A stretch of DNA of 64,000 bases, from positions 1 through 64,000 of the IMG/VR virus record IMGVR_UViG_3300002514_008521, one strand, 5' to 3'. The position numbers and the translations under genes are program-made. Below the pieces are notes generated by a model. That model saw nothing but the letters and a program-made list of their open reading frames with translations, had not been told where the DNA came from and did not search any database. Numbering within the stretch: position 1 is the first letter of the stretch; each line of letters opens with the position of its first letter. Below, piece after piece: positions 1 through 64,000 of this stretch. The DNA is from a virus (taxonomy: Duplodnaviria; Caudoviricetes).

Positions 1-3000
1 GTTTGTGTTTATATCCCACCTTAAATAACACTGATTTTATCTGATCATAGTGCTGCATTCCCAGCAACAGTGATCGATCTTCAGTAGCGCTTAATACTAA
101 CGTCATAGATTCATCAGTCACACGTGTAGGTGTATTTGCATAAGGGAATGGTAATGATGCACTAGATGCGACGATGGTAAGATCACGGCTGGCGAAGTTC
201 CTGAGTGCTCCGGATGGAAATATTACAGGTCCCCTGCCTCTTCGCATCGTCCTTCCTGAAAGTGTTTCTATGTCGGGGCCTCCCTGCTTAATATAATCTG
301 TAATGCTGGGCATCATAGAATCATAATACCTCTCAGTATCGTCTACTATCTTAAATCCTCTTAATAAAGAGCCAGTAATTCCTTGTGTACCGGCAGCAGT
401 AGAACCTCGTAGCCCGCGGACGTGATCACTAATTGGTGGTATTGTGTACCCCAGACCGGTCTTAAAAAATCTACCAGCGCATATGCTGTCAATAAATGAA
501 CCACTAAATGAAGAAACAGGTTCTACATCAAACTGATCTACAATTGGATTGTCATAATGTAACGCCTCATGTATCGCATTACTAGTCAGGGGCTGGTTAC
601 TTTCTGACTCTTTGGGCAATGATTGCTTAAGTAGACTACCAAATAATGTTACTTTACTGGGACCGGGAGCCATATTTGACGCATATAAGTCTGCTATTGC
701 TTTTTCGCCTGTGCTGTCAAAGCTAAATCCAGGTTGTTGTTGTGATACAAAACCAAAAACCAATCTGTCTTTTGGCATTAAAATGTAAGGGCTAGTCCTC
801 TGGAGATCCGTCCATGGCTGTAGCATTGGTTCGTTGAGGGGGTTTGAGGCAAATGCCTCAAATTTACTACCACTAGGGACTGCACCCGGTATGGGTGCAA
901 CCATACTCCTTCCGCTGGCGTTTCCAAATAAATCTCTACCCCCATCGGGGTTTCCGTACCAAAAATAGTCAGATGTGGGGGATGGATCTCTAGTTCTTGA
1001 GGCATACGGAGCATTTGTCCATATACCAGGAGAGGTTACTGCCTTCTCCAACCTAAATGAACCGGTAACACCATCCTGTCCGGATTTTTCCTTTAAGATC
1101 AGATCTCTTTTTTTCCAATAGGGTAATGCATCTATATCTACGCTCGAGCCAGCAACTGCAATGCTTCCGAAAGCAACTAGCTCCTTGTGCCTAGACACAG
1201 GAAACGGTCCATTAGGCACTGATAACACCGTGTTAGTGCCCTCTGTCTCAAGATACTGTAACATCCTACCGGACGTGATGGAGTTATTTAGGGACGTGCC
1301 AAACTGATTTAAAATAAAAAAGTTAGATGTTGATGTCGCATTTAAAAGTGAACCAATAGGGTATGTGCCTACCGTCCCCGACCACTCGAAAACCATTTTT
1401 TCTAATAGAAATGGGTGGGTAAGATATTTTGACATATCAAGTAATTGTGAACCAGTCGCATCAAACTTACTTGCCTGCGGAAATCCTGCATAATTTGTTG
1501 GCATACCTGAAGTTTCTGCAGTTCTATCATAGGGAATAGATCCAAACGCAATTCCCATAACCTGGTTTCCAAAAGCGACCATTGACCCTGTTCGGACCAT
1601 ATTTCTTTCATTAGCGTAATCTACATTGCTACCTGATGTCAGGTCTCCTATAGCCTCCCATCGCCTATTATTCCAGTTAAAGTATGCAATCCCTGAATTT
1701 ACTCCAGCAGCATAACCAGAAGCATTGGGTAATGTACCGGTCGACCATGTGATCTTTGTATCTTCCAGCGGGTCTAGGTTTATCACTATTTGTGTCTTAT
1801 CAGCTAGCCGTGCATCAAACCCGGGCAATATATTGGGATCAGTGCCTGTTTGATAAAATGATGATGCCGCATCTAGGTACACGCGTGTTTCATCAAAAGG
1901 ACTTATTGATTGACTTGGTATGTTATTTTGATTTATCTGAATTAGTGCATCAGAGACACCAGGAATAAGACCTCTCACCCCTGTTAGCGACGACGTAAGA
2001 TAAGAGACTGAGTTTATGGTATCAAATAATGGATAATCCTTATTAAGCATTATTGGGTACTGCACTGTCGTTGTTGAATTTGTACCGGAAAATGCCAGAG
2101 TCAGCCGGTCATCAAATGGATCTGTAAATGTCCCTAAAAAGTCTTTATCACCCGTCCTTGCGATTGTGGGGTATTTGCCTAGTGCATTATCCTTTTTATT
2201 CAGTTGGACCCTAGGGGGCAGGTTTGTGGGGCCTGAGATGTATCCAGGGCGGAGCGTTTTATTATATATTGCCTTAATTTCTTCATCGGTTAACCGAACG
2301 CCCCACATTGCAAATTCCGCCAACTGTCCATCAAGCTCGGAATCAGGTGTAGGCCAGGCACCAATATATAAAGCGCCTGATGAATCAGGTTGCATACCAT
2401 CATAACTAGATGAACTTGAATAATCCTCCATGTCCACTGTCACGCCATTCACAAATAATGACATCCCTACATATGCAGAGGGCCCTCCCCGGCCGTCATA
2501 TGTTACAACAATATGATTCCACTTTTGGTTATAATCGCTAGGAGATACAGCAGCGGCGCTTCGTATTTGTTGCGATGAGGTATTGGCCTGGTCACGGATA
2601 CTAAATACAAATTTTTGATCAACACCATGGTATAAAAGATATTCCCAGCCTATGCCACTATCTTTAGCAAACAAGTAATGTGGTTCGCCGGCTTCGATAT
2701 TATCAAAGTTTACCCACAGACTAATTGAAAATGGTTTATCAGAACCAACATACGGAGTGCCGCCACTTGCAATGTGGCTAAATGATAAAAGCGCGCTCGT
2801 CACATCTGCGCTTCTGCCGGCAGAATCATTAAATGTTGCTGCTGGAACGTTGGCGCCGTATTCACCTAATGCCACCATAGAGGCGGGTACCGTCCCATTA
2901 TACGTTATTGATAATGAATGTGGGCCTTCATCAATAGGTGCAAGGGGTGTCATATGTGCCCATATAACTAATTGATCAGAGCACCTCTGTGAGTACACAT

Positions 3001-3061
3001 GTCCACTATAAGAAAATGTGCTATTTAAGTCGTATACACCAGTTTTATTTGCGGTAGCCAT
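1..3061 (-). CDS. Large LamG-domain virion structural protein, partial (runs off the left edge; absent from the ORF track)
   Basis: ATG at 3061 overlaps the TAA of the upstream gene (TAATG). Hand translation gives MATANKTGVYDLNSTFSYSGHVYSQRCSDQLVIWAHM...DKPFSISLWVNFD (LamG-like) and, near 760-840, LQPWTDLQRTSPYILMPKDRLVFGF. The same frame was open in every line spot-checked down to position 2; not every codon was checked. Confidence 0.75.
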   Translation of the reverse strand, partial: MATANKTGVYDLNSTFSYSGHVYSQRCSDQLVIWAHMTPLAPIDEGPHSLSITYNGTVPASMVALGEYGANVPAATFNDSAGRSADVTSALLSFSHIASGGTPYVGSDKPFSISLWVNFDNIEAGEPHYLFAKDSGIGWEYLLYHGVDQKFVFSIRDQANTSSQQIRSAAAVSPSDYNQKWNHIVVTYDGRGGPSAYVGMSLFVNGVTVDMEDYSSSSSYDGMQPDSSGALYIGAWPTPDSELDGQLAEFAMWGVRLTDEEIKAIYNKTLRPGYISGPTNLPPRVQLNKKDNALGKYPTIARTGDKDFLGTFTDPFDDRLTLAFSGTNSTTTVQYPIMLNKDYPLFDTINSVSYLTSSLTGVRGLIPGVSDALIQINQNNIPSQSISPFDETRVYLDAASSFYQTGTDPNILPGFDARLADKTQIVINLDPLEDTKITWSTGTLPNASGYAAGVNSGIAYFNWNNRRWEAIGDLTSGSNVDYANERNMVRTGSMVAFGNQVMGIAFGSIPYDRTAETSGMPTNYAGFPQASKFDATGSQLLDMSKYLTHPFLLEKMVFEWSGTVGTYPIGSLLNATSTSNFFILNQFGTSLNNSITSGRMLQYLETEGTNTVLSVPNGPFPVSRHKELVAFGSIAVAGSSVDIDALPYWKKRDLILKEKSGQDGVTGSFRLEKAVTSPGIWTNAPYASRTRDPSPTSDYFWYGNPDGGRDLFGNASGRSMVAPIPGAVPSGSKFEAFASNPLNEPMLQPWTDLQRTSPYILMPKDRLVFGFVSQQQPGFSFDSTGEKAIADLYASNMAPGPSKVTLFGSLLKQSLPKESESNQPLTSNAIHEALHYDNPIVDQFDVEPVSSFSGSFIDSICAGRFFKTGLGYTIPPISDHVRGLRGSTAAGTQGITGSLLRGFKIVDDTERYYDSMMPSITDYIKQGGPDIETLSGRTMRRGRGPVIFPSGALRNFASRDLTIVASSASLPFPYANTPTRVTDESMTLVLSATEDRSLLLGMQHYDQIKSVLFKVGYKHK

Positions 3062-3993
3062 TACTTTAACCATCCCCCAAATGCTAGTGAATCTGTACCC
3101 TCTGGATTATGACCATATGTGAAACCAGCAGTCGACGACTTGTGATCAAACGGAAGCAGACTATTTTCACTAGAACCCGTCAATTGATATAACACTTCTT
3201 TCATTTCGAAATCATGATCTCCATAGTCTGCCCACTTATATTCTTTTTTTGATATGTCAACAAAGGGCGTGAATTTCCCTAGTCTAAAATCAATATTTCC
3301 GGGTAAGGGTAAAGAAGATGTAAGAAATACATTCTGACTATCGAAAAATGGTACCGTCACAGGAGCTTCATTTTTTCCATTATAAATAAACTGACTTATT
3401 TTTGTGTTATTACGCAACGTCAGTGTATACATAGAAGAGATTGATGCCTTAATAGTATGTGGATAAAACTTTGAACCGCTAAGCTGTCCCTGGAGATCAC
3501 CGCGGCGGTCGATAAACCTTCGAATAGTCAACGGTTCGATCACACCATCCATTTGCCCATCTTGTACTAGTGACGTATAAAAAACGGGGTTGGGATAAGA
3601 AGGAATTGAACCAGCCGTCATATCACGTAATGTCGAGCCTGAAGAGTAGCCCACCTGATCAACAAAGGGAGTCTCTTCATTAAACTCATATGACTGGCCA
3701 TGGATTGTTTGCAACAGGCCATGGGAGACCCGGGATTCTAGAGCACTTGGTGAACCCAAGCTAGATGGGATTCCAAGTGCCGTATCCGGAAGGGCATCAT
3801 CAAAAAACTTGTTAGGATCGCCATAACTTCCAGACTGGCGTAATACAATAGAATCTTCACTCCATATCTGCGGAACGTTGGCTGAATAAAATGTGTGCTT
3901 AACCTGTGTTATCGATACGCCCTGACGAAACATAGAAATTGTGCCACTTAAGGTGGCTTGCATTGTTTTTCTAGTCTTTCTATTAGAGCTCAT
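3061..3993 (-). CDS. Putative virion structural protein (310 aa, S/T/G-rich)
   Basis: Tightly packed in the baseplate operon (7-nt gap upstream, overlap downstream); composition like neighbouring structural proteins; no recognised family. Confidence 0.6.
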   Translation of the reverse strand: MSSNRKTRKTMQATLSGTISMFRQGVSITQVKHTFYSANVPQIWSEDSIVLRQSGSYGDPNKFFDDALPDTALGIPSSLGSPSALESRVSHGLLQTIHGQSYEFNEETPFVDQVGYSSGSTLRDMTAGSIPSYPNPVFYTSLVQDGQMDGVIEPLTIRRFIDRRGDLQGQLSGSKFYPHTIKASISSMYTLTLRNNTKISQFIYNGKNEAPVTVPFFDSQNVFLTSSLPLPGNIDFRLGKFTPFVDISKKEYKWADYGDHDFEMKEVLYQLTGSSENSLLPFDHKSSTAGFTYGHNPEGTDSLAFGGWLK

Positions 3994-4000
3994 CTTCTAA

Positions 4001-7000
4001 CTAATCCTTCTTTATAACAGCAATTATAAGTGAGGGTGCCGGTTGGGGATTTGTGTCTGTTTTATTTGATATCAAGTTTTCAACACTTGAGGATTTTGCC
4101 GTAGTTCCCCACTGGGGCGTCTCGTTGTTTTCGCCACCACCACTATTATTGTCTGATGGTTTTGACTGATTGCCCTTTCCAGGAAAACCTGAGCTGGCAT
4201 TGACCGATGACTTTAAGCCTGGCAAATTCGTACTATGGGGCGTATCAGCTTTTTCGGGACGATCTCTAGACGCACGAAGTGAAAAGGGAACGTTAACGTC
4301 CTGCCAGTCATATCTAAATTTCGCGCGTTCTAACATATGTGACTCTATTATAAAATTAACGCCTAGAAAATTTGTTCTAGAAGGAACTAATCTGTCTATT
4401 AAAATTCCTATTGTGTCGTCGAACCATTTAAAGAATTCAAAAAACTCTTTTATTTTTATCCTACGTGTTAATCGATTAAAGTAAATGTCTCGAAGACGTC
4501 TTAGGTCTGGGTATGTCTCCGAATATAATAATTCCGGAGCACCAATGATGTTATTGAAAATATCTAAATTAGAAAACATTGTGATGATATCTTCATTCAA
4601 CGCCTGCACTAGAGAATTCTCAACAGAAAATCTGACATCGTCTTCTGGACGGATTGATTTTCGTGGTTCATAAACCGGTGCTATCTTACCCCCCAATTCT
4701 TCAACATTTTTTATACTTTGAAAACTTCGTATGCGAATCTTATTGTCCGAGGAACGCTCATCAAACCGCGGATCAATATAGCTATAAGAAAACCTTTCAG
4801 GCTTTATTACTCTTTTAGATTTTTCAAAACCAGTAAATGTTGCGCCGCCTTTTCCAAAAGTTTGTGAAAAATCAGTCAAGTACAACATTCCTTCTTCATT
4901 TGAATTAGTAACCGGCTGATCCATTGTTGTGTCAAGCCTTAATCTTTGCCATGAGCCGGTGGTCGTAAACGTAAAATTAAAATTGCTAAAGGGATCTCTT
5001 ACACCCGTCGACTTAAAGTCTCGGGTGTGTGTAATAACATCAGCCTTCTCTAAAGCTTTAGACCAAAATCTCACTCTGCTAACTTTTCCTGTAAACATCG
5101 TCTGGCGTATCTGATCATTTACGGATGCATCTGGATATGAAGCATTAAGGAAATTGTTATAACTGTTGTTAATGCTTTGTGAGCCAATACAGATAAATGA
5201 CCCGCTTGTATTAATGACACTTACGTTTTGAAGAACATTTAGTGCTGGATTACTCTCGCTAACGAAGCTGCTAGTCATGTGTAATGCGGCGATATCACCA
5301 TAATTTTGACGTGATGCATTAAGAAAATATGATGAACTTGTCCATGAGTTCATCTGATCATTTCTCCTTCTGCCGAATGAGATATGCCACTTATTTCCGT
5401 CAAAAATATTGACTCCAGTTAAGTTAAGTTCAAATGGCCTGTTTGTTGAAGGCTGATTGCCACCGGCATCTACCATACCCATAAGTCTTAATGAAGCCGT
5501 AGTAGGAGATCTTCCTGAAAATATTGATGATGTTAAAGCTAATAAGTTAAATACGACTTTTGGAGATGCATGATCACTACCGGTTATATGAATCCTTGCT
5601 AACGACTGTGTTCCTGGATGAATCATATTTCCGGTCAGAGGAGAATATTTATACAGTCCCTCAAATGCCCATGAACCAGATGTTAATAAGCCATCATCAG
5701 GCTCTGGTGACATACCATATGTGTACCCTTTAGAGATTAAGTCAGAGGTCTTAACGAATGAAGTGGCCTTGGGTTTTGGATATCCCAATGAGGGCCCCGC
5801 ATAACGTGATGAAGACAGAAATGCTGACTGAAAGAACGGGTAGTCAGGTGAAATTCCGGTATTAGGATCCGGTGTTCCGGCGCCGTGAGGATCTTTTTTC
5901 AGTGCGAATGTTCCAGTCATAGTTCCACTGAATGATGCCATGGATGAGACCTCGGTTTTATAACGCCTGTCTTGATCAATGGTCAGGGTTTTGGGTCCAC
6001 CGAACTCCCTAAACCTAAAATTTGAATCTGGATCTAGGCCAGTGGCTCGAATTAATGCCTTTATACCATGTACCGTGCCTTTGCTGTTGACAATTTCATG
6101 CATATTAACAAGAATTCGTCTCCATATTTGCCCCTGAATATGCTTCAGGCTTTTATGGGGCAATTGCTCTTTTACTGTAAGGTTCTCACCCTCAAACATC
6201 TGTTTTATGCTAGCATTTGAGTAAAAAGATGGTAATGTAAACCCATGTAAATCACCTAATTGTGGTAAGAAATGATCTGCAATCCCTTTTGTTTCTATAT
6301 AGTCTGGATGAACTAGTTCACCAAAGTGATCTAGATACATTTTAATCTCATCAAAAAACTTTGCCCACATTAACGATAAGATAGAAATAATTTGAGGCGA
6401 GGACATCTTTCCCCCACCAGGAAAATCAGAAGATCCAGATGAAAATAGCTGCCCAACACCACCATCATAATCTGATAGCCCTTCAGCAAACTGGGCCTCA
6501 AGTAGATAATGCTCAGGAATTAAGTTTGTAATAAGATTTGGGTTATTAGTATCATAGTCGCTTGCAGATGATAGTAATTCCATGTTGAGATTTATTATGC
6601 TACTATCAAAAGGAAAAAGAATGGGATTAACACCAGGCAACTCAAGCCGAAGAGGCATTTTTAAACCGCCACTGTACCTGAGACGTTCTTTAAAGTTTTT
6701 TACCTCTGCGTGCAATCCATGCCCGGAAGAGTCTAGGACTAGGGGAGCTATCGAACTTTGCGCTTTGCCGGGAATTGTTCCAGATGGCTCATTAAACTTA
6801 TAATATGCCTTCAGACTATCTTGTGCAAATACATTTCTTATCTGAAACTCTTTCTGTTGGGCCGGTGATCTTAATCCATTGAATATTCTAAGCTCATCTA
6901 AGGCGCCTGAAAATGTTTGTCTTGGCTCAAAATAGCTAAGTGTTCCATCACCCTTGGCACCCGACATGTGTAGCGTTCCACTTCCTATGATTAGTGGGGC

Positions 7001-7846
7001 GAAGGTGTATCCCAAAGAACCCATCTCACTAGACATCGTTGAAGTCGCTATTAAGTTTCCGCTTTGATAAAGCTCTATTTCATGGTACCCAGGATTTCTG
7101 TTAAACGTTACACAAACATTCCGAAATCCTCCCTTCTGTAACTTCATTGAACTAGTAATAACGTGATTCGTCCCGGACGACATCAAGGCAAAGAATGTAC
7201 ACTCTTCCGTACTTTCACTTGGGTTTAGTCCAATTGTAAATCCTGTATTCGTACCTGACAACCTCTGAAGTAATACAGAGCCAGAATTGAATTCTTTCGC
7301 TAGCGCGACAGAAAATTCGATTGTTGTAGTCGAATCACCAGGGCCCAGAATCGTACCTCCACTCCTGTCTTTAGACAGACTAGGCTTATAGGCTCCTGCC
7401 TTATCAGATATCTGTATATAAGTTCCTTCATGTGATAGCGCATCATATGAACCAGAGAAATGCAAAAATCCCCTTCTCTTTGGAAATCTATCATATACAT
7501 GTTTTTCAAATCCAGTAAGTGAATCGAAAAAACTACTTATCTCATCAGTGTTGCCATCAAATGGGAAGTTATTAATAATTCTGTCAAATGCAACATTTAC
7601 TTTTGACTCAGCAGAATTAAAGAATGTGTGATTTTCGAATTGTGAAAAGTCAACGTTCAGTTGCTGTGTTGATTTGATCCCAGTAAGACCGGGCGTATCA
7701 TAATGAAATGAAGAGGTACCGATAATGGTACCGGTCAATATTGCAGCGTACTTATTTGAAGAAATCGAACTATCGAATGCTATCTTTTTAACAACTGCCG
7801 GTGAAAATAGCGATGTCTTACTAAAAAATGGGCGATTTTTTTTCAT
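4001..7846 (-). CDS. Baseplate wedge protein (T4 gp7 / P2 gpI-like region) with LamG/concanavalin-like domains, 1281 aa
   Basis: LamG-type motifs (FSGALDELRIFNG; FTGKVSRVRFWSKAL) and a gpI/gp7-like segment (IWRRILVNMHEIVNSKGTVHGIKALIRATGL); lies downstream of gp6- and gp25-like genes. Confidence 0.65.
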   Translation of the reverse strand: MKKNRPFFSKTSLFSPAVVKKIAFDSSISSNKYAAILTGTIIGTSSFHYDTPGLTGIKSTQQLNVDFSQFENHTFFNSAESKVNVAFDRIINNFPFDGNTDEISSFFDSLTGFEKHVYDRFPKRRGFLHFSGSYDALSHEGTYIQISDKAGAYKPSLSKDRSGGTILGPGDSTTTIEFSVALAKEFNSGSVLLQRLSGTNTGFTIGLNPSESTEECTFFALMSSGTNHVITSSMKLQKGGFRNVCVTFNRNPGYHEIELYQSGNLIATSTMSSEMGSLGYTFAPLIIGSGTLHMSGAKGDGTLSYFEPRQTFSGALDELRIFNGLRSPAQQKEFQIRNVFAQDSLKAYYKFNEPSGTIPGKAQSSIAPLVLDSSGHGLHAEVKNFKERLRYSGGLKMPLRLELPGVNPILFPFDSSIINLNMELLSSASDYDTNNPNLITNLIPEHYLLEAQFAEGLSDYDGGVGQLFSSGSSDFPGGGKMSSPQIISILSLMWAKFFDEIKMYLDHFGELVHPDYIETKGIADHFLPQLGDLHGFTLPSFYSNASIKQMFEGENLTVKEQLPHKSLKHIQGQIWRRILVNMHEIVNSKGTVHGIKALIRATGLDPDSNFRFREFGGPKTLTIDQDRRYKTEVSSMASFSGTMTGTFALKKDPHGAGTPDPNTGISPDYPFFQSAFLSSSRYAGPSLGYPKPKATSFVKTSDLISKGYTYGMSPEPDDGLLTSGSWAFEGLYKYSPLTGNMIHPGTQSLARIHITGSDHASPKVVFNLLALTSSIFSGRSPTTASLRLMGMVDAGGNQPSTNRPFELNLTGVNIFDGNKWHISFGRRRNDQMNSWTSSSYFLNASRQNYGDIAALHMTSSFVSESNPALNVLQNVSVINTSGSFICIGSQSINNSYNNFLNASYPDASVNDQIRQTMFTGKVSRVRFWSKALEKADVITHTRDFKSTGVRDPFSNFNFTFTTTGSWQRLRLDTTMDQPVTNSNEEGMLYLTDFSQTFGKGGATFTGFEKSKRVIKPERFSYSYIDPRFDERSSDNKIRIRSFQSIKNVEELGGKIAPVYEPRKSIRPEDDVRFSVENSLVQALNEDIITMFSNLDIFNNIIGAPELLYSETYPDLRRLRDIYFNRLTRRIKIKEFFEFFKWFDDTIGILIDRLVPSRTNFLGVNFIIESHMLERAKFRYDWQDVNVPFSLRASRDRPEKADTPHSTNLPGLKSSVNASSGFPGKGNQSKPSDNNSGGGENNETPQWGTTAKSSSVENLISNKTDTNPQPAPSLIIAVIKKD

Positions 7847-7850
7847 GAAC

Positions 7851-9446
7851 TTATTCGTTTACCCTAAATCTTAAATTTTCTGCGCGTAATATTATCTCGC
7901 TTCCACGATCTACAACCGAAAACTCTAGAGTGTAATCCTGTCCCGGCGGGAGGGAGTCCATATACATGTCAAATGACATACCTTGAGAATCACTTGATAG
8001 TCTAGTACCATTATTCCCTTTTGTGAATGGGATTATAATTTCACCACTATTAATATTGATGGCGCGCCAGTATACCTCTTCAAGAATTATACTCTTTAAC
8101 CTGTAGGGTAGTTTGTAAGGTTTTTCGTTACGCTTAAACTCTCTTGCAAAGATCCTGAATGTTGTCCGTTCCGTCACATCATATACTGCCTTTGCATTCA
8201 AAACAGTAAATTGAAGATCACGTGGGACATCTACAAAGCTTGTGCGTGGGTTTGCCTTTATAGTTAAGCTGCCTGTATAATACCCTTGCTTTCGATCAAT
8301 TGATGACCAATATTCCTCCAGAGTTAAAGAACCACTGGCTGCTGCAAAATTAGACACTGTATCAGTGCCTATAACGACTGACGATTCTGCAAATGGTATT
8401 GCAAATGATGCCGAATATACACCGGTCACGTAGTTATATGATTCTGAAGTGTCGCCATTATACCATAGAGTTCCTGCCTGGTGTTGCGATGCACTCATCG
8501 TCTTCTTAAATGAGCCTGTACGTAATGTTAGGAGCATACAATTAGTACCTGTAACTGGTGTTAATGCGGTACCAGAAAGTATATTTGCGGGTGAACTTCG
8601 ATGAAAATTATTTAAAAATAGTGATCCTGTAATATCAAAATAAAAATTCTGGTGATGATCAACAACTGCATTGTCATATGAAACATTCAGTCGTGGGCGT
8701 AGTCTCCTGTTTCTTACATGCCGACTTGCAAACCTCTTGACAAATCTTGTTTTTTCGTCTCTTTCTTCTGAGCCTGTATATGACAATCTCCAACCGCAAT
8801 CAGGCAAAATACCAGCGAGGGTCGCCGACACTATTGTCGTAACATCCATCTTTAGATTTTCCGTGCCATTCTTAAAGTATTGTTTTACGCCTAGGCCCCT
8901 TAAAGAGGATCCGTCGTTTAAGTTTCCGGAAACTATAATGTCTAAGTTCGTAGGATATCCAGCCGATGTAGCGGTATGATCAATATTCCCTTGTGAATCT
9001 GCACCAGATAAATACCATGGGCTCACTGTTGAGTTGGCCACTGAGGCAGTTATAAAGTTTGCTCTATCCAAGTCCGAAAATGATGCCACGTCCCTGCCAA
9101 TACCTTCATCAAATGATTGCGAAAGGGGGAAGAGAATTAAACTAAAGTTAGAAGGAACAACCTGGCCTCCCATTATATCAAATAACTCAAGCTCACACTT
9201 GAATGCCGAGCTACCTAAATTAAGTTCGCTATTCTTTAGCTTGTTTATTCTATCAAAGTCAAACTTTATTAATGCGCGAGAAAGCTCATTTGTTGTTGTA
9301 GTTCCGCTCAGAATAGATTCATCCCACAACCGAAATATATCAAGAGTTGATGCATACCCAGTGTTCGCATCTGAAGCACTAAAATTGCTATTGATTATTT
9401 TGTTTGTAATGTATGTGTCTTTACTGGCAGTTAAAATAAAATACAT
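7851..9446 (-). CDS. Putative baseplate-associated structural protein (531 aa)
   Basis: Operonic between wedge genes; N-terminal ASKDTYIT...SRALIKFD resembles DNRLRE-type domains; rich in [ST]G[ST] motifs. Confidence 0.55.
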   Translation of the reverse strand: MYFILTASKDTYITNKIINSNFSASDANTGYASTLDIFRLWDESILSGTTTTNELSRALIKFDFDRINKLKNSELNLGSSAFKCELELFDIMGGQVVPSNFSLILFPLSQSFDEGIGRDVASFSDLDRANFITASVANSTVSPWYLSGADSQGNIDHTATSAGYPTNLDIIVSGNLNDGSSLRGLGVKQYFKNGTENLKMDVTTIVSATLAGILPDCGWRLSYTGSEERDEKTRFVKRFASRHVRNRRLRPRLNVSYDNAVVDHHQNFYFDITGSLFLNNFHRSSPANILSGTALTPVTGTNCMLLTLRTGSFKKTMSASQHQAGTLWYNGDTSESYNYVTGVYSASFAIPFAESSVVIGTDTVSNFAAASGSLTLEEYWSSIDRKQGYYTGSLTIKANPRTSFVDVPRDLQFTVLNAKAVYDVTERTTFRIFAREFKRNEKPYKLPYRLKSIILEEVYWRAININSGEIIIPFTKGNNGTRLSSDSQGMSFDMYMDSLPPGQDYTLEFSVVDRGSEIILRAENLRFRVNE

Positions 9447-9453
9447 TGTTCAC

Positions 9454-11313
9454 CTATGATGCATGCCCAATAATATCAAAATCAGGATATTTCATTTCAA
9501 ATATTGCGCCAGAGGGGGGGATTATAAGGCCCCTTCGACTGTTGCTCTTAATATCGAATGAATAGTCACTATACCTACGATCCTCATTATCCTTATATAA
9601 ATTAAAGACAACGGGTTGTTTAGCTAGTGCTATAACACCCTCAGTGTTGATAATAATATTTGTTATGTCCGCGTTTATTATTGGTTGCCCTATTTGAAAA
9701 TTCTCAAGTGACATAAGTTCTGTCAAATTATTGATCACCCCTTGAATGACTGCATTTTTGTTTGCCGTGGGGTGGGTTACGATAAAAAACTCTATCCCAA
9801 TATTTATTACCGGTGCATCAACAATATCAACGGCATCAGAAATAAGGCGAAATTCGTTTAGATATTTTCTAAGGTTTTTCTTTAATGCGTCAGGTGCTAT
9901 AATTAGATTTGCATCTGAATCCATGCAGATGAGATGCATTATCGCAGCCATAGGATTATTGGGATTATTTGAAATTGAAGCGCGGTAAACTCTTCCATAG
10001 TTCGCTGGCATGGTGTACACTCTTGCTAAAAGATCTTGTGCACTGACAATCCTCGACTGCATCTGTTTCATTGCCGGCACTTTCGCCTTTAATTCCTCTA
10101 GTGTAGGTGCTTCCGTACCGCCACCCGTAGGCGACGAATTTGTGACCTCTATCGTCTGTCTTAACATTTCGACCTCAGATGCAGATAACTTTCCAGGAAA
10201 GCGTATGTTCAACACGTTAATGGATTCTATTGAGTTAACTGCCAGGTTGTGAGAAATACCTCCCCCATGCCGATATCTTACAGAAATTACAGTATTTTTT
10301 GGAGCTATACCCAGTGTTTGTGTCCCTAAAATGTCATTGGGATCTATTGAGAATCGAGGAAATGTTTTCTTTCCATAAAGAGGTAATGATAACTCACTAG
10401 GATCTGGTATTATGTCATTGTCTAAGACGTTTTCATCTCCAGAACCAAATTGTATTGAGGTTAGCCTTGTTGATGGATCTACCAAATTTAAAAACCTATA
10501 TGGCGCTGGAATTATCTCCATATGGGTTTCAACCAGGTGATTATCATCATCTAAGTTTGGTGTACCACCAAATACAACATTCTGCGTTAACGATGAGACC
10601 TCATAATACTTGTTTCTATTAGCATCACTTACCTCCATTATCTCAGTAATATCCGTATTTGACAGTGTTATCTGTCTAAATGGTTCATGAATGTCTGATA
10701 TTATAAATTGTTCTGTTGTCTCTTCACCAGAAACAATCGTTCCCTCTAGAGATACTATATAATAGAATGGGTTTGCGGCACCTGTGGCATTTACACTAGA
10801 CACAAAAATTTCAACACTGGCCAATAGCTCATCTGCTGGGGACGTCTTCGTAAAGTCCAGTTCTTCTATCAGATTATATATGACGCCGGAAGATGAACTA
10901 AACGTCGTGCCCAAGCCTATTATCGGTAAAAATCTTCTATCAGGAACACTTTCACCCTGCACTGTCGTAGCTGGAACCTTTATAGACACTTTCATGGTTC
11001 CCACCGCAGGTGACACTGTTGTAATGGGTACCCCGGCTTCTCGTAAGTGACGAAGGATATTTACATGTTCGATTGCAGTAGATGGAAAAAGCTCATTGAA
11101 CTGATGGTCTAAATAAAATGACATTGAATCGCCAATAAACGCAGCCATATCAACGAATAGGCCCCCTAATGAGGCCTCAGAAAAATCCTGAATCTTGTCA
11201 GGAAAATACGTCCGTGCATAGGATATAAGTTCTTTTCGAAATGAATCAAAGTCTCTTGCGAGGTATGACTTGTTTCTTACTTTCTTTAATTGTTTCTGTA
11301 TATCTTTTGGCAT
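9454..11313 (-). CDS. Baseplate wedge protein, T4 gp6 / baseplate J-like
   Basis: N-terminal SYLARDFDSFRKELISYARTYFPD...GGLFVDMAAFIGDSMSFYLD and C-terminal TGGGTEAPTLEELK...RIVSAQDL are typical gp6/J motifs. Confidence 0.85.
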   Translation of the reverse strand: MPKDIQKQLKKVRNKSYLARDFDSFRKELISYARTYFPDKIQDFSEASLGGLFVDMAAFIGDSMSFYLDHQFNELFPSTAIEHVNILRHLREAGVPITTVSPAVGTMKVSIKVPATTVQGESVPDRRFLPIIGLGTTFSSSSGVIYNLIEELDFTKTSPADELLASVEIFVSSVNATGAANPFYYIVSLEGTIVSGEETTEQFIISDIHEPFRQITLSNTDITEIMEVSDANRNKYYEVSSLTQNVVFGGTPNLDDDNHLVETHMEIIPAPYRFLNLVDPSTRLTSIQFGSGDENVLDNDIIPDPSELSLPLYGKKTFPRFSIDPNDILGTQTLGIAPKNTVISVRYRHGGGISHNLAVNSIESINVLNIRFPGKLSASEVEMLRQTIEVTNSSPTGGGTEAPTLEELKAKVPAMKQMQSRIVSAQDLLARVYTMPANYGRVYRASISNNPNNPMAAIMHLICMDSDANLIIAPDALKKNLRKYLNEFRLISDAVDIVDAPVINIGIEFFIVTHPTANKNAVIQGVINNLTELMSLENFQIGQPIINADITNIIINTEGVIALAKQPVVFNLYKDNEDRRYSDYSFDIKSNSRRGLIIPPSGAIFEMKYPDFDIIGHAS

Positions 11314-11315
11314 GT

Positions 11316-11810
11316 TTATCCTATAGTATCTATGATTACCTCAATCGCGCCTGTTTCATCACCATAGCCCTCAACGGTAAATGTAACCTGGACACCGATT
11401 TGAATCACCTGCTGGTCTTCATCGGGGCCACGTCGAAATGTTGAAAAGCCAGATAAGTTTACATATGGCATATATTTTGCTACGGCGTTAGATATTTGTG
11501 TCATTGCCCGGGCATCCGTATCAGAGTTTGTAAGCTCTGTGCTCAACCACTTTAGATTTCCACCGAAATCATACAGCCCTAATCTCTCACCCCAGTTTGT
11601 TAGAATTAAATTTCGTAAATTATCCGACACTTGCCTAAACAAGGTCGTATGCATCTGAAATAAGCCTTGTTCATTCCCAAATTCCACCGGAGTCTTTATC
11701 CCAATTGGAACAACATCGATTGCAGTAGTAACACCGACTTCTTCATTAATATACTCAGCCATGTCCTGGCCTACTGACTTAAAGTCGTATGTCTTTTGGA
11801 TCTGTTTCAT
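11316..11810 (-). CDS. Baseplate wedge subunit, gp25/GPW-like
   Basis: QVSDNLRNLILTNWGERLGLYDFGGNL...ISNAVAKYMPYVNL matches the gp25 family pattern; directly upstream of the gp6-like gene. Confidence 0.85.
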   Translation of the reverse strand: MKQIQKTYDFKSVGQDMAEYINEEVGVTTAIDVVPIGIKTPVEFGNEQGLFQMHTTLFRQVSDNLRNLILTNWGERLGLYDFGGNLKWLSTELTNSDTDARAMTQISNAVAKYMPYVNLSGFSTFRRGPDEDQQVIQIGVQVTFTVEGYGDETGAIEVIIDTIG

Positions 11811-11923
11811 CTATCTTTTACTCCAGCACACATGGATAAATATGTCCGTGATTAATTCTATACTGAAGTAAATTATAAGATAATTACAAAAATAATATAT
11901 GGTGTTTATCAGGTTGGTGAAAA

Positions 11924-13180
11924 CTAGTCGGCAGGAGCTGGCATAATTGTGGGTTGAACAAACCCAAAACGAATGTCTACGACAGGTGTAACAGCTATGC
12001 ACCACCTAAGTATCGCTCGTGACATAGCATTATCCGCGGCTGTGGATGTCTTAAAAGATCCAGGCCCTATTGATAGTGGTCCTACGTATGGTGGTGGAAT
12101 TTTTGGTGGAACACTAAAAATCATATTGCTACCCTGGGTCATTTTGGATAGGAGATGGGTCTCTACATCTGACTGAATTGCATTCAGAAGCTTAACATGC
12201 CATGCACGAATGGTGCTAACATACGTACTGATGTCTGCGTCTGAAAGCGTTCGAGCACCGTTAGCATCTACAGCAGATTCCCATGTTGTTATCGTCTCTC
12301 TCTCCGTCTCGGTAGCTCCCCCGGCCTGATATAATCCTAGGCTCTTTAAAATTTCTTCTACCTTTGTTGACAAGGGTGCAACAAAGCCCATGGGCTTAAA
12401 TGGTTGGAGACCATATGCTATTTTAAGCTCCGGAAAAACTGTTTCTTGAATTGCCAAAACCCACCTCGTCTCAAGTACTTCCATCGTGGTAGGATATGCC
12501 TCACCATTCATATCAGCACCTGCCGATTGATGATGATGGGGCTCAGCATCTATAAAATCATAAAGTGGGGGTGTTGATGAATCACCGGAAGGTACAGTGC
12601 CACCAGCCTTGATAATACTGTCACTTACTACCTTATTAATATCTTCAAAGATTACTTCAGAATTAAAGTCAGAAGAGCCAGAAACTGCGTCGCCTATTAT
12701 TGGCCCAGCAAGCTTCATAAGCTCTATATAATCAATGACATCTGTATTTTTCTGGACTGCGGTTTCATATATACCGCGGATTGCCTTGTAAAGAGGCAAG
12801 TTTAATATTGACTCAAGAGGTATTTTACCTACAGATGGTGGCTCAATCTGATTGTCGTCTGCATCAAATTTTTCAGTTGCCCAATACGCAGAGATAAAAG
12901 GCGACGTAGCACCGGTAACTGCTGACGCCCTGGTCAACAAATATGCTAACACTGGACCATATGTGCCGGGATCAGCTGCAACCTGAGCATCTTGTATTGT
13001 TAGGATACCACTTACATAATTTATAGAATCCTCGGAATCAGGATTATAAAAGTGGTTTAAGTTTTTTGCTACAAGATTTACATACTGTTTCCTAAAGCTA
13101 GGATCAGGTCCATAAGCATTAGAAAAAACTGGGTTCGAATCATCTTGAATTAAAGATAAAAGATCGGGAAGAGACGACAT
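11924..13180 (-). CDS. Hypothetical protein (418 aa) between spike and gp25
   Basis: Long ORF 8 nt downstream of the spike gene; no family recognised. Confidence 0.55.
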   Translation of the reverse strand: MSSLPDLLSLIQDDSNPVFSNAYGPDPSFRKQYVNLVAKNLNHFYNPDSEDSINYVSGILTIQDAQVAADPGTYGPVLAYLLTRASAVTGATSPFISAYWATEKFDADDNQIEPPSVGKIPLESILNLPLYKAIRGIYETAVQKNTDVIDYIELMKLAGPIIGDAVSGSSDFNSEVIFEDINKVVSDSIIKAGGTVPSGDSSTPPLYDFIDAEPHHHQSAGADMNGEAYPTTMEVLETRWVLAIQETVFPELKIAYGLQPFKPMGFVAPLSTKVEEILKSLGLYQAGGATETERETITTWESAVDANGARTLSDADISTYVSTIRAWHVKLLNAIQSDVETHLLSKMTQGSNMIFSVPPKIPPPYVGPLSIGPGSFKTSTAADNAMSRAILRWCIAVTPVVDIRFGFVQPTIMPAPAD

Positions 13181-13188
13181 GATAAAAA

Positions 13189-14823
13189 TTAACCGCCCTT
13201 GTCAGAGATATATCCCACCTTGCTTAAAAATTTGGGCAATTTAGATTTCAAGGTTGAACATGCCTTATTTAAGGGTTGAACTGGACTTCCGTGGCTGTCG
13301 ACGGATACACCGGCCGTAGAACAAAATTCCAGGAGCATGTCATGTAAAGCCTTACCCAACACCAATGGCTCGGTGGCCGACTTTTGTGGATCACCTAAAT
13401 ATATTTGGTCATCTCTACCATCACCTATTAATATTTTCTTGGCATCAATACCCAAAGTACCATCACTTAGTAGTGTTATAACACACTGGCTATCACCTGG
13501 TGTGCCTTCTTTTACAATTCGAACGCTTCCGGACTTTCGGCCGATTATCCTAACCTCGTCCGACTTTGTAACAACAAAAGGTTTAAAGCCGGCTTCCAGG
13601 GCGCTTCCGGCCCAGTCACCTTCAGGGTATGCCAAACCAAAGCGCTGATCGCCGTCAAGTTTCATTGAAATATTAATTCTGCTCAGATCATACTCAAAAT
13701 CCGGATCGCCTTCTCTAGGATTTGCTGAGATATTGCTGGGGCCGGATTGTTGAGGATTTAATGGCGCAAAATTTATAGGATTTTTCTCGGTCTCATCATA
13801 TCCTCTAAAGTTTGAACTCTTTCCGGCGGAAGTGCCAACCTCCTGGCCACGTCCGGCTACAATGTCTATAGCACCGGTTGATAAGGCGTCTTCGAGTTGC
13901 CACTTAGAGGGGGGTGAAGCACCTTCATCAGTTATCGTGCTGTTTAGCTCCGTGGGGAGTTGGCCCTGTCTTAAAATTGAGCCAGGTGTACCGGGGGTAG
14001 CATTTGATAAATTTGCCACTTCAGGAATATAAAACATAGCCTTGTTGCTAGCTAGCGAATTCTCATCACTACCTGCATAGGGCACCCCTTTAAATTTATC
14101 AATTTGTGGAGCGGATGCTTCGTCGGCCGCGCTGTAACCACGGGATTGGCCCAAACAGATAAGTGTGTTATTGGAACCTTGCAAAGTGAGATCGCCCGGG
14201 CGGGGTGTGAAACGAGGGACAGACTCAAAAGTTGTTGCTCTGGATGCCAAAGAGCCGGTGAATATTTGATCATACCGTTCGACCGGGGAAACGGGCATTG
14301 AACTTTGTGTATTTCCCCCATTTGGAAATTCATGAAACTTTGGATAGGGTGGTTCCATCTTTACGTTCGATTCCATCATCTGGCGATCTAAATGAGTATA
14401 ATTTATATCATCAACAAAGTTCGGGGCGTGAACCCTGCATACCCAGTACGCAATATCATTAATGTTATTGGGATCCGGATCAAATATCCACACAATTTCC
14501 CCAGCTTTGATGGGAAGCATAAGGTGGGGCGGAAACATAGGATATACACACATCATGTCGCTTGTTAGACGTGCGGCCGCACCCTCAGTAATCTGCACAA
14601 GCAAAGAGTTTCTCGGGGCTGCGTCAAATATTTCCTCATTTGATGTCCTGTCACGATATGATAATCGCCTTGCTGGGCTGAGTGCTGACGGATCATACAT
14701 CACCTCACACACGACTGCCTTCGTAAATATTAGCGAAGGTACACCATCTGCGGGTGAGGGATTTTCCCTAAGGGCTACCTGCCCTAGAAAAGCCCCCACA
14801 GGATCTTGTGCAAAGATAGACAC
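13189..14823 (-). CDS. Baseplate central spike/hub protein (gp5/gpV-like)
   Basis: N-terminal OB-fold-like region (PMFPPHLMLPIKAGEIVWI), GDLTLQGSNNTLICLG, and C-terminal QIYLG...EPLVLGKALHDML typical of spike proteins; synteny with gp25 and gp6. Confidence 0.7.
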   Translation of the reverse strand: MSIFAQDPVGAFLGQVALRENPSPADGVPSLIFTKAVVCEVMYDPSALSPARRLSYRDRTSNEEIFDAAPRNSLLVQITEGAAARLTSDMMCVYPMFPPHLMLPIKAGEIVWIFDPDPNNINDIAYWVCRVHAPNFVDDINYTHLDRQMMESNVKMEPPYPKFHEFPNGGNTQSSMPVSPVERYDQIFTGSLASRATTFESVPRFTPRPGDLTLQGSNNTLICLGQSRGYSAADEASAPQIDKFKGVPYAGSDENSLASNKAMFYIPEVANLSNATPGTPGSILRQGQLPTELNSTITDEGASPPSKWQLEDALSTGAIDIVAGRGQEVGTSAGKSSNFRGYDETEKNPINFAPLNPQQSGPSNISANPREGDPDFEYDLSRINISMKLDGDQRFGLAYPEGDWAGSALEAGFKPFVVTKSDEVRIIGRKSGSVRIVKEGTPGDSQCVITLLSDGTLGIDAKKILIGDGRDDQIYLGDPQKSATEPLVLGKALHDMLLEFCSTAGVSVDSHGSPVQPLNKACSTLKSKLPKFLSKVGYISDKGG

Positions 14824-14825
14824 TA

Positions 14826-15203
14826 TTAGTCACCATTAATCTTTGAAAAAATATCATCTGGATCAACTTTTGTGGCGCGCTCCTCGGATTTGTTTATGAG
14901 CTCTGCCAGCTTAAGGATCTGCTCATTGGAGCGACTCATTCTCTCCAAATACTTTGCCAAGGTAGGTCCTAACGTTATGTGTTCAGTGGTGCCTTGTTGC
15001 ATCTGTTTAAATGCGCTGGTGAATAGCATTCCGGCATTTTCCCTATCTGTAACTGCATTATGGTAAATCTCTTTCCACAGCATCTTCTTTTTGTCTTCGC
15101 TTGACTCAATCGAATCAAGCAAATCTGCGAACCCATCAATTTTAGAATTTATATCAGAAAACTTATCAAGCATGGACGAAATTTTTTCTATATTATCACT
15201 CAT
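14826..15203 (-). CDS. Hypothetical helical protein (125 aa)
   Basis: Overlaps the sigma gene end (ATGA-type coupling); no family recognised with confidence. Confidence 0.6.
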   Translation of the reverse strand: MSDNIEKISSMLDKFSDINSKIDGFADLLDSIESSEDKKKMLWKEIYHNAVTDRENAGMLFTSAFKQMQQGTTEHITLGPTLAKYLERMSRSNEQILKLAELINKSEERATKVDPDDIFSKINGD

Positions 15204-15925
15204 TTATCCTCTCTTAATTTTTCTTTGATTATTTCTTTATAGTGTTTTCTAATGGACGCCATGGCGACTGACAATTGTTTTGGGCTTAGGCCCGATATGT
15301 CTCTTACATAAACAAATATTGCTCTTTTATTCAAGAAATCAAGCTCATCGATATTCTTAAATACCGTATCTATAGCATTAATACACCTGACTTCTTTCTC
15401 GCCCCTTACACGCCCTGCAATCACCTCCAATATATTATATATCTCTTGACGAAAACCACGATTTATTAAAATTTCGTCAGGAGGTGGGGAAAAATCAAAG
15501 TTTGATAAAATTTGTAGATCAATTTTTGACATAGAATCAACATCGCTTAAGCTAGTATGGCGGTATGACGTCTTTTTTAGCTTTCTCGTATGCATAATGA
15601 GCCAGTTTTTTGCAACAACGTTGAAATAAGAAAAAGCCTTTGTACCGCGGCTTGGATCCCATTTATTGAGCGTCTCGTATAAAAAGCTAACACAATCATT
15701 TTTTAGATCCTGATAGCTTTCCATTGGGGTTATAAACCCATATACAAATATCAAGTTCTCAGACAGTTTATCAAAGGCAGGCAAAATATGCTCAACATAT
15801 AACTTCTCTTTTTCTTCTCTAGATTCACAGTTCTGATAGTTTTGAATTGACTCTTGTGTCTGAGGGCTGAAGTATAAGTTTGACTTTCCCTTTTTTCTTT
15901 TTATTTTTTTAATCTTCTTTGTCAA
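15200..15925 (-). CDS. Phage RNA polymerase sigma factor, T4 gp55-like
   Basis: Sigma region 2-like segment YQDLKNDCVSFLYETLNKWDPSRGTKAFSYFNVVAKNWLI; TTG start with GAGGA Shine-Dalgarno. Confidence 0.7.
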   Translation of the reverse strand: MTKKIKKIKRKKGKSNLYFSPQTQESIQNYQNCESREEKEKLYVEHILPAFDKLSENLIFVYGFITPMESYQDLKNDCVSFLYETLNKWDPSRGTKAFSYFNVVAKNWLIMHTRKLKKTSYRHTSLSDVDSMSKIDLQILSNFDFSPPPDEILINRGFRQEIYNILEVIAGRVRGEKEVRCINAIDTVFKNIDELDFLNKRAIFVYVRDISGLSPKQLSVAMASIRKHYKEIIKEKLREDK

Positions 15926-15927
15926 AT

Positions 15928-16230
15928 CTATTCCTCAGTTTCCTCATTTTCATCTTCGTCTATTTTTTCTGGCTTGTTGACCAATATATTAGCAATATAG
16001 AGTACTGAGTCTTGACAGCCCTTTACATCTTTTAAAACCTGTCTTATTTCAGCACTATCATAAAATAGTGGTGTCTGTAAGATTTTAGAGATTGATGCAT
16101 ATCTCTCATCTAATACGTCTAAAGACTCCTCAATCGCATCTTCTACCTTTATTATAATAAGTGCAAACTTTATTAAAAAATAAACTGTTATTGTCAGAAG
16201 AAACAATAATATAACTGTAAGTACCCACAA
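15928..16230 (-). CDS. Small protein with N-terminal transmembrane helix and coiled segment
   Basis: Residues about 2-27 are hydrophobic (WVLTVILLFLLTITVYFLIKFALIII); the only obvious membrane protein next to the glycan island. Confidence 0.6.
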   Translation of the reverse strand: MWVLTVILLFLLTITVYFLIKFALIIIKVEDAIEESLDVLDERYASISKILQTPLFYDSAEIRQVLKDVKGCQDSVLYIANILVNKPEKIDEDENEETEE

Positions 16231-16236
16231 AATTGC

Positions 16237-17400
16237 TTACTCCAAATAGTGCCCTATGGTCTCTTCATAGTTTGCGTTTATTGCTTCTTGCTTATACAGG
16301 GGTACAAGCTTTTCCTTAAGATCTTCAGCCCACTTGGTAGGTGCTGAATTGCCTTTATAAAACTTTCTCAATCTTTTCTTCGCGTCATCTTCGCGCGGTT
16401 CAGCCCACCTGGAACCCTTTATAAAGATAACATTGTCGATACGTGTTGGATCAATATCAACCATATCATATTCTACCCCTATAAACTTTCCCTTTCCGAG
16501 GAAGTCTAGATGTCCAGACCACGAAGTAGCAATAACGGGTAGGCCGGAACATGTTGCCTCAAGTAGAGGAAGACCGTAACCCTCACCCCTTGTTAGCGAT
16601 ACTAGCGCCTTTATCTTGGGATGCCTATACAGGCTAGCCATTTCTTCTTGTGTCATCGTACCATGTAACAGATGGAATTTGGGATATTTTCCTGGACGGA
16701 CCTCTTTTAAAACAGAGCTGAATGTATTCAACGTTACTTGCTTGTCTATCTTTGTGTTACGGCCGCTATTCGTCTTAAGGACAATACCTACGTCCTTATC
16801 ATCCTTAAATTCTTCGCACAACCACTTAAGAGTATAAAACAGGTTCTTTCTATCATTTTTAGGATTATTGCCTGTTAGTTGTCCTACCACTAAAAAGTTA
16901 AAATCCGTGCTTAATTCTAAATCAAGGGATTCTAATTCACCATCAACAATCTGTTCATAAATTGCCTCCGGGACAACATCTAAAGGCTTACTGACATATC
17001 CTGTGTTCTCAAGACAGCGCTTCGCGTGGGTGGAAGGAACAATAACATGATCCATATCATTACATGCGTGGACCCAGCTGCCATTGCACCTGTCAGTCTC
17101 CACAACCGCTGACATTCCAATATTTGTTCTGGCTAGGTTGGGATCCCATTCATTGGGTAGTTGAAGTTGTATGGAAACATCAAACCCTCCTTCAGGAGGG
17201 GGATTTGAACGGCGCATAATTTCACCAATCAAACCATTTTCAAGATCTGGATTAACCATCCAGCTAGTCATTCCCCATGGAACAATACCAACGTGAAGAT
17301 CTATATTTTTTTTAGTTAAAAGATATTTGAAAACCTGTCGTGAGTGGGTACCATATCCTGAATAACTTAAAAGGGGCGCTCTTAAAATAACTTTTTTCAT
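16237..17400 (-). CDS. Glycosyltransferase, GT-B fold (GT4-like)
   Basis: SGYGTHSR N-terminus; SLTRGEGYGLPLLEATCSGLPVIATSWSGHLDF GT4 motif. Confidence 0.9.
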   Translation of the reverse strand: MKKVILRAPLLSYSGYGTHSRQVFKYLLTKKNIDLHVGIVPWGMTSWMVNPDLENGLIGEIMRRSNPPPEGGFDVSIQLQLPNEWDPNLARTNIGMSAVVETDRCNGSWVHACNDMDHVIVPSTHAKRCLENTGYVSKPLDVVPEAIYEQIVDGELESLDLELSTDFNFLVVGQLTGNNPKNDRKNLFYTLKWLCEEFKDDKDVGIVLKTNSGRNTKIDKQVTLNTFSSVLKEVRPGKYPKFHLLHGTMTQEEMASLYRHPKIKALVSLTRGEGYGLPLLEATCSGLPVIATSWSGHLDFLGKGKFIGVEYDMVDIDPTRIDNVIFIKGSRWAEPREDDAKKRLRKFYKGNSAPTKWAEDLKEKLVPLYKQEAINANYEETIGHYLE

Positions 17401-17409
17401 TACTTTTTC

Positions 17410-18651
17410 CTATAGGGTTGTGCAGTTCCATGGCTCATATCTAGATCTCCAATTTTCATGGAGCTCAGTCAAAGTCTCATCCCATCTGGTGACGACATCA
17501 TTCAGATTAAATTCAGAGTCCACATACTCTAACACTTTTTTACTTAACTTTTCTCTTTCGTCAGGAGACAATTCATATAATTTCATTATCCCCTTTGCTG
17601 TCGTCTCATTTGAACAATAATCTTCATAGATATAGGGAACCTGTTGTGAGCCAACGAGACTCTTAAGCTCTACGGGAAGTGCAACGCCATTTTCCGTACC
17701 ATCGCGGTGATCAACAACCTGTCTGGTAAGACCACCGGTTTGCACGGCAATAATTGGGTTTCCTGTCTGCATAGACTCTAGGGTTGAAAGGCCGAAGCCT
17801 TCAGCATAACTTATTTGTATACATGTATCAGTGATGTTGTGAAGGAGATTCATGTGATCAAAGGAGACCCTCTCGGTTGAAAATACAACATTATCCTTTA
17901 TTCCCAACATCTCAACAGCGCTAAGCAGATTAGGGCCCTCTTGGTCCAGTGGATCTGTATGCATTAACAATGTAGCTTTTTTGTGGCCGTGCTGTTCTTC
18001 AAGCATATCAAGAAATAATTTCCATGATTCCAAGACATCATTCGGACGTTTTCGCCTGGCATTCCTATTAACCCATAATGCAACGAAATGGTCAAGTCGC
18101 TCTTTACCCAAAAACTGTTCTCTAAATTTCATTTTTTCGTGTGCCGGTAATGGAAAAAACGTATCTTTGGGTAATGCATGTGGAATAAAATTTGTTCGCT
18201 CTGGTACTATTTCTTTACACATTCGGTATGTCAAGTGAGAATGACAATTAATTAAATCTGTTGACTCATAGAGAACTTTATTAAATTCTGGAACGGGATA
18301 ATTATCCCAAACATGCCAGTACGCAATGGGACATACCTGGTGGATTTCATCTTCCATCTCCCACAACCAAATAAAAAAGCGTGGATCCGTAAATATTAGT
18401 ATTAAATCCGGGCGTTCGGTAGCTAGTGCCAGCCTAATCGTATCCCGATCACCGAATCCATCAATTGGTTTAATAATAAAATCATCATTGACCACAACGG
18501 TTTCGTAATTATCATGTTTAATTGCAGCGCCGAATTGTCTTACGGTCCATTTTCCTGTCTTTATAAGACCCTCTGCAAGATATCTACTCTGACAACCGAC
18601 ACCAGACGTACATAGCGCGTGGTCTGACAATAACAATATTTTCTTCTTCAT
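17410..18651 (-). CDS. Glycosyltransferase, GT-B fold (GT4-like)
   Basis: VNRNARRKRP and AEGFGLSTLESMQTGNPII motifs. Confidence 0.9.
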   Translation of the reverse strand: MKKKILLLSDHALCTSGVGCQSRYLAEGLIKTGKWTVRQFGAAIKHDNYETVVVNDDFIIKPIDGFGDRDTIRLALATERPDLILIFTDPRFFIWLWEMEDEIHQVCPIAYWHVWDNYPVPEFNKVLYESTDLINCHSHLTYRMCKEIVPERTNFIPHALPKDTFFPLPAHEKMKFREQFLGKERLDHFVALWVNRNARRKRPNDVLESWKLFLDMLEEQHGHKKATLLMHTDPLDQEGPNLLSAVEMLGIKDNVVFSTERVSFDHMNLLHNITDTCIQISYAEGFGLSTLESMQTGNPIIAVQTGGLTRQVVDHRDGTENGVALPVELKSLVGSQQVPYIYEDYCSNETTAKGIMKLYELSPDEREKLSKKVLEYVDSEFNLNDVVTRWDETLTELHENWRSRYEPWNCTTL

Positions 18652-18717
18652 TTATACACCATTAAAATCTAGATTAATCATAAATGCCATAATTCATCAG
18701 TTAAATAAATAGAAAAT

Positions 18718-19575
18718 TTATTCAACCACAGCTCGTCCTTTCATTTTTTCCCAATCCCTATTCTCTCTTACCTCGTCATTCTTTTCTCTTACTGCTGAAA
18801 GTACTCTTGGAACAACGTCCATAGATTTCATATGAAAAATGAGTGCGGATATATCTTTCGGAAAACAGTGGCCACCAAACCCATAATGCCCATCGGGACC
18901 GGGAACGGAAAAGTGTGATTTTCCTAAACGGTTGTCATATAAGGCATACTCTGTGACCTTATCATAATCTATCCCTAGCGCTTCACACATTTGATACATT
19001 TCATTTGAAAATGACACCTTCGTTGACAAGAAACAGTTAATAAAATATTTCACCATTTCAGCGTGTGTTGAACTAGTTTTTACAATAGGAATCGTAGGAA
19101 ATGCCTTTCGAAACATTGTTTTCACGCGTGAGGATGATGGTCGCTCACCACCTATTATAATTCTTGACTGATTTTTAAAGTCATCAAATGAATTTGCCTC
19201 AGTCAAAAACTCTGGACTGAATACAACACTGACACAATCCGATGTTGCCTGATTTAATCTTTCAGTCGTGCCAGGAGGTATTGTTGATTTAAGTATTAAT
19301 ATCTTGTTGCTTAATTTATTAGACAAACAAAACGTATCGATACTATTGACAGTGTTCTCTACTAACGTGGTTACACACTCACCGGTTTTTGCCATGGGTG
19401 TGGGTAAACACACAAATATCATGTTTGCTTTTGTGACGAGCTCATTTAAAGATTCACATGTAGAAAGTTCTTTGCGAATATCATATGTCTCTATAGTATA
19501 AAAGGAGCTTAGCCCCTCACGAATTGCTGAGCCTACAAATCCCTGGCCCACAATGCCCACAATGTCATTTTTCAT
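18718..19575 (-). CDS. ugd: UDP-glucose/GDP-mannose 6-dehydrogenase family, short form without the C-terminal domain
   Basis: VGQGFVG Rossmann motif, FVCLPTP, KSTIPPGTT, SPEFL, catalytic GFGGHCFPKD. Confidence 0.85.
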   Translation of the reverse strand: MKNDIVGIVGQGFVGSAIREGLSSFYTIETYDIRKELSTCESLNELVTKANMIFVCLPTPMAKTGECVTTLVENTVNSIDTFCLSNKLSNKILILKSTIPPGTTERLNQATSDCVSVVFSPEFLTEANSFDDFKNQSRIIIGGERPSSSRVKTMFRKAFPTIPIVKTSSTHAEMVKYFINCFLSTKVSFSNEMYQMCEALGIDYDKVTEYALYDNRLGKSHFSVPGPDGHYGFGGHCFPKDISALIFHMKSMDVVPRVLSAVREKNDEVRENRDWEKMKGRAVVE

Positions 19576-19584
19576 TTTTTCTCC

Positions 19585-20409
19585 TTATGTACAATGTTCT
19601 GTATTATAGAATTGACAAAATGTACATGATTCCCTGTTCTTTATAAAGAAACCCCTCCTAACGGAAGAAATCATGTTATTTACTATTTTTCGTGCCTTTT
19701 CGATGGCTTTTGGTCCGGAAGATATTTTAAATAGATCACACATCTTTCCTGGTTTACCACCTCTCTTAAGAAGCACAAATCCGCAGCCAACGTCTTTTAG
19801 CGGGATATCATTTTTTGTTGCCCAGAAATATTTGTAAAGTATAATCTGTGCATGGGTCAAAAAATCTTGCTTCTTTCTTCTATCCCACCCGTAAGACTTT
19901 GCTGTTTTCCAGTCAAGGATCCAGTATTTATATGTCCCGTTCTTTCTTGGGACCTTAATAATGACGTCTATAAATCCCTTAAAGAGCATTTCTTTTTCCG
20001 GAATTTTTTCGTATAGCTCTTCCTCTGCCTGTACAGGTTCCCAGCCGGGAAACTCTTTATCTAAAAAAGCCGGAACGTCGTTCCACATGTTAGAGGCCCA
20101 TGTGCACCACTCTTCAACGGGATGATACTTGTACCAGCCAGGTTGTTTTTTGACCCATTCAGGATCATCAAACCCGTTCTTTGTCCATGCATCTCGAATA
20201 TTCTGAAGGAGTTTTTCACGGGGTACCTTACCGGTATTTATATAACTTTCACACCCTTCATGAATATTAATACCAAAATCTAGATAAGGAGATGGCTCAC
20301 TAAGATCTATTTTATCTATGTGTTGTAGTTTATGTCTATAAGGGCACTCTTTCCAATTCCTTACTTCAGAATATGATACGTGCCTCTTTCCTGTTGGGAA
20401 TTCTTTCAT
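19585..20409 (-). CDS. PD-(D/E)XK nuclease, Cas4/AddB-like with four-Cys Fe-S motif
   Basis: SYSEVRNWKECPYRH; GFIDV...ILDWKT; C-terminal CTFCQFYNTEHC. Confidence 0.85.
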   Translation of the reverse strand: MKEFPTGKRHVSYSEVRNWKECPYRHKLQHIDKIDLSEPSPYLDFGINIHEGCESYINTGKVPREKLLQNIRDAWTKNGFDDPEWVKKQPGWYKYHPVEEWCTWASNMWNDVPAFLDKEFPGWEPVQAEEELYEKIPEKEMLFKGFIDVIIKVPRKNGTYKYWILDWKTAKSYGWDRRKKQDFLTHAQIILYKYFWATKNDIPLKDVGCGFVLLKRGGKPGKMCDLFKISSGPKAIEKARKIVNNMISSVRRGFFIKNRESCTFCQFYNTEHCT

Positions 20410-20415
20410 CTATAA

Positions 20416-20444
20416 AGTATAAACAAAATACCGCGAGAGTTCAA
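20416..20444 (-). promoter_or_regulatory. Sigma70-type promoter TTGAAC-N17-TATACT, leaderless (ATG 6 nt after the -10)
   Basis: Minus strand reads TTGAAC tctcgcggtattttgtt TATACT ttatag ATG; a matching copy lies at 26638-26666. Confidence 0.7.
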
Positions 20445-20460
20445 CTAAGTTTTATATCAA

Positions 20461-21741
20461 TTATCTTAGCTGGTCAATATTTTCAACAACCTTTTTGATT
20501 GCTGCCACAATATTTTTCATATGTTCCATATCATAAGGTGCACGAATGTCTAGCGTGGCTATCAGTTCCTCGCTATATAAGCGCTCAACTACCGGGCAGC
20601 CAGGATTTTCATAATCAATATGTGATGCATAGTCTCTAATCACCCAATGCTTATTAGAACGATAGATATCTTGTTTATAGAGGGGGGGAACATAACCACA
20701 CGCAAAATTTACACCTTCAGCATTTAGAGCCTCTACAAATTTTTCCCTACTTACACCTGAGTCAAGCTTTTTATATCTCATAGGGAAATTATACCATGAA
20801 GGTGTATGATCATATTCGGGAATCATCAATTCAATATGTTTAGTGTCCTTTAAGTTTTGCATTAAATATTGGCCCATCTGATTTTTTAATTCTAGTACAC
20901 ACCCTAACTTATTCCACTGTGCAGTTGCAAATGCTGCGCTGATCTCTGTCATTCTAAAGTTATAGCCTATTATGCCTGAATTTCCATATACATCAAAGCA
21001 ATAATCGTACGCGGGTGAACCGGTAGCCACCTTTGCAGTAGAAGCCACCTCACCGTGATTTCTGACATATCTCATACCATTATTAATTCTTTCATCATTG
21101 GTTATTGCGATACCACCCTCACCGGATGTTATATGCTTTGACTCTGTCAAACTAAAACCACCGACATGCCCAATCGTACCACATAAACTACCTTTATAGA
21201 AAGACATGGGAGATTGTGCACAGTCTTCAAAGACAAATAAATCATGTGCCGATGCAATACTCATGATCTCGTCCATATCCGCAGGTATACCAAAAAGATG
21301 CACAACAAATATCGCCCTTGTTTTATCAGTTATTTTTCTTCTGATGTCTTCTGGATCAATACACCCGCTATCTTCACACACGTCAGCAAAAACAGGTATC
21401 GCACCACATGAAATAATCGACGTTGCACAAGATGTCATTGTGTAAGGTGTGATAATCACTTCATCACCGGCCTCTAGCCCTAAGGCTAGCATAGCAGCGA
21501 CAATCCCGTTTGACCATGTATCAAATGCAACGGCATGCTCAGCCTGTGTAGAACTTGATACAACCTCTTCAAAATTAATGACCGCCGGGCCGCCCTCATA
21601 ATTTCCTGCACGGAAACCGGAGAATTTGTTTCTATTAAAACACTCTAAGATTTCTAATATTTCTTGTTTGTCAACATTTGGCCATTGATGATCCACTTTG
21701 CTCTCAATTACCGGTTTACCACCATTTATAGCTAACTTCAT
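20461..21741 (-). CDS. DegT/DnrJ/EryC1/StrS PLP sugar aminotransferase
   Basis: EDCAQS and SLTESKHITSGEGG (catalytic Lys present); start moved to MKLAINGG at 21741 (TAATG overlap). Confidence 0.9.
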   Translation of the reverse strand: MKLAINGGKPVIESKVDHQWPNVDKQEILEILECFNRNKFSGFRAGNYEGGPAVINFEEVVSSSTQAEHAVAFDTWSNGIVAAMLALGLEAGDEVIITPYTMTSCATSIISCGAIPVFADVCEDSGCIDPEDIRRKITDKTRAIFVVHLFGIPADMDEIMSIASAHDLFVFEDCAQSPMSFYKGSLCGTIGHVGGFSLTESKHITSGEGGIAITNDERINNGMRYVRNHGEVASTAKVATGSPAYDYCFDVYGNSGIIGYNFRMTEISAAFATAQWNKLGCVLELKNQMGQYLMQNLKDTKHIELMIPEYDHTPSWYNFPMRYKKLDSGVSREKFVEALNAEGVNFACGYVPPLYKQDIYRSNKHWVIRDYASHIDYENPGCPVVERLYSEELIATLDIRAPYDMEHMKNIVAAIKKVVENIDQLR

Positions 21742-22799
21742 TATTTTTTCCACTCCTCGGGGACTTTGCCGTCTTTTGTCATTGATGTAATTCTACATTG
21801 AAACTTTCTATTTTTATAATTCTTATTTTTTATTGGAAGGCTTACTTTTTTCCCGGTTTCATGGGACATATAAATCCCTACCGCTACTTCCAAAGATTTC
21901 ACTGCATCTTCACCTGAGCACATTAATTCTTCATTGTCATTTATTGTTGCCAATATATTTTCTATGGCTTTTGCCATGGGTGAAATGCCTTGAGAGCCCC
22001 TTATAGTTTCATTTATATATTTGTCGCCATGCAACCTGTAACCCTCTAGAAGAACCTTTTTTGTCATAGCAAATATTGTTGCTTTATCACCCCTGGCATT
22101 TATACCGAGTTGAGGGTTCTCCTTCCAGGCACAATCAACATATGCCGACATGTTATTTTCAAACTCTAGATATGCCGTACATCCCGGATCATTTGAACCA
22201 TCATCTATAACGGACCCATTGACCGCAGTAGGTGTTGTACCCGAATACATTATCGAAAGATCTATTAGGTGAGTTCCACAGTTCATTAATCCCACATGAG
22301 ACTGGCAGTCTAACACGTATGGTATACCAATTGCGCCAGACTTTATCCTATCTGTAATGTCTATATGCAAATCATCCCATCTTCTCCAATAGTTAACCGC
22401 TAGCTTCACGCCTTTTTTCTTGCACTCTTTGATCATTTTATATGATGTTGATAATGAATTAGAGATAGGCTTTTCACACCATATAGCTTTTAGTGAAGAA
22501 CAGTGCTTTAATGCCAGCATAACAAGATCATAATGAGAATCAACCGGTGTGCATATACTCAAAATATGGATATCTTCTTTTTCAAACATCTCTTTAGGGT
22601 CATTGTATACACCTTCAACCTCCCACCGATCACAAAACTCAGCCAGGGCTGATTGTGAAGGGTCACATGCGGCAATTAGACTTACAGACTCATTAAAAGA
22701 ATAGGCTCCGGCATGTGTACATGGTTTCTGTGTTGCTAACAGATCCTCAAACTTACCCGCTATTCTACCACATCCCACTATTGCTGAATTGTACATCAT
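21741..22799 (-). CDS. Gfo/Idh/MocA NAD-dependent sugar oxidoreductase
   Basis: AIVGCGRIAG, SICTP, WCEKP, NYWRRW motifs. Confidence 0.85.
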   Translation of the reverse strand: MMYNSAIVGCGRIAGKFEDLLATQKPCTHAGAYSFNESVSLIAACDPSQSALAEFCDRWEVEGVYNDPKEMFEKEDIHILSICTPVDSHYDLVMLALKHCSSLKAIWCEKPISNSLSTSYKMIKECKKKGVKLAVNYWRRWDDLHIDITDRIKSGAIGIPYVLDCQSHVGLMNCGTHLIDLSIMYSGTTPTAVNGSVIDDGSNDPGCTAYLEFENNMSAYVDCAWKENPQLGINARGDKATIFAMTKKVLLEGYRLHGDKYINETIRGSQGISPMAKAIENILATINDNEELMCSGEDAVKSLEVAVGIYMSHETGKKVSLPIKNKNYKNRKFQCRITSMTKDGKVPEEWKK

Positions 22800-23542
22800 G
22801 CATTCCTTGTATCATCATTAACATACGTTGCGCCTAGGCCTGCATTAATTTCCATCATACCCGGGGTCTTTAATAATAAATCACATATGTCTTGTAGGGT
22901 ACATGAATATCCCAACTTATCAAAAACCTCATTAATAAACACTAGGTCTTCTTTATAATCAAGAGTTAACCTGGTACCGTCAGGCACGTTATAGGGAGGC
23001 GCTGGAAACTTAAGAATCTTATAGCGATCAGGGTTTCGATATATATAAAGTGAAACATTCTCTAGATCATCCGGATCGCTGGTTCGTCCTGAAACATCAC
23101 GAAGAGTCTGTGTAGAAAATACTTGGACATCACTACCTCGTGGATATGCGTTTGTTATTGTTGTGTTTGCAACATAGTCTACATCTTCGCTTAGATAAAG
23201 TTGCACATGTTGATCAACAAGAACGGGATCAATCATAGGACAATCACCCGTAAGCTCAACAATGATATCAGCGTTATTATGCTCAGCAGCTTCCAAGACT
23301 CTCATAAGTACATTACTTTCGCTACCCCTATAAAAGCTTATGGATTCTGACTCTAGATATCGACATAATTCATCATCATTTTTGTTGGTTGTGGTTGCGA
23401 TAATAACATCATCAATTAGCTTACTAGACATCACACGATCAACCATTATCTTAATCATGGGGTAATCACCATGTTTCATCATAACCTTTCCAGGAAGCCT
23501 AGAGGATGACATCCTGGCCTCTATAGTAGCGCATACTTTCAT
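22796..23542 (-). CDS. SpsF/PseF-like cytidylyltransferase (CMP-nonulosonate synthetase family)
   Basis: IEARMSSSRLPGKVM, RGSESNVLMR, LTGDCPMIDP, RLTLDYKED. Confidence 0.85.
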   Translation of the reverse strand: MKVCATIEARMSSSRLPGKVMMKHGDYPMIKIMVDRVMSSKLIDDVIIATTTNKNDDELCRYLESESISFYRGSESNVLMRVLEAAEHNNADIIVELTGDCPMIDPVLVDQHVQLYLSEDVDYVANTTITNAYPRGSDVQVFSTQTLRDVSGRTSDPDDLENVSLYIYRNPDRYKILKFPAPPYNVPDGTRLTLDYKEDLVFINEVFDKLGYSCTLQDICDLLLKTPGMMEINAGLGATYVNDDTRNA

Positions 23543-24303
23543 GATAATTTTCCTGATTCATTTTCTGCTAGTTCTTTTAAAAGCTCATTAATCTTAAAGT
23601 CACAATACTTTATTTTTTTAAAAATATCCCGAGCCTCAACAGGACTAACCCTGAATGCTAGCTTTACAACATCCATCCAGTGTGTGTTATTTTTTGCCCT
23701 GATGGCTTGAACCTCGTTAATAATGTCTTCGTCGCTTCTACTCTTTAAATCTTTCACTGTAGTCTCCCAGTTATTAAAAATTCCTAAGGTTTTGAAGTAT
23801 ATCTCGCTAGTCTTTTTAAGATGAAATGTCCCGTCAGGTACCTGTTTAACCCTATCAAACTTTCCTGCTTTAATTAGATGCCATTTTCTTATAAAGAGGC
23901 TTTCTATTGAAGCCCTTAGCTTCCAGTATGATGTTGACAATGTATCATCATCATTTATTCTCACTTTTTCTTGAAATAAGATATCACCGGTATCAATACC
24001 ATCGTCCATCATGTGGATTGTTACACCCTTCGGGGTATCATCAATGATACTCCAGATGTTTGGGTACATCCCCTTATTCCATGGCAAATATGAGATATGC
24101 AGGTTTATAATCTTTTCGCTATAGGCTTCTATCACATTCTTCTTTATAATGTGTGTATAGCCGTAACTTATTATAAAGTCAGGATCAATATTATTGATTT
24201 CTTGTAGACTGATCTTCTCTGTTGTCTGTGTTACGTTTGCTTCTTTAGACAAAAACTGTAAAATAGGAGAATCATTATACCCTAAAAATAAAATTTCTAA
24301 CAT
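23539..24303 (-). CDS. Formyltransferase (Formyl_trans_N) with an extra C-terminal helical domain
   Basis: INLHISYLPWNKG, GVTIH...IDTGDI; about 60-aa tail DEDIINEVQAIRAKNNTHWMDVVKLAF. Confidence 0.85.
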   Translation of the reverse strand: MLEILFLGYNDSPILQFLSKEANVTQTTEKISLQEINNIDPDFIISYGYTHIIKKNVIEAYSEKIINLHISYLPWNKGMYPNIWSIIDDTPKGVTIHMMDDGIDTGDILFQEKVRINDDDTLSTSYWKLRASIESLFIRKWHLIKAGKFDRVKQVPDGTFHLKKTSEIYFKTLGIFNNWETTVKDLKSRSDEDIINEVQAIRAKNNTHWMDVVKLAFRVSPVEARDIFKKIKYCDFKINELLKELAENESGKLS

Positions 24304-24947
24304 ATAATATTCCTTATTAACTGAAATTTTTCTGCATGTTTTAATCCTACCTCATTTCCATTCACGGACATTCTGTTTAAGATACTTTTATAGCTACGTG
24401 TGTGTGGATATTCACGCATTTCATCATCATAAACTTTCAACGCAGCCATCTTTTTGTCTACAAACTCATCAACATCGTAATATACATTACCATTAAAATT
24501 TGATAACGGATTATAGTCAGTTGATGATGGTACGTGATAAGCCAAGATTTTTTGTGAATGTTCGACTTGAGGACGAAATACAGTAACTGTGGCCCTATAA
24601 ACCAGAGAGTGATCAATATTTAAGCATCCAGGGTGGTGTGTAAAAATTAAATCCGGGCTAAAATCAACGGCAGACTCGATGAATCGACAAATGTCTAACA
24701 TACTAACTGTGTCCATTTCATTATCCGGAAATTGTCCTGACCTGTAATCATGTATTCCAAGGATCTTAGAGACTTCTTCTAAGCGGGTATTTCTATTTCC
24801 TTCATCATTTCTTGCACCAACCCCATCAGTAAATGTAATAAGTCTAACCTTGGCTCCAGCACTAGATAGTTTCGCGATTGTGGCACCAGCGCCCAGGGTT
24901 TCATCATCCGGATGTGCTGCTAGTACTAAAATATTCTTATTCATCAT
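24297..24947 (-). CDS. PIG-L/LmbE family deacetylase
   Basis: AAHPDDETLGAG, FTHHPGCLNIDH, AEKF motifs. Confidence 0.9.
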   Translation of the reverse strand: MMNKNILVLAAHPDDETLGAGATIAKLSSAGAKVRLITFTDGVGARNDEGNRNTRLEEVSKILGIHDYRSGQFPDNEMDTVSMLDICRFIESAVDFSPDLIFTHHPGCLNIDHSLVYRATVTVFRPQVEHSQKILAYHVPSSTDYNPLSNFNGNVYYDVDEFVDKKMAALKVYDDEMREYPHTRSYKSILNRMSVNGNEVGLKHAEKFQLIRNIIC

Positions 24948-25611
24948 TTTTGCTAATCCTTACATCACACAATACTTCATTTTCATTACTCATCTGTGCC
25001 CTCGAAAAACTAAGCGTATACTTTCCCATATCAACGTGTGCGGATGGATATCCTTCAGCATCTAACATTTGAATAAATTGATACACCCTGTGTATATTGT
25101 CACAGTCCAGAGGGAGCAAATTGTCTTTTCGACGCCTGTAGGGTTGGGATGATAATACGTTCTGTGGACTTGGTTGTAGTTTTTTAAAAACACAATCCTC
25201 AATCAGGGAAGAACTTATACTAGCAATTGACATCCAGATATCAAAAAGACTACCCTGTAGGGACATATGTCCTGAACAGTAAATCGGGCCTGCGTCGACT
25301 TCGTCGGTCATCTCTAGTAGGTTAACCCGCGTCTGGACCACACCTTCCATAATTTGATTTTGTAAGGGGGATCCCCCACGCCCTTTAGGTAAGTTTGCCG
25401 TATGAATAACTACACACTTACATTTTTCATGAATGCTGCGAGGAACAATCGTTGACCAGTGAAAAAAGAAAATGTATGATACATCATCCAAATCTAAAGC
25501 TGATAATTCACAGTCATCTTTGACCCATGACCACTCATTAGATTGTCTTAACCTATCAAATAGAAAGCTCGACCACGCGTTGTTCTTGGATGCTAATATT
25601 AGCTTTTTCAA
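24937..25611 (-). CDS. Methionyl-tRNA formyltransferase-like sugar formyltransferase
   Basis: FFFHWS, IHTANLPKGRGGSPLQNQI, VDAGPI, MLDAEGYP; start moved to TTG at 25611 behind a GGAGGA SD. Confidence 0.85.
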   Translation of the reverse strand: MKKLILASKNNAWSSFLFDRLRQSNEWSWVKDDCELSALDLDDVSYIFFFHWSTIVPRSIHEKCKCVVIHTANLPKGRGGSPLQNQIMEGVVQTRVNLLEMTDEVDAGPIYCSGHMSLQGSLFDIWMSIASISSSLIEDCVFKKLQPSPQNVLSSQPYRRRKDNLLPLDCDNIHRVYQFIQMLDAEGYPSAHVDMGKYTLSFSRAQMSNENEVLCDVRISKNDE

Positions 25612-26621
25612 GTATCTAAATCCTCCCAAAGAATAACAACGTCTTCCGGAATATCCTTGTTCACCCTAAGACCGACAACATCAAAATATTCCTTTGAAGG
25701 AACAGAACCTGATAATGACGGGCGTTTTGTTGTAATATTATCTAGTGATAAAATATCACCCTTGCGCATTCCCTTTTTAGTAACAACCGATCTCATACAT
25801 TTTGTAAATGCCATCTCACTCTTTGAGACTGATGATGACTTATACAACAGCGTTGATTCTATTACTCGAATATTTTTAATCATATTGATTAATTCATGTG
25901 GTTCAATTGCAAAGCCGTGATCGGGTCCGGGAAGAGCTCTATCAAGCGTAAAGTGCTTCTCTATTGTCGTTGCGCCCAATGCAACAGCAACTGGAGGTAC
26001 CAATATTCCCTCCGTATGATCCGATAATCCAACGCTAATCGGGCACTTATATTTCATGTTTTTTATTTTTTTAATCTGCCCCAGACATATATCATTATGA
26101 GGTGTGGGATAAGCATTATTACCATGCAAAAAAGTTATGTCAGGAGAAGGATTTTTTTCTAAAACCCATCCGATAATATGACCGACAGTGACTAAGTCGA
26201 CTCCAATGCCGGCAGTAATAATAAGTGGAAGGCCGGTTGAGGCTGCATGTTTAACGATCCTGGGGTCTGATGCTTCAAAGCCGGCTATCTTCAGGCGCTG
26301 TACACCTATATCATAAAGATCATCGATAGCCCACTCATCAAAAGGTGTCGAAATAAATTCAATTCCCTGATCGTCACAATACAACTTAAGATCCTTTTGC
26401 CAGTGACGGGGTAGCTCGATATCCTTAATAAGCTTGTTAATGTCTTTATAACCTGCAAAGTCAGGTGTATTTTTGACGTATAAGGTCTCTGACGTGTATG
26501 TTTGAAATTTTACGGCATTCGCATTTGCTAACGCAGCTGCATTTATTAGTTTCTTCGCCATGGAAAAATCACGATTATGATTGGCTCCGGCCTCGGCGAT
26601 CACATAGGTCTCTTTCTTCAT
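25608..26621 (-). CDS. NeuB-family nonulosonic acid synthase (PseI/LegI/NeuB) with SAF domain
   Basis: IAEAGANHN, AVKFQ, STPFD, GLSDHT, IEKHFTLDR, GPDHGFAIEP, C-terminal SAF domain. Confidence 0.92.
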   Translation of the reverse strand: MKKETYVIAEAGANHNRDFSMAKKLINAAALANANAVKFQTYTSETLYVKNTPDFAGYKDINKLIKDIELPRHWQKDLKLYCDDQGIEFISTPFDEWAIDDLYDIGVQRLKIAGFEASDPRIVKHAASTGLPLIITAGIGVDLVTVGHIIGWVLEKNPSPDITFLHGNNAYPTPHNDICLGQIKKIKNMKYKCPISVGLSDHTEGILVPPVAVALGATTIEKHFTLDRALPGPDHGFAIEPHELINMIKNIRVIESTLLYKSSSVSKSEMAFTKCMRSVVTKKGMRKGDILSLDNITTKRPSLSGSVPSKEYFDVVGLRVNKDIPEDVVILWEDLDT

Positions 26622-26637
26622 AGCATACCTCTAAACT

Positions 26638-26666
26638 AGTATAAACAACATCGTCTAAAAGTTCAA
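26638..26666 (-). promoter_or_regulatory. Sigma70-type promoter TTGAAC-N17-TATACT upstream of the NeuB-family gene
   Basis: Minus strand reads TTGAAC ttttagacgatgttgtt TATACT agtttaGAGGTatgct ATG; same -35, -10 and pre-10 TTGTT as the 20416 copy. Confidence 0.7.
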
Positions 26667-27196
26667 GTATGAAGTCCTAATTTTATCATATCGTATAAGG
26701 TATCTTCATCGCTATATGAAATCGCATCGACAATAACTCCCTCTCTAGAAAACCCACATTTTAAGAAAGATCTTTCTGAGCCCTTGTTCCTGATATCACA
26801 TCCGGCGGTGAATATTTTTGTGTCATAATGTGTACTAACATATTTTACTAGTACAGAAATAGCATCAGTTGCGATACCTTTGCCCCAATAACTTTTTTCC
26901 CCTATTATTATTGAAATATCACCCTCATATAGCGTAGCATCTTTAAATTGCATACTAATTACACCCAGTAATTCTTTAGAAGGTGCACAAATTGCTAATT
27001 GTAGCTTGAGGGGATCTTTGTTATTTTCGTATAAAAAGCTTAACTGCTTATTTTCGTTAGTCTTTGCCGTTCTATGTACAGAATATTCTAGGATTGTGGG
27101 GTCTGAAAACCATTTAGTCCACCTAGGGACGTCACCCTCGGTCATAGGGCGGAGGAAACAAATATTTCCATCTATTTTTTTACAAGATGGTACCAT
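26663..27196 (-). CDS. GNAT N-acetyltransferase (RimJ/RimL type; PseH candidate)
   Basis: LRPMTEGD, IIIGEKSYWGKGIAT, NKGSERSFLKCGF. Confidence 0.8.
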   Translation of the reverse strand: MVPSCKKIDGNICFLRPMTEGDVPRWTKWFSDPTILEYSVHRTAKTNENKQLSFLYENNKDPLKLQLAICAPSKELLGVISMQFKDATLYEGDISIIIGEKSYWGKGIATDAISVLVKYVSTHYDTKIFTAGCDIRNKGSERSFLKCGFSREGVIVDAISYSDEDTLYDMIKLGLHT

Positions 27197-28205
27197 TCAG
27201 TTCTTTTACCACCGTTGTGTTAATCTTGTCTAAGAACTCATCTTTGGTTAAGCGGCCGCTCGAAAAGCTTGTATACTCTGTCATACTTACAGGCTTTTTA
27301 TCCTTAAAAATACTGGAGTGATGAATCTCTGAGGATATTCCATAACAATACCCTAAATCATATGTCTTACACATGTCGTTCATGGATATCATCGTCTCAT
27401 GTTGTTTTTCCCCCGATCTGGCGCCAATTAACTTGGGCTCAATATCAGGGCGAATAAATTCGAAAACATCACCCATCTCTAAGGACTTCATTTTAGGAAT
27501 AAAAATTTCATTAGACACGCCATGTTGAGCAGCATATCGGGTGAGCTCAATTGCCTCTTCAATTGTTATCCAAAATCTGGTCATCGTAGGATCAGTGATA
27601 AAGAACTTGTTGTTACTTGTGTCGCTTAAGTTCTCAATAATTGAACCTCTGGATCCAATAACATTTCCATATCTAACTATATGATAGCTAGTAGTATCGT
27701 GGTAATAGACCCTTGAACCTAAGAACACCTTCTCTAGACACAACTTAGTAGCGCCATATAGGTTTATTGGATCGGCTGCCTTGTCTGTGCTAAGTGCTAC
27801 AACTTTTTTTACACCATTATTGGCAGCTGCCTTTGCTACATTGAGTGCACCGACAATATTAACATTCACGGCTTGCTCGGGGTTATATTCACACACCGGC
27901 ACATGTTTTAAAGCAGCAGCATGCAGAACTAGATCTACGCCTTTCATTGCAAGACATAATCTGTCGAAGTTTTGTATATCCCCAACAAAAAAACGAATCT
28001 CGCATGTATCTAACTTAACACTAAAATCTTTTGCATCCACAACCCTTTCGGAGTATTTGGTCTTTAGATATCGTGAAAGTCGTACTTGCTTAAATTCGTC
28101 GCGACTGAACACTATTATTCTCTTGTGCCATTTGTGTTCGATAGCATTAAGAATATATGAGGTACCGAAGGTTCCTGTACCCCCAGTTATTAGTACATTA
28201 TCCAT
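27180..28205 (-). CDS. pseB: UDP-GlcNAc 4,6-dehydratase (inverting), PseB/FlaA1-like
   Basis: ITGGTGTFG, FSRDEFKQ, AAALKHVP, LSTDKAADPINLYGATK, VRYGNVIGSRGS, MTRFWIT; start at MDNVLITGG behind a GGAG SD. Confidence 0.85.
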   Translation of the reverse strand: MDNVLITGGTGTFGTSYILNAIEHKWHKRIIVFSRDEFKQVRLSRYLKTKYSERVVDAKDFSVKLDTCEIRFFVGDIQNFDRLCLAMKGVDLVLHAAALKHVPVCEYNPEQAVNVNIVGALNVAKAAANNGVKKVVALSTDKAADPINLYGATKLCLEKVFLGSRVYYHDTTSYHIVRYGNVIGSRGSIIENLSDTSNNKFFITDPTMTRFWITIEEAIELTRYAAQHGVSNEIFIPKMKSLEMGDVFEFIRPDIEPKLIGARSGEKQHETMISMNDMCKTYDLGYCYGISSEIHHSSIFKDKKPVSMTEYTSFSSGRLTKDEFLDKINTTVVKELNGTIL

Positions 28206-29301
28206 TGTTTTCTCCAAAATTCGACAATAAAAACTCATCAATGGGAAAGTTGAATTGTTGAACGTGAGATGAATTTTTCATAAAAGTATTTAATGGTTCA
28301 ATTATAGAATCCAAAGTATCATTTGTATTAATTATACACGTATTTTGTTCCTGGGATAGTCTATAATTTTTTAATGTACCTCCCACGATATTTTCATACA
28401 GACTATCGTCGACTTTTCTATATGGATCTTTCCAGAATGAAATAAATCTTGCACCCAGCTCTTCTGCCTCAACTGATGCAGACGTTGCCATACCAACGGA
28501 AAACTCGGATACTGCTAAGAGGCTTAGGCCTGGGTGCCATAAAGTTGTTGGGACACCACTAGAAAAGAAATCATGATTTATAGATGCAGCAAAAGCATTA
28601 CCATACTTCATTTTATTTTTTAGTATTATCACTAAATCGTTTGCCTTACAGTATGAAACAATATGATCATAGATTTTGGACACCCTATCATTTAATTTAC
28701 TGTCTCTTGCCATACCCGCAGATGCATCATTATCAAAATAAACGTTTGAAAATACTGTGACGTATTTCTTTTTTGGATCAAGCGATAGCTGTTGACATAT
28801 TCTATCTCTAGTCTCGCCGTGCAGAAAGAAATACTTTGGGCATGGGGATGATGCCTCATGATTTAGATGATTGTATACTGGCACAATACTTTTTTCCACG
28901 TATAACTTTCTGTAACCAGGCTGTACCGTTTTCTTCCATGGTTTATCATGGGTTCGATTTAAACTCTCACCAACCCAACTTACCACGATAAACTTATCAA
29001 TATGTTTAGTGGGTGCAAAAAATGGTAAAAAATCTTTTGTTATAAACCACCTGCATCCATCGATTAATGTGTCAAACTCATTGTCCTTAAAGGAGTTATA
29101 AGAAATAAGGTGTGCCGGATTAATCCCTGTATTTTTTAATAGCCTAATTGACTCAGTGGGTGATGTTATTTTACCACTAGGCTTGTATACAACGACCAGA
29201 TCTCTTCCGTATGTAACTGAGGCTATAAGAAAATAATTGAATATCCATATATCTTGTGCATCCGCCAAAAATAAAATATCATAAGTCTTATTTTTTATCA
29301 T
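28198..29301 (-). CDS. Hypothetical GT-B-like protein (candidate nonulosonate transferase or PseG substitute)
   Basis: C-terminal LLAVSEFSVGMATSASVEAEELGARFI resembles GT-B second-domain motifs; first gene of the Pse-type block. Confidence 0.45.
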   Translation of the reverse strand: MIKNKTYDILFLADAQDIWIFNYFLIASVTYGRDLVVVYKPSGKITSPTESIRLLKNTGINPAHLISYNSFKDNEFDTLIDGCRWFITKDFLPFFAPTKHIDKFIVVSWVGESLNRTHDKPWKKTVQPGYRKLYVEKSIVPVYNHLNHEASSPCPKYFFLHGETRDRICQQLSLDPKKKYVTVFSNVYFDNDASAGMARDSKLNDRVSKIYDHIVSYCKANDLVIILKNKMKYGNAFAASINHDFFSSGVPTTLWHPGLSLLAVSEFSVGMATSASVEAEELGARFISFWKDPYRKVDDSLYENIVGGTLKNYRLSQEQNTCIINTNDTLDSIIEPLNTFMKNSSHVQQFNFPIDEFLLSNFGENNG

Positions 29302-29401
29302 TTTGCTTATTTCCGTAAGTCATTTGCAATATTAACAATATCCACTAAAGAGTTTAAGTCTATTCAAATTTTAAAAAGTACACAAGTATTGATTACTTGG
29401 T

Positions 29402-29407
29402 TATAAT
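29402..29407 (+). promoter_or_regulatory. Perfect -10 box TATAAT 6 nt before the ATG of the inverted dioxygenase gene
   Basis: TATAAT taagga ATG; no clear -35. Confidence 0.5.
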
Positions 29408-29413
29408 TAAGGA

Positions 29414-30463
29414 ATGATTACTAAAGAAAACATTGAAGACTTAATCAAAGAATTGCATGGTAAGGAATATTGCGGTTATGAAAACTTTAAATCCCGCCTA
29501 GCAAACACGATTGATAAAGACAAAAAAAATGAAATACTGAATTCTTTTATTGAGGGCTACGACTTACTATCTCATGCTCTACACACATTTGACATGTTAA
29601 GAAATCATGAAATATCTAAGTGTAACAAGCATAAGTTAATATTGAATGAATTGTGTACCAATGGTATCTATAAATGGGAAAATTTATTTGTAGAAAATGA
29701 CATGATAAAAATAACACAATTTATCTCTGCGATTGAAGAAGCGTTGGGTAGTGATATCACAGGAGGAGGTAAGGTACAATTATACCAAAATAATACACCT
29801 ACAGGAATCCAAACATTAGCTAAAAATGATCATAGCATGCCACATCACGGAGAGCTTAGGTGTCAATCTAAGAGCCTGGGTGGTCACCCTCCTGGTGTTG
29901 AAATATTGGCAGGAAATGAGAAACTTCTAAACACAGCAAAAGAATATATGGTGAACCCAGACACGACATTTTATCGTTCTACAATTTCATGGCTAAACCC
30001 TGCTGAGAATACACACATTGGATGGCACATTGATAGTGTTTATGATGTACTAAAGGTCATGATATTTTTAACTGATGTTGGGCTAGAAAATGGGCCCATG
30101 TACTTTCTCAAAAAAACAAATACATCTACCTACAATACAGTTAATAAATTTAGACACAATGTATTTTTATGGAAGCCATCAAAAGAAAAAGCACCAAGAA
30201 TGTCTGATTCATATCATGAACTAGTTCATGATCCCGATCCAACGGCGTTGGAGAAAGAAGCAATAATAAGCGTCGGTGGTGATATGTTCGAAAGAGTAGT
30301 TGCTACCGGGAAAAGAGGCGATGCTATTCTCTTTGAAACTTCAGCAGTCCATAGTGGCAATAGGGCCCTAGAGACAAGAAAGACAGTAATATTATCGACA
30401 CCAAATGAAATATCAACGCCTAAAAATATATTTTTGTCTTATATCGGATACCCACGAAAATAA
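29414..30463 (+). CDS. PhyH-like 2OG-Fe(II) dioxygenase
   Basis: GWHIDS (HxD), KVMIFLTDVGLENGPM, GDAILFETSAVHSG (distal His). Confidence 0.8.
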   Translation: MITKENIEDLIKELHGKEYCGYENFKSRLANTIDKDKKNEILNSFIEGYDLLSHALHTFDMLRNHEISKCNKHKLILNELCTNGIYKWENLFVENDMIKITQFISAIEEALGSDITGGGKVQLYQNNTPTGIQTLAKNDHSMPHHGELRCQSKSLGGHPPGVEILAGNEKLLNTAKEYMVNPDTTFYRSTISWLNPAENTHIGWHIDSVYDVLKVMIFLTDVGLENGPMYFLKKTNTSTYNTVNKFRHNVFLWKPSKEKAPRMSDSYHELVHDPDPTALEKEAIISVGGDMFERVVATGKRGDAILFETSAVHSGNRALETRKTVILSTPNEISTPKNIFLSYIGYPRK

Positions 30464-30470
30464 TTGACAA

Positions 30471-30872
30471 TTACCAACTGATTTCCCAATCCTTAAACTC
30501 AGCTGCCAAACAGTCAACCTTATAATCTTTTCGGCCGCCGGCAATTTCCTGAACTTTATTTTTGGCGGTGTTACGAATACCATTTAGACCATGGGTTAGC
30601 TCTAGGTTATTGCCATCTTTAATACCTTTTCGGTAGTTCGACTCGTTGTGCCAAATGTGTAAATTCATTTGTGACAATACAACAATCGCTCTTATTACCT
30701 CAGCGGTAACAGGTTGATTACTTTCATCTAGGTGCTGCTGAATATCATGGACTATATCAGATATTTCTTTTGCATATTCACTCTTGTGCTCAGTTATAAA
30801 AACTTCTTTTAGTTGAACTATGCTTAGTCTATCTATAAGCTCAGACAGTGTAGGTAAATACTTTCTATTCAT
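30471..30872 (-). CDS. Hypothetical protein of the branched-sugar module (133 aa)
   Basis: Start moved to MNRKYLPTLSELIDRLSIVQLKE, just after the upstream stop; helical. Confidence 0.65.
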   Translation of the reverse strand: MNRKYLPTLSELIDRLSIVQLKEVFITEHKSEYAKEISDIVHDIQQHLDESNQPVTAEVIRAIVVLSQMNLHIWHNESNYRKGIKDGNNLELTHGLNGIRNTAKNKVQEIAGGRKDYKVDCLAAEFKDWEISW

Positions 30873-30876
30873 AATT

Positions 30877-32055
30877 TTAAATCTCGTTGATTGTATTGCA
30901 TAATGTAATAATTTGCTCTTCTGTAACCTCTGTATGATTCCCCAAATAAAGACCATACGTGTGAATATGATCTAGGTTACTGAGAGTGTGGGTCGTATAT
31001 TTTCCGGAATATTTTTCAAAATACGGTTGCCTAATCTGGTTTCCGCCACCGGCGGTGCCAACCCTAAACTCTATATCATTTTGACTCAAACATGTTTTTA
31101 CATGTTCAAATAATACAGGATCCGAATCATTTAAAATCAGCGGCAATGAAAAATTACTAGAACCTTCTTTTCTAAACTTTGTCTGATATTTTTCTTGTGA
31201 TAGGTTGTCCAACCAGGTATCTAGATTATTTTGTCGTATAGTGATATTCTGATCCAGACGCTTAAGCTGATTTCTTCCTATAACTGCATTTATTTCAGTT
31301 GAGCGCATGTTATAACCGGGCATCGCAAATGTAAATAGAGGGTTCAAATGAGGGTATTTTTCTTGGTATTTTTGCCTAGTCTGTGGTGAGGCCTCTCTCG
31401 TCATGCCATGTGATCTCAACATTCGGACCACATCATGAATCTCATCATTATTTGTGCAAACAGTACCACCCTCTATGGTTGTCATATGATGCCCAAAATA
31501 GAAAGAGAAATTAGACATATCACCGAACGTACCTACCTTTTTCCCATTGAATGTTGCCCCATGGGACTCGCAACAATCTTCTATTAGAATTAAATTATTG
31601 TCCTTTATTATCTGTAGCATCTTATCGGTCAAGGCATTAAAGCCTAGAATATGTGTGACTAAAACTGCCTTTGTGTCTTTTGTGATTGCATTTTCAAATG
31701 CATCAGTATCTATGGACATAGTCTGGCGATTTACATCAACAAACACAGGATGAAAGTCATGGACAAGCAACGGGACAATATCTGAGACCCACCCAAAAGG
31801 GCTAGTGATTATTTCCCCGGTCCCTATCATTTCCTTTAATGCGGAAACCATGATCCAGTTTGCGGAGGCTCCGGAATTAACATACGTTGTATTTTTAACG
31901 CCCAACCAGTCGGACCACTCTTTTTCAAAGGCTGCAACATTTTTGCTTTGTGTAAATCTAACATCAGGTGTTGTTATAAACTCTACCAGCTTATCTTTAT
32001 CGTCTTGTACAATATTATCATTAATTAGCTGCCAGGCGAATTTATTTTTTTCCAT
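30877..32055 (-). CDS. PMP-dependent NDP-4-keto-6-deoxyhexose 3-dehydratase (ColD/RfbH-E1 type)
   Basis: DegT fold with His in place of the Schiff-base Lys: SFYFGHHMTTIEGG; EDCCESHGA. Confidence 0.75.
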   Translation of the reverse strand: MEKNKFAWQLINDNIVQDDKDKLVEFITTPDVRFTQSKNVAAFEKEWSDWLGVKNTTYVNSGASANWIMVSALKEMIGTGEIITSPFGWVSDIVPLLVHDFHPVFVDVNRQTMSIDTDAFENAITKDTKAVLVTHILGFNALTDKMLQIIKDNNLILIEDCCESHGATFNGKKVGTFGDMSNFSFYFGHHMTTIEGGTVCTNNDEIHDVVRMLRSHGMTREASPQTRQKYQEKYPHLNPLFTFAMPGYNMRSTEINAVIGRNQLKRLDQNITIRQNNLDTWLDNLSQEKYQTKFRKEGSSNFSLPLILNDSDPVLFEHVKTCLSQNDIEFRVGTAGGGNQIRQPYFEKYSGKYTTHTLSNLDHIHTYGLYLGNHTEVTEEQIITLCNTINEI

Positions 32056-32578
32056 AATATTCACCATGTTCTATTAAAAGTGTAGATCTTCCATCCGTTC
32101 TTTCATATGCTTTTTTGAATGCTGGAAAGATGTCCTCCGGCTCCATTAGCTCTATTAATTCAACATCAGTCAACATTTTTCTAAATGCATCGGCATGATT
32201 TTGTGTATGTTGAGGCCCGGCGTCGATGGGATCTCGTGAACCAACTGAGACTCTTATTATCACCTTCGGCGTCATATCACCTGTGGACATATCTCGAATT
32301 TTGTCTAAATGATTTACAAGCTGATTGGCCGCCAAAATAAAAAAATCAAAACGTGGATATAGCGTTACGGTGACGAATCCCTCTAGGGCCATCCCCGTAG
32401 ATAATCCAAGTTGGGTTTCTTCAAAAACTGGCATCTCTATTCTTTTATCAAGAGGAACTTTTTCTAGTGTACTGGAGATTGCGTGACCGGAGACCCTGCA
32501 TGCTTGACCCAAGAAGACCACATCATCCTTTTCCCCTAACCACTCCATTGCATTTATTAACTCTGTCTTATATTTCAT
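32042..32578 (-). CDS. ThDP enzyme beta subunit (transketolase/PDH E1-beta pyrimidine-binding domain only)
   Basis: EMPVFEETQLGLSTGMALEG, NQLVNHLDK, AGPQH; no C-terminal domain. Confidence 0.85.
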   Translation of the reverse strand: MKYKTELINAMEWLGEKDDVVFLGQACRVSGHAISSTLEKVPLDKRIEMPVFEETQLGLSTGMALEGFVTVTLYPRFDFFILAANQLVNHLDKIRDMSTGDMTPKVIIRVSVGSRDPIDAGPQHTQNHADAFRKMLTDVELIELMEPEDIFPAFKKAYERTDGRSTLLIEHGEYYGKK

Positions 32579-33205
32579 TTAAAAATTCACCCATTTGCCG
32601 GTTCCGTGATGAGGATATCCTAACTTATATTTGTAGTAAATAACGTCATCAGGAATTGCCTGTTTCTTACCCCATGCCATCTCTGTGTTTGTATGAACGC
32701 TTATATCATTATCTTCAATTACCCACTGAATTGGTAAATCAAAGTTTTTAGCGTACTTGTAACATTCATGAAAAACACCGGTCTCCGATGTCATGTCTCC
32801 TACAAAGCACCACACCATTTTTTCCGATTTTTTTCTTTGTAGCGCCATGGCGGTCCCGACGGCTAGTGGGATTACACCACCTACAATTGATGAGGCGTAA
32901 AAATTAGGGTTTATATTATTTGTTCCCATACTCTTACCGGACATGATGGAGTTTAAAAGCTTTGTTTCATCAACGCCGTGTAACAATGCATGATAATGAT
33001 TTCTCCATGGAACAAAAACCCAGTCATCTTTATCAATGTACTGAAATATTTCAATCAATTCATCTTCATTATTTTTTGATAAATGTATGGGCCCGCGAAT
33101 ATTTCCCGCCTCATACTCTGTCTTTATTTTTTCCTCGAACTGAATTAAAAAATCGGGACTAGTATTAATTTTCCTCTTCTTTTTTAAATGACTAGGTATT
33201 TTCAT
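32579..33205 (-). CDS. ThDP enzyme alpha subunit (PDH E1-alpha-like, short)
   Basis: GPIHLS, SSIVGG, ThDP-binding GDMTSETG...EDND motif. Confidence 0.85.
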   Translation of the reverse strand: MKIPSHLKKKRKINTSPDFLIQFEEKIKTEYEAGNIRGPIHLSKNNEDELIEIFQYIDKDDWVFVPWRNHYHALLHGVDETKLLNSIMSGKSMGTNNINPNFYASSIVGGVIPLAVGTAMALQRKKSEKMVWCFVGDMTSETGVFHECYKYAKNFDLPIQWVIEDNDISVHTNTEMAWGKKQAIPDDVIYYKYKLGYPHHGTGKWVNF

Positions 33206-33700
33206 TTATGCATCTCTCTTTTGTAATATTGGATCGGATATCGGCCAATGAATGTTGATATTCGGATCATTCCATTTAATTGTAAACTGATCTTCTACAT
33301 CTGGATAATTTCCTGAGTATGCCCACTTGTAGTGGAATACAGAACTTTCACTAAGAACTAAAAATCCATTGCCTACACCCGGAGGTAGTAAAACCTGTTT
33401 TCTTCTTTTGTCATCCAAGACCATGGTTTCATGTTGTCCATATGTGGAGGAGTTTTCCCTATTATCGACTATCACAAAATATAGTTCCCCCAAAAGACAT
33501 GTTATTAATTTATGTGACTTAAAGTCGCCATGAATACCACGTAGAACACCTTTTCTTGATGTTGAGACCTTATCATGATTAAACTTAATTTGAGGTTGAA
33601 ACTCTTCATCTTTCCATAGAGTCCATAAGTCTCCCCTGAAATCTGTATAGACATCAGGTTCATAAATAACAACACCATGTATTTTAGATTTTGGCATCAA
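33206..33700 (-). CDS. NDP-4-keto-6-deoxyhexose 3,5-epimerase (RmlC family)
   Basis: DFRG, GVLRGIHG, KLITCLLGELY, PPGVGNGF, WNDPNINIHWP. Confidence 0.88.
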   Translation of the reverse strand: MMPKSKIHGVVIYEPDVYTDFRGDLWTLWKDEEFQPQIKFNHDKVSTSRKGVLRGIHGDFKSHKLITCLLGELYFVIVDNRENSSTYGQHETMVLDDKRRKQVLLPPGVGNGFLVLSESSVFHYKWAYSGNYPDVEDQFTIKWNDPNINIHWPISDPILQKRDA

Positions 33701-35211
33701 TCACCCAAAAGCTTCCGTTTCAATCTATGTTTTGTCATCTTTTCAATCTCTGCCCTGGTCTTTTTACCAAATTTATTTTCTATAAATGCTAGATAGTTAG
33801 GATCTTCATAATAATCATGAAATGCTTGATCTCTAAACCTAATAACATCGGCTGCGGTTATTTTCTTTGTGTCTAGTGGTCTCATATCATAAGAGTGTTG
33901 TGAATAGCCAGAGTATGTCTGGGGTAATGACCAGCCATTTTTTATAGCATCCAAGTAAAGTCGTGATCCAGGATATGCCATAGTGCAGTAAAAATTAACA
34001 AATTCGCAATTTAGATCCTTAGCTAACTCGTATGTCTCTTTCATAGATGCTATATCATCTTCTGGTAGGCCAAAGATAAAGTTTCCAATGACATTAATGT
34101 TTGCGTCTTGTATCTTTTTGACAAGATCTTTTATCTTTACCTCCGTGAATTTTCCCTTTACAACATCTTTTCGTACAACGGTGTTTCCTGACTCGATTCC
34201 TAGTGCTAACCAGTTTACACCGGCCTCTTTTAAGATGTCCAGGTATTCTTCTTTGACGGTATCTATCCTGGCGTATGCCCATATATTGAAATTATATTTT
34301 CTATCTATTATTTTCTTACAAAGCTCTAAGAAGTGTGATTTGTTCATTACAAACATCTCATCTGCAATCTTTATATTTTTTATTCCCATGTCATGGAGCT
34401 TATCGAATTCTTTTATAATAAATTCAGGATCCCAAAATCTAAACTTATTTCTACCATAGTTCCAGTTTTCTACATTATTATTACCAAAAGGTGCATTAAT
34501 GCAGCAAAAGCTGCACTTAAATGGACAACCTAAACTAGTATAAAGGGATGCAAAATTTTGTCTGTCATTATTATTCGACATTGCATGCCAATTGGACGTT
34601 CGGTATTTGTCCATGGGTAATAGATCCCATGCCATGCCGGGCAGCTCCGTTGCCAAGTCTTTCTGATTTATGATAGGTGCCGGGTGTGTACACTTAACAA
34701 CACCATTATCATGATACCATAGTCCTGGTACCTTGCTAAGCTCATCAGGATCATTCAAGTCATGACATTCCAGTAGTCCACAAATTGTCTTTGGACCTTC
34801 TCCTTGGCACACAAAATCTGTGTCTTCTTCCTGAAGGGTTTTTCTAGATAAAGCTGATGGGTGTAGGCCGAGTAGTAATGTTTTGGTCTCATTATCAATT
34901 TGTCTTAAAAGGCCTAGGGTCTCCCTTACGCCGGCCATATTTTGTGTTGAAGCAGAAGGTTGTTGACCATAAACCACAAAGACATTTAATTTAGCCTTCC
35001 GACTTGATATCTCTAGTGCACTTTGTTGGTATGTTAATCTTTCTGCCTCACAGTCTAATATTTGTGTACTATACCCTCGATTCCTGGTATGGTTGGCTAA
35101 AAGAGCTGCCCAAATAGGGGGCTCAATTGCAGACAAATCTTTACTGAGTTCCTGATAGATTTTTCCCGAAGCGTTGGGATGAATAAAAAGTACGTCTAAC
35201 ATATTAATCAC
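33697..35211 (-). CDS. Cobalamin-binding radical SAM protein (class B methyltransferase-like)
   Basis: N-terminal B12-binding region (PPIWAALLA; GLHPSAL), CPFKCSFC, GIESG, GNFIFGLP, AYPGS. Confidence 0.88.
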   Translation of the reverse strand: MINMLDVLFIHPNASGKIYQELSKDLSAIEPPIWAALLANHTRNRGYSTQILDCEAERLTYQQSALEISSRKAKLNVFVVYGQQPSASTQNMAGVRETLGLLRQIDNETKTLLLGLHPSALSRKTLQEEDTDFVCQGEGPKTICGLLECHDLNDPDELSKVPGLWYHDNGVVKCTHPAPIINQKDLATELPGMAWDLLPMDKYRTSNWHAMSNNNDRQNFASLYTSLGCPFKCSFCCINAPFGNNNVENWNYGRNKFRFWDPEFIIKEFDKLHDMGIKNIKIADEMFVMNKSHFLELCKKIIDRKYNFNIWAYARIDTVKEEYLDILKEAGVNWLALGIESGNTVVRKDVVKGKFTEVKIKDLVKKIQDANINVIGNFIFGLPEDDIASMKETYELAKDLNCEFVNFYCTMAYPGSRLYLDAIKNGWSLPQTYSGYSQHSYDMRPLDTKKITAADVIRFRDQAFHDYYEDPNYLAFIENKFGKKTRAEIEKMTKHRLKRKLLGD

Positions 35212-35212
35212 A

Positions 35213-36229
35213 TTACCTGGTTAAAAACGCGCCGTGCTTTTTAACCCTCTCCCTCCAATAGCTCAATAAGTCATCCATTGTTTTCTCGAATGCTATTTGC
35301 GGTTCCCAACCTGTATGGTTTGAAAACTTTGTGGTATCCGGTACTTGTAAGTTTGCATCAATAGGACGCATTCTTTCTGGATCCTGGATAATTTCAATAT
35401 TTTTTACGCTTGATTTTGACACCAAGTACTCAAGCATTTCGCCTATCGTACATGTATGTGTTCCACCGATATTATAATATTCGCCTGCAGTAGGATTAAT
35501 CGTCACCAGCATATGGTATGCCCTGACAGCATCTCTTACATCTGCCCATGTTCTTAGTGAATTTAAGTTGCCTACTTTTATTTGGGGATTTATAAACTTA
35601 TTTTCTATCATGGCTATCTGCTTTGCAAAAGTTGACTCTGCAAATACATCACCTCTTCTTGGGCCGGTGTGCGTAAACATTCTAGTTGTCATTACACACA
35701 TATCATATGCTTCAGCATAATATCGACCAAGCAAGTCAGTCCCAACCTTTGATATTGCATAAGGGGATGCGGGGTGAAAGGGCGCATCTTCATTTATAGG
35801 TAAGAACTCCTGTGGTACTTTCCCAAATACTTCTGATGATGCGCAGACATGCACCACAGGCCGAGTGTCACTTAATCTTGCTGCTTCTAATAACTTTGCG
35901 GTGCCCAATATATTGGTATTAAGTGTATCTATCGGTGCTACGAAACTAGTCTGTGGGTATGATTGCGCGGCTAGATGAAAAATAAAATCAGGGGGATGTT
36001 CCTTAATACATTTTTCTATAGATGACTGGTCATTGAGATCACCAAAAAAAAGACAAATCCTATCCTTATTATTGATCCTAGAAAATAAATGACCTATGTT
36101 ATCTAAGGAATCATTCCACCTAAGAAACCCCACAATATTCCAGTCAGTATTTTGTAATAAAAAGTCACTTAAATGTGAGCCCACCATTCCTGCAATGCCT
36201 GTGATAAGCGCTGTTTTATTTTTTTTCAT
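35213..36229 (-). CDS. Extended SDR, GDP-mannose 4,6-dehydratase/Rmd-like
   Basis: ITGIAGMVGSHL, HLAAQS, SPYAISK (YxxxK), GNLNSLRTWADVRDAV. Confidence 0.85.
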   Translation of the reverse strand: MKKNKTALITGIAGMVGSHLSDFLLQNTDWNIVGFLRWNDSLDNIGHLFSRINNKDRICLFFGDLNDQSSIEKCIKEHPPDFIFHLAAQSYPQTSFVAPIDTLNTNILGTAKLLEAARLSDTRPVVHVCASSEVFGKVPQEFLPINEDAPFHPASPYAISKVGTDLLGRYYAEAYDMCVMTTRMFTHTGPRRGDVFAESTFAKQIAMIENKFINPQIKVGNLNSLRTWADVRDAVRAYHMLVTINPTAGEYYNIGGTHTCTIGEMLEYLVSKSSVKNIEIIQDPERMRPIDANLQVPDTTKFSNHTGWEPQIAFEKTMDDLLSYWRERVKKHGAFLTR

Positions 36230-37116
36230 TGTGGCACATTTATCCTATCAAACATGTCATCAGTTCCTAACGGGCGATGACGCAGATGTGTATATCTTGA
36301 ATGTATTTCGTCCAGATCACAAACTGTAAAAAGAATATAATCAGGATCAGACAAAGTGTTTTTATTTATTTGTTCAATATACTCGGCACGACTATCATTA
36401 TGAAACCATATGGACGGTGGAATTGCCTTGTATAGTCTCTTGAGACCTAGATCTTTTGACTTGTTGATGAAATTATTTATTGTTGCATGAGGATCGTCTT
36501 CATCTCCTAACACAAATTTGCCAAGTTGTTCATAAATACTACGATGGCACAAGTATGTCGGATCCCATTTTGTATTATGTACTGGAAAGTATAAAATGTT
36601 TTCTATTTCTTGGTATTGAGAATAACTGTTGTTGTCTTTAAAGTACTTGTAGTTTTGCATGGCAGTAAAGTTTATCATGTTTGATTCTTTACCTACGGTA
36701 TCCAATAAAGTAATGTAGTCTTGGATTACATTTCCTTTGCACACGAACTGATTGTCCTCAGCTAAGAACACAAAATATTCACCTGCTGCTTTTTTGCTAG
36801 CGGCTTCCAAAGATGACATGTAGCATACATACCATGGTACATCATCAGAAAAATCAAGAAATAAGCATGTCTTATCTATATTGGTTTTTGAGCTTTTTAT
36901 AATTGATGTTGTCGTTCCATCAAAGTTTACAAAGTTTTTGCCAAAATCAATTCTTGAAAACCAGTCCCTTACGTCTTTGTTACCGGCAGACTCTACTAGA
37001 ATTAACTCTACATCGGGATATTCATTACATACTAAAAAAGATTTGATTAAATTTTGAAGAAGTGGAATAAATTCTACCTTTCCGTTATGAAATGCTATAG
37101 AAACCTTACATGTCAT
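36226..37116 (-). CDS. Putative GT-A-fold glycosyltransferase
   Basis: ELILVES, AAGEYFVFLAEDNQF pattern; weak. Confidence 0.5.
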   Translation of the reverse strand: MTCKVSIAFHNGKVEFIPLLQNLIKSFLVCNEYPDVELILVESAGNKDVRDWFSRIDFGKNFVNFDGTTTSIIKSSKTNIDKTCLFLDFSDDVPWYVCYMSSLEAASKKAAGEYFVFLAEDNQFVCKGNVIQDYITLLDTVGKESNMINFTAMQNYKYFKDNNSYSQYQEIENILYFPVHNTKWDPTYLCHRSIYEQLGKFVLGDEDDPHATINNFINKSKDLGLKRLYKAIPPSIWFHNDSRAEYIEQINKNTLSDPDYILFTVCDLDEIHSRYTHLRHRPLGTDDMFDRINVPQ

Positions 37117-37906
37117 TTTTGTATTTTTTTACCTCATCATAATTAACAACTGCAACACCAAACTTATTAACTACAATTGCCGCGCAATAGTTTGCAAAGG
37201 GTATTGATTTTTCGATGCTTTTTGTGTCTAAGTACATTTTAACCAATGCAGCTAAAAATGTATCACCTGCACCGCATACATCCCTATTTTCAGCTCTCTC
37301 ATCTGCTTGGACTTCATGGGGTGAAAAAATAGTTCCATTGTATGATGCCCCACACTTTCCTAATGTTGTTATTAACTGAAAATTTTGGGGGAAATCAACC
37401 ACTTTTTTATTTTCAAATGTATTGATTTTGATTATGCAACTTTCAAAACATTGTAGATCTTCTTTTTTAGAATCAACGAAGACAGGCTTTTGATGCTCTA
37501 CAAATCTCTTACATAACACAGATGCATCTGCGTTCTTGATAAAGCCTTTATCATAATCAGATATTACACATGCATCGTATTCTTTAATATCAATCTTATT
37601 GATCTCCTCAATAGACATATGTTTAATTTCATGAGGTTCGTTATCTAGTCTTAGTAAGTGATGCATATGTTGAGATGACACTATACGCGTTTTTGTTATT
37701 TCTTCTTGGTGCGTAATTATATCAACATTTAATCCTAGTGATGTCATATTTTTAAGGACATTACTAGCCATACCCGGTCGAGATTCTCGATAATCCTCAA
37801 CAAAAATTGGTACAGGCGCTTCTGGACTTAGCCTTGAGCACTCGCCAAAAACATACACATCAGTACAACTATCACCTACTAATAAGATTTTATGTTTTTT
37901 ATCCAT
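37106..37906 (-). CDS. Heptose-7-phosphate kinase domain (HldE N-terminal / RfaE1, PfkB family)
   Basis: RLSPEAPVPI, PGMASNV, ISDYDKG, DVCGAGDTF. Confidence 0.88.
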   Translation of the reverse strand: MDKKHKILLVGDSCTDVYVFGECSRLSPEAPVPIFVEDYRESRPGMASNVLKNMTSLGLNVDIITHQEEITKTRIVSSQHMHHLLRLDNEPHEIKHMSIEEINKIDIKEYDACVISDYDKGFIKNADASVLCKRFVEHQKPVFVDSKKEDLQCFESCIIKINTFENKKVVDFPQNFQLITTLGKCGASYNGTIFSPHEVQADERAENRDVCGAGDTFLAALVKMYLDTKSIEKSIPFANYCAAIVVNKFGVAVVNYDEVKKYKNDM

Positions 37907-37923
37907 CAGTCGCCTATCATATG

Positions 37924-38802
37924 TTATGATTTTTTAAAAGTATCCATAAAATCTATCTTGAAACCCGGCGTCTTTAGCATCATTCCCCCAGGTACGTATG
38001 AATCGTCTACTGTCTTCCATGACATTTTCATAGAATTATTTTCTAACACTATTTTTACCCACCTACCTTCACAAATATTATGATCTAAAAATAACCCTTC
38101 TAAATTAAAGATATTATGTTGGTGAGTAGTCATTGTGACTGGTTCTAGATCCTTCTCATAGGTTTTATTCCCAGTATGATAATTGCTATATACGCTAAAT
38201 AAAGCACCCTCGTTAGCTAATTCATTAACTGCAGCGCCTAACATGCCTTCAAAAGATATTCCAGCGCGCAAATAAGTATCTTTATTGAAGTCAAGCTTTT
38301 TATGTAGTGCCATTGCAGCAGATGATGAAATATATAACGGACCAGGTGCTACATATCCGGATGGCAACTTTCCACTAAAGGTGGGAATATATCTTACGCA
38401 CGCTCCAGCATCAGGTATATTGAAGTAGGGTTGCAGGAATTTTTTACTATCAACTGGATATATGTCACACTCAGTGTATATAAAGTTGTCTATCTCATCA
38501 TTATTTGACATGATAGACATAATAGAACTAATTGCCTCTAGAGGTTGCTTTCTTTTTGCTTCCTGCTTGTGTCCGTTACTGACATTAATACCTTCCTTAC
38601 AATTTTCATCACAGATAGGATAGAAAAAGTCGATTAGTGTATGATCAATCTGATCGTGATACTCTTTTAAAGTATCAGTGCTTAAATTACAGAATACATG
38701 AGTAATAAAATTTTGATCAAAGTTATTCTTGAGTATATCAAGGTATAAATTCAAACACTCAAAACGATAACTAACTAAAATGGCAACATGTATTTTATTC
38801 AT
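37924..38802 (-). CDS. Hypothetical protein, possibly GT-A-like
   Basis: Start moved to MNKIHVAILVS; FIYTECDIYP DxD-like motif. Confidence 0.45.
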   Translation of the reverse strand: MNKIHVAILVSYRFECLNLYLDILKNNFDQNFITHVFCNLSTDTLKEYHDQIDHTLIDFFYPICDENCKEGINVSNGHKQEAKRKQPLEAISSIMSIMSNNDEIDNFIYTECDIYPVDSKKFLQPYFNIPDAGACVRYIPTFSGKLPSGYVAPGPLYISSSAAMALHKKLDFNKDTYLRAGISFEGMLGAAVNELANEGALFSVYSNYHTGNKTYEKDLEPVTMTTHQHNIFNLEGLFLDHNICEGRWVKIVLENNSMKMSWKTVDDSYVPGGMMLKTPGFKIDFMDTFKKS

Positions 38803-39463
38803 TACAAATAAACTCCACTTTTTTAAAAAGAAGCCTTCCATGTGTATCTTCAATAAACGCGTTTGGGTAAGGTTCTTCGCGGCACCTAATAAAGTCATAT
38901 AACTCTACAGTGGTCATGGAAGATATCTTATCCCCTGTAAGGCTACTATCTGATGGTTTTAGTCTTTTTCTTAAAATTCTATCACCGGTTTGCTTGAAGA
39001 ACTTTAAGTCCGGATAATCTTTCATTAATTTTTTCATTATCTCTATACTTGAAAGTGTTAAGCTATTAAATATTTCATTGATTCCACCTGATAGGTTCAA
39101 ATCTTCCTTATACAGGAAATCACCTTCGTCTATTTTTTCGTCTAACTTAAATAGAGTCATTTTTGTTGAAGTTACACCATCTAAAATCTGATTTTGAATA
39201 GGAGATCCACCTGAATAGCTTGGAAGGTCAGAGGGATGTAAGCCCACAAATAGGTTGCTTGAAAGATCACCTCTTTTTATAATCCAGCTCCACCCGGCCA
39301 GAATTATGATTCCTACATTTTTTATCTGAAGTAGATCATCAAGCTGTGCAGGGGTTTTTGCAAGATGCCATGTATAGGTGTCATACTCTGTCTCTAAGAA
39401 CTCGAATATCTTTAATGCCCACCCCCGGTATCCTGCGAATATTATGGAGTTACTATTATTCAT
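38795..39463 (-). CDS. Methionyl-tRNA formyltransferase-like sugar formyltransferase
   Basis: LAGWSWII, GLHPSDLPSYSGGSPIQNQI, IDEGD, PYPNAF; start at MNNSN (ATGA overlap). Confidence 0.85.
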   Translation of the reverse strand: MNNSNSIIFAGYRGWALKIFEFLETEYDTYTWHLAKTPAQLDDLLQIKNVGIIILAGWSWIIKRGDLSSNLFVGLHPSDLPSYSGGSPIQNQILDGVTSTKMTLFKLDEKIDEGDFLYKEDLNLSGGINEIFNSLTLSSIEIMKKLMKDYPDLKFFKQTGDRILRKRLKPSDSSLTGDKISSMTTVELYDFIRCREEPYPNAFIEDTHGRLLFKKVEFICNE

Positions 39464-40143
39464 TTCCAATCCTCAAATGGATTATTTTCATACCACCAGT
39501 GATTGTGAGTTAACATGTATATAGACTTATGGGTCAGTATAACATCTTCAGGCCTGTCTTTTCTCCAGCATAGATGTGGGTTGAACCCTTCATTAACATA
39601 TACACAATTTTTTAAAATCGATTCATTATACGCCTGGTACTTAAAGCCCATCTCCTGTATTTCTTTCCAATTATTCTCTATAAGAGGAAGAGAGTTATAC
39701 GCATAGTTAAGATCACGATGAGGGGCAACACCTTTAATATCAAAAAAACTACTTAAAATATCATACTCTAGTTTGAGTACTTTCATTGCATCTAGATCAT
39801 TTATTTCTGAATATTCGACACAACTTGTGTGTAATCCTATTTCGAAATTATTATTTTTTGCAAAGCTCATAAGCTCCATCATTGGATAGGACAAGACGTT
39901 ATATTCATTTGCGGTGACCCTAATAAAAATACTTGATCTAATATCACGCGAAAGCTCCGCCATTAGCATTTTTTTCATGGTCTGAGGTTTTATGTCCAAA
40001 TCATGACGCATGATAAAATATTTCTCTTTGGGACATCCTAAATCTATAAACTCGTTTAAAGTAACGAACTTGTATCCGTTTTCATGAGCTAGATCAATAA
40101 TATCTAGATAATAATTTATAGAGAAAGGGTTGTTGCTTTTCAT
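39460..40143 (-). CDS. Polysaccharide deacetylase-like (NodB/WbmS-like) protein
   Basis: MRHDLD, EIGLH, APHRD, LTHNHWW. Confidence 0.7.
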   Translation of the reverse strand: MKSNNPFSINYYLDIIDLAHENGYKFVTLNEFIDLGCPKEKYFIMRHDLDIKPQTMKKMLMAELSRDIRSSIFIRVTANEYNVLSYPMMELMSFAKNNNFEIGLHTSCVEYSEINDLDAMKVLKLEYDILSSFFDIKGVAPHRDLNYAYNSLPLIENNWKEIQEMGFKYQAYNESILKNCVYVNEGFNPHLCWRKDRPEDVILTHKSIYMLTHNHWWYENNPFEDWK

Positions 40144-40144
40144 A

Positions 40145-40894
40145 TTAGTTGCGCCTCAATATTCCGTCATCATACTCATCCATCTTCACATATACTTTCT
40201 TACCATCTATCATTAGATAGGGGGCCGGTGCATTATTAAACATCATAGATTTTATGTACCTGCCAAGAAGTACGGTATCACCTAACATATGCGTGGGAAT
40301 TTCATGATCTAGATCATTTTTTTTGAAGTAAACAAAATCTGGATCGTGGGTTAACCCATTGGATTTAATATTTCTTGTGATAATATTACGAAAATTTTTC
40401 TTAATTAAATTAAGACCGACATGGTTTGACTTATAGAATAACGACTCTGACGTGTCGTCGGAATCTATTTTACATGATGCCGTATCAATAATTTTGCCTT
40501 CATCAAGTTTTTCATCTATAAAATGAAGTGTTGAACCGTGATATTCTTCACCAGCTCTTATTGCGTGTGTGGACATATGTCGGCCGCGGTATTTTAGTCG
40601 AAAAGAATGATGTACATTGACTATTCCCATCGTAACTGCCTCTATTTGTTCTCTAGAAATTAATTTCCAGTAGCCTAGAGAAAAAATAATATCAGAACTA
40701 TCTACAACACTTTGAAGGCTATCGGAAGTAGCTAATGTGCTATTTTTAAAGTTATTATCCCACCATTCATTATCATTAGTATGAAAAAATGAAATATCAA
40801 AGTAATTTTTTTTTGATTCTTCTATTATGTAGTCTATGTAGGGAATAAAGTAGTCTTTTGCATTGACTAGTATTCCACATCTGGGAAATTTCAT
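40145..40894 (-). CDS. Sugar N-formyltransferase (Formyl_trans_N)
   Basis: SLGYWKLI, VNVHHSFRLKYRG, GSTLHFIDEKLDEGKII; next to a DegT aminotransferase. Confidence 0.85.
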   Translation of the reverse strand: MKFPRCGILVNAKDYFIPYIDYIIEESKKNYFDISFFHTNDNEWWDNNFKNSTLATSDSLQSVVDSSDIIFSLGYWKLISREQIEAVTMGIVNVHHSFRLKYRGRHMSTHAIRAGEEYHGSTLHFIDEKLDEGKIIDTASCKIDSDDTSESLFYKSNHVGLNLIKKNFRNIITRNIKSNGLTHDPDFVYFKKNDLDHEIPTHMLGDTVLLGRYIKSMMFNNAPAPYLMIDGKKVYVKMDEYDDGILRRN

Positions 40895-40897
40895 TTA

Positions 40898-42034
40898 TTA
40901 GTATTCCTTGCATAGACGTGTTACATGCCCAGCTATCTCCATGATATTTTCACTATCTAGCCACCAGCCGCAAGGTAAAGATAACTGTGTTTTTGAAAAT
41001 CTCTCCGTATTTGGAAGTTCAGATAAACTGTCCTTAAAACATGTATATGGATGATTGGGTACATGTACAAGGCCGGCGTTGATTCCTAGATCATTTAAAG
41101 ACTTTGCCAAGCTGTCTCTATCTATTTTAGAATCTAATACAATCGTATACACCCAACTAGAGGATAAAGAATGAGGCTCAACATTAATTGGACAAATTGA
41201 TGATACAGTGGAAAATAATCTTGAATATAACTCCGCATTCTCTATATGCTTTGATACCAATTCTTCATAAGATCCTAAATTGCTTAGACCAATTGCAGCT
41301 GAAATGTTATTCATATGAAACTTATGTCCTGCTTCAATGATATCAACTTCCCAACGTTGCCCTTTCCACTCACCCTTGAGATCTTTTGCCTTATTGCGGT
41401 CTATCCCAAACCATTTCATTGCACGGGCCCTGACAAAGTCATCCTTATTTTTGCACACTAGGGCGCCACCATCACCGCATGTTATATGCTTGATCGCCTG
41501 AAAACTGTAACAGGTGAAGTCGGCGTGGTGACATACGTGATCTCCCTTGTACTTTGATCCAAAGCCATGGGCACTATCTTGGATAAGTTTTGCATTATTT
41601 TTATCACATATAGCCTGCAATTCATCTAGCATACATGGATTTCCTGCCCAATTTACACATATTACCGCTTTTGTCTTTTCGGTTATTACATCCTTCACAC
41701 TTTCAGGATCAATATTTCCTGTTGCAGGATCTATATCGGCCCATATTACATTCGCACCAATAAAAGATATTGGCGTATTTGTCGCGACACATGTCATTGA
41801 TGTAGTTACAACATCATCACCTGGACCAACACCAGCTAGCCTTAGGGCCATTGATATCGCACTAGTGCATGAATTTGTAGGTAATACCATGGTATGCGAA
41901 AGAATGTCACACAACCTATCCCTGAATTCACTTACAACGGTTCCTTCATTAAGATAACCTGAATTAAATACATCACGAAGACGGGACAAAACATCCTCAG
42001 TATCTATTTTAACTTTAAATAAGGGGTACTTCAT
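40898..42034 (-). CDS. DegT/DnrJ sugar aminotransferase (perosamine synthase-like)
   Basis: QDSAHGFG, SFQAIKHITCGDGG (Lys present), LSLPCGW. Confidence 0.9.
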   Translation of the reverse strand: MKYPLFKVKIDTEDVLSRLRDVFNSGYLNEGTVVSEFRDRLCDILSHTMVLPTNSCTSAISMALRLAGVGPGDDVVTTSMTCVATNTPISFIGANVIWADIDPATGNIDPESVKDVITEKTKAVICVNWAGNPCMLDELQAICDKNNAKLIQDSAHGFGSKYKGDHVCHHADFTCYSFQAIKHITCGDGGALVCKNKDDFVRARAMKWFGIDRNKAKDLKGEWKGQRWEVDIIEAGHKFHMNNISAAIGLSNLGSYEELVSKHIENAELYSRLFSTVSSICPINVEPHSLSSSWVYTIVLDSKIDRDSLAKSLNDLGINAGLVHVPNHPYTCFKDSLSELPNTERFSKTQLSLPCGWWLDSENIMEIAGHVTRLCKEY

Positions 42035-42039
42035 TATTA

Positions 42040-42879
42040 CTAATCTATTCCTAACGTGTCGTTATATGCTCTTTTTCCTGGTATAAATTTCCAGCCCTGC
42101 CTTATAACCTGATGTGTTTCTAGCATATTATCGGGAATATTACACCCTACAATATTTTCTTTGGATGGTAGCTGGTATCTTCTTACTGTTGATCCTCTTT
42201 TAAATTTTAAGATGTAGTTAAAGAATTCAGGATTACTTCCAACACCCTCGGAGCATCCTATACCTATGCTGTCGGCACCCCATAAATTTAAAATATTATA
42301 CAACACAATTGTACATCCGGAGTCGCCACACTGGTCTTGATCATGGCCAGGAATTGTAACAAACGGATTCTTCTTAAATAACTTATCACTTACCTTACAA
42401 CAAAAACACATAGAGTCAAAACTCTTATAGTACCCTAGCCTATTATTAGAAGAGTCGACATGAGCAGGATTAGGTAGTTCATGGTATGCACCACCGAAGC
42501 TTACAAGATCAAAATTTTTATTATTTTCCGCATACTCTATCATGTATGCCGGCCAATCTGGTTCAGCAGACAAAATATCATCATGACAAAAAATTATATA
42601 GTCATACTCATCGCGCAGTTTTTCTTTTTGTAGATAATCAACAAAGAAATTATAACAACCCCAATCACAACCATTATTATCACGATAGTGAATATTACCC
42701 TTAAAGGCACTTTTTACAGCCTCAGGAACATTACTTTCCGGTTGCCACGAAACAATATGAGGAACAAAGTTCTTATTTTGTGAGCAAAATGTATATAACC
42801 ACTCATAAAATTTTGAACCCCCGGTCCAGTTAAAATAGTACCCACCGGTAGTTACAATTGCGACTTTCTTTTCTGTCAT
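42040..42879 (-). CDS. Hypothetical protein, possibly GT-A-like
   Basis: DNNGCDWG, YDYIIFCHDDI; weak. Confidence 0.45.
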   Translation of the reverse strand: MTEKKVAIVTTGGYYFNWTGGSKFYEWLYTFCSQNKNFVPHIVSWQPESNVPEAVKSAFKGNIHYRDNNGCDWGCYNFFVDYLQKEKLRDEYDYIIFCHDDILSAEPDWPAYMIEYAENNKNFDLVSFGGAYHELPNPAHVDSSNNRLGYYKSFDSMCFCCKVSDKLFKKNPFVTIPGHDQDQCGDSGCTIVLYNILNLWGADSIGIGCSEGVGSNPEFFNYILKFKRGSTVRRYQLPSKENIVGCNIPDNMLETHQVIRQGWKFIPGKRAYNDTLGID

Positions 42880-42924
42880 TATACCATCTCACACATATTA
42901 TTCAAATATATGTAGAAACAGTAC

Positions 42925-43824
42925 TTAGTATATAATTTTGGTGATGTATTGTTCTATGCAATGCTCCCATGTATGCGGAGCAAAAGAGTTTTTTATAAAC
43001 TTGTGCCTATCCAATAGTCTAAACAGATCATCATTACTATCAAACGTATGATCACTTCCTACAAATTCAACTGCGCCGCCACCGGATGAATGAACGTATG
43101 TCGGAATCTCGCATGCGAGACTTTCTAATATATGATTTGGGCCAGGATCAAACTTTGTGCCACTAATGTACACGTCATATCTTGATAGTTCGTTCCCTAA
43201 TTTAGCTCCAGATAGAGGGGGAATGACTTTTGTATTCTTAAATGTCCCATTTTCTCTACCGATGTAGGTAAAAGTATAACGACTATCGGTTGATACAAAC
43301 TCATCTAACCAATTGTACACATCAAATCCCTTGAGCCAATTATTTGACCAGTGATGAGTGACTAGATTAATTTTGCCGTTACAAATCTTTTTTTTATCTT
43401 CAACATGAAAAAAGTGATCTTTATCAACTCCATTGTACACCACATCAGTGATGTCACAATGCCACCCTTTTTTACAGTGATAGTCTTTCATCCAATTAGA
43501 CACAAATACTGTTAAGTCTGTATATTTGCTACACTCACTTAATAATGCATCTATATCGCTAGTGTTCTTTCTTGCATCACACTCGTTAACTCTATGGATG
43601 ATTTTTGTTGATGGATTTGAGTTTTTATATGCGATTATTTCGTTTATTGATATTCCTAAATCGGAGTACCTGGGATCTTGCATAAAGATAATATCAATAT
43701 CATTACACAACTGATGTGTAACTTCATGACCATCTCTAACCAGGCCTTCACATAAGGCCTTAACGAATAAATTCCCTCCACCCCATGGACCATCAACTGG
43801 CTTTCTGTTTATGAGAATTTTCAT
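42925..43824 (-). CDS. Glycosyltransferase, GT-B fold (GT4-like)
   Basis: WGGGNLF, VVYNGVD, YISGTKFDPGPNHILESLACEIP. Confidence 0.85.
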   Translation of the reverse strand: MKILINRKPVDGPWGGGNLFVKALCEGLVRDGHEVTHQLCNDIDIIFMQDPRYSDLGISINEIIAYKNSNPSTKIIHRVNECDARKNTSDIDALLSECSKYTDLTVFVSNWMKDYHCKKGWHCDITDVVYNGVDKDHFFHVEDKKKICNGKINLVTHHWSNNWLKGFDVYNWLDEFVSTDSRYTFTYIGRENGTFKNTKVIPPLSGAKLGNELSRYDVYISGTKFDPGPNHILESLACEIPTYVHSSGGGAVEFVGSDHTFDSNDDLFRLLDRHKFIKNSFAPHTWEHCIEQYITKIIY

Positions 43825-45542
43825 CTATTTTTCTTTACAAGAATCTTGTGTTCCGGAAAATATAGGTAGTCAATATCAGTTCCAAGAAAACAGTTAATTG
43901 CGTGTACAGGCGTTTCACATATAGGTTCCCTATCATTAAAAGATGTATTTAAAACTATTGGAATGCCTGTCTGTTTTTTGAATTCAGATATAATGTCATA
44001 ATAAACTGGGTTCTGCTCTTTATTTACCGTTTGTATCCTGGCAGAGCCATCTATATGTTCCACAGCTGGTACTAAACCTAGAATATCATTTTTAAAATGA
44101 AATACAAATCCCATGTAAGGAGATGGGTGGAAATTATCAAACCATTCATCACCATGTTCTTCAAGTATTGAGGGTGCAAAAGGGCGATACCACTGTCTGT
44201 GCTTTACCTTTTTATTAATTAAATCTTTCATGTCATCATGACGAGGGTCTGCAAGTATACTTCTGTTCCCTAATGCTCTACGGCCGGACTCACTCCTTCC
44301 ATGGAAGATGCTAACAATCTTTTTTTCAGTAAGAAGCTTAACACATTCCTTTATTTCAACATCATTAGTGACCTCTAGCTTGCTGGCTTCACTATTAATC
44401 GCTGCCTCTATATCTTTTACTGAATATTCTTCCCCAAGGTAAGGGGAAACAAAATCATACGTTCTTTTATTTTTTAAAATATGATGCCAGTGATATTGGC
44501 ATGCACCTATTGATAATCCACCATCATAAGGAACGGGGGGAATGAATACATTTTCAATTTCTGGAAATTTTCTTTTTATCTTTCCTGTCATGACTGAATT
44601 TAAGGCAACACCCCCGGAAAAGCACAGGTTTTTAGCATTCATATTATGTTTTTTTGCAAGATCTATGACACCTTCAACAAGTGAAAATACCCATTCTTCA
44701 GTGCACTTTTGTAATGCAGCTGCAATATTAAATTTCTCTTTTTCATCTTTTGACGCGTCAGTCCAGGGACCTAGATAGTCATGACGTACATCATCCTCAG
44801 GTGCAACATACACATGTTTTTTTGTACCGGGAGGGGTCTCTGTTGCCGCTTGATAATGTCTAACATCCGAAAAGATTAAGCGCATGGCATCGTAATATTT
44901 TTGTGGATCCCCTAAAGCAGCCATGGCCATGACTGATCCTGCCTGGTGCCCCCGCGGATACCCTGCTGATAGGCCGAAAACATACCTTGTAAGCTTGCCC
45001 CATATTGCCCCTGCACTCATTCTTGAGGAAGGTAAGGGTTCACAGATCTTAATCATCTCTAAATCTTTACCGTAGTAGAATCCGGCTGAAATACTTTGAA
45101 GGCCATGGCCTGGGTGGACTTTACTATCACATGTATATGGTTCACCAGGACCTATAGGATAGTGAGTCTCTAGGCCATTTCCATCCAGAGTTATGACCAG
45201 TGATTCCTCATGAGGAGATGAGTAGAATGCATGGGCTGCATGACATAGATGGTGGGGGTAAACACTAATTTTATTTTTTTTAACTTTTGTGAACGTATCA
45301 AATCCATCATGACTATTGAATGCTAAATTAGTTACCGGGGTAGGGGTAACCCAATGCTCAATATCATCTAGTGACTGGCCAGTTTTTGTGAGGTATATAT
45401 CCTCAAGATATTTTAGGCTATCGCCACCTGACTCTTTTAGTCGTGTGTATCTTTCAATTTCGATATGCTCAACTACCTTGCCATTATCTAGAACACAGTA
45501 GCCACCATCATGATAATTGTATAACCCTACCACTTTTGACAT
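43821..45542 (-). CDS. O-carbamoyltransferase, NodU/CmcH family
   Basis: HHLCHAAHAF, TLDGNG, SGGVALN, ESGRRALGNRSILADP, RQWYRPFAP, HIDGSARIQT, LNTSFN. Confidence 0.92.
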   Translation of the reverse strand: MSKVVGLYNYHDGGYCVLDNGKVVEHIEIERYTRLKESGGDSLKYLEDIYLTKTGQSLDDIEHWVTPTPVTNLAFNSHDGFDTFTKVKKNKISVYPHHLCHAAHAFYSSPHEESLVITLDGNGLETHYPIGPGEPYTCDSKVHPGHGLQSISAGFYYGKDLEMIKICEPLPSSRMSAGAIWGKLTRYVFGLSAGYPRGHQAGSVMAMAALGDPQKYYDAMRLIFSDVRHYQAATETPPGTKKHVYVAPEDDVRHDYLGPWTDASKDEKEKFNIAAALQKCTEEWVFSLVEGVIDLAKKHNMNAKNLCFSGGVALNSVMTGKIKRKFPEIENVFIPPVPYDGGLSIGACQYHWHHILKNKRTYDFVSPYLGEEYSVKDIEAAINSEASKLEVTNDVEIKECVKLLTEKKIVSIFHGRSESGRRALGNRSILADPRHDDMKDLINKKVKHRQWYRPFAPSILEEHGDEWFDNFHPSPYMGFVFHFKNDILGLVPAVEHIDGSARIQTVNKEQNPVYYDIISEFKKQTGIPIVLNTSFNDREPICETPVHAINCFLGTDIDYLYFPEHKILVKKNR

Positions 45543-45550
45543 ATTTCACC

Positions 45551-46351
45551 TCACCTGGTTAATAAAACCTGACCATAATCTATCTGATCATCTGTATATC
45601 TTCTATCATCAAGAAATATTCGTCTATCCATTATAATAAGTTCTTTACTGTCATCTTCTATTTGATCAATCAAATTACTGCATTGTATACCGGCACCGGA
45701 ATCTTTTGATGGCAAGTGATAATCATCAAATAATAATAATTTTTGATATCGATCCTTGGTTAATTCCCAATCTTTTTTTACGGCATCATATGTGTGATCA
45801 CCATCGATGTAAATAAAGTCATACTCATCTTTTACCTCTTTTGATTGTAGGAATGCATGACTGGTTTCTTCTACCATGGTTATCCTAGACATAAATTCCT
45901 TGGGAAATACCTGCGATATCATTTCAATATGTCTTTTATTAAAATTTGGATCAACCGTCGTTATTTCACCATAACCATTCTCATTCATGGCCATGGCTGC
46001 ACACATTGTTCCATACCCTCGGCCGAAACCTATCTCTAAAAAAGATCTTATGTTATATTTTTTGATAAGTGCATATATTAATATTCCTCGCTCATAATTT
46101 GGTCGGAAAAAACATCCTACATTTTTGTATAACTCTGATGAGGGATCTCTGGTTTTTTTTGCTGTATACTCACCAATTTGATCAAACATTCCTAAACTAA
46201 AATCATCCAAAGAAAAGCCCATACTTTTTAGCTTATCCATGATCATAATTTTTGGTATATCACCGGTAGCATCAGGAATATTTTCTGGCTGTGATTTTGA
46301 CTGGGGTCCGGACATAAAATCACCCCAATTTAGTTTATTAAAATCACTCAT
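45551..46351 (-). CDS. Class I SAM-dependent methyltransferase (Methyltransf_24-like)
   Basis: LEIGFGRGYG, FIYIDGDHTY, LLFDDY. Confidence 0.85.
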   Translation of the reverse strand: MSDFNKLNWGDFMSGPQSKSQPENIPDATGDIPKIMIMDKLKSMGFSLDDFSLGMFDQIGEYTAKKTRDPSSELYKNVGCFFRPNYERGILIYALIKKYNIRSFLEIGFGRGYGTMCAAMAMNENGYGEITTVDPNFNKRHIEMISQVFPKEFMSRITMVEETSHAFLQSKEVKDEYDFIYIDGDHTYDAVKKDWELTKDRYQKLLLFDDYHLPSKDSGAGIQCSNLIDQIEDDSKELIIMDRRIFLDDRRYTDDQIDYGQVLLTR

Positions 46352-46698
46352 AGTTCCTCTATTCTTTTGGCTTTGTCATCTACGATTAAATCGAAATGAG
46401 GTTTTGGATTCGGACTAGTACCTGTTACAAGATCATGATATTTACATCCCCATGCCTTTAACTGCTTGCTAGTATGATCAGAATAATCCTTACCTGAGAT
46501 TGATCCACGTGCGGTCCAGTAAACAACTTTCCAACCTTCATCATATAATTTATTGATTTTTGCAATATTATCAAAATTAGGCTCCGACAAATCGTACCTG
46601 CGGACATCTGAATAAAAACAGATCGTTTCGTCGATGTCAATTAAGGCGACGCGTTGTGTACCCTTGTCTGAAAATCTATTTGATTCATGAAACTTCAT
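46348..46698 (-). CDS. Small HAD-family phosphatase-like protein
   Basis: DIDETIC (DxD), WTARG, KP.FDLIVDDKA. Confidence 0.75.
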   Translation of the reverse strand: MKFHESNRFSDKGTQRVALIDIDETICFYSDVRRYDLSEPNFDNIAKINKLYDEGWKVVYWTARGSISGKDYSDHTSKQLKAWGCKYHDLVTGTSPNPKPHFDLIVDDKAKRIEEL

Positions 46699-47070
46699 TT
46701 AATCCCCCTTTGTTATTCTATGGCTGTCACTGTCAAAATGTTGCGTTGAGAACTCAAATAACTCAGAGTCTTCTAGGGCAACCATCTGATGGCGTAGGCC
46801 GGTATAGACATGAAAATTTTCTCCCGGAAGGAGTATTTTCTGTTTTGCACTTGATATATCATCACTATCTGAGTAGTATACCATTAATTTTCCTGACTGT
46901 AGATAGAATACTTCATCTTTTATTTTATGATAATGCCATGAACATCTTTTGCCGCTTTTAAAAAATAGTAGCTTTCCACAGTACTTTTCATTATTGACTA
47001 TCCATCTTTCATATCCCCACCCTTTGGGAACATGTTTCATTTCACACGCAGTCTTATCTTCTGTCTTCAT
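46699..47070 (-). CDS. Cupin (sugar isomerase-like)
   Basis: VPKGWGYE, SWHYHKIKDEVFY, GLRHQM, FEFSTQHFDSDS. Confidence 0.75.
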   Translation of the reverse strand: MKTEDKTACEMKHVPKGWGYERWIVNNEKYCGKLLFFKSGKRCSWHYHKIKDEVFYLQSGKLMVYYSDSDDISSAKQKILLPGENFHVYTGLRHQMVALEDSELFEFSTQHFDSDSHRITKGD

Positions 47071-47461
47071 GTTTTTTTGCCATATTATTCACTATATTGG
47101 TGGTTGAATAATTCTTGACCGTATCAAAAATTATAACTTTGCATATATCGCTTCCTACAACGGAATCAACCTTATAATCCCCTCCCTTTACAAGGATATC
47201 AGGTTTTATTTTTTTGATTAGGTTGTAAGGCGTGTCTTCATCAAAGATAATAACGTCATTAACCCATTTTAGTGATAGCAAAGCATACTTTCTATCATTT
47301 TGATTATTAATGGGTCGGGTAGGCCCTTTAAGACGAGCAACGCTGGCATCACTATTTATTCCAACAATCACATGATTACCCAAACTATGACAAAACTCGA
47401 GTAGCTCAAGGTGACCTCGATGAAGAATGTCAAAGCATCCATTTGTGAATATAGTTTTCAT
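47054..47461 (-). CDS. Heptose-1-phosphate nucleotidyltransferase (HldE C-terminal / RfaE2)
   Basis: FTNGCFDILHRGH, GINSDASVARLKGPTRPI, KPDILVKGGDY, YSTTNI. Confidence 0.9.
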   Translation of the reverse strand: MKTIFTNGCFDILHRGHLELLEFCHSLGNHVIVGINSDASVARLKGPTRPINNQNDRKYALLSLKWVNDVIIFDEDTPYNLIKKIKPDILVKGGDYKVDSVVGSDICKVIIFDTVKNYSTTNIVNNMAKKHEDRR

Positions 47462-47472
47462 TAATCCCTAAG

Positions 47473-48444
47473 TTATTTAGTAGATTTTAGTAGTGCTATA
47501 TCGGATGTGACCATCTTTTTTACTAACTCATCAAAACTAGTTCGTGGTGACCATCCTAGTTCATTTTTTGCCTTTGTATAGTCGCCTCTTAAGACATCCA
47601 CTTCAGCAGGACGCATATACCTAGGGTCTTGTTTTACATGTGCTTCCCAATCGTCAATTCCCACGAAGTTAAATGCCGCACTTAAGAAGTCTCTTATTGA
47701 ATGAGCTTGATTAGTTGCGATTACGTAGTCGGAGGGAGCATCTTGTTGCATCATAAGCCACACAGCCTCCATATAATCTGGTGCGTATCCCCAGTCTCTC
47801 CTTGCATCTAAATTCCCTAATGAAATATGATCGGCTAAACCTAGATGTATTCTGGCCACACCATCTGAAATTTTTCTAGTAACAAACTCTAGGCCTCTTC
47901 TTTCGGCCTCATGGTTAAATAAGATTCCGGAAATATTAAACATATCATATGACTCACGATAGTTCTTTGTGATCCAGTGGCCATACAGTTTGGCAACCCC
48001 ATAAGGGCTTCTAGGATAAAATGGTGTATTTTCATTAGCTGGATTTTCAACCATCCTTCCGAACATTTCAGAACTACTGGCCTGATAGAATTTTATAGAT
48101 TTTTTGTATTCTCTAATTGCCTCCAAAACCCTAAGAACACCCAGACCGGTTACGTCAGATGTATGTTCAGGTGTGTTCCAACTTTCACCCACAAAGCTTT
48201 GAGATGCAAAGTTATAAATTTCATGAGGATCACACTCTTGAAGTATTCTTAGCAAAGAATTTTGATCAGTTAGATCACCCGTTAAAAATGTTATTTTTCC
48301 CTCGAGGTGACTAGTATTCGTACGATTTTTTACAGAAGACCTTCTTTCCATGCCGAATACCTCATAGCCTTTCGCTAGAAGTAAGTCGGACATGTAGCTT
48401 CCGTCCATTCCATTAACACCGGTTATTAATGCTCTTTTTGTCAT
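47473..48444 (-). CDS. gmd: GDP-mannose 4,6-dehydratase
   Basis: ITGVNGMDGSY, FYQASSSEMFG, PFYPRSPYGVAK, GILFNHE, FVTRKI, LGNLDARRDWG, RPAEV. Confidence 0.93.
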   Translation of the reverse strand: MTKRALITGVNGMDGSYMSDLLLAKGYEVFGMERRSSVKNRTNTSHLEGKITFLTGDLTDQNSLLRILQECDPHEIYNFASQSFVGESWNTPEHTSDVTGLGVLRVLEAIREYKKSIKFYQASSSEMFGRMVENPANENTPFYPRSPYGVAKLYGHWITKNYRESYDMFNISGILFNHEAERRGLEFVTRKISDGVARIHLGLADHISLGNLDARRDWGYAPDYMEAVWLMMQQDAPSDYVIATNQAHSIRDFLSAAFNFVGIDDWEAHVKQDPRYMRPAEVDVLRGDYTKAKNELGWSPRTSFDELVKKMVTSDIALLKSTK

Positions 48445-49355
48445 GATAAAACCTCTTTGAGCATTTTAATATACTCATCTTTATGCTTCTTTATATTATA
48501 CCTTTGAACATTATTAAAGTTTAGTTCGATATCTTCATTCGTAGGGTAATATATTTCATGCGGAATATTAATTATGCAATTTTGATGAAGTATTTTGCTA
48601 GCGACCCCTACATCAGTAGAAACAATAGGCACTTTCATAGCTGCAGCTTCATAAATTGCCTGGGGACCACCTTCATACCTAGAAGATACTATATAGAGAT
48701 CACAACATGCATACATTTTTCGTACTACATCTATCGGTGCTAGCTCTACGCCAGTAAACGGAATATTACATTCAGATAGTCGATCACAGATATATTCCCT
48801 TCTCCATCCCCCCAATAACACCAAAATATCTTCTCTATTCATCTTTTTTACATATTCAACAAATAAATCTGGACCTTTTTCAAGTTTTGGTTTCCTGGTA
48901 CCACCCTCAGTATCGCGTTGAAATGAACCAATGATAAATTTATCTTCAGGTAGGCCGAATTGTTTTCTGCACTCTGATTTGTCCTCTATAAACCATGTAC
49001 TTGAATCATACCAATACGGGATTACATAGATCGGTTTCTCAGTAAGTTTTTTTATAAATCCAGCGGTTGTATCATTAGGGACATGATATGCATCGACATA
49101 TTGATCCCTTAGCTTAAAGGCATTTATTTTTTTTTCGTCAAACTTATCTGGAACTATATGATGCTCAGTAACTACAACTTTTTTTTCCGAAAGTATTTTA
49201 GTAGGTACCTGGTTCCAGCACCAGCCGGCCAGTAGCCACAAGATATCACAAAAATTAATATCATCTGTTGTCATATGTGAAACATTTTTCTTCCATTCCT
49301 GAAGCTGTCTGTCACAAATCCAATTTTCCCGAGGGGCTAGAACAAAAATTTTCAT
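48441..49355 (-). CDS. Glycosyltransferase, GT4-like
   Basis: SFQRD, EKGPD, SRYEGGPQAIYEAAAMKVPIVSTDVG. Confidence 0.88.
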   Translation of the reverse strand: MKIFVLAPRENWICDRQLQEWKKNVSHMTTDDINFCDILWLLAGWCWNQVPTKILSEKKVVVTEHHIVPDKFDEKKINAFKLRDQYVDAYHVPNDTTAGFIKKLTEKPIYVIPYWYDSSTWFIEDKSECRKQFGLPEDKFIIGSFQRDTEGGTRKPKLEKGPDLFVEYVKKMNREDILVLLGGWRREYICDRLSECNIPFTGVELAPIDVVRKMYACCDLYIVSSRYEGGPQAIYEAAAMKVPIVSTDVGVASKILHQNCIINIPHEIYYPTNEDIELNFNNVQRYNIKKHKDEYIKMLKEVLS

Positions 49356-49356
49356 T

Positions 49357-50268
49357 TTAAGAATCTTCTCTTATTTCCTGCAAGATTTCAATATACTTTA
49401 AAGCAGTATCTTTAACATCTATTGGGGAACTTGATGTATTAGAAATAGTATTATTAAAATTCATGGGTGGAGGTTCATATAACTTTATTGGCTCAAATCC
49501 CCACTCTTCCTCAACAATTACTGTCGCATTCTTTCCAGCAATTTCTTTTGTTCCACCAGTACTAGAACACACTACATGACATCCGGATGCCCTGGCATCA
49601 ACAACAACATTCGGACAATGGTCTAAGTATGCTAAGTGTAGAAACGTCTCAGAACGCTTATAAAGTGCTATCAATGTATTCCAGTCTAGTGGCCCTGAAT
49701 AAAATATTCTCGGATCATTAACTTGGTAATCCGGATTGGGTCCAGCGATTATAAGGCATCGATCATTCGGAGCGTGATCTAGAAAATATTTCACGTTTTC
49801 CTCTAATCTTTTGTGAGGGCGCCAGGACGATGCACAGGACCACACACCGGTAAAATTATTTAACACACCACTATCTAATGGTGATATATCATCAATCCAA
49901 TCTAATTTTGTACCATTATGTACAACATGTGCATTTGTATGAGTACCAAAGTACTTTTCGACTAATTTCTGATTGAAATGCGATTGGTATATTACTGCAT
50001 CTGCAGTTTTAAAACTAGATTGTATCGGTGAATTTAATTCTTTCCAGTCTTGTGAAATATTGAAATAAATTCCATCTAGACGCAAAGCAGTGGGAGCTAT
50101 TTTAAAGTTAGACTGAATAAATGACAGTTGCACATCAATATTTTCAGAGTTAACATTTGTGAGCACAAAATTGTCATCATCTTCAGATATCTGGCTGGCT
50201 AGTTTTTTTGCAAAATTGTTAGGGCCGCTAGTACTAGTAAGGTTTACATTATCAAAAAGAATATTCAT
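49357..50268 (-). CDS. Glycosyltransferase, GT4-like
   Basis: WRPHKRL, LAYLDHCPNVVVDARASGC. Confidence 0.85.
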   Translation of the reverse strand: MNILFDNVNLTSTSGPNNFAKKLASQISEDDDNFVLTNVNSENIDVQLSFIQSNFKIAPTALRLDGIYFNISQDWKELNSPIQSSFKTADAVIYQSHFNQKLVEKYFGTHTNAHVVHNGTKLDWIDDISPLDSGVLNNFTGVWSCASSWRPHKRLEENVKYFLDHAPNDRCLIIAGPNPDYQVNDPRIFYSGPLDWNTLIALYKRSETFLHLAYLDHCPNVVVDARASGCHVVCSSTGGTKEIAGKNATVIVEEEWGFEPIKLYEPPPMNFNNTISNTSSSPIDVKDTALKYIEILQEIREDS

Positions 50269-50999
50269 GTGAGATACCCTCTTTCACGGACCCACTCAGC
50301 TGATCTTTTTTGTTTTTTTGATCGATCACATGTGAATAATTCAGGATTTGATAGATTTATATTATAATGATAACAAACCATTGGTAAGAATAATCTGGGA
50401 CGATTTTCTAACCCGGCTTTATGTAGCATTGGTAGAAATACTGCCTGATCACAACCAATCATAATCCACTCATCATCATCATCTTTAAAGTTCTTAATGT
50501 TGATATTATTTATCGCATCTTTTCGAAATGTCTTAAGATGACTTGAGACCCATGGATGCTTGTATATATCAATATCATCACCACTTAGGGGTCCTGATAT
50601 ATTTTGTGTTGTAAATGCCCATCTTTGCTTAGTCCATAGAACTGCAGGGTTTGAGTCATTATATACGTGATTGATTATTGCCAGGGTGTCTAAGTCGGTT
50701 AACCAATCCCCCCCATCTAGGCGACATATAATATCATTATCATTTATAGAATTAACTGCATCTAGTGTATTTCTGACTTCACCAAATTTTTCGTTTCTTG
50801 CTACTACTTGTAAGCGATCGCCCAGACCGAATGCTTTTGATATATCTTCAGCGCGTTGGGGTGTAGTATCTGTTGACATATCATCGTATATTACCATTCT
50901 CCAATTTGAGTATGATTGTGATATTACCGAAAGTATTGTTTGCTGGATTTCTTCTTCGCAGTTATAGGCAGGGGTTACAAAAACAAATTGATTATTCAT
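50265..50999 (-). CDS. Glycosyltransferase, GT2 family
   Basis: VTPAYNCE, YDDMSTD, RLDGGDWL. Confidence 0.88.
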   Translation of the reverse strand: MNNQFVFVTPAYNCEEEIQQTILSVISQSYSNWRMVIYDDMSTDTTPQRAEDISKAFGLGDRLQVVARNEKFGEVRNTLDAVNSINDNDIICRLDGGDWLTDLDTLAIINHVYNDSNPAVLWTKQRWAFTTQNISGPLSGDDIDIYKHPWVSSHLKTFRKDAINNINIKNFKDDDDEWIMIGCDQAVFLPMLHKAGLENRPRLFLPMVCYHYNINLSNPELFTCDRSKKQKRSAEWVRERGYLT

Positions 51000-52923
51000 G
51001 TTCCAGGCGCTCTTTTATAACCTGAGGATATTCTGAGTCCAGTACAAGATAAGGGGTTGGCTTATTAAAGTCGACCGGATCATGAAATACCCAACCTCCC
51101 ATTTCATCTTGCAATTTATTTGCTAGCGTCTCTATATCATTTTCCGTTACTTCGGACCATGGTTTTTGAAAGAACATGTTATTTTCAGCAGTATCTTCCT
51201 GGGTTATATCAAATAAGCTTTGCCAGTGCTTGGACCAATAATCTCTATAGGTACGAATCTTTCTAGATAAATCAAACCAAGAGAAATGATGCACACAAGG
51301 TAACATTTCTGCACAGCGTACAAACCATTCAGCATATTTCTCTAATGCTTGTTTGTCACCTCCAAGTGCACGAAGGCGATATTCATGTGCTTCATTATTA
51401 TAAAAGTTTGCATGTGGAATTACATCACCGGTATCACTATGTATATAATCACATCCATCGGTACCCAGTTTTGCAAAAAGAGTTCCATCATCATCATAGT
51501 TTCTCAAAGCCTTAGGTATCCCGTGTGTAATTCCTTCATTATTTCTAGAAAGTCTCCACTTCCATGGATTAACATCAACACGTACTTTTCCTTTTTTACC
51601 CCAATACTCGACGACCGGTAAACACAGAATATCAGTATTTCGTGGGAATGATCTCATGAGGCTAAGTACTTTATCATAATCATTTTCATGAACCACTTCA
51701 TCAGCATCCTGTTGCCAACAAAATTCCCTGGTACATAATGATCTTGCATATGCTTTTTGTGCACCATCAAATACTGCGAATCTTTTATTTTCCCAGTCTC
51801 TTTTTTCTTGATGAATTACTAACCTAACTTCTTTATCACTCCACTCTTTCAACTCTTCCCATGTGCCGTCTGTTGAACCACCGTCAACAACAACCACTTC
51901 ATCACAAAATCCAAGTAATGATTTAATGCACTCTTTCCATGGATAATCATGGGTATTGCAGTCTAATGTTGTGGTATATCCACTTAGCTGGGGTATATAG
52001 TTCATGTTGTGCTTTATCCCTTTCCAGAATACATCACGTGCAGCATACAAATATGATTCAGTCTCTAAATTATCCTCAGTGTCAAACCACTCTTCATCTT
52101 TATGTTGAACATCTTCGTTTAAATGAAGTTTACACCCTAATAACTTGGCCTCAATAACCATCCTAGGACATGTATCCCAACCCTGTGGCAAATACACAAA
52201 CCCTTCAGCCTGTGCTAATTTCTCTAGAAGCATGCCATATTCCAGGCCCCAGACTACTTCGTACTCTTTACCGTTATCTTTACACCACTGCTCAGCTAAT
52301 CCGGCACCTTTGACCCAACTAGTTGAACCTAAGACAACCCATCCTTTTCGGGTGTGATTTTTATATTTTTCTCTTAATAGTTTAAGTGTTATGAAGAATT
52401 GATCATCAAAGACTGAACTTAAAACATGGTTTTCGACCTGGGATAGTGCGGGAAACTTTTTAAAATATATCTGTTGTTGAGCTTCTGACATCCACCACAG
52501 AGATTTCGCACTCATCATGAAAGCTGCTATCATCTTTCCATAAAGATCATTCTCACATGTGCAGGGAGTCTTTTCAGCTTCTTCATGACGCTGAGGTGAA
52601 CGGTATTTACAATATTTATAGTCATACTCTAGGATTGAATAGTCTAAATTTCCCATTATTGTCGGAATCAGGTTCTTATCTACACCTGCATAATTCCCAA
52701 ATACCCAATAATTTTTATGACCCTTCTCGAGAAGCTCCATTGTTAACTGATGTGATCTAATTTTTTTAACAGTAAAGGGAGAAGAATCGATTAGTGCTTG
52801 TGTGGTTAATTCGGCACCACCGACATAATCTTCCTTGAATGCATCAGCAACAAAAATGATGTCTGTATCTGCTATAAGAATATTGTCTTTCTTTCCGTCT
52901 TCAAATAATTTTGTATTGAACAT
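50992..52923 (-). CDS. Bifunctional glycosyltransferase (GT-B N-terminal half + GT2 C-terminal half)
   Basis: N-terminal half LPQGWDTCPRMVIEAKLLGC; C-terminal half EVVVVDGGSTDGT and WQQDADEVV. Confidence 0.8.
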   Translation of the reverse strand: MFNTKLFEDGKKDNILIADTDIIFVADAFKEDYVGGAELTTQALIDSSPFTVKKIRSHQLTMELLEKGHKNYWVFGNYAGVDKNLIPTIMGNLDYSILEYDYKYCKYRSPQRHEEAEKTPCTCENDLYGKMIAAFMMSAKSLWWMSEAQQQIYFKKFPALSQVENHVLSSVFDDQFFITLKLLREKYKNHTRKGWVVLGSTSWVKGAGLAEQWCKDNGKEYEVVWGLEYGMLLEKLAQAEGFVYLPQGWDTCPRMVIEAKLLGCKLHLNEDVQHKDEEWFDTEDNLETESYLYAARDVFWKGIKHNMNYIPQLSGYTTTLDCNTHDYPWKECIKSLLGFCDEVVVVDGGSTDGTWEELKEWSDKEVRLVIHQEKRDWENKRFAVFDGAQKAYARSLCTREFCWQQDADEVVHENDYDKVLSLMRSFPRNTDILCLPVVEYWGKKGKVRVDVNPWKWRLSRNNEGITHGIPKALRNYDDDGTLFAKLGTDGCDYIHSDTGDVIPHANFYNNEAHEYRLRALGGDKQALEKYAEWFVRCAEMLPCVHHFSWFDLSRKIRTYRDYWSKHWQSLFDITQEDTAENNMFFQKPWSEVTENDIETLANKLQDEMGGWVFHDPVDFNKPTPYLVLDSEYPQVIKERLEHE

Positions 52924-53048
52924 GTAAAATCATTGCTCCAATCAAATACGCATAAAGAATCTTACATATGGTCTGAGGAATGTTTACATACAATTTTCAT
53001 AGAAAAAATTAAACATTTCTAGAAAAGTATAGAATAATAAGTTCTGGG

Positions 53049-53187
53049 AACTGAATTCAGATAACTGCTAACTGATACTGATATCAGATTATCTTACTTT
53101 CTATATTCTATTCTACTATTTAATTAAATTCAGTATCAGTATCAGTATCAGTATCAGTACCAGTATCAGTACCAGTATCAGTACCAG
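53049..53187. repeat. Intergenic repeat structure: 9 tandem CAGTAY hexamers (53131-53184) facing inverted ACTG units and two CTGAWWTCAG palindromes, across a 43-nt G-free A/T spacer
   Basis: Read directly: CAGTAT x4, CAGTAC, CAGTAT, CAGTAC, CAGTAT, CAGTAC; palindromes at 53051-53060 and 53078-53087; spacer 53088-53130. Confidence 0.9.
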
Positions 53188-54042
53188 TTATAAAGCAACC
53201 CAATTAATATGAATCTCAGTATCATTATTAATTTCAACACCGGTGTTATTCATAACAGTCAAATAAAACCGCCGGCCCTCAGTTATACCATGTGCTGATA
53301 TAAATATTCCTCGTGACTTACATGTTGCAATGATTACGTCTTCTTCACGAACCTGTGAACTGCTTATTGTTGCCATGAATATTTGTGAACCTGGTGTTGC
53401 CGACGTTGTACCGTCTGTTGTAAGGTGTAGCGAACCCTTTCTGGTATTTTGTACAACGGTAGTCCCTGAAGCCATATCATGCTCCACTAGGCTCTTATCA
53501 ATATAGACACTCCCGGAAGTTACAACATCTCCTCCAAATACGGCAACACCGGTATTTTGTTTTCCATTAATGGTTCCGGAAACGTGAAAAAAGGTGTCCG
53601 GACCTGGATTCAATTGTCCACTAGAATCCGAAGTTTGAAACTGTACATAATTGTGGTTACCAGCAACATATATAATTCCTGCAGAGTCCTTTGTATTAAC
53701 TGTAAAATCTTGTAATGATCCGTCAGTCGACTCAGTTGGTGCCGCTCCGACCTCCACACCACCGCTGACAACCATATCTCCACCAAACACCGCGGTACCT
53801 TTGTTTTCGGAACCTTTAGAACCCATGGTACCTGATACCCAGAAAGCTACATCTGTCCCGTCCGCTGGATCAAGGGACGCCGGTGACCCCCCTGATAAGA
53901 TTAAAACCTGTTCATTATTTAGTTGTGCTATTCCTTTAAACAGTACTCGGTTTTGATTGTGACCGTTAATAATAGTGTCAACATCATGATTGTGATAGAT
54001 GTACTCGTTAAGACCTATATTACGCAGAATGATAAGTGCAGC
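53188..54042 (-). pseudogene. 5'-truncated (start-less) tail fibre C-terminal cassette; frame open for 284 codons, first ATG only at 53826
   Basis: The 72 codons upstream of the track ATG are open, contain no ATG/GTG/TTG, and are homologous to neighbouring fibres (NEYIYHN; EQVLILSGG...FWVSGT). Confidence 0.7.
53989..54003. repeat. 15-bp exact direct repeat ATTGTGATAGATGTA, copy 1 (partner at 55427-55441)
   Basis: Both copies encode YIYHN in frame in their respective fibre ORFs. Confidence 0.9.
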
Positions 54043-56194
54043 TTATCAATTTGCTGTTTGAGTCCTCATTCTCCCAAGTAACCGCTTCTGTAGCTTTTGC
54101 TACTGTATAATTATAAAGTTGGGCGCTGCTTTGTTTTTTACCGTGCCCTCGTGTTCCTGAAGAACAAATATAATCACCGATTTCAATATCACCACCTTCG
54201 TTACAAACCAAGATGTGACCATCACCGATGGCAAAGATTTGGTGGCTGTTGCCAGATGGATCGTCTGGTGGTGGGGCATACCCGGAATACACACCAAATG
54301 CAGACTTGTCTTCGGCAGAAGTTGTTGGTCCCACAACATAAGCAACTTTCTTCGGCAGCGGAGAAGAAGTTGAAATAATCTTCACAATTGTTCCGTAATT
54401 ATAAGAATCGTTACCTGCGGTGTAATCAGAAGACTGCACGGCGGCGTCGTGGACACCCGTGAACGCCCCATAAGTAACCGTGCCTCCTGAGAAAGTAATA
54501 TATCCTTGATTAGACCCATCTCCATCTGCGATAACAACAGCATAATTTGTTCCGCTGTTGTCGTCGGTGCCGCATTGAATTTTAACTCCATAACGGGTGG
54601 TGGCGTTTCCGTCGTTGTGAAACAAACAAGCATAATCAGCATATTTATTTCCACGCACCGCCAAAGCTTGTGTTGACAAGCCGGTCACCGCTCCATATGT
54701 AGCAGCGTGAACAGTCAAACCATAAGCATCTAGAGTCATTTGGTTCATTTGGCTACCCGCTTGGTTTGTTGCCCACTCTAACTGAGAAGACTCTGCTCCA
54801 TCAGTAGGGTTTATCCAAGCACACCCCATGCCGCCTGCCGAAATTTCTTCGCTATTAGTGTTTTCTAAGCCGAATCCAATAAAAGTTCCAAAACCCGCTG
54901 CTGGTGTTCCTGTCGAAAGGTGTGTAAATCGAGCACATTCTCTGGTTGCTACAGTTGTGTCGCCAGAACTTAGATATGCTCGTGTTGCTCCCGCAACATC
55001 TAAAAGGTATGTCGCAGAAGGTTCTGCTCCAATTCCGACACTACCGCCATCTTTTATTATTAATCTAGATGCGGGAGAGTTCGCGTTGTCTGTTACAAAA
55101 TGGAAGTCGCCGCTATTAGAGGTTCCATCATATACATACGCTATTCTTCCATCTGCGGTGGCGACTCTGAAATCTAAGTTTGCGTAAGCATTTGTTGTAG
55201 TGGAGGTGTTTTCAATAAGCAAGCCATCGCCCGAGGCACCGCCCGAGAAGCCATGTCCTGTTGTGATTGCTGTATTGTCATTGGCAAATTCTATTGTTAG
55301 TGTTTTGGTCGGTGTAGTTTGACCAATACCAACTTTGCCATTCGAGTCTACCGTGACCCTTTCGGTACCGGCTGTCGAGATTCTAACATCGTTGTCTTGG
55401 AAACGAATGTATGTATCAGCATCTCCATTGTGATAGATGTATTGATTGACTGTAAGGTCGCCTTCGATCAAAGCGTCGCCTTCAACCGCAAATTTGTGAG
55501 AACCCGGTGCATAATTGGAACCAACAGAAAAATAGCCGTTTGTATCTAGCTGCGCTCTAATGGCTGAAGCATATCTAAAAGTCATGTTTGTGCCTGCCGA
55601 CGTATTAATATCGGTTTGCCCGTTGCTTCGATGGGCAACGCAGTATTCCGTGGTGGTGGCTCTATCTTGGTGGGCAAAGGCGGCAAAGTCAGAACTTCCA
55701 ACATAACCAACATGCGCACGACCGATTTGAGCAGATCCGTCTTGATCATCCAACATGAGTAGTGCCGGTTCGTCGCCGCCGGTAATCTTCAATGTGCCGC
55801 TTACTTCGAGAGTTGCGCTTGGCGAGTCGGTGCCAATTCCAACGCGTCCGTTAGTATCATCATAGACTAGACTAGAAGCACCCCCAACCGAACCGCCATT
55901 ATTATATTGGACTTGGCTATCCGATCCTGCAGGTGATGAACTACCACCCCCTAGAAGACTAGTAACAGTTCCTCCAGAATCTAAAAAATAAGGTACTGTG
56001 GTACCAGATCCATTGTCCTTTATAAACAATTTTCCTTGATTAGAACTCGGGTTACCCGGGTTACCGGTCATTTCTCTTAGCTGAATCCAGCCGTCTTCCG
56101 TGCCTTCTCCATCATAAGTTAGATCTAAAGACCCAGTAATTCCAATAATGCTACTTTTTCCGTACGATCCGGATAAATCACCTGTTAGTGCCAT
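54020..56194 (-). CDS. Tail fibre protein with a C-terminal autoproteolytic chaperone-like domain
   Basis: Repeats of GRVGIGTDSP / GKVGIGQTTP / GSVGIGAEP; C-terminal GDYICSS...YTVAKA...CTYHSA. Confidence 0.75.
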   Translation of the reverse strand: MALTGDLSGSYGKSSIIGITGSLDLTYDGEGTEDGWIQLREMTGNPGNPSSNQGKLFIKDNGSGTTVPYFLDSGGTVTSLLGGGSSSPAGSDSQVQYNNGGSVGGASSLVYDDTNGRVGIGTDSPSATLEVSGTLKITGGDEPALLMLDDQDGSAQIGRAHVGYVGSSDFAAFAHQDRATTTEYCVAHRSNGQTDINTSAGTNMTFRYASAIRAQLDTNGYFSVGSNYAPGSHKFAVEGDALIEGDLTVNQYIYHNGDADTYIRFQDNDVRISTAGTERVTVDSNGKVGIGQTTPTKTLTIEFANDNTAITTGHGFSGGASGDGLLIENTSTTTNAYANLDFRVATADGRIAYVYDGTSNSGDFHFVTDNANSPASRLIIKDGGSVGIGAEPSATYLLDVAGATRAYLSSGDTTVATRECARFTHLSTGTPAAGFGTFIGFGLENTNSEEISAGGMGCAWINPTDGAESSQLEWATNQAGSQMNQMTLDAYGLTVHAATYGAVTGLSTQALAVRGNKYADYACLFHNDGNATTRYGVKIQCGTDDNSGTNYAVVIADGDGSNQGYITFSGGTVTYGAFTGVHDAAVQSSDYTAGNDSYNYGTIVKIISTSSPLPKKVAYVVGPTTSAEDKSAFGVYSGYAPPPDDPSGNSHQIFAIGDGHILVCNEGGDIEIGDYICSSGTRGHGKKQSSAQLYNYTVAKATEAVTWENEDSNSKLISCTYHSA
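55427..55441. repeat. 15-bp exact direct repeat ATTGTGATAGATGTA, copy 2
   Basis: Identical to 53989-54003, 1438 bp apart. Confidence 0.9.
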
Positions 56195-56241
56195 TATAGA
56201 TCTCCCCTAAAATATTAATAATTATCACATTAATTGCTTAT

Positions 56242-56275
56242 AAACAAAAAAGGCGGGTGGCCGAAGCCACCCGCC
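56242..56275 (-). terminator. Rho-independent terminator
   Basis: GGCGGGTGGC-TTCG-GCCACCCGCC (10-bp stem, C(UUCG)G loop) followed by TTTTTTGTTT, 30 nt after the 56306 stop. Confidence 0.92.
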
Positions 56276-56305
56276 AGTCCAAGACCAAATTAGTCTAGAT
56301 AAAGA

Positions 56306-58516
56306 TTACTCCTCATCTATACCAAGATTAAATAATGGTGCGGGACCACGCATACCATCATCACGACCTGTTGGGTCGATTTCTTCCATCATCAACCGGA
56401 ACCATTTACCACTACGGTTATTTCTAATCGTAAGCATGTCAGGTTCCTCGACAAGGGTATAGTTTCCTCGCTCATTCGCGAGGTGAAGGTCACCCGTGTA
56501 CACGTTTTTGAACCTCAACGCACTAGACCCTAAGTCATAGGAAATGTCAGCACTTGGCATAATATCACCTGTAATAGTAATATCTCTAGTGCCAGCATCT
56601 AGCAATAAGTTGCCACCATCACTGTGAATCTGTGTGGTCGTTGCCCCACCATCAGCTCCAATAACGATTGTTCTAGTACCAGCTGTACCAATATTAATAT
56701 TTTGGTCGACATCATCATTACCCACGCTAATTGTACCAGCGGATGAGTTCACTGTGACTGCACCTGCAGCATCCACATCCGTTGTTGAACCATTAAGAGC
56801 AACAGGCATGGAACCCATACCCAAAGTAACAGAACCTGATGCCATTAGTTTTGCGAAGCTCGCATCATAATGACATTCAAATGTACCGTCCATTGCAGTC
56901 GTTATCTGTCCAAATGAGATACTGGCAGAAACATGTACCTTATCAGATACTGCATTACCAAATGTTGAACTTCCGGAAACGTAGAAACCGTTTGTTACAC
57001 CTAAGTGACCACCCGTAAACCAGTTACTTGCAGAAAGAATAGGAATAATAGACGCATTCGGTTTAAGAACAACATCACCTTTACCAGTTGTCGGAGCTGC
57101 AGTAATACCGTGATTACCCTTAACACTTCCAACTGATGCATCGGAATCTAGATCAATACGAATTTGACCCAGAGCTAATGTTGCACTACCAAAACTACCG
57201 GTAGTAATTTCAACACCTTGTCCAGCAATGATTGTTGGTTTCTGATCCGGAGTTTGTGTCGGTAATCCAGTACGCAACGTACCAGAAATTGTCACATCAC
57301 CCTGGAAAAGAGCACGTGCCTCATCCTCAGATCTTACACCATCAGTTGTAGCAGAACCCGATAGATAGAACTTTACGTCTTGCTTATTGGTCGCTGACTC
57401 AAGATTTCCATCGGAACCAAAACCAAATAATAATAACTGCTCGTTATTACCATCAGCGTAAATCATTCCACGACGATTTTTACCATACATTTCAAACATG
57501 GTAGGACCGCCATCACCAGATTCATAATCATTGACACCCGGATATCCTATTGATAGGTTACCTGATATCCATGTATCACCACCGAAAACAGCTGCAGCCT
57601 TGTGTCCATTACCCTGTTTAGAGCCAGATACAAAGAACCAACTATCAGTGCCGGCTGTGTCGGATGCACCGAACACTACATGATCTTCTGAACCATCAAC
57701 AAACAATGCATGTGTATTATTATCGGTCTCAACGCGGAAGTCACTAGCCATTCCTGCCTCGTTGAAGATAACATGACCCATTGGCACTTTGATTGCAGTG
57801 CCAGTAGCTGAGCCTGGTGATGCCGTAAGTGTACCGGTAAACACGGCGTCCGAAATATTTCCTGATAGGTAAATATTACCACCGGTCTCGCCTCCAAGCT
57901 GGACATTACCGCTGGCGTACAAATCGGCATCGCTGGCGAAGTAGACATCCTTGTCAAAGTCAACTGTCGCGTCGAATGTTGTCGTCGCATTGACCGTAAG
58001 TTCATCTACGTCATTGTTACCTATGGTTGTACTTCCGGAAACATATACATCATTCAGATAAGAATCAGATGCAACAATAAACTTGTCAGTGTTAGAGTCA
58101 CCAAATGTAACGTTACCTGAAACATGCATGTCCGCCGTAAACCAGTTACTTGCACTAAGAATTGGGATTAGCGAATCATCTATACCAAGAGCAACATCAC
58201 CTGATGTTCCTCCACCCTCTAGACCGTATGAAGCCCGAACCGCCGTGATATCACCTTCTGCAGAAAGGTTAACCGATGTGCCTCCCGGTTCCTTGAACCA
58301 AATATCAACAACACCTCCATTATTTCCGGAAACGAATAGAACACCCGTATTCCCTCCGGGAACCGCTGGTCCCCCTGAAGTTGTTATCTGATCAAAAATC
58401 AGATATCCACCATCTTCACCACTACCACTACGAACATGTAATGAACCGGTTAGACCGATTGTACCATTTTGTCCTGTGGCATTGGAGGCGGATATATTAC
58501 TAGTAATAATAGCCAT
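56306..58516 (-). CDS. Tail fibre protein (736 aa)
   Basis: GDITAV...GGGTSGDV module; C-terminal DLGSSALRFKNVYTGDLHLANERGNYTLVEE domain typical of myovirus fibres. Confidence 0.75.
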   Translation of the reverse strand: MAIITSNISASNATGQNGTIGLTGSLHVRSGSGEDGGYLIFDQITTSGGPAVPGGNTGVLFVSGNNGGVVDIWFKEPGGTSVNLSAEGDITAVRASYGLEGGGTSGDVALGIDDSLIPILSASNWFTADMHVSGNVTFGDSNTDKFIVASDSYLNDVYVSGSTTIGNNDVDELTVNATTTFDATVDFDKDVYFASDADLYASGNVQLGGETGGNIYLSGNISDAVFTGTLTASPGSATGTAIKVPMGHVIFNEAGMASDFRVETDNNTHALFVDGSEDHVVFGASDTAGTDSWFFVSGSKQGNGHKAAAVFGGDTWISGNLSIGYPGVNDYESGDGGPTMFEMYGKNRRGMIYADGNNEQLLLFGFGSDGNLESATNKQDVKFYLSGSATTDGVRSEDEARALFQGDVTISGTLRTGLPTQTPDQKPTIIAGQGVEITTGSFGSATLALGQIRIDLDSDASVGSVKGNHGITAAPTTGKGDVVLKPNASIIPILSASNWFTGGHLGVTNGFYVSGSSTFGNAVSDKVHVSASISFGQITTAMDGTFECHYDASFAKLMASGSVTLGMGSMPVALNGSTTDVDAAGAVTVNSSAGTISVGNDDVDQNINIGTAGTRTIVIGADGGATTTQIHSDGGNLLLDAGTRDITITGDIMPSADISYDLGSSALRFKNVYTGDLHLANERGNYTLVEEPDMLTIRNNRSGKWFRLMMEEIDPTGRDDGMRGPAPLFNLGIDEE
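57013..57032. repeat. 20-bp exact direct repeat CCGTAAACCAGTTACTTGCA (partner at 58135-58154)
   Basis: Both copies lie in IPILSASNWFT, 1122 bp (374 codons) apart and in frame. Confidence 0.88.
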
Positions 58517-58682
58517 TAAAACTCTCCTAATTAAACGAATTGAAATTGTTATAACATGACGACATGGCTGTCGCCACTATTAAATATCATTCTCGGAACT
58601 AAAAAAGGCAGTTTAAGCTGTTATTTTTTATAAAAAAAACTGTCTGTATTAATAACCATATTTTAGGATTGATTGTAAGAAA

Positions 58683-60224
58683 TTATTCGTCGATTGGCTC
58701 TAAAACCATCTTATATTTTTTACCGGTAAGATTATTAATGACCGTTAGATAGTCCGCTTCCTCAACAATTGTCCAGTGGCCACGTTCATTTCTCAAATGA
58801 AGGTCACCGGTGTATATATTTGCAAATCGATGGGTATCACTTCCTAAATTAGAAGTTATATCTAACCCTGGTAGTATTGAACCGCTAATAACAACATCTC
58901 CTCCAAACACTGATACACCGGTATTTTCTTTCCCACCGATGGTTCCGGAGACGTGAAAAAATGTATCCTGGCCCGGGTTTAACTGGCCGGTAGAGTCTGA
59001 AGTTTGAAATTGTATGTAGTTGTAATTACCATTAACATAAACAATTCCTGCAGAGTCTTTTGTGTTAACCGTAAAGTCTTGTGTGGATCCGTCTTCAGAT
59101 TCCGTCGGAGGTGCACCAACCTGCATGGCGCCACTTACAACCATATCACCACCAAACAGTGATGTACCTTTTGTTGTTGTGGATCTAGATCCAACTGTTC
59201 CAGAGACAAAGAAATTAACATCAAGTGAATTAGACTCATTATTAGATGCAGCCGCACCACCTGATAGTACTAGTACACGATCGGCACATGTGTCGACAAA
59301 CAATGCGTGAGTAAAATTATCAGACTGAACTCTAAAATCATTTTCTGCCCCACATTCTCCAGAAGAATTAACTACTAGTCCCTCTTGTATTTCTGCGCTT
59401 TGTGAAACTATAAGACTTCCAGATATCATTAATGAACCGGTAACTGTTTCATCAACTTCAATGACCATTTTCTCTGCATAAAATGTGCCACTTACTACTA
59501 AGTCGCCTGCAAATACCGAAATATTTCCATTACTGGTCCCTCTATTTCCTTTAGAGCCTGACACAAAGAAATGTGTATCCAGCCCAGGTGAAGAATTACC
59601 TACTACTAATGAACCTGTAACAGATAACCGAGGGGTTATACCTACGTTCCCGGAAAATTGTGATCCACTTATTGTTGCCGTAATACTATCATTAATTTCT
59701 AATGTTACATCTCCGGAATCACCACCTCCCAATAATCCATTCCCGGCAATCACGCTAGATATATCACCGGGAAGATTTGATACTAAAACTTTTTTTGTTG
59801 AATTATCTGTTGAGTCCTGTATCACCACATAGTCTGATGACTCTGCCTTGCTTCCCAAGGCTGTTAATTCCGATACATCTAAATCTAGTGTTACATCTCC
59901 TGATGTACCTCCACCCGAAAGTCCAGTACCAGCAGTTACAGATGTAATGTCACCTGTACTGGCTGATGTTAGTAATGGTGAGCCGTCAAAATGAAGTATA
60001 CCATTCTTGTTATATAACTTATCAGTTACATCACCCTCAAATTCTCTATTTGGAAAAACAATTCCTCGAGATGGATATTTTTCATCTTTGAGGCCGACCT
60101 GTAAGTCAGGACAACTTATTATTTTTTTTGCCTGATCATTTTGAGGGTTTCTGATTGTCAGAAATTGCTCTTTAAGTAATGCCGGCAAATTTTGTAGCTG
60201 GGGCTTATCTTTAGAGTTTGACAT
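58683..60224 (-). CDS. Tail fibre protein (513 aa)
   Basis: Two GDI[TS]SV.AG.GL.GGG.SGDVTL modules; 97-aa block shared with the 53188 cassette; same YTGDLHL C-terminal domain as 56306. Confidence 0.75.
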   Translation of the reverse strand: MSNSKDKPQLQNLPALLKEQFLTIRNPQNDQAKKIISCPDLQVGLKDEKYPSRGIVFPNREFEGDVTDKLYNKNGILHFDGSPLLTSASTGDITSVTAGTGLSGGGTSGDVTLDLDVSELTALGSKAESSDYVVIQDSTDNSTKKVLVSNLPGDISSVIAGNGLLGGGDSGDVTLEINDSITATISGSQFSGNVGITPRLSVTGSLVVGNSSPGLDTHFFVSGSKGNRGTSNGNISVFAGDLVVSGTFYAEKMVIEVDETVTGSLMISGSLIVSQSAEIQEGLVVNSSGECGAENDFRVQSDNFTHALFVDTCADRVLVLSGGAAASNNESNSLDVNFFVSGTVGSRSTTTKGTSLFGGDMVVSGAMQVGAPPTESEDGSTQDFTVNTKDSAGIVYVNGNYNYIQFQTSDSTGQLNPGQDTFFHVSGTIGGKENTGVSVFGGDVVISGSILPGLDITSNLGSDTHRFANIYTGDLHLRNERGHWTIVEEADYLTVINNLTGKKYKMVLEPIDE

Positions 60225-60313
60225 TTAATAAGAATCCTCAATTGACTGAGTACCGATATAATTACACGGCCATCTTAAAATAAGTAGTAGCTACGTTAGT
60301 TAAATAGAGGAAA

Positions 60314-61615
60314 CTATAAGATTTTGCTGGCCAGCGTAGCTATTTCCGATCTTTGACCCTTTGCTAAATTAACATGTCCAGAAATTTCTGATTCTTTAAA
60401 TTTTTCCAATACAATCGAAAGTCCATTCGATCGGGTGTCAATATAGGGAGTATCTACCTGGTCCGTGTCACCCAACAATATTATTTTTGAGCCTTTACCG
60501 GTGCGTGTTATTATTGTCTTTAACTCATGGATAGTTGTATTTTGAGCTTCATCAACAATTATATAAGAGTCGTTGAACGTCCTTCCACGAATGTAAGATA
60601 GGGGAGCAATTTCAATTTGTCCTTTGTCACGTAGACAATCAAAATATGTCATATCATTAAATGCATGCTTAACATTATCCATAATTGGTGCTATCCAGGG
60701 ATCCATTTTCTCGTCAATGTCCCCAGGTAGATAGCCTAGATCACGACCAACAGGCTGGATGGATCTAGTAATGATTATTCTTTTATATTGATCATTGAAT
60801 AATCCGGATAGGCCACACATAATTGTCAAAAATGTCTTTCCTGATCCTGCCAAACCTGTTATTGTAACTAATTGAATTTTTTCATCCGCCAATAAATGCA
60901 TTGCGAAACTTTGTTCTTTATTTTTTGCATCAATTCCGACAGATTCATTTAAAGATGTTGAAGGTATTCTTTTAACCTGTCCCTCTCTAAAAACTCCCAA
61001 TGCCGATTTATTATTAATTTCACTTAATGCGACAACAAATTCATTGGGATACAATTCACTGTCTTCGTCAACATCCATTGTCCCATTTTTATAAAATTTA
61101 TCAATATCATCGTCTGAAACATAAAGTGTTGTTTGTCCCGTGAACTGTTTATCACTAACAACATTAATATGGTCCTTGTAATAATCTTCAGCCTCTATTT
61201 CAAGCGCATCACATTTGACGCGCAGGTTTATGTCTTTTGTTATTACTTTTACTAGGGCTTCTTTATTTTCTTTTTTAAGTAAAAGTGCACATCCAATAAT
61301 TTTGTTATCACCACATGTCGCATCAAGATCATCGGGTATAAGTCCCAAACTGTTCCTAGCTTCTACTCTTATCACCTGATCATTATTTTCTAGCTTGATA
61401 CCTAAGTCTAGTCTTCCTTCGTTACGCAAACCATCCAAAAAACGATTGACATAACGCGCTGACTCCCCCAGCAGTCCGGGTTTTTCCTTAAATCTATCAA
61501 GTTCATCTAAAACGACCAAAGGTATTACAACATCATTACCATAAAATGAATGAATGGCTTGCATATCGTAAAGTAAGACGCTGGTATCAAGTACCAGGGT
61601 TTTTCTATTACTCAT
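60314..61615 (-). CDS. phoH: PIN-PhoH (PhoH2-type) protein
   Basis: PIN domain LVLDTSVLL...VVLDELD; Walker A GLAGSGKT; LGYLPG; YIRGRT; DEAQN; GDTDQVD. Confidence 0.92.
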   Translation of the reverse strand: MSNRKTLVLDTSVLLYDMQAIHSFYGNDVVIPLVVLDELDRFKEKPGLLGESARYVNRFLDGLRNEGRLDLGIKLENNDQVIRVEARNSLGLIPDDLDATCGDNKIIGCALLLKKENKEALVKVITKDINLRVKCDALEIEAEDYYKDHINVVSDKQFTGQTTLYVSDDDIDKFYKNGTMDVDEDSELYPNEFVVALSEINNKSALGVFREGQVKRIPSTSLNESVGIDAKNKEQSFAMHLLADEKIQLVTITGLAGSGKTFLTIMCGLSGLFNDQYKRIIITRSIQPVGRDLGYLPGDIDEKMDPWIAPIMDNVKHAFNDMTYFDCLRDKGQIEIAPLSYIRGRTFNDSYIIVDEAQNTTIHELKTIITRTGKGSKIILLGDTDQVDTPYIDTRSNGLSIVLEKFKESEISGHVNLAKGQRSEIATLASKIL

Positions 61616-61711
61616 TTATTTGACCTCTTGTGTTTCTATACATTCTGTGCTTAAATTGTATTCTTCTCTTTATAAATATCAGTATCATTGATTTAGGGAC
61701 AAAAGAAATAT

Positions 61712-61993
61712 ATGGAATCGTCAAAAGAAAAGAAACGACCAATAAAAAGAACTACTTGTTTTCACGAACATGATAAATTAAATGTTACATGCGAAAAGTC
61801 ATCATGTAAATATTGGGTTGATTCAAAAGACGATGCATGCCTTAATTGTGTGTTAATTTCCGCCTCTAGAGGAAAAAAGACACTTCAAGAAATAGGTGAT
61901 ATTTTTGGAATAACCCGCATGAGAATATGCCAGATAGAAAAGACGATCTTAAAAAAATTAGCAAAGAAACAAAATTTTATTGAGATATCTTAG
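61712..61993 (+). CDS. Stand-alone sigma70 region-4 HTH protein with Cys/His-rich N-terminus
   Basis: KTLQEIGDIFGITRMRICQIEKTILKKL is a canonical sigma region 4.2 HTH; N-terminal CxxxH...C...C...CxxC. Confidence 0.75.
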   Translation: MESSKEKKRPIKRTTCFHEHDKLNVTCEKSSCKYWVDSKDDACLNCVLISASRGKKTLQEIGDIFGITRMRICQIEKTILKKLAKKQNFIEIS

Positions 61994-62007
61994 TCACCTG
62001 AATGGTA

Positions 62008-63087
62008 TTACATACCACCAAATAATGTAACGCCGATTAGTCCTGGTACATTGTCATTTATATAAACACCTGAAAATAGTGTGTTTGTTCGCCCACCGAC
62101 ATAAGAAAATGCGGTCTCTAAGCGTTTACTAATCTCGGGATCACCTGCCATTACTGAGGTTACTAGTAATAGTAATACGCCAGTTTCCGGCTTATTTGTA
62201 GGTGCAGGACATGGTGAACCCCTTAAGCTGCCCTGGAAGATTGTAGAGCCTAGGTCAGGGTCACTCGGGTCCTTTACTATAGTACTTCCTAAGAATAGTC
62301 GTCCCGGCGTCCGGAGGCACCTCTCCAGGTCTTTCGTGTCAAATGTCTGTATCGGTGAACTTTGATCTGCTAATTTAAGCACCTGGTGGAATAGTTTTGC
62401 AAATGTAGAGTTTGCTGCTGGAAACATATTAAGCAGTCCAACCTTCCCTCTTAACAATTGCAATTGTTTTTCATTATCAATTACTAGGTAAGGTACGTCA
62501 TTAAGATCTTTTAGGAGTGATTGATAATTGGTATTGATTGTAGGATTTAAAAGTTCCTGTCCCGTTGGTTTACTAACCATATAGACAACCTTGCCTGATG
62601 CCTCTGTAGAACTAAGGTACCTTTCCAAAGCGCCATGTAATTCTTTACACGCGCTACCGGTACCCCCGCCACCACCGGCAAGAACAAAAAGCCAATCCAC
62701 TTGGCCCATCTTGGTTCGAACTGCGTCTTCAACTAATGCGCTATTATCACCAAGGATTTTCTTTCCAAGATCAACATCTTTTCCAACGCCGTCTGCGCCA
62801 GGAAGTAATACAAAGTGTGATGCATCGAGGCCGGTAGGTTGATCTTTTGGTGTGGTATTAACCACCAGTGTTTTATTAAACCCTAGATCTAGGAATGCCT
62901 TTGCTAGCTTTCCACCACCACCACCAACGCCAATAAAGCCGCACTTTATAGCACTAGCCGCCGTGTTCTCTGGAAGTAATCTTTCATCTGCTGCGGGTGC
63001 ATCATCATCATAATTACCCAAAAATCCAAAATCATCCATAGGTGGATTAATATAGCTATCGTCTTTTGTTTCGTCAGAGCCGCTCAT
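62008..63087 (-). CDS. Tubulin/FtsZ-family GTPase (359 aa), no C-terminal tail
   Basis: IGVGGGGG, VNT, GADGVGKD, AGGGGGTGSA signature, IDNE, T7-like TFDTKD; start set at ATG 63087 behind TAAGGAG. Confidence 0.88.
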   Translation of the reverse strand: MSGSDETKDDSYINPPMDDFGFLGNYDDDAPAADERLLPENTAASAIKCGFIGVGGGGGKLAKAFLDLGFNKTLVVNTTPKDQPTGLDASHFVLLPGADGVGKDVDLGKKILGDNSALVEDAVRTKMGQVDWLFVLAGGGGGTGSACKELHGALERYLSSTEASGKVVYMVSKPTGQELLNPTINTNYQSLLKDLNDVPYLVIDNEKQLQLLRGKVGLLNMFPAANSTFAKLFHQVLKLADQSSPIQTFDTKDLERCLRTPGRLFLGSTIVKDPSDPDLGSTIFQGSLRGSPCPAPTNKPETGVLLLLVTSVMAGDPEISKRLETAFSYVGGRTNTLFSGVYINDNVPGLIGVTLFGGM

Positions 63088-63224
63088 GTTGTTCTCCTTA
63101 TCACATGTTTTTTCCATGCCATCATAAATATTACGCTCAACAGCATATTGTTTGGTGTGGTCATGTTTTATCTTTATTGTCTTTAATGAAGAAGGCATAT
63201 GCTTTCTTATAATACCGGTACTCG

Positions 63225-63588
63225 TGGTGGAGGTGCCGGGAATCGAACCCGGGTCCAAAATAAATCTAAAAATTAGGTCATTCACAAGTTTGTCTGATTT
63301 ATTCCCAAACCAGCAAAGTATCTCGAAATCTCCTCGTCCTTATCGAGAATCAGGACCTCACCCACTTACGTAGGGAACCATTGGGGACCTTTTAAACTCC
63401 GTGAGGTCAACCACTTATCCGATCTTTACTAACAAGGTTATCGGAAACCCCGCAATTACGCAGCTAAGGCGTAATCGTACTCAACATTATCGTTGGCAAT
63501 TAAAGTTCGCAACACTGTCAATCCATGTGTCACAGTTGGATACTTGCACCCTCAAATGTCCTTACCTTGTCGAGACCAGTTCACCCCC
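63225..63588 (-). ncRNA. ssrA: tmRNA, 364 nt, tag peptide ANDNVEYDYALAA (63456-63497)
   Basis: 5' GGGGGTGA...TCGAC; 3' GGTTCGATTCC...CACCTCCACCA; acceptor stem GGGGGTG/CACCTCC with G3-U wobble; encoded CCA; ALAA-ending tag ORF. Confidence 0.95.
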
Positions 63589-63590
63589 AT

Positions 63591-63782
63591 TTATGGTTTT
63601 TTTGATTTCTCTTGTTCAATTGTTGCCTTTACCAGTTCACCGGCTTCCTTCTTAAGAAGTCTTAACCCTTTCCGGGCGCGCACGCCGGCGGATGCATTTC
63701 CAGATGCATTTTTATTAACATCTAGATCCAGGCTATCAACTAGTACTTTAATTTCATTCCATTTTTCTAAAATATTCGACAT
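63591..63782 (-). CDS. Histone H1-like protein (Hc1 family)
   Basis: DVNKNASGNASAGVRARKGLRLLKKEA matches the GNxAAGxRARK motif of short Hc1-family proteins. Confidence 0.75.
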   Translation of the reverse strand: MSNILEKWNEIKVLVDSLDLDVNKNASGNASAGVRARKGLRLLKKEAGELVKATIEQEKSKKP

Positions 63783-64000
63783 TATAATTCTCCCATGTCA
63801 GTAATTATACCATCTTCAGACTTTTCAGATAGTCTATCAATGTATGTTTTTATTTGTTCATTCATATTATCAATTATGGTCTGATCTTCTAATTCCATTA
63901 TCAAAAAATAACAAATTTTCATAATTTGTTGATCATTCACACCAAAACTCATAATCTCTAAAACTACTTCTCTTGCTCGTGTGGAGTCCCACGCGACCTG
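63782..64000 (-). CDS. Hypothetical protein, 3' part only (cut by the window edge)
   Basis: Hand translation ...WDSTRAREVVLEIMSFGVNDQQIMKICYFLIMELED...DMGEL*; its TAA overlaps the Hc1 ATG (TAATG). Confidence 0.65.
   Translation of the reverse strand, partial: QVAWDSTRAREVVLEIMSFGVNDQQIMKICYFLIMELEDQTIIDNMNEQIKTYIDRLSEKSEDGIITDMGEL

What the first reader, a model, noticed from the sequence alone, without database searches (positions are those of the whole stretch)
16237..52923. 36.7-kb, 41-gene phage glycan island with no export machinery: an autonomous cytoplasmic (virion) glycosylation system
The island encodes synthesis of several nucleotide sugars, heavy tailoring (formyl, acetyl, carbamoyl, methyl, hydroxyl), and at least 7 clear plus about 4 putative glycosyltransferase genes. 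I see no Wzx, Wzy, Wzz, ABC exporter, undecaprenyl-phosphate transferase or any multi-pass membrane protein, all of which O-antigen or capsule loci normally need. It sits between the tail-fibre and baseplate genes, whose products are Ser/Thr-rich. Inference: a complex glycan is built on a cytoplasmic acceptor, most simply the virion, analogous to fibril glycosylation in giant eukaryotic viruses. This could shield against host or environmental recognition. Alternatives are host-LPS remodelling using host exporters, or DNA hypermodification.
Basis: partly seen in the sequence, partly recalled or inferred. Interest (0 to 1): 0.92.

Follow-up and report, generated by a model that had tools for sequence, protein, structure and literature searches.

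The report
Swappable sugar-coat gene island in phage
A fragment of a very large marine phage carries 41 genes for soluble enzymes that make rare sugars and join them into a chain; the outer genes are fixed across hundreds of related phages and the middle is swapped like a bacterial serotype locus, and the chain most likely coats the phage's own tail proteins, though no chemistry shows this yet.

Summary
Window 16237-52923 has 41 ORFs. Seven have clear glycosyltransferase (GT) domains, and a fold model adds an eighth GT domain. They sit with a pseudaminic-acid-type pathway, a Gmd/aminotransferase/formyltransferase route, a branched deoxysugar module, and acetyl, formyl, carbamoyl, methyl and dioxygenase tailoring genes. 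None is a membrane protein.

The contig is about a quarter of a marine jumbo myovirus, not a bacterium. In five large relatives and 54 of 54 informative IMG/VR loci the island has fixed ends. The 5' end is a GT-B/GT-A fusion plus a GT2. The 3' end is PD-(D/E)XK nuclease, GT4b and GT4a, butted onto the baseplate operon. The middle varies from 8 to 37 kb.

The nuclease-GT4-GT4 triad also occurs in cultured phages of Flavobacterium and Microcystis. A 92%-complete relative has no initiating transferase, flippase, polymerase or ABC exporter.

Outer tail proteins carry [ST]-G-[ST] about three times more often than chance; T4 proteins do not.

Virion glycosylation is the best reading (about 0.5). Host glycolipid remodelling remains a live rival, and DNA modification is unlikely.

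This scan found the same lineage's swappable island before on other DNA. Similar islands are published for pelagi- and cyanomyophages.

The parts
50992..52923 (-). 5' bookend: 643-aa two-domain glycosyltransferase (N-terminal GT-B, C-terminal GT-A/GT2)
   Evidence: Pfam GT2 at residues 330-425. AF2 pLDDT 89.5. Residues 18-309 are a GT-B fold, Z about 20; the GT-A half is nearest to SunS/ThuS, K4CP and RmlT. 52-64% identical in G001-G005; more than 2,400 homologues at about 60% identity.
50265..50999 (-). 5' bookend: GT2, 244 aa
   Evidence: Pfam PF00535 1.6e-15; follows the 643-aa GT in all five relatives, 30-43% identity.
48441..50268 (-). two GT4 genes (303 and 304 aa), variable part
   Evidence: Pfam Glycos_transf_1 / Glyco_trans_1_4; homologues in G001, G002 and G004 only.
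46348..48444 (-). Gmd (47473), small cytidylyltransferase-like (47054), cupin (46699), unknown 116 aa (46348)
   Evidence: GDP_Man_Dehyd 5e-126, CTP_transf_like 4.6e-20, Cupin_2.
42925..46351 (-). SAM methyltransferase (45551), carbamoyltransferase (43821), GT4 N-domain protein (42925)
   Evidence: Methyltransf_24 8e-17; Carbam_trans_C 1e-62 and Carbam_trans_N 1.7e-30; Glyco_transf_4 2.8e-7.
37106..42879 (-). unknown 279 aa, DegT aminotransferase (40898), formyltransferases (40145, 38795), unknown 227 aa, GT-like unknown (37924), PfkB-type kinase C-terminal part (37106)
   Evidence: Pfam. Atlas: 37924 falls in viral 'putative glycosyltransferase' clusters and its true start is probably residue 33.
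30471..37116 (-). branched/C-methyl deoxysugar module: unknown 296 aa, SDR (35213), B12 radical-SAM (33697), RmlC-type epimerase (33206), ThDP E1 alpha/beta pair (32579, 32042), DegT-family enzyme (30877), unknown 161 aa
   Evidence: Pfam.
29414..30463 (+). PhyH-like 2-oxoglutarate dioxygenase, the only plus-strand gene
   Evidence: PF05721 1.5e-4, at the curated cut-off.
20461..29301 (-). nonulosonic-acid (pseudaminic-type) module: GT-B-like unknown (28198), PseB-like (27180), GNAT (26663), NeuB-family synthase (25608), formyltransferases (24937, 23539), PIG-L deacetylase (24297), CMP-sugar synthetase (22796), GFO/IDH/MocA oxidoreductase (21741), DegT aminotransferase (20461)
   Evidence: Pfam. 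NCBIfam: PseB 3.2e-91, NeuB 7.7e-81, PseI 2.2e-67, all below the equivalog cut-offs. Atlas structure: 28198 resembles LpxB, GT28 and TagF.
19585..20409 (-). 3' core: Cas4-like PD-(D/E)XK nuclease, not a glycan enzyme
   Evidence: PDDEXK_1 2e-20; one N-terminal Cys plus a C-terminal Cys cluster read by eye in the sequence; found upstream of the GT4 pair in almost every locus long enough to show it (43-82% identity) and also in immuto and Mel-JY01.
18718..19575 (-). short UDP-glucose dehydrogenase-like protein (285 aa)
   Evidence: UDPG_MGDP_dh central and N domains only; a GxGxxG and a GGxCxxKD-type motif read by eye, no C-terminal domain; 53-74% identical in relatives.
17410..18651 (-). 3' core: GT4b (413 aa)
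   Evidence: Glycos_transf_1 1.1e-11; EX7E invariant in 36 sequences; 60-68% identical in 54/54 loci at a fixed offset; 33% to immuto, 28-40% over two segments to Mel-JY01.
16237..17400 (-). 3' core: GT4a (387 aa); its stop is 6 nt from the first baseplate-module gene
   Evidence: Glycos_transf_1 2.6e-8; EX7E invariant; 38-64% identical in 54/54 loci; 32% to immuto and Mel-JY01.
52924..53187 (-). 264-nt intergenic region upstream of the island, with a (TCAGTA)x9.8 array and a partial inverted copy; candidate regulatory or terminator element
   Evidence: TRF score 97; RNA fold z -2.2; TCAGT-type arrays seen by eye at the same place in G001-G003; the only such cluster on the contig.
53188..60224 (-). 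upstream fibre-like genes (212, 724, 736, 513 aa): candidate acceptors and variable neighbours
   Evidence: PHROG tail-fibre hits for 54020 and 58683; [ST]G[ST] enriched in 56306 and 58683, z about 4.
2..16230 (-). downstream baseplate and outer-tail module (TM100, 241, 125, 544, 418 aa, gp25-like, Baseplate_J-like, 531 aa, LamG 1281 aa, 310 aa, LamG 1024+ aa): candidate acceptors
   Evidence: Pfam; immuto homologue annotated as baseplate wedge; [ST]G[ST] enriched in 7851, 4001, 3061 and 2-3073.

Best explanation
What it is (shown). The stretch is a lineage-wide, cassette-like glycan-synthesis locus of a marine jumbo myovirus. It is made only of soluble, acidic enzymes. Four core proteins carry five GT domains: a GT-B/GT-A fusion and a GT2 at the 5' end, and GT4b and GT4a at the 3' end. 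These are fixed in position and highly conserved. Between them each phage carries its own set of nucleotide-sugar pathways, tailoring enzymes and extra GTs. In this phage the set includes a pseudaminic-acid-type nonulosonic acid, an N-formylated 6-deoxy-aminosugar route from GDP-mannose, and a branched or C-methylated deoxysugar, with acetyl, formyl, carbamoyl, methyl and hydroxyl decoration.

How it most likely works (inferred). During late infection, host UDP-GlcNAc and GDP-mannose are converted into rare activated sugars in the cytoplasm. The conserved GTs lay a conserved inner glycan on a phage-encoded acceptor. The variable GTs then add a strain-specific outer part.

The acceptor (inferred). 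The most likely acceptors are the phage's own exposed outer baseplate and fibre proteins, possibly at Ser/Thr in [ST]-G-[ST] sites, glycosylated before or during tail assembly. The result would be a 'viral serotype' on the particle that varies between relatives.
For: - Composition and lack of TM proteins.
- Fixed ends and a variable middle of 8 to 37 kb in six genomes. Both GT4 genes are present, on the same strand and at fixed offsets, in 54/54 IMG/VR loci. They are more conserved (GT4b 60-68%) than the baseplate anchor protein (26-41%).
- More than 2,400 homologues of the 643-aa GT at about 60% identity.
- The PD-(D/E)XK-GT4b-GT4a triad is also present in phages of Flavobacterium (Bacteroidota) and Microcystis (Cyanobacteria). 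This fits a phage-intrinsic acceptor better than a host-specific one.
- The GT4a stop is 6 nt from the baseplate module, and there is no gap over 112 nt from 52923 down to at least 3061, the lowest point where gaps could be read.
- No Bac_transf, WecA-type, Wzx, Wzy_C or ABC2_membrane match in the contig or in four relatives, one 92% complete. No Wzx/Wzy-sized multi-TM ORF in that relative.
- All GTs are acidic, pI 5.0-6.4.
- [ST]-G-[ST] occurs 71 times against 24 expected in the structural ORFs (z 9.7). It is confined to outer proteins and absent from the enzymes and the inner baseplate.
- The enrichment is 4.6-fold across 44 homologues of the 531-aa protein, with six positionally conserved sites.
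- The motif is also enriched in outer tail proteins of G003 and immuto, but not in T4 fibres or baseplate proteins (14 observed, 17.6 expected).
Against: - No chemical evidence for any glycoprotein.
- GT4 and GT2 enzymes, two-domain GTs and the fixed-ends/variable-middle layout are also what bacterial O-antigen, LOS and capsule loci look like.
- Universal host acceptors exist (undecaprenyl-linked sugars, lipid A-core, diacylglycerol), so conservation of the core across host phyla does not prove a phage acceptor.
- In immuto and Mel-JY01 the core triad sits near replication and metabolism genes, not tail genes.
- One relative has no fibre gene at the 5' end.
- The [ST]-G-[ST] sites are partly conserved in position and could be turn-forming structural elements of beta-sandwich domains.
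- The acidic-pI argument is a heuristic, and marine proteomes tend to be acidic.
- No protein-specific transferase family was found in the five records: the MptE-like/Maf Pfam search found nothing, and no TPR or OGT-type domain appeared among the window's own ORFs.
Confidence: 0.5

Rival explanations
1. Host envelope remodelling. The soluble phage GTs work at the inner leaflet on a host lipid acceptor (lipid A-core, or an undecaprenyl-linked primer made by the host). Host MsbA, Wzx or an ABC transporter then exports the product. This changes the infected cell's surface, for example to block superinfection or to stop progeny sticking to debris.
For: - This is the published reading of the analogous hypervariable fibre-plus-GT islands of pelagimyophages and cyanomyophages (PMC7029224).
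- The enzyme families are those of LPS and CPS loci.
- A dual-domain GT plus two GT4s plus methyl/carbamoyl enzymes resembles ABC-transporter-dependent O-polysaccharide assembly (own knowledge).
- LOS-type assembly needs no dedicated flippase or polymerase (own knowledge).
- A conserved small bitopic membrane protein lies next to GT4a.
Against: - The core GT pair is kept in phages of Bacteroidota and Cyanobacteria, whose lipid A-cores differ.
- The core GTs are more conserved than virion proteins.
- A hypervariable product would have to pass host exporters that are usually substrate-selective (own knowledge).
- A lytic, non-growing cell replaces little of its surface (own knowledge).
- The GTs are acidic rather than basic as many peripheral-membrane GTs are.
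- The small membrane protein belongs to the baseplate module: immuto keeps the homologous baseplate-module start (a homologue of the 241-aa protein, preceded by a 97-aa ORF in the matching position, homology not detected) about 26 kb from its GT pair.
Confidence: 0.28
2. DNA hypermodification. The GTs build a glycan on a hydroxymethylated base of the phage genome, and the embedded PD-(D/E)XK nuclease deals with unmodified DNA.
For: - GT-B enzymes glycosylate phage DNA, and T4 alpha-glucosyltransferase is among the fold neighbours (Z 16.1).
- A Cas4-like nuclease is always next to the GT4 pair.
- Relatives encode a CMP/dCMP-hydroxymethylase-like enzyme.
- Multi-sugar DNA glycans are known (Pyle et al. 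2024, cited in PMC12619734).
Against: - In immuto_2-6A, which has the same triad, LC-UV-MS/MS found dA, dC and dT canonical and dG fully replaced by fdPreQ1. No glycosylated nucleoside was reported (PMC10516641).
- In relative G003 the hydroxymethylase-like gene sits in its own cassette with Glf, a GT and an epimerase next to DNA polymerase III alpha, about 110 kb from the island.
- A locus of 41 genes and at least 8 GT domains, with a nonulosonic acid, is far beyond any known DNA glycan.
Confidence: 0.06
3. Another cytoplasmic product. The locus makes a free or protein-primed polysaccharide, or a small glycoside, that acts inside the infected cell. Possible roles are a carbon sink, an osmolyte, a matrix around assembly sites, or a decoy for a host defence.
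For: - The closest sequence matches of GT4b in the PDB are small-molecule GT4 enzymes (sucrose-phosphate synthase, TreT, BshA, MshA), all weak.
- Two-domain GTs are typical polymerases.
- There are no export genes.
Against: - Hypervariable, heavily decorated sugars point to a surface under diversifying selection rather than to a metabolic product.
- The matches to small-molecule GTs are weak (E 2.5e-5 at best) and may only reflect which GT4 enzymes have solved structures.
Confidence: 0.12

Closest known systems
Hypervariable 'host recognition cluster' of pelagimyophages and cyanomyophages (Zaragoza-Solas et al. 2020, PMC7029224)
   Same: A large (34-45 kb mean) non-syntenic island inside the structural region of marine myophages. 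It mixes tail-fibre genes with many GTs and sugar-nucleotide genes (rfaE, UDP-glucose dehydrogenase).
   Different: Those are T4-like phages. This lineage has no T4-like match. Here the island has fixed GT bookends, five conserved GT domains and a nonulosonic-acid pathway. The published reading is host O-chain modification.
Mycobacteriophage virion glycosylation (Freeman et al. 2023, known here through its citation in PMC12619734, and own knowledge)
   Same: Phage-encoded soluble GTs glycosylate the phage's own structural proteins in the cytoplasm.
   Different: That case involves a few genes, no sugar-nucleotide pathways of this scale, and glycans on capsid and tail-tube C-termini. Homology to those GTs was not tested here.
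Clade-specific fibril glycosylation clusters of Megavirinae giant viruses (own knowledge; reviewed for large DNA viruses in PMC4691112, listed, not read)
   Same: Virus-encoded pathways for rare bacterial-type aminosugars plus soluble GTs. Cluster content differs between clades, and the glycan ends up on the particle surface.
   Different: Those are eukaryotic viruses with no shared ancestry of the particle. The acceptor there is demonstrated; here it is not.
'Moraphages', large aquatic phages with four core GT orthogroups (Perez-Hernandez et al. 2025, PMC12619734)
   Same: Aquatic phages of up to 307 kb with predicted Bacteroidota hosts, four putative GT orthogroups among the widely shared core orthogroups that paper curated, and no phage RNA polymerase.
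   Different: Whether this contig belongs to that lineage was not established. The paper does not describe the island, its bookends or its variable middle.
Bacterial O-antigen/LOS/capsule loci
   Same: Conserved flanks, a variable serotype-determining middle, and the same enzyme families.
   Different: No initiating phosphoglycosyl transferase, flippase, polymerase, ligase or exporter. The locus is embedded in a phage tail operon.

Membership tests
Wzx/Wzy- or ABC-transporter-dependent O-antigen/capsule locus | Initiating polyprenyl-phosphate glycosyl/phosphoglycosyl transferase (Bac_transf or WecA type) | tested here: not met
   PF02397 and PF00953: 0 of 5 records, while 10 and 12 of the 14 control genomes match.
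Wzx/Wzy- or ABC-transporter-dependent O-antigen/capsule locus | Flippase, polymerase or ABC-2 permease (multi-pass membrane proteins) | tested here: not met
   PF01943, PF04932 and PF01061: 0 of 5 records. Hydropathy scans of the island and of a 92%-complete relative find nothing of that kind.
Wzx/Wzy- or ABC-transporter-dependent O-antigen/capsule locus | Nucleotide-sugar pathways plus several GTs, conserved flanks, variable middle | tested here: met
Pseudaminic acid pathway (PseB, C, H, G, I, F) | PseB inverting 4,6-dehydratase and PseI synthase | tested here: inconclusive
   TIGR03589 PseB 3.2e-91 (305.6 bits, cut-off 407.75). NeuB_NnaB 271.7 bits and PseI 227.6 bits, both below their cut-offs.
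Pseudaminic acid pathway (PseB, C, H, G, I, F) | PseC aminotransferase, PseH N-acetyltransferase, PseF CMP-synthetase | tested here: inconclusive
   DegT, GNAT (Acetyltransf_3) and CTP_transf_3 genes are contiguous. This is family-level evidence only.
Pseudaminic acid pathway (PseB, C, H, G, I, F) | PseG UDP-sugar hydrolase | tested here: inconclusive
   No Pfam or NCBIfam hit. ORF 28198 has a GT-B/GT28-like predicted fold in the Atlas.
Phage virion glycosylation (mycobacteriophage type) | Phage-encoded soluble GTs expressed with structural genes | tested here: inconclusive
   The GTs are soluble and contiguous with the baseplate operon. Expression timing is unknown.
Phage virion glycosylation (mycobacteriophage type) | Glycan covalently attached to virion proteins | not testable with these tools
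   Only indirect evidence: [ST]-G-[ST] enrichment in outer tail proteins.
Pelagi-/cyanomyophage host recognition cluster | Hypervariable island with fibres and GTs inside the structural module | tested here: met
   description in PMC7029224.
Pelagi-/cyanomyophage host recognition cluster | T4-like (Tevenvirinae-type) phage backbone | tested here: not met
   No nucleotide match. The baseplate protein matches only immuto, Mel-JY01 and LR756508 at about 32%.
Phage DNA glycosyl-hypermodification system | Base hydroxymethylase (or equivalent) coupled to the GTs | tested here: not met
   There is none in the island or on the contig. In relative G003 it lies in a separate cassette.
Phage DNA glycosyl-hypermodification system | Glycosylated nucleosides in virion DNA | not testable with these tools
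   Published LC-MS of relative immuto_2-6A reports none (PMC10516641).

The most novel reading that the evidence does not exclude
An abundant marine jumbo-phage lineage has a true 'viral serotype' system. Conserved GTs start an O-glycan on [ST]-G-[ST] sites of the outer baseplate and fibre proteins. A swappable cassette, here ending in a formylated or acetylated pseudaminic-type acid, gives each strain its own particle coat. The coat would evolve under diversifying selection as bacterial O-antigens do.
Probability: 0.3. Interest if true: 0.85.

Novelty: new variant of a known kind. Interest (0 to 1): 0.62.

Why it matters
If the glycan sits on the particle, large marine phages would carry strain-specific sugar coats built by up to about 37 kb of their own genes. 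This would be a cost and a kind of diversity so far documented only for giant eukaryotic viruses and, in miniature, for mycobacteriophages. It would bear on adsorption, on aggregation and stickiness of virions in seawater, on grazing and decay of particles, and on recognition by host defences.

The lineage is common: more than 2,400 homologues of the fusion GT in public data. The same core occurs in two cultured phages, so the question can be settled at the bench.

If the target is instead the host surface, this would be one of the largest surface-conversion modules known in a lytic phage.

Either way, the island is a source of enzymes for rare sugars (N-formyl, carbamoyl, branched, nonulosonic).

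Tried and rejected
- Nucleotide search of 20 kb against phage genomes found no match.
- A single-protein scan of IMG/VR found nothing until an alignment was used.
- Exact-protein look-up of the window's own 544-aa protein was not on record. The ENA locus could not be used as a genome handle.
- The sigma-70 promoter and terminator scan gave no enrichment over shuffles and is uninformative. I could not derive a late-promoter motif by eye.
- No RNA holder was listed for the stretch, so expression timing is untested.
- Laying contigs of four marine runs showed only that a near-identical phage, nonulosonic module included, is in a second sample, and that many relatives pile up on GT4b and the UGDH-like gene. 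It gave no strain with a swapped middle.
- MptE-like/Maf search: none in five records.
- PDB sequence searches of the 643-aa GT and of unknowns 36226, 42040 and 39460 found nothing usable. NCBIfam found nothing for the seven unknown ORFs.
- S/T-rich tract search: none on the contig, so the mucin-like acceptor idea was dropped.
- Other sequon forms: G-x-T-[SC] is not enriched; S-[GA]-x-T and [ST]-A-[ST] are only weakly enriched.
- The Freeman et al. paper is not held, and there is no paper on Mel-JY01.
- Whether the contig is a 'moraphage' could not be settled.
- The host was not identified.

Full report
**What the DNA is.** The window is the first 64 kb of a single 88,448-bp contig, which IMG/VR/CheckV rates at 24% complete. 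Almost all genes run on the minus strand. The flanks encode gp25-like and Baseplate_J-like proteins, large LamG-domain proteins, tail-fibre-like proteins, a PIN-PhoH protein and a weak tubulin-like protein. The Baseplate_J-like protein matches only Flavobacterium phage immuto, Microcystis phage Mel-JY01 and a 484-kb uncultured phage, at about 32% identity. The DNA is held by marine metagenomes. It is therefore part of a marine jumbo myovirus.

**The observation.** 16237-52923 holds 41 ORFs with no internal gap above 112 nt. Pfam shows the following:
- Seven GT proteins.
- A contiguous nonulosonic-acid module: PseB-like, GNAT, NeuB-family, two formyltransferases, PIG-L, CMP-synthetase, GFO/IDH/MocA and DegT.
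- A true Gmd with an aminotransferase, formyltransferases, a carbamoyltransferase, a methyltransferase and a cupin.
- A split RfaE-like kinase and nucleotidyltransferase.
- A module of SDR, B12 radical-SAM, RmlC, a ThDP E1 pair and a DegT-family enzyme.

NCBIfam puts the dehydratase nearest PseB, and the synthase scores somewhat better against the NeuB model than against PseI; all three scores are below the equivalog cut-offs. Seven ORFs have no family. Two of them look GT-like in the ESM Atlas.

A Kyte-Doolittle scan finds no membrane protein in the island.
- One gene is a Cas4-like nuclease.
- The Ser/Thr excess of the flanking proteins is modest, with no S/T tracts.
- The pathways start from host precursors, so 'autonomous' is overstated.
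- The contig is only a quarter of a genome.

**Relatives change the picture.** The 544-aa baseplate-module protein has hundreds of homologues. An alignment of them pulled 80 IMG/VR loci. In all 54 loci with more than 4.5 kb upstream, both GT4 genes are present, on the same strand and at fixed offsets. GT4b is 60-68% identical and GT4a 38-64%, although the anchor protein itself is only 26-41% identical. The PD-(D/E)XK gene follows in nearly all of them.

I then compared five large relatives of 123-281 kb. The one rated 92% complete was read almost whole (280 kb); of the other four I read only the 20-52 kb around the island. In every one the island starts with the 643-aa GT (52-64% identity) and a GT2. 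It ends with (UGDH-like/SDR)-PD-(D/E)XK-GT4b-GT4a, followed directly by the baseplate module. The middle differs in length (8, 17, 26.5, 28.6, 36 and, in this phage, 36.7 kb) and in content. Only a minority to about half of the middle genes of any relative have a homologue here.

The 643-aa GT has more than 2,400 homologues at about 60% identity. Its AF2 model (pLDDT 89.5) is an N-terminal GT-B domain (Z about 20 to GT4 enzymes) fused to a GT-A domain whose nearest solved folds include the glycocin S-glycosyltransferases SunS and ThuS, chondroitin polymerase K4CP and RmlT. Both GT4 proteins keep the EX7E motif. The locus thus has five conserved GT domains and a swappable middle, like a serotype locus.

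This scan reached the same description for this lineage on other DNA (e1-5389287, e1-5389295). I reproduced it independently here.

**Beyond the lineage.** The ordered triad PD-(D/E)XK-GT4b-GT4a is also present in the cultured phages immuto (host Flavobacterium) and Mel-JY01 (host Microcystis), followed there by further glycan genes. In those phages it sits near replication and metabolism genes rather than next to the baseplate. This cuts both ways:
- The core is older than its present position, so adjacency to tail genes is not a universal clue.
- It is kept in phages whose hosts belong to different phyla, which fits a phage-encoded acceptor more simply than a host-specific one.

**Export machinery.** Bac_transf, WecA-type, Wzx, Wzy_C and ABC2_membrane models find nothing in the contig or in four relatives, one 92% complete, while the control genomes ring. 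In that relative the only large multi-TM ORF is a 1,472-aa protein that I take to be a tape-measure-like protein, by length and position of the hydrophobic segments only. This supports 'no export genes'. It cannot exclude use of host MsbA or host exporters.

**DNA modification.** Published LC-UV-MS/MS of immuto_2-6A DNA found canonical dA, dC and dT, with dG fully replaced by fdPreQ1. No glycosylated nucleoside was reported (PMC10516641). Relative G003 has a thymidylate-synthase-family protein whose best solved match is CMP 5-hydroxymethylase (1.8e-40, against 1e-23 for thymidylate synthases). It sits in a cassette with UDP-galactopyranose mutase, a GT and an epimerase next to DNA polymerase III alpha, about 110 kb from the island. 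If this lineage glycosylates DNA, that cassette is the obvious candidate. The island is unlikely to serve DNA.

**A candidate acceptor signal.** Earlier notes of this scan on other phages reported Ser/Thr-Gly-Ser/Thr enrichment in outer tail proteins. I tested it here.
- In the 14 structural ORFs of the window the tripeptide occurs 71 times against 24.0 expected from within-protein shuffles (z 9.7, 0 of 500 shuffles).
- In the 41 island ORFs it occurs 6 times against 10.4 expected.
- The control tripeptides with N or D in the middle are at expectation.
- The excess lies in the outer proteins (531 aa, LamG 1281 aa, 310 aa, LamG 1024+ aa, and two fibres). It is absent from Baseplate_J, gp25 and the inner proteins.
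- Across 44 distinct homologues of the 531-aa protein (45% mean identity) it is 4.6-fold enriched, and six sites are kept in place in 24-38 of 44 sequences.
- Outer tail proteins of G003 and of immuto show it too. T4 gp34-37, gp8-12, wac and gp18 do not (14 observed, 17.6 expected), despite similar Ser+Thr content.
- The AF2 model of the 531-aa protein (pLDDT 78.8) is a chain of beta-sandwich domains. The sites lie at strand ends, turns and loops, with one inside a strand.

This is compatible with a sequon, but equally with a turn motif of these domains. It is circumstantial.

**Weighing.**

| Reading | Points in favour | Confidence |
|---|---|---|
| Phage (virion) acceptor | soluble acidic GTs; core more conserved than the virion proteins; kept across host phyla; contiguity with the baseplate operon; no carrier or export genes; outer-protein motif | 0.5 |
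| Host envelope remodelling | enzyme families, dual-domain GT and serotype-like layout are those of bacterial surface-glycan loci; universal lipid acceptors exist; LOS-type assembly needs no flippase of its own; this is the published reading of the analogous islands (PMC7029224) | 0.28 |
| Another cytoplasmic product | weak matches to small-molecule GT4 enzymes; polymerase-like dual GT; no export genes | 0.12 |
| DNA modification | GT-B folds, adjacent nuclease, hydroxymethylase-like gene in relatives | 0.06 |

**Novelty.** Large GT-rich hypervariable islands in the structural region of marine myophages are published (PMC7029224). Four core GT orthogroups are published for 'moraphages' (PMC12619734). 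Phage virion glycosylation is known from mycobacteriophages. New relative to those papers are the bookend architecture with five conserved GT domains, the cassette-like middle reaching about 37 kb with a phage-borne pseudaminic-type pathway, the ancient nuclease-GT4-GT4 triad shared with cultured phages, and the outer-protein motif. I class it as a new variant of a known kind. Its main value is that it is now testable in culture.

Noticed in passing
window 63225-63588 (-): A phage-borne tmRNA gene (ARAGORN; Rfam RF00023, 89.4 bits, full length) with tag peptide ANDNVEYDYALAA. Its 3' part overlaps the annotated start of the tubulin-like ORF 62008-63285, whose true start is probably further downstream.
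   Followed up: partly
window 53058-53188: A hexamer array (TCAGTA)x9.8 lies right after the 212-aa fibre ORF, with a partial inverted copy. It is the only such cluster on the contig. By eye, arrays of TCAGT/TCAGA units stand at the same place, upstream of the 643-aa GT, in relatives G001-G003. It may be a regulatory or terminator element of the island.
   Followed up: partly
window 18718-19575 (-): A 285-aa UDP-glucose-dehydrogenase-like protein. By eye it keeps a GxGxxG and a catalytic-Cys-type motif, but it lacks the whole C-terminal UDP-binding domain. It is 53-74% identical across the lineage, so the short form is maintained. Its activity is unexplained.
   Followed up: partly
window 19585-20409 (-); L111 7801-8742; L112 6929-7825: A Cas4-like PD-(D/E)XK nuclease (Cys-rich C-terminus) is always immediately upstream of the GT4 pair, in this lineage and in immuto and Mel-JY01. 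Why a DNA nuclease is locked to two GTs across such distances is unexplained.
   Followed up: partly
window 15928-16230 (-): A conserved 100-aa bitopic protein (N-terminal TM helix, acidic tail) heads the baseplate module in the lineage relatives (38-66% identity); immuto has an unmatched 97-aa ORF in the same position. It is the only clear membrane protein near the island.
   Followed up: partly
L097 1991-6727 (G003:161991-166727): In a 92%-complete relative, a cassette lies next to DNA polymerase III alpha: a CMP/dCMP-hydroxymethylase-like protein, UDP-galactopyranose mutase, a GT, an AAA_28 protein and a GalE-like SDR. It is a candidate system for a glycosylated (possibly galactofuranosyl) hydroxymethyl-pyrimidine in DNA.
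   Followed up: partly
window 56195-56305 and 58517-58682: Seen by eye: a GC-rich stem followed by a T-run after the 736-aa fibre gene, and T-rich hairpin-like elements after the 513-aa gene. The fibre genes may be separate transcription units, unlike the gap-free island and baseplate block. No terminator scan covered this region.
   Followed up: no
window 53188-54060 (-): The frame of the 212-aa fibre-like ORF stays open upstream of its ATG, back to a pair of stop codons just inside the 3' end of the 724-aa gene (translation).
   Followed up: no
window 17338-19338: In marine metagenome contigs laid at 80% likeness or more, depth over GT4b and the UGDH-like gene is 5-10 times that of the neighbouring genes. 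Many co-occurring relatives share this piece even at the DNA level.
   Followed up: partly
window 16000-54000: GC content of the island (0.34-0.40) is lower than that of the flanking structural genes (0.39-0.46).
   Followed up: no

Follow-up and report, generated by a model that had tools for sequence, protein, structure and literature searches.

The window, by which we mean the whole 64,000-nucleotide stretch of DNA analysed here, raises the question of how a long reading frame homologous to tail fibres comes to lie, without a start codon, directly behind a fibre gene. That gene is an ORF of 724 aa (P0001) at 54020-56194 on the minus strand, preceded by a strong Shine-Dalgarno sequence, GGGGAG. 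Behind it, the frame 53188-54042 on the same strand is open for 284 codons, offset by +1 from the 724-aa ORF and overlapping its last 23 nt. The ORF listing bears out the original prediction that this frame runs open from 53188 back to 54042 with no start, the first ATG, GTG or TTG lying only at 53826. The frame had also been held to be fibre-homologous from its first residues; the homology is real, but its true onset is at residue 8-9 (NIGLNEY...), and residues 1-7 derive from the 3' end of the upstream 724-aa gene, read out of frame. Directly 3' of the stop of the start-less frame is a tandem array of hexamers (53131-53187, no strand assigned), situated in the resident intergenic region upstream of a glycosyltransferase gene; its copy number is variable, L002 being longer by 18 nt.

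Both the 724-aa protein and a 513-aa protein match tail-fibre PHROGs (phrog_9942 and phrog_18345 for the 724-aa protein), and fibre-like homologues with repeated shaft units number in the hundreds. Pfam returned no match for the 724-aa fibre or for the second protein searched, nor any membership of the T4 gp37/gp38 family; the likeness to those proteins discussed below is one of mechanism, not of family. A PDB sequence search gave only weak or marginal matches, to Bdellovibrio fibre-like proteins, whilst tblastn and blastn against GenBank phages gave no match and the IMG/VR related-locus search, performed with the start-less frame or with the 736-aa fibre, returned no relatives. The same record also carries a baseplate wedge gene.

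The 724-aa fibre gene is a mosaic

Comparison with related loci divided the fibre gene into blocks. The N-terminal adaptor block (aa 1 to ~121; 55833-56194, minus strand) appears resident on nucleotide and amino acid identity to relatives: it is 77% identical at the nucleotide level to L010 (the gene of P0024) and to the L013 fibre gene, 75% to L095, and 81% identical in amino acids to the syntenic L013 gene. It is followed by a mid-shaft block (aa ~111-258; 55419-55862, minus strand) that ends just 3' of the upstream copy of a YIYHN-encoding repeat and shares 89.9% nucleotide identity with L093 (the gene of P0015) and 87.3% with L094 (the gene of P0014), this high identity breaking off at 55419 and 55411. 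Since the 90% identity to the P0015 gene (window 55862-55419) reaches up to the upstream YIYHN, the fibre is a mosaic with boundaries at motifs. The next stretch, 55309-55418 (minus strand), is the remainder of one conserved shaft unit (...DADTYIRFQDND...GKVGIGQTTP), which also follows EYIYH in P0048, P0057 and P0063, at 62-72% amino acid identity.

The rest of the gene is a tip module (aa 296-724; 54012-55308, minus strand) that appears to have come in from elsewhere. Window positions 55308-54012 align without gaps to L008 969-2265 (88.6% nucleotide identity over 1297 nt), where the module forms a gene by itself (P0012, 484 aa), equipped with an RBS and preceded by a terminator; between the two copies dN/dS is 0.17 and dS 0.37. 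The similarity to L008 continues for 8 nt beyond the stop (TAATA[T/A]AGGTC), a donor-type 3' UTR, and then ends abruptly at 54012. This module end, stop plus 8 nt of UTR, sits 8 nt ahead of the downstream copy of the repeat. Eight of nine aligned homologues share the C-terminal residue of the 724-aa protein (the ninth, P0019, ends earlier), and the stop at 54020-54022 is therefore native to the module.

Neighbouring blocks thus differ sharply in the identity to their best relative: 75-78% for the adaptor, 87-90% for the mid-shaft, 88.6% for the tip and 72% for the start-less frame, all at the nucleotide level. The boundaries between them fall at short conserved motifs, namely at 55833-55862 (RVGIGT), at 55419 (just after YIYHNGD) and at 55308 (GIG...KTLTIEF). 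The intervening tip, credited with a putative chaperone-like end, had been described as GC-richer in places; its GC of 0.43-0.49 compares with 0.41-0.52 in other fibre DNA and 0.39-0.48 in the start-less frame. As its range falls within that of other fibre DNA, we rejected a compositional anomaly.

The start-less frame corresponds to the 3' part of a fibre gene

What we propose to be a displaced 3' remnant covers 53188-54018 (minus strand), 276 sense codons plus a stop, with no start before 53826, no RBS and an intact native C-terminus. Homology to fibres extends along its entire length, and in these fibres the corresponding sequence is always internal or C-terminal and comes after a Met-bearing N-terminal adaptor. 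P0024 (570 aa) and P0025/P0325 (556 aa) align first to aa 1 to ~270-287 of the window's fibre and, further on, to the start-less frame, beginning at its residue 3-9. At the nucleotide level, window positions 56198-55833 and 53990-53884 match L010 169-534 and 966-1072, so that the gap between adaptor and remnant is 432 nt in L010 versus 1843 nt in the window; the remnant is 72% identical to L010 966-1072 and to L013 8003-8089. L013, the closest syntenic relative (its neighbouring glycosyltransferase is 69% identical), carries one uninterrupted 556-aa fibre gene directly upstream of the glycosyltransferase, with no downstream fragment, and a start-less fibre frame was found at none of 80 syntenic loci. 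The original prediction had offered two alternatives, and these colinear, intact relatives, together with a foreign-like mosaic insert bearing its own stop and donor-type 3' UTR, lend good support to the first, in which a new tip has recently displaced the old one.

The remnant shows no decay: it contains neither a stop nor a frameshift, and it ends (...NWVAL) as its homologues do. Intactness of the frame limits neutral divergence to less than ~0.10 per site at P = 0.05. The 276 open codons fit a short silent period; only a recent event or selection is compatible with them, and continued selection may act on the remnant. The available copies are all 99.4-100% identical, that is, from near-identical genomes. 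The dN/dS of the remnant was computed against one sequence only, its paralogue in the 513-aa gene, and the value of 0.11 was obtained with dS saturated, so most of the divergence of the remnant is older than any silencing.

Gene callers begin a 212-aa product (P0003) at the first ATG of the frame (53824-53826, minus strand). Its Shine-Dalgarno sequence is weak, with only AGG, 4 nt upstream, compared with GGAG, AGGAG and GAGG in the three fibre genes, and its Met occupies a conserved internal position of the shaft repeat (VSGT-M-GSKG, as in P0011). Judged from these sequence features, this ATG is probably not a real start.

The C-terminal 100 residues of the remnant (aa 185-284; 53191-53490, minus strand) are predicted from homologues and an AF2 model to form a small all-beta tip domain. 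The same domain is the extreme C-terminus of P0246, P0285, P0034, P0202, P0297 and P0179. The model reaches a pLDDT of 64-80 over aa 190-284, places seven strands between residues 194 and 283, and stays below 50 in the shaft, so that only the tip is modelled as folded. The modelled tip has a weak likeness to the beta-sandwich domains at the C-termini of tailspikes and of the R1 pyocin fibre (Z 5.9-6.7), matches that are middling (Z <7) and would not define a family.

A 15-bp direct repeat marks a shaft-unit motif

The window contains exactly two copies of the sequence TACATCTATCACAAT, spaced 1438 bp apart, and both lie where they had been predicted: upstream at 55427-55441 (minus strand; YIYHN, aa 252-256 of the fibre) and downstream at 53989-54003 (minus strand), 8 nt inside the remnant. 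The arithmetic of the predicted rearrangement also holds, as deletion of 1438 bp between the copies would leave an in-frame fibre of 522 aa (251 + 271 aa). Such a deletion is physically possible and in frame, as it is for any pair of homologous motifs.

The repeat itself is only modestly beyond chance. Similarity around the two copies extends to 29 nt at 83%, and exact direct repeats of at least 15 bp number 13 across the window, five of them in the fibre cluster. A chance probability of about 1 in 50 had been put forward; the modest significance stands, but recomputation gave 1 in 26 for identical codons given the same residues, and multiplying codon counts gave ~1 in 76 for a match to these particular five codons. 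The remnant also shares in-register repeats of 17 bp and 15 bp with another fibre gene and, these being equal or longer, the YIYHN pair is not special. An identical 15-mer is present in L093, with related versions in L094 and L095. On sequence comparison, YIYHN is a conserved hinge of the shaft unit and a recurrent mosaic boundary, and would not be a dedicated switch site.

Each copy of the repeat has a mosaic boundary no more than 8-10 nt away. Were the right-hand join a pure accident, both copies would seldom come to lie so close to boundaries, and this weighs against displacement of the tip by such a join. Insertion between two adjacent shaft units, the model we infer below, would explain the closeness.

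Proposed origin of the start-less frame

We consider it likely that the 3' portion of the original fibre gene, with its shaft repeats and receptor-binding tip, was left stranded and survives as the start-less frame. In the ancestral gene, the present N-terminal adaptor would have run straight into the tip of the remnant. Recombination at conserved shaft-unit motifs would then have imported DNA from the fibre genes of other marine myoviruses, the last imported piece being the tip module, which in L008 forms a gene by itself. At the left join, the incoming DNA would have entered in frame by homologous recombination, whilst the right join would have been illegitimate or guided by microhomology, 8 nt past the module's own stop and 8 nt before the resident YIYHN motif. 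Translation would now end at 54020. The old tip would probably be transcribed as a 3' trailer but left untranslated, because it has neither a start codon nor an RBS. The 15-bp repeat would represent the YIYHN hinge of two homologous shaft units, a legacy of modular architecture and a recurrent point of exchange.

Another route considered was that a 1438-bp circle integrated by a Campbell-type event at the 15-bp motif. This would explain the flanking repeats but needs a donor that already has the join from stop to LNEYIYHN, which merely shifts the problem to an earlier stage, and insertion between adjacent shaft units is simpler. Among the sequences compared, neither the exact donor nor the pre-insertion gene was found.

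Alternative explanations

A mis-join of two co-occurring phages that share fibre motifs could in principle create such a locus, given that the fibre modules are 87-90% identical in nucleotides to other marine phages and that three short contigs break within the fibre gene. However, independent assemblies from ENA and JGI contain the stretch from the fibre interior through both junctions into the glycosyltransferase gene at 99.4-100% identity, and a Logan contig covers the stretch up to the hexamer array, all of them separate from the window's own record. The start-less structure is thus seen in three independent assemblies (ENA, JGI and Logan, 99.4-100% identity) and is not an assembly artefact; a chimera is extremely unlikely. 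Equally far-fetched is a +1 ribosomal frameshift near the fibre stop that would fuse the two frames into a fibre of ~1000 aa. The frames do overlap by 23 nt at an offset of +1, as this would demand, but the overlap GCTGCACTTATCATTCTGCGTAA lacks a slippery run, the module natively ends at this stop in the eight homologues above (P0019 ending earlier), donor-type 3' UTR lies just past it, residues 1-7 of the start-less frame have no fibre homology, and no fused relative of such architecture was present among the homologues found. Translation of a separate small protein, whether started at the ATG at 53826 (212 aa) or at a non-canonical codon, for instance ATA 54016-54018, is unlikely, if less so. 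Five assemblies carry the 212-aa call, no terminator is predicted between the fibre stop and the start-less frame, and short stand-alone proteins with the remnant's tip do exist (P0246, 250 aa; P0285, 282 aa). Yet P0246 opens with an MP.VGP.S adaptor motif, like the longer P0034 and P0142, and P0285 has its own Met-started N-terminal extension; the 212-aa product has neither. The 72 codons before the ATG are clearly coding and fibre-homologous despite lacking a start, the ATG combines its weak Shine-Dalgarno sequence with an internal position in a conserved repeat, and no purine-rich RBS precedes ATA, ATC, ATT or CTG near 54018-54033.

The remaining explanation was the headline of the original prediction and its second alternative: a two-state fibre with a reserve tip, in which selection would keep the silent cassette and a rare, recombinase-independent 1438-bp deletion would yield the 522-aa fibre as one-way bet-hedging. 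Its attraction is that the product would be in frame and of a natural architecture (adaptor, mid-shaft, shaft repeats and tip, as in P0024 and P0034), that the cassette is undamaged throughout and retains a native C-terminus, and that the repeat coincides exactly with a motif at which mosaic boundaries fall in several lineages. A recent event accounts equally well for the intactness, however, and the cassette is missing from the 80 syntenic relatives. Neither the 522-aa recombinant protein nor a part of it was present among 5.8 billion protein clusters, despite the parental 212-aa call on 5 contigs. The deletion junction (AATCAA + repeat + CATGAT) gave 0 matches in viral and metagenome contigs, a result that is uninformative because the parental-side patterns also gave 0 (the downstream copy with both flanks in viral contigs, and a 27-nt pattern of repeat plus downstream flank in both collections). 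The 88-kb record, itself estimated to be 24% complete, contains neither of the recombinase domains PF00239 and PF00589. Identity between the copies is just 15 bp, one of the 13 such repeats in the window, and the remnant pairs with another fibre gene as well; the deletion would moreover be irreversible, and hence not a switch. The relatives, the protein clusters, the recombinase search, the one-way deletion and the rival repeats thus lend no support to a reserve tip, which we regard as improbable. The narrower proposition, that spontaneous deletion at the YIYHN repeats without a site-specific recombinase equips a few of the progeny with a functional 522-aa fibre whose receptor-binding domain differs, as a motif-guided form of bet-hedging inherent in the repeated build of the shaft, is slightly more doubtful still. 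Taken together, this analysis favours displacement of the old tip, a commonplace side effect of shuffling among fibre genes, and does not demonstrate a host-range switch.

Discussion

A literature search returned no specific published precedent for a stranded fibre tip, and several known systems share some of its features. Invertible tips, such as those of Mu (G/Gin), P1 (C/Cin) and p15B (Min), keep the cassette on the opposite strand, use inverted repeats and a site-specific recombinase encoded alongside, and are reversible. The locus described here resembles them in having a constant N-terminal part and a start-less alternative tip stored beside the expressed one. It differs in that the cassette is on the same strand, the repeat is direct, the rearrangement would be an irreversible deletion, and the record, at its estimated 24% completeness, yielded neither a resolvase nor an integrase. 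The silent loci of Neisseria (pilE/pilS) and Borrelia (vlsE) comprise many cassettes that are used by non-reciprocal gene conversion with dedicated cis elements and are conserved across strains. They too place start-less partial coding cassettes downstream of an expressed gene sharing a constant part, whereas the present locus has a single cassette that is missing in relatives.

A parallel in mechanism is provided by gp37/gp38 of the T-even phages. As in those phages, the fibre described here is a modular myovirus fibre: pieces of widely differing origin meet at short conserved motifs (here YIYHN, RVGIG and VGIG...KTL), and it is the receptor-binding end that is exchanged. There is, however, no detectable sequence relationship, the motifs are different, and the replaced tip has here been kept, start-less, 3' of the new stop instead of being lost. 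In the T-even phages, according to one account, conserved glycine-rich motifs have been suggested to be recombinational hotspots (PMC12032242, citing Tetart, Desplats & Krisch 1998, J Mol Biol 282:543, pmid 9737921).

One practical consequence concerns annotation: what public assemblies list as a 212-aa 'gene' is most likely no real gene. Were deletion to reactivate the remnant, this would constitute a recombinase-free route to host-range change, of which we saw no sign here. What the locus does offer is an unusually clean snapshot of a change of receptor-binding end in the tail fibre of an uncultured marine giant myovirus: the junctions can be mapped to a few nucleotides, donor-type modules are found in other phages, and the old tip is intact. 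It also shows the YIYHN and VGIG shaft-unit motifs acting as points of exchange in a very large and almost unannotated family of fibres, in parallel with T-even gp37/gp38.

Arrangement of the fibre cluster

At 88 kb, the record is a fragment of a large virus, estimated to be 24% complete; it carries a baseplate wedge gene, a helicase and PhoH-PIN, with a weak tubulin/FtsZ-domain match. A long run of co-oriented ORFs (window about 16000-53000) separates the baseplate genes from the fibre cluster; the eight of these that were scanned are sugar-modification genes: glycosyltransferases, an aminotransferase and a carbamoyltransferase. In IMG/VR, 84 contigs, the largest of 324 kb, encode homologues of the 643-aa glycosyltransferase. 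Three genes (513, 736 and 724 aa) make up the fibre cluster, and the start-less frame P0002 lies behind the last of them. The 724-aa fibre ORF, P0001, occupies 54020-56194 on the minus strand, and P0002 is a 284-codon frame on the same strand, open from 54042 to its stop at 53188, offset by +1 relative to P0001 and overlapping its last 23 nt. As originally predicted, P0002 has no start codon, the first ATG/GTG/TTG being at 53826. The same arrangement was recovered at 99.4-100% identity in three independent assemblies (ENA, JGI and Logan), and is therefore real. Separately, three independent short assemblies break within the 724-aa gene (window about 55087, 55710 and 55749), two of them in a middle block that shares 87-90% identity with other marine phages' fibre genes, suggesting that assembly is interrupted here by fibre modules common to co-occurring phages.

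Homology links P0002 to hundreds of fibre proteins (693 at E <= 0.001), which it matches in an internal or C-terminal part. The original prediction of fibre homology was borne out, though not from the first residues: similarity starts at residue 8-9 (NIGLNEYIYHN...). Because it begins this early, the 72 codons preceding the first ATG are real coding sequence that lacks a start. A tip domain occupies the final 100 residues; in homologues such as P0246, P0285, P0034 and P0202 it is invariably the most C-terminal part, and those proteins share its ending. AF2 models it as a small all-beta module (pLDDT 64-80) whose resemblance to the C-terminal domains found in tailspikes and in a pyocin fibre is only middling. 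P0246, like the longer fibres P0034 and P0142, starts with an adaptor motif that bears the Met (MP.VGP.S-type), and P0285 has its own Met-started N-terminal extension; P0002 carries neither. A third kind of fibre end, unlike both the incoming and the remnant tip, is the conserved C-terminal motif ...F.N.YTGDL.LRN.RG.W... shared by fibres P0141, P0326, P0005, P0006 and P0143, placed at window 58683-60224 (the 513-aa gene) and at 5423-6985 of L013, the closest syntenic relative found.

The YIYHN repeat

Only two exact copies of the 15-mer TACATCTATCACAAT, which encodes YIYHN, are present in the window, at 55427-55441 and 53989-54003 on the minus strand, 1438 bp apart; an in-frame product of 251 + 271 = 522 residues would result from joining the copies. 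The repeat is only modestly special. Given the same five residues, identical codons are expected by chance about 1 in 26 times, and a match to these particular YIYHN codons about 1 in 76 times (codon counts multiplied). Exact direct repeats of at least 15 bp number 13 across the window, those in the fibre cluster measuring 20, 17, 15, 15 and 15 bp. The motif itself is a conserved hinge, with an identical 15-mer in locus L093 and close variants in L094 and L095. The remnant and the 513-aa gene also share a 300-nt block (window 53513-53812 and 58882-59181; 75% nucleotide and 63% amino acid identity) containing in-register exact repeats of 17, 15 and 13 bp, and recombination there would delete 5369 bp and likewise create an in-frame hybrid fibre. 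The 20-bp repeat, the longest in the window, belongs to an internal duplication of the 736-aa gene (56955-57080 and 58017-58202, spacing 1062-1122 nt).

Probable displacement of a resident tip

Colinearity with relatives indicates that the missing 5' half of P0002 is the N-terminus of P0001. P0001 is matched from residue 1 to about 270-287 by the fibres P0024 (570 aa) and P0025/P0325 (556 aa), and within the same proteins the alignment continues along P0002 from its residue 3-9. At the DNA level, window 56198-55833 matches positions 169-534 of L010, which carries the P0024 gene, at 78%, and window 53990-53884 matches positions 966-1072 at 72%, with 432 nt between the two matches in L010 versus 1843 nt in the window. 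L013, whose adjacent glycosyltransferase is 69% identical, carries one uninterrupted 556-aa fibre gene directly upstream of it (adaptor 81% identical), with no start-less frame behind.

The DNA separating adaptor and remnant is a mosaic. The P0015 gene (L093) shares 89.9% identity, and the P0014 gene (L094) 87.3%, with window 55862-55419, and this identity stops within 8-16 nt past the upstream YIYHN; 55309-55418 completes a conserved shaft unit, and this part also follows EYIYH in P0048, P0057 and P0063; and 55308-54012 matches L008 969-2265 without gaps at 88.6%. L008 carries this tip module as a gene by itself (P0012, 484 aa), set in its own terminator-RBS-ATG context. The similarity runs 8 nt beyond the stop (TAATA[T/A]AGGTC) and ends abruptly, leaving 8 nt, TTAACGAG, before the downstream YIYHN. 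Since the C-terminal residue of P0001 is also the last in eight of nine aligned homologues (the ninth, P0019, ends earlier), the stop at 54020 is the module's native stop and arrived with it. The intervening tip had been described as GC-richer in places, which is not supported: GC is raised relative to the flanks across the entire fibre cluster, and this tip is not distinct within it.

Of the two readings first offered, a new tip displacing the old one or a reserve tip for host-range switching, the former is supported by the two halves lying in one gene in P0024 and P0025/P0325, and by mosaic intervening DNA with a native stop. The reserve tip, to which an in-frame 522-aa product would lend itself, we regard as improbable: a start-less fibre frame occurs in 0 of 80 syntenic loci, and no 522-aa or partial recombinant protein was found among 5.8 billion protein clusters in searches whose length ranges cover 522 aa, a search that recovered the parental 212-aa call (the product from ATG 53826) on 5 contigs. 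DNA scans for the deletion junction gave 0 matches, as did patterns present in the parental arrangement, so that these scans say nothing for or against the junction. No resolvase or integrase was found in the 88-kb record, itself estimated to be 24% complete. ATG 53826 codes an internal residue of a conserved repeat and is preceded by AGG only, in contrast to the strong SD sequences ahead of the three fibre genes; the 23-nt overlap contains no slippery sequence. As no terminator is predicted between the P0001 stop and the remnant, the latter is probably a transcribed trailer. It is fully intact, which fits a recent event, the neutral bound on silent divergence being below about 0.10 substitutions per site (P = 0.05), compared with a dS of 0.37 between the incoming tip and the closest relative known for it. 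Directly after its stop lies a CAGTAT/CAGTAC hexamer array (window 53131-53187; L002 2562-2650) whose copy number differs between otherwise identical contigs, with three extra units (18 nt) in L002 relative to the window and L001.

We propose that the ancestral resident gene ran from adaptor through shaft units to the P0002 tip, and that fibre DNA of foreign origin entered it through recombination at conserved unit motifs. In the last event, a P0012-like module would have been inserted between two adjacent shaft units, by a homologous left join around GIG...KTL and an illegitimate right join at a short microhomology (A-AGGTC) just past the incoming stop. Such an insertion would leave the old tip without a start, the remnant beginning a few codons ahead of the YIYHN hinge and two YIYHN copies flanking the insert. 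Single-crossover integration of a 1438-bp circle at the repeat would likewise yield flanking repeats, but is less simple because the donor must already contain the stop-to-LNEYIYHN join.

Relation to known systems

The arrangement differs from the Mu, P1 and shufflon switches in that the cassette is on the same strand, the repeat is direct and no recombinase was found in the 24%-complete record. The likeness to T-even gp37/gp38, as far as the cited account describes it, lies in the mechanism, module swapping guided by motifs (Tetart et al. 1998, cited in PMC12032242), whereas P0001 and P0002 are not members of those families, as a Pfam search of both yielded none. The tip module also stands alone as a gene of 453-484 aa with its own RBS (L004 2797-4158; L008 803-2257), and in L004 two downstream genes have T4 Gp23 and gp13 Pfam matches. 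Fused in the window and separate in L004 and L008, this tip module is thus deployed by different myoviruses either within a larger fibre or as a fibre protein of its own.
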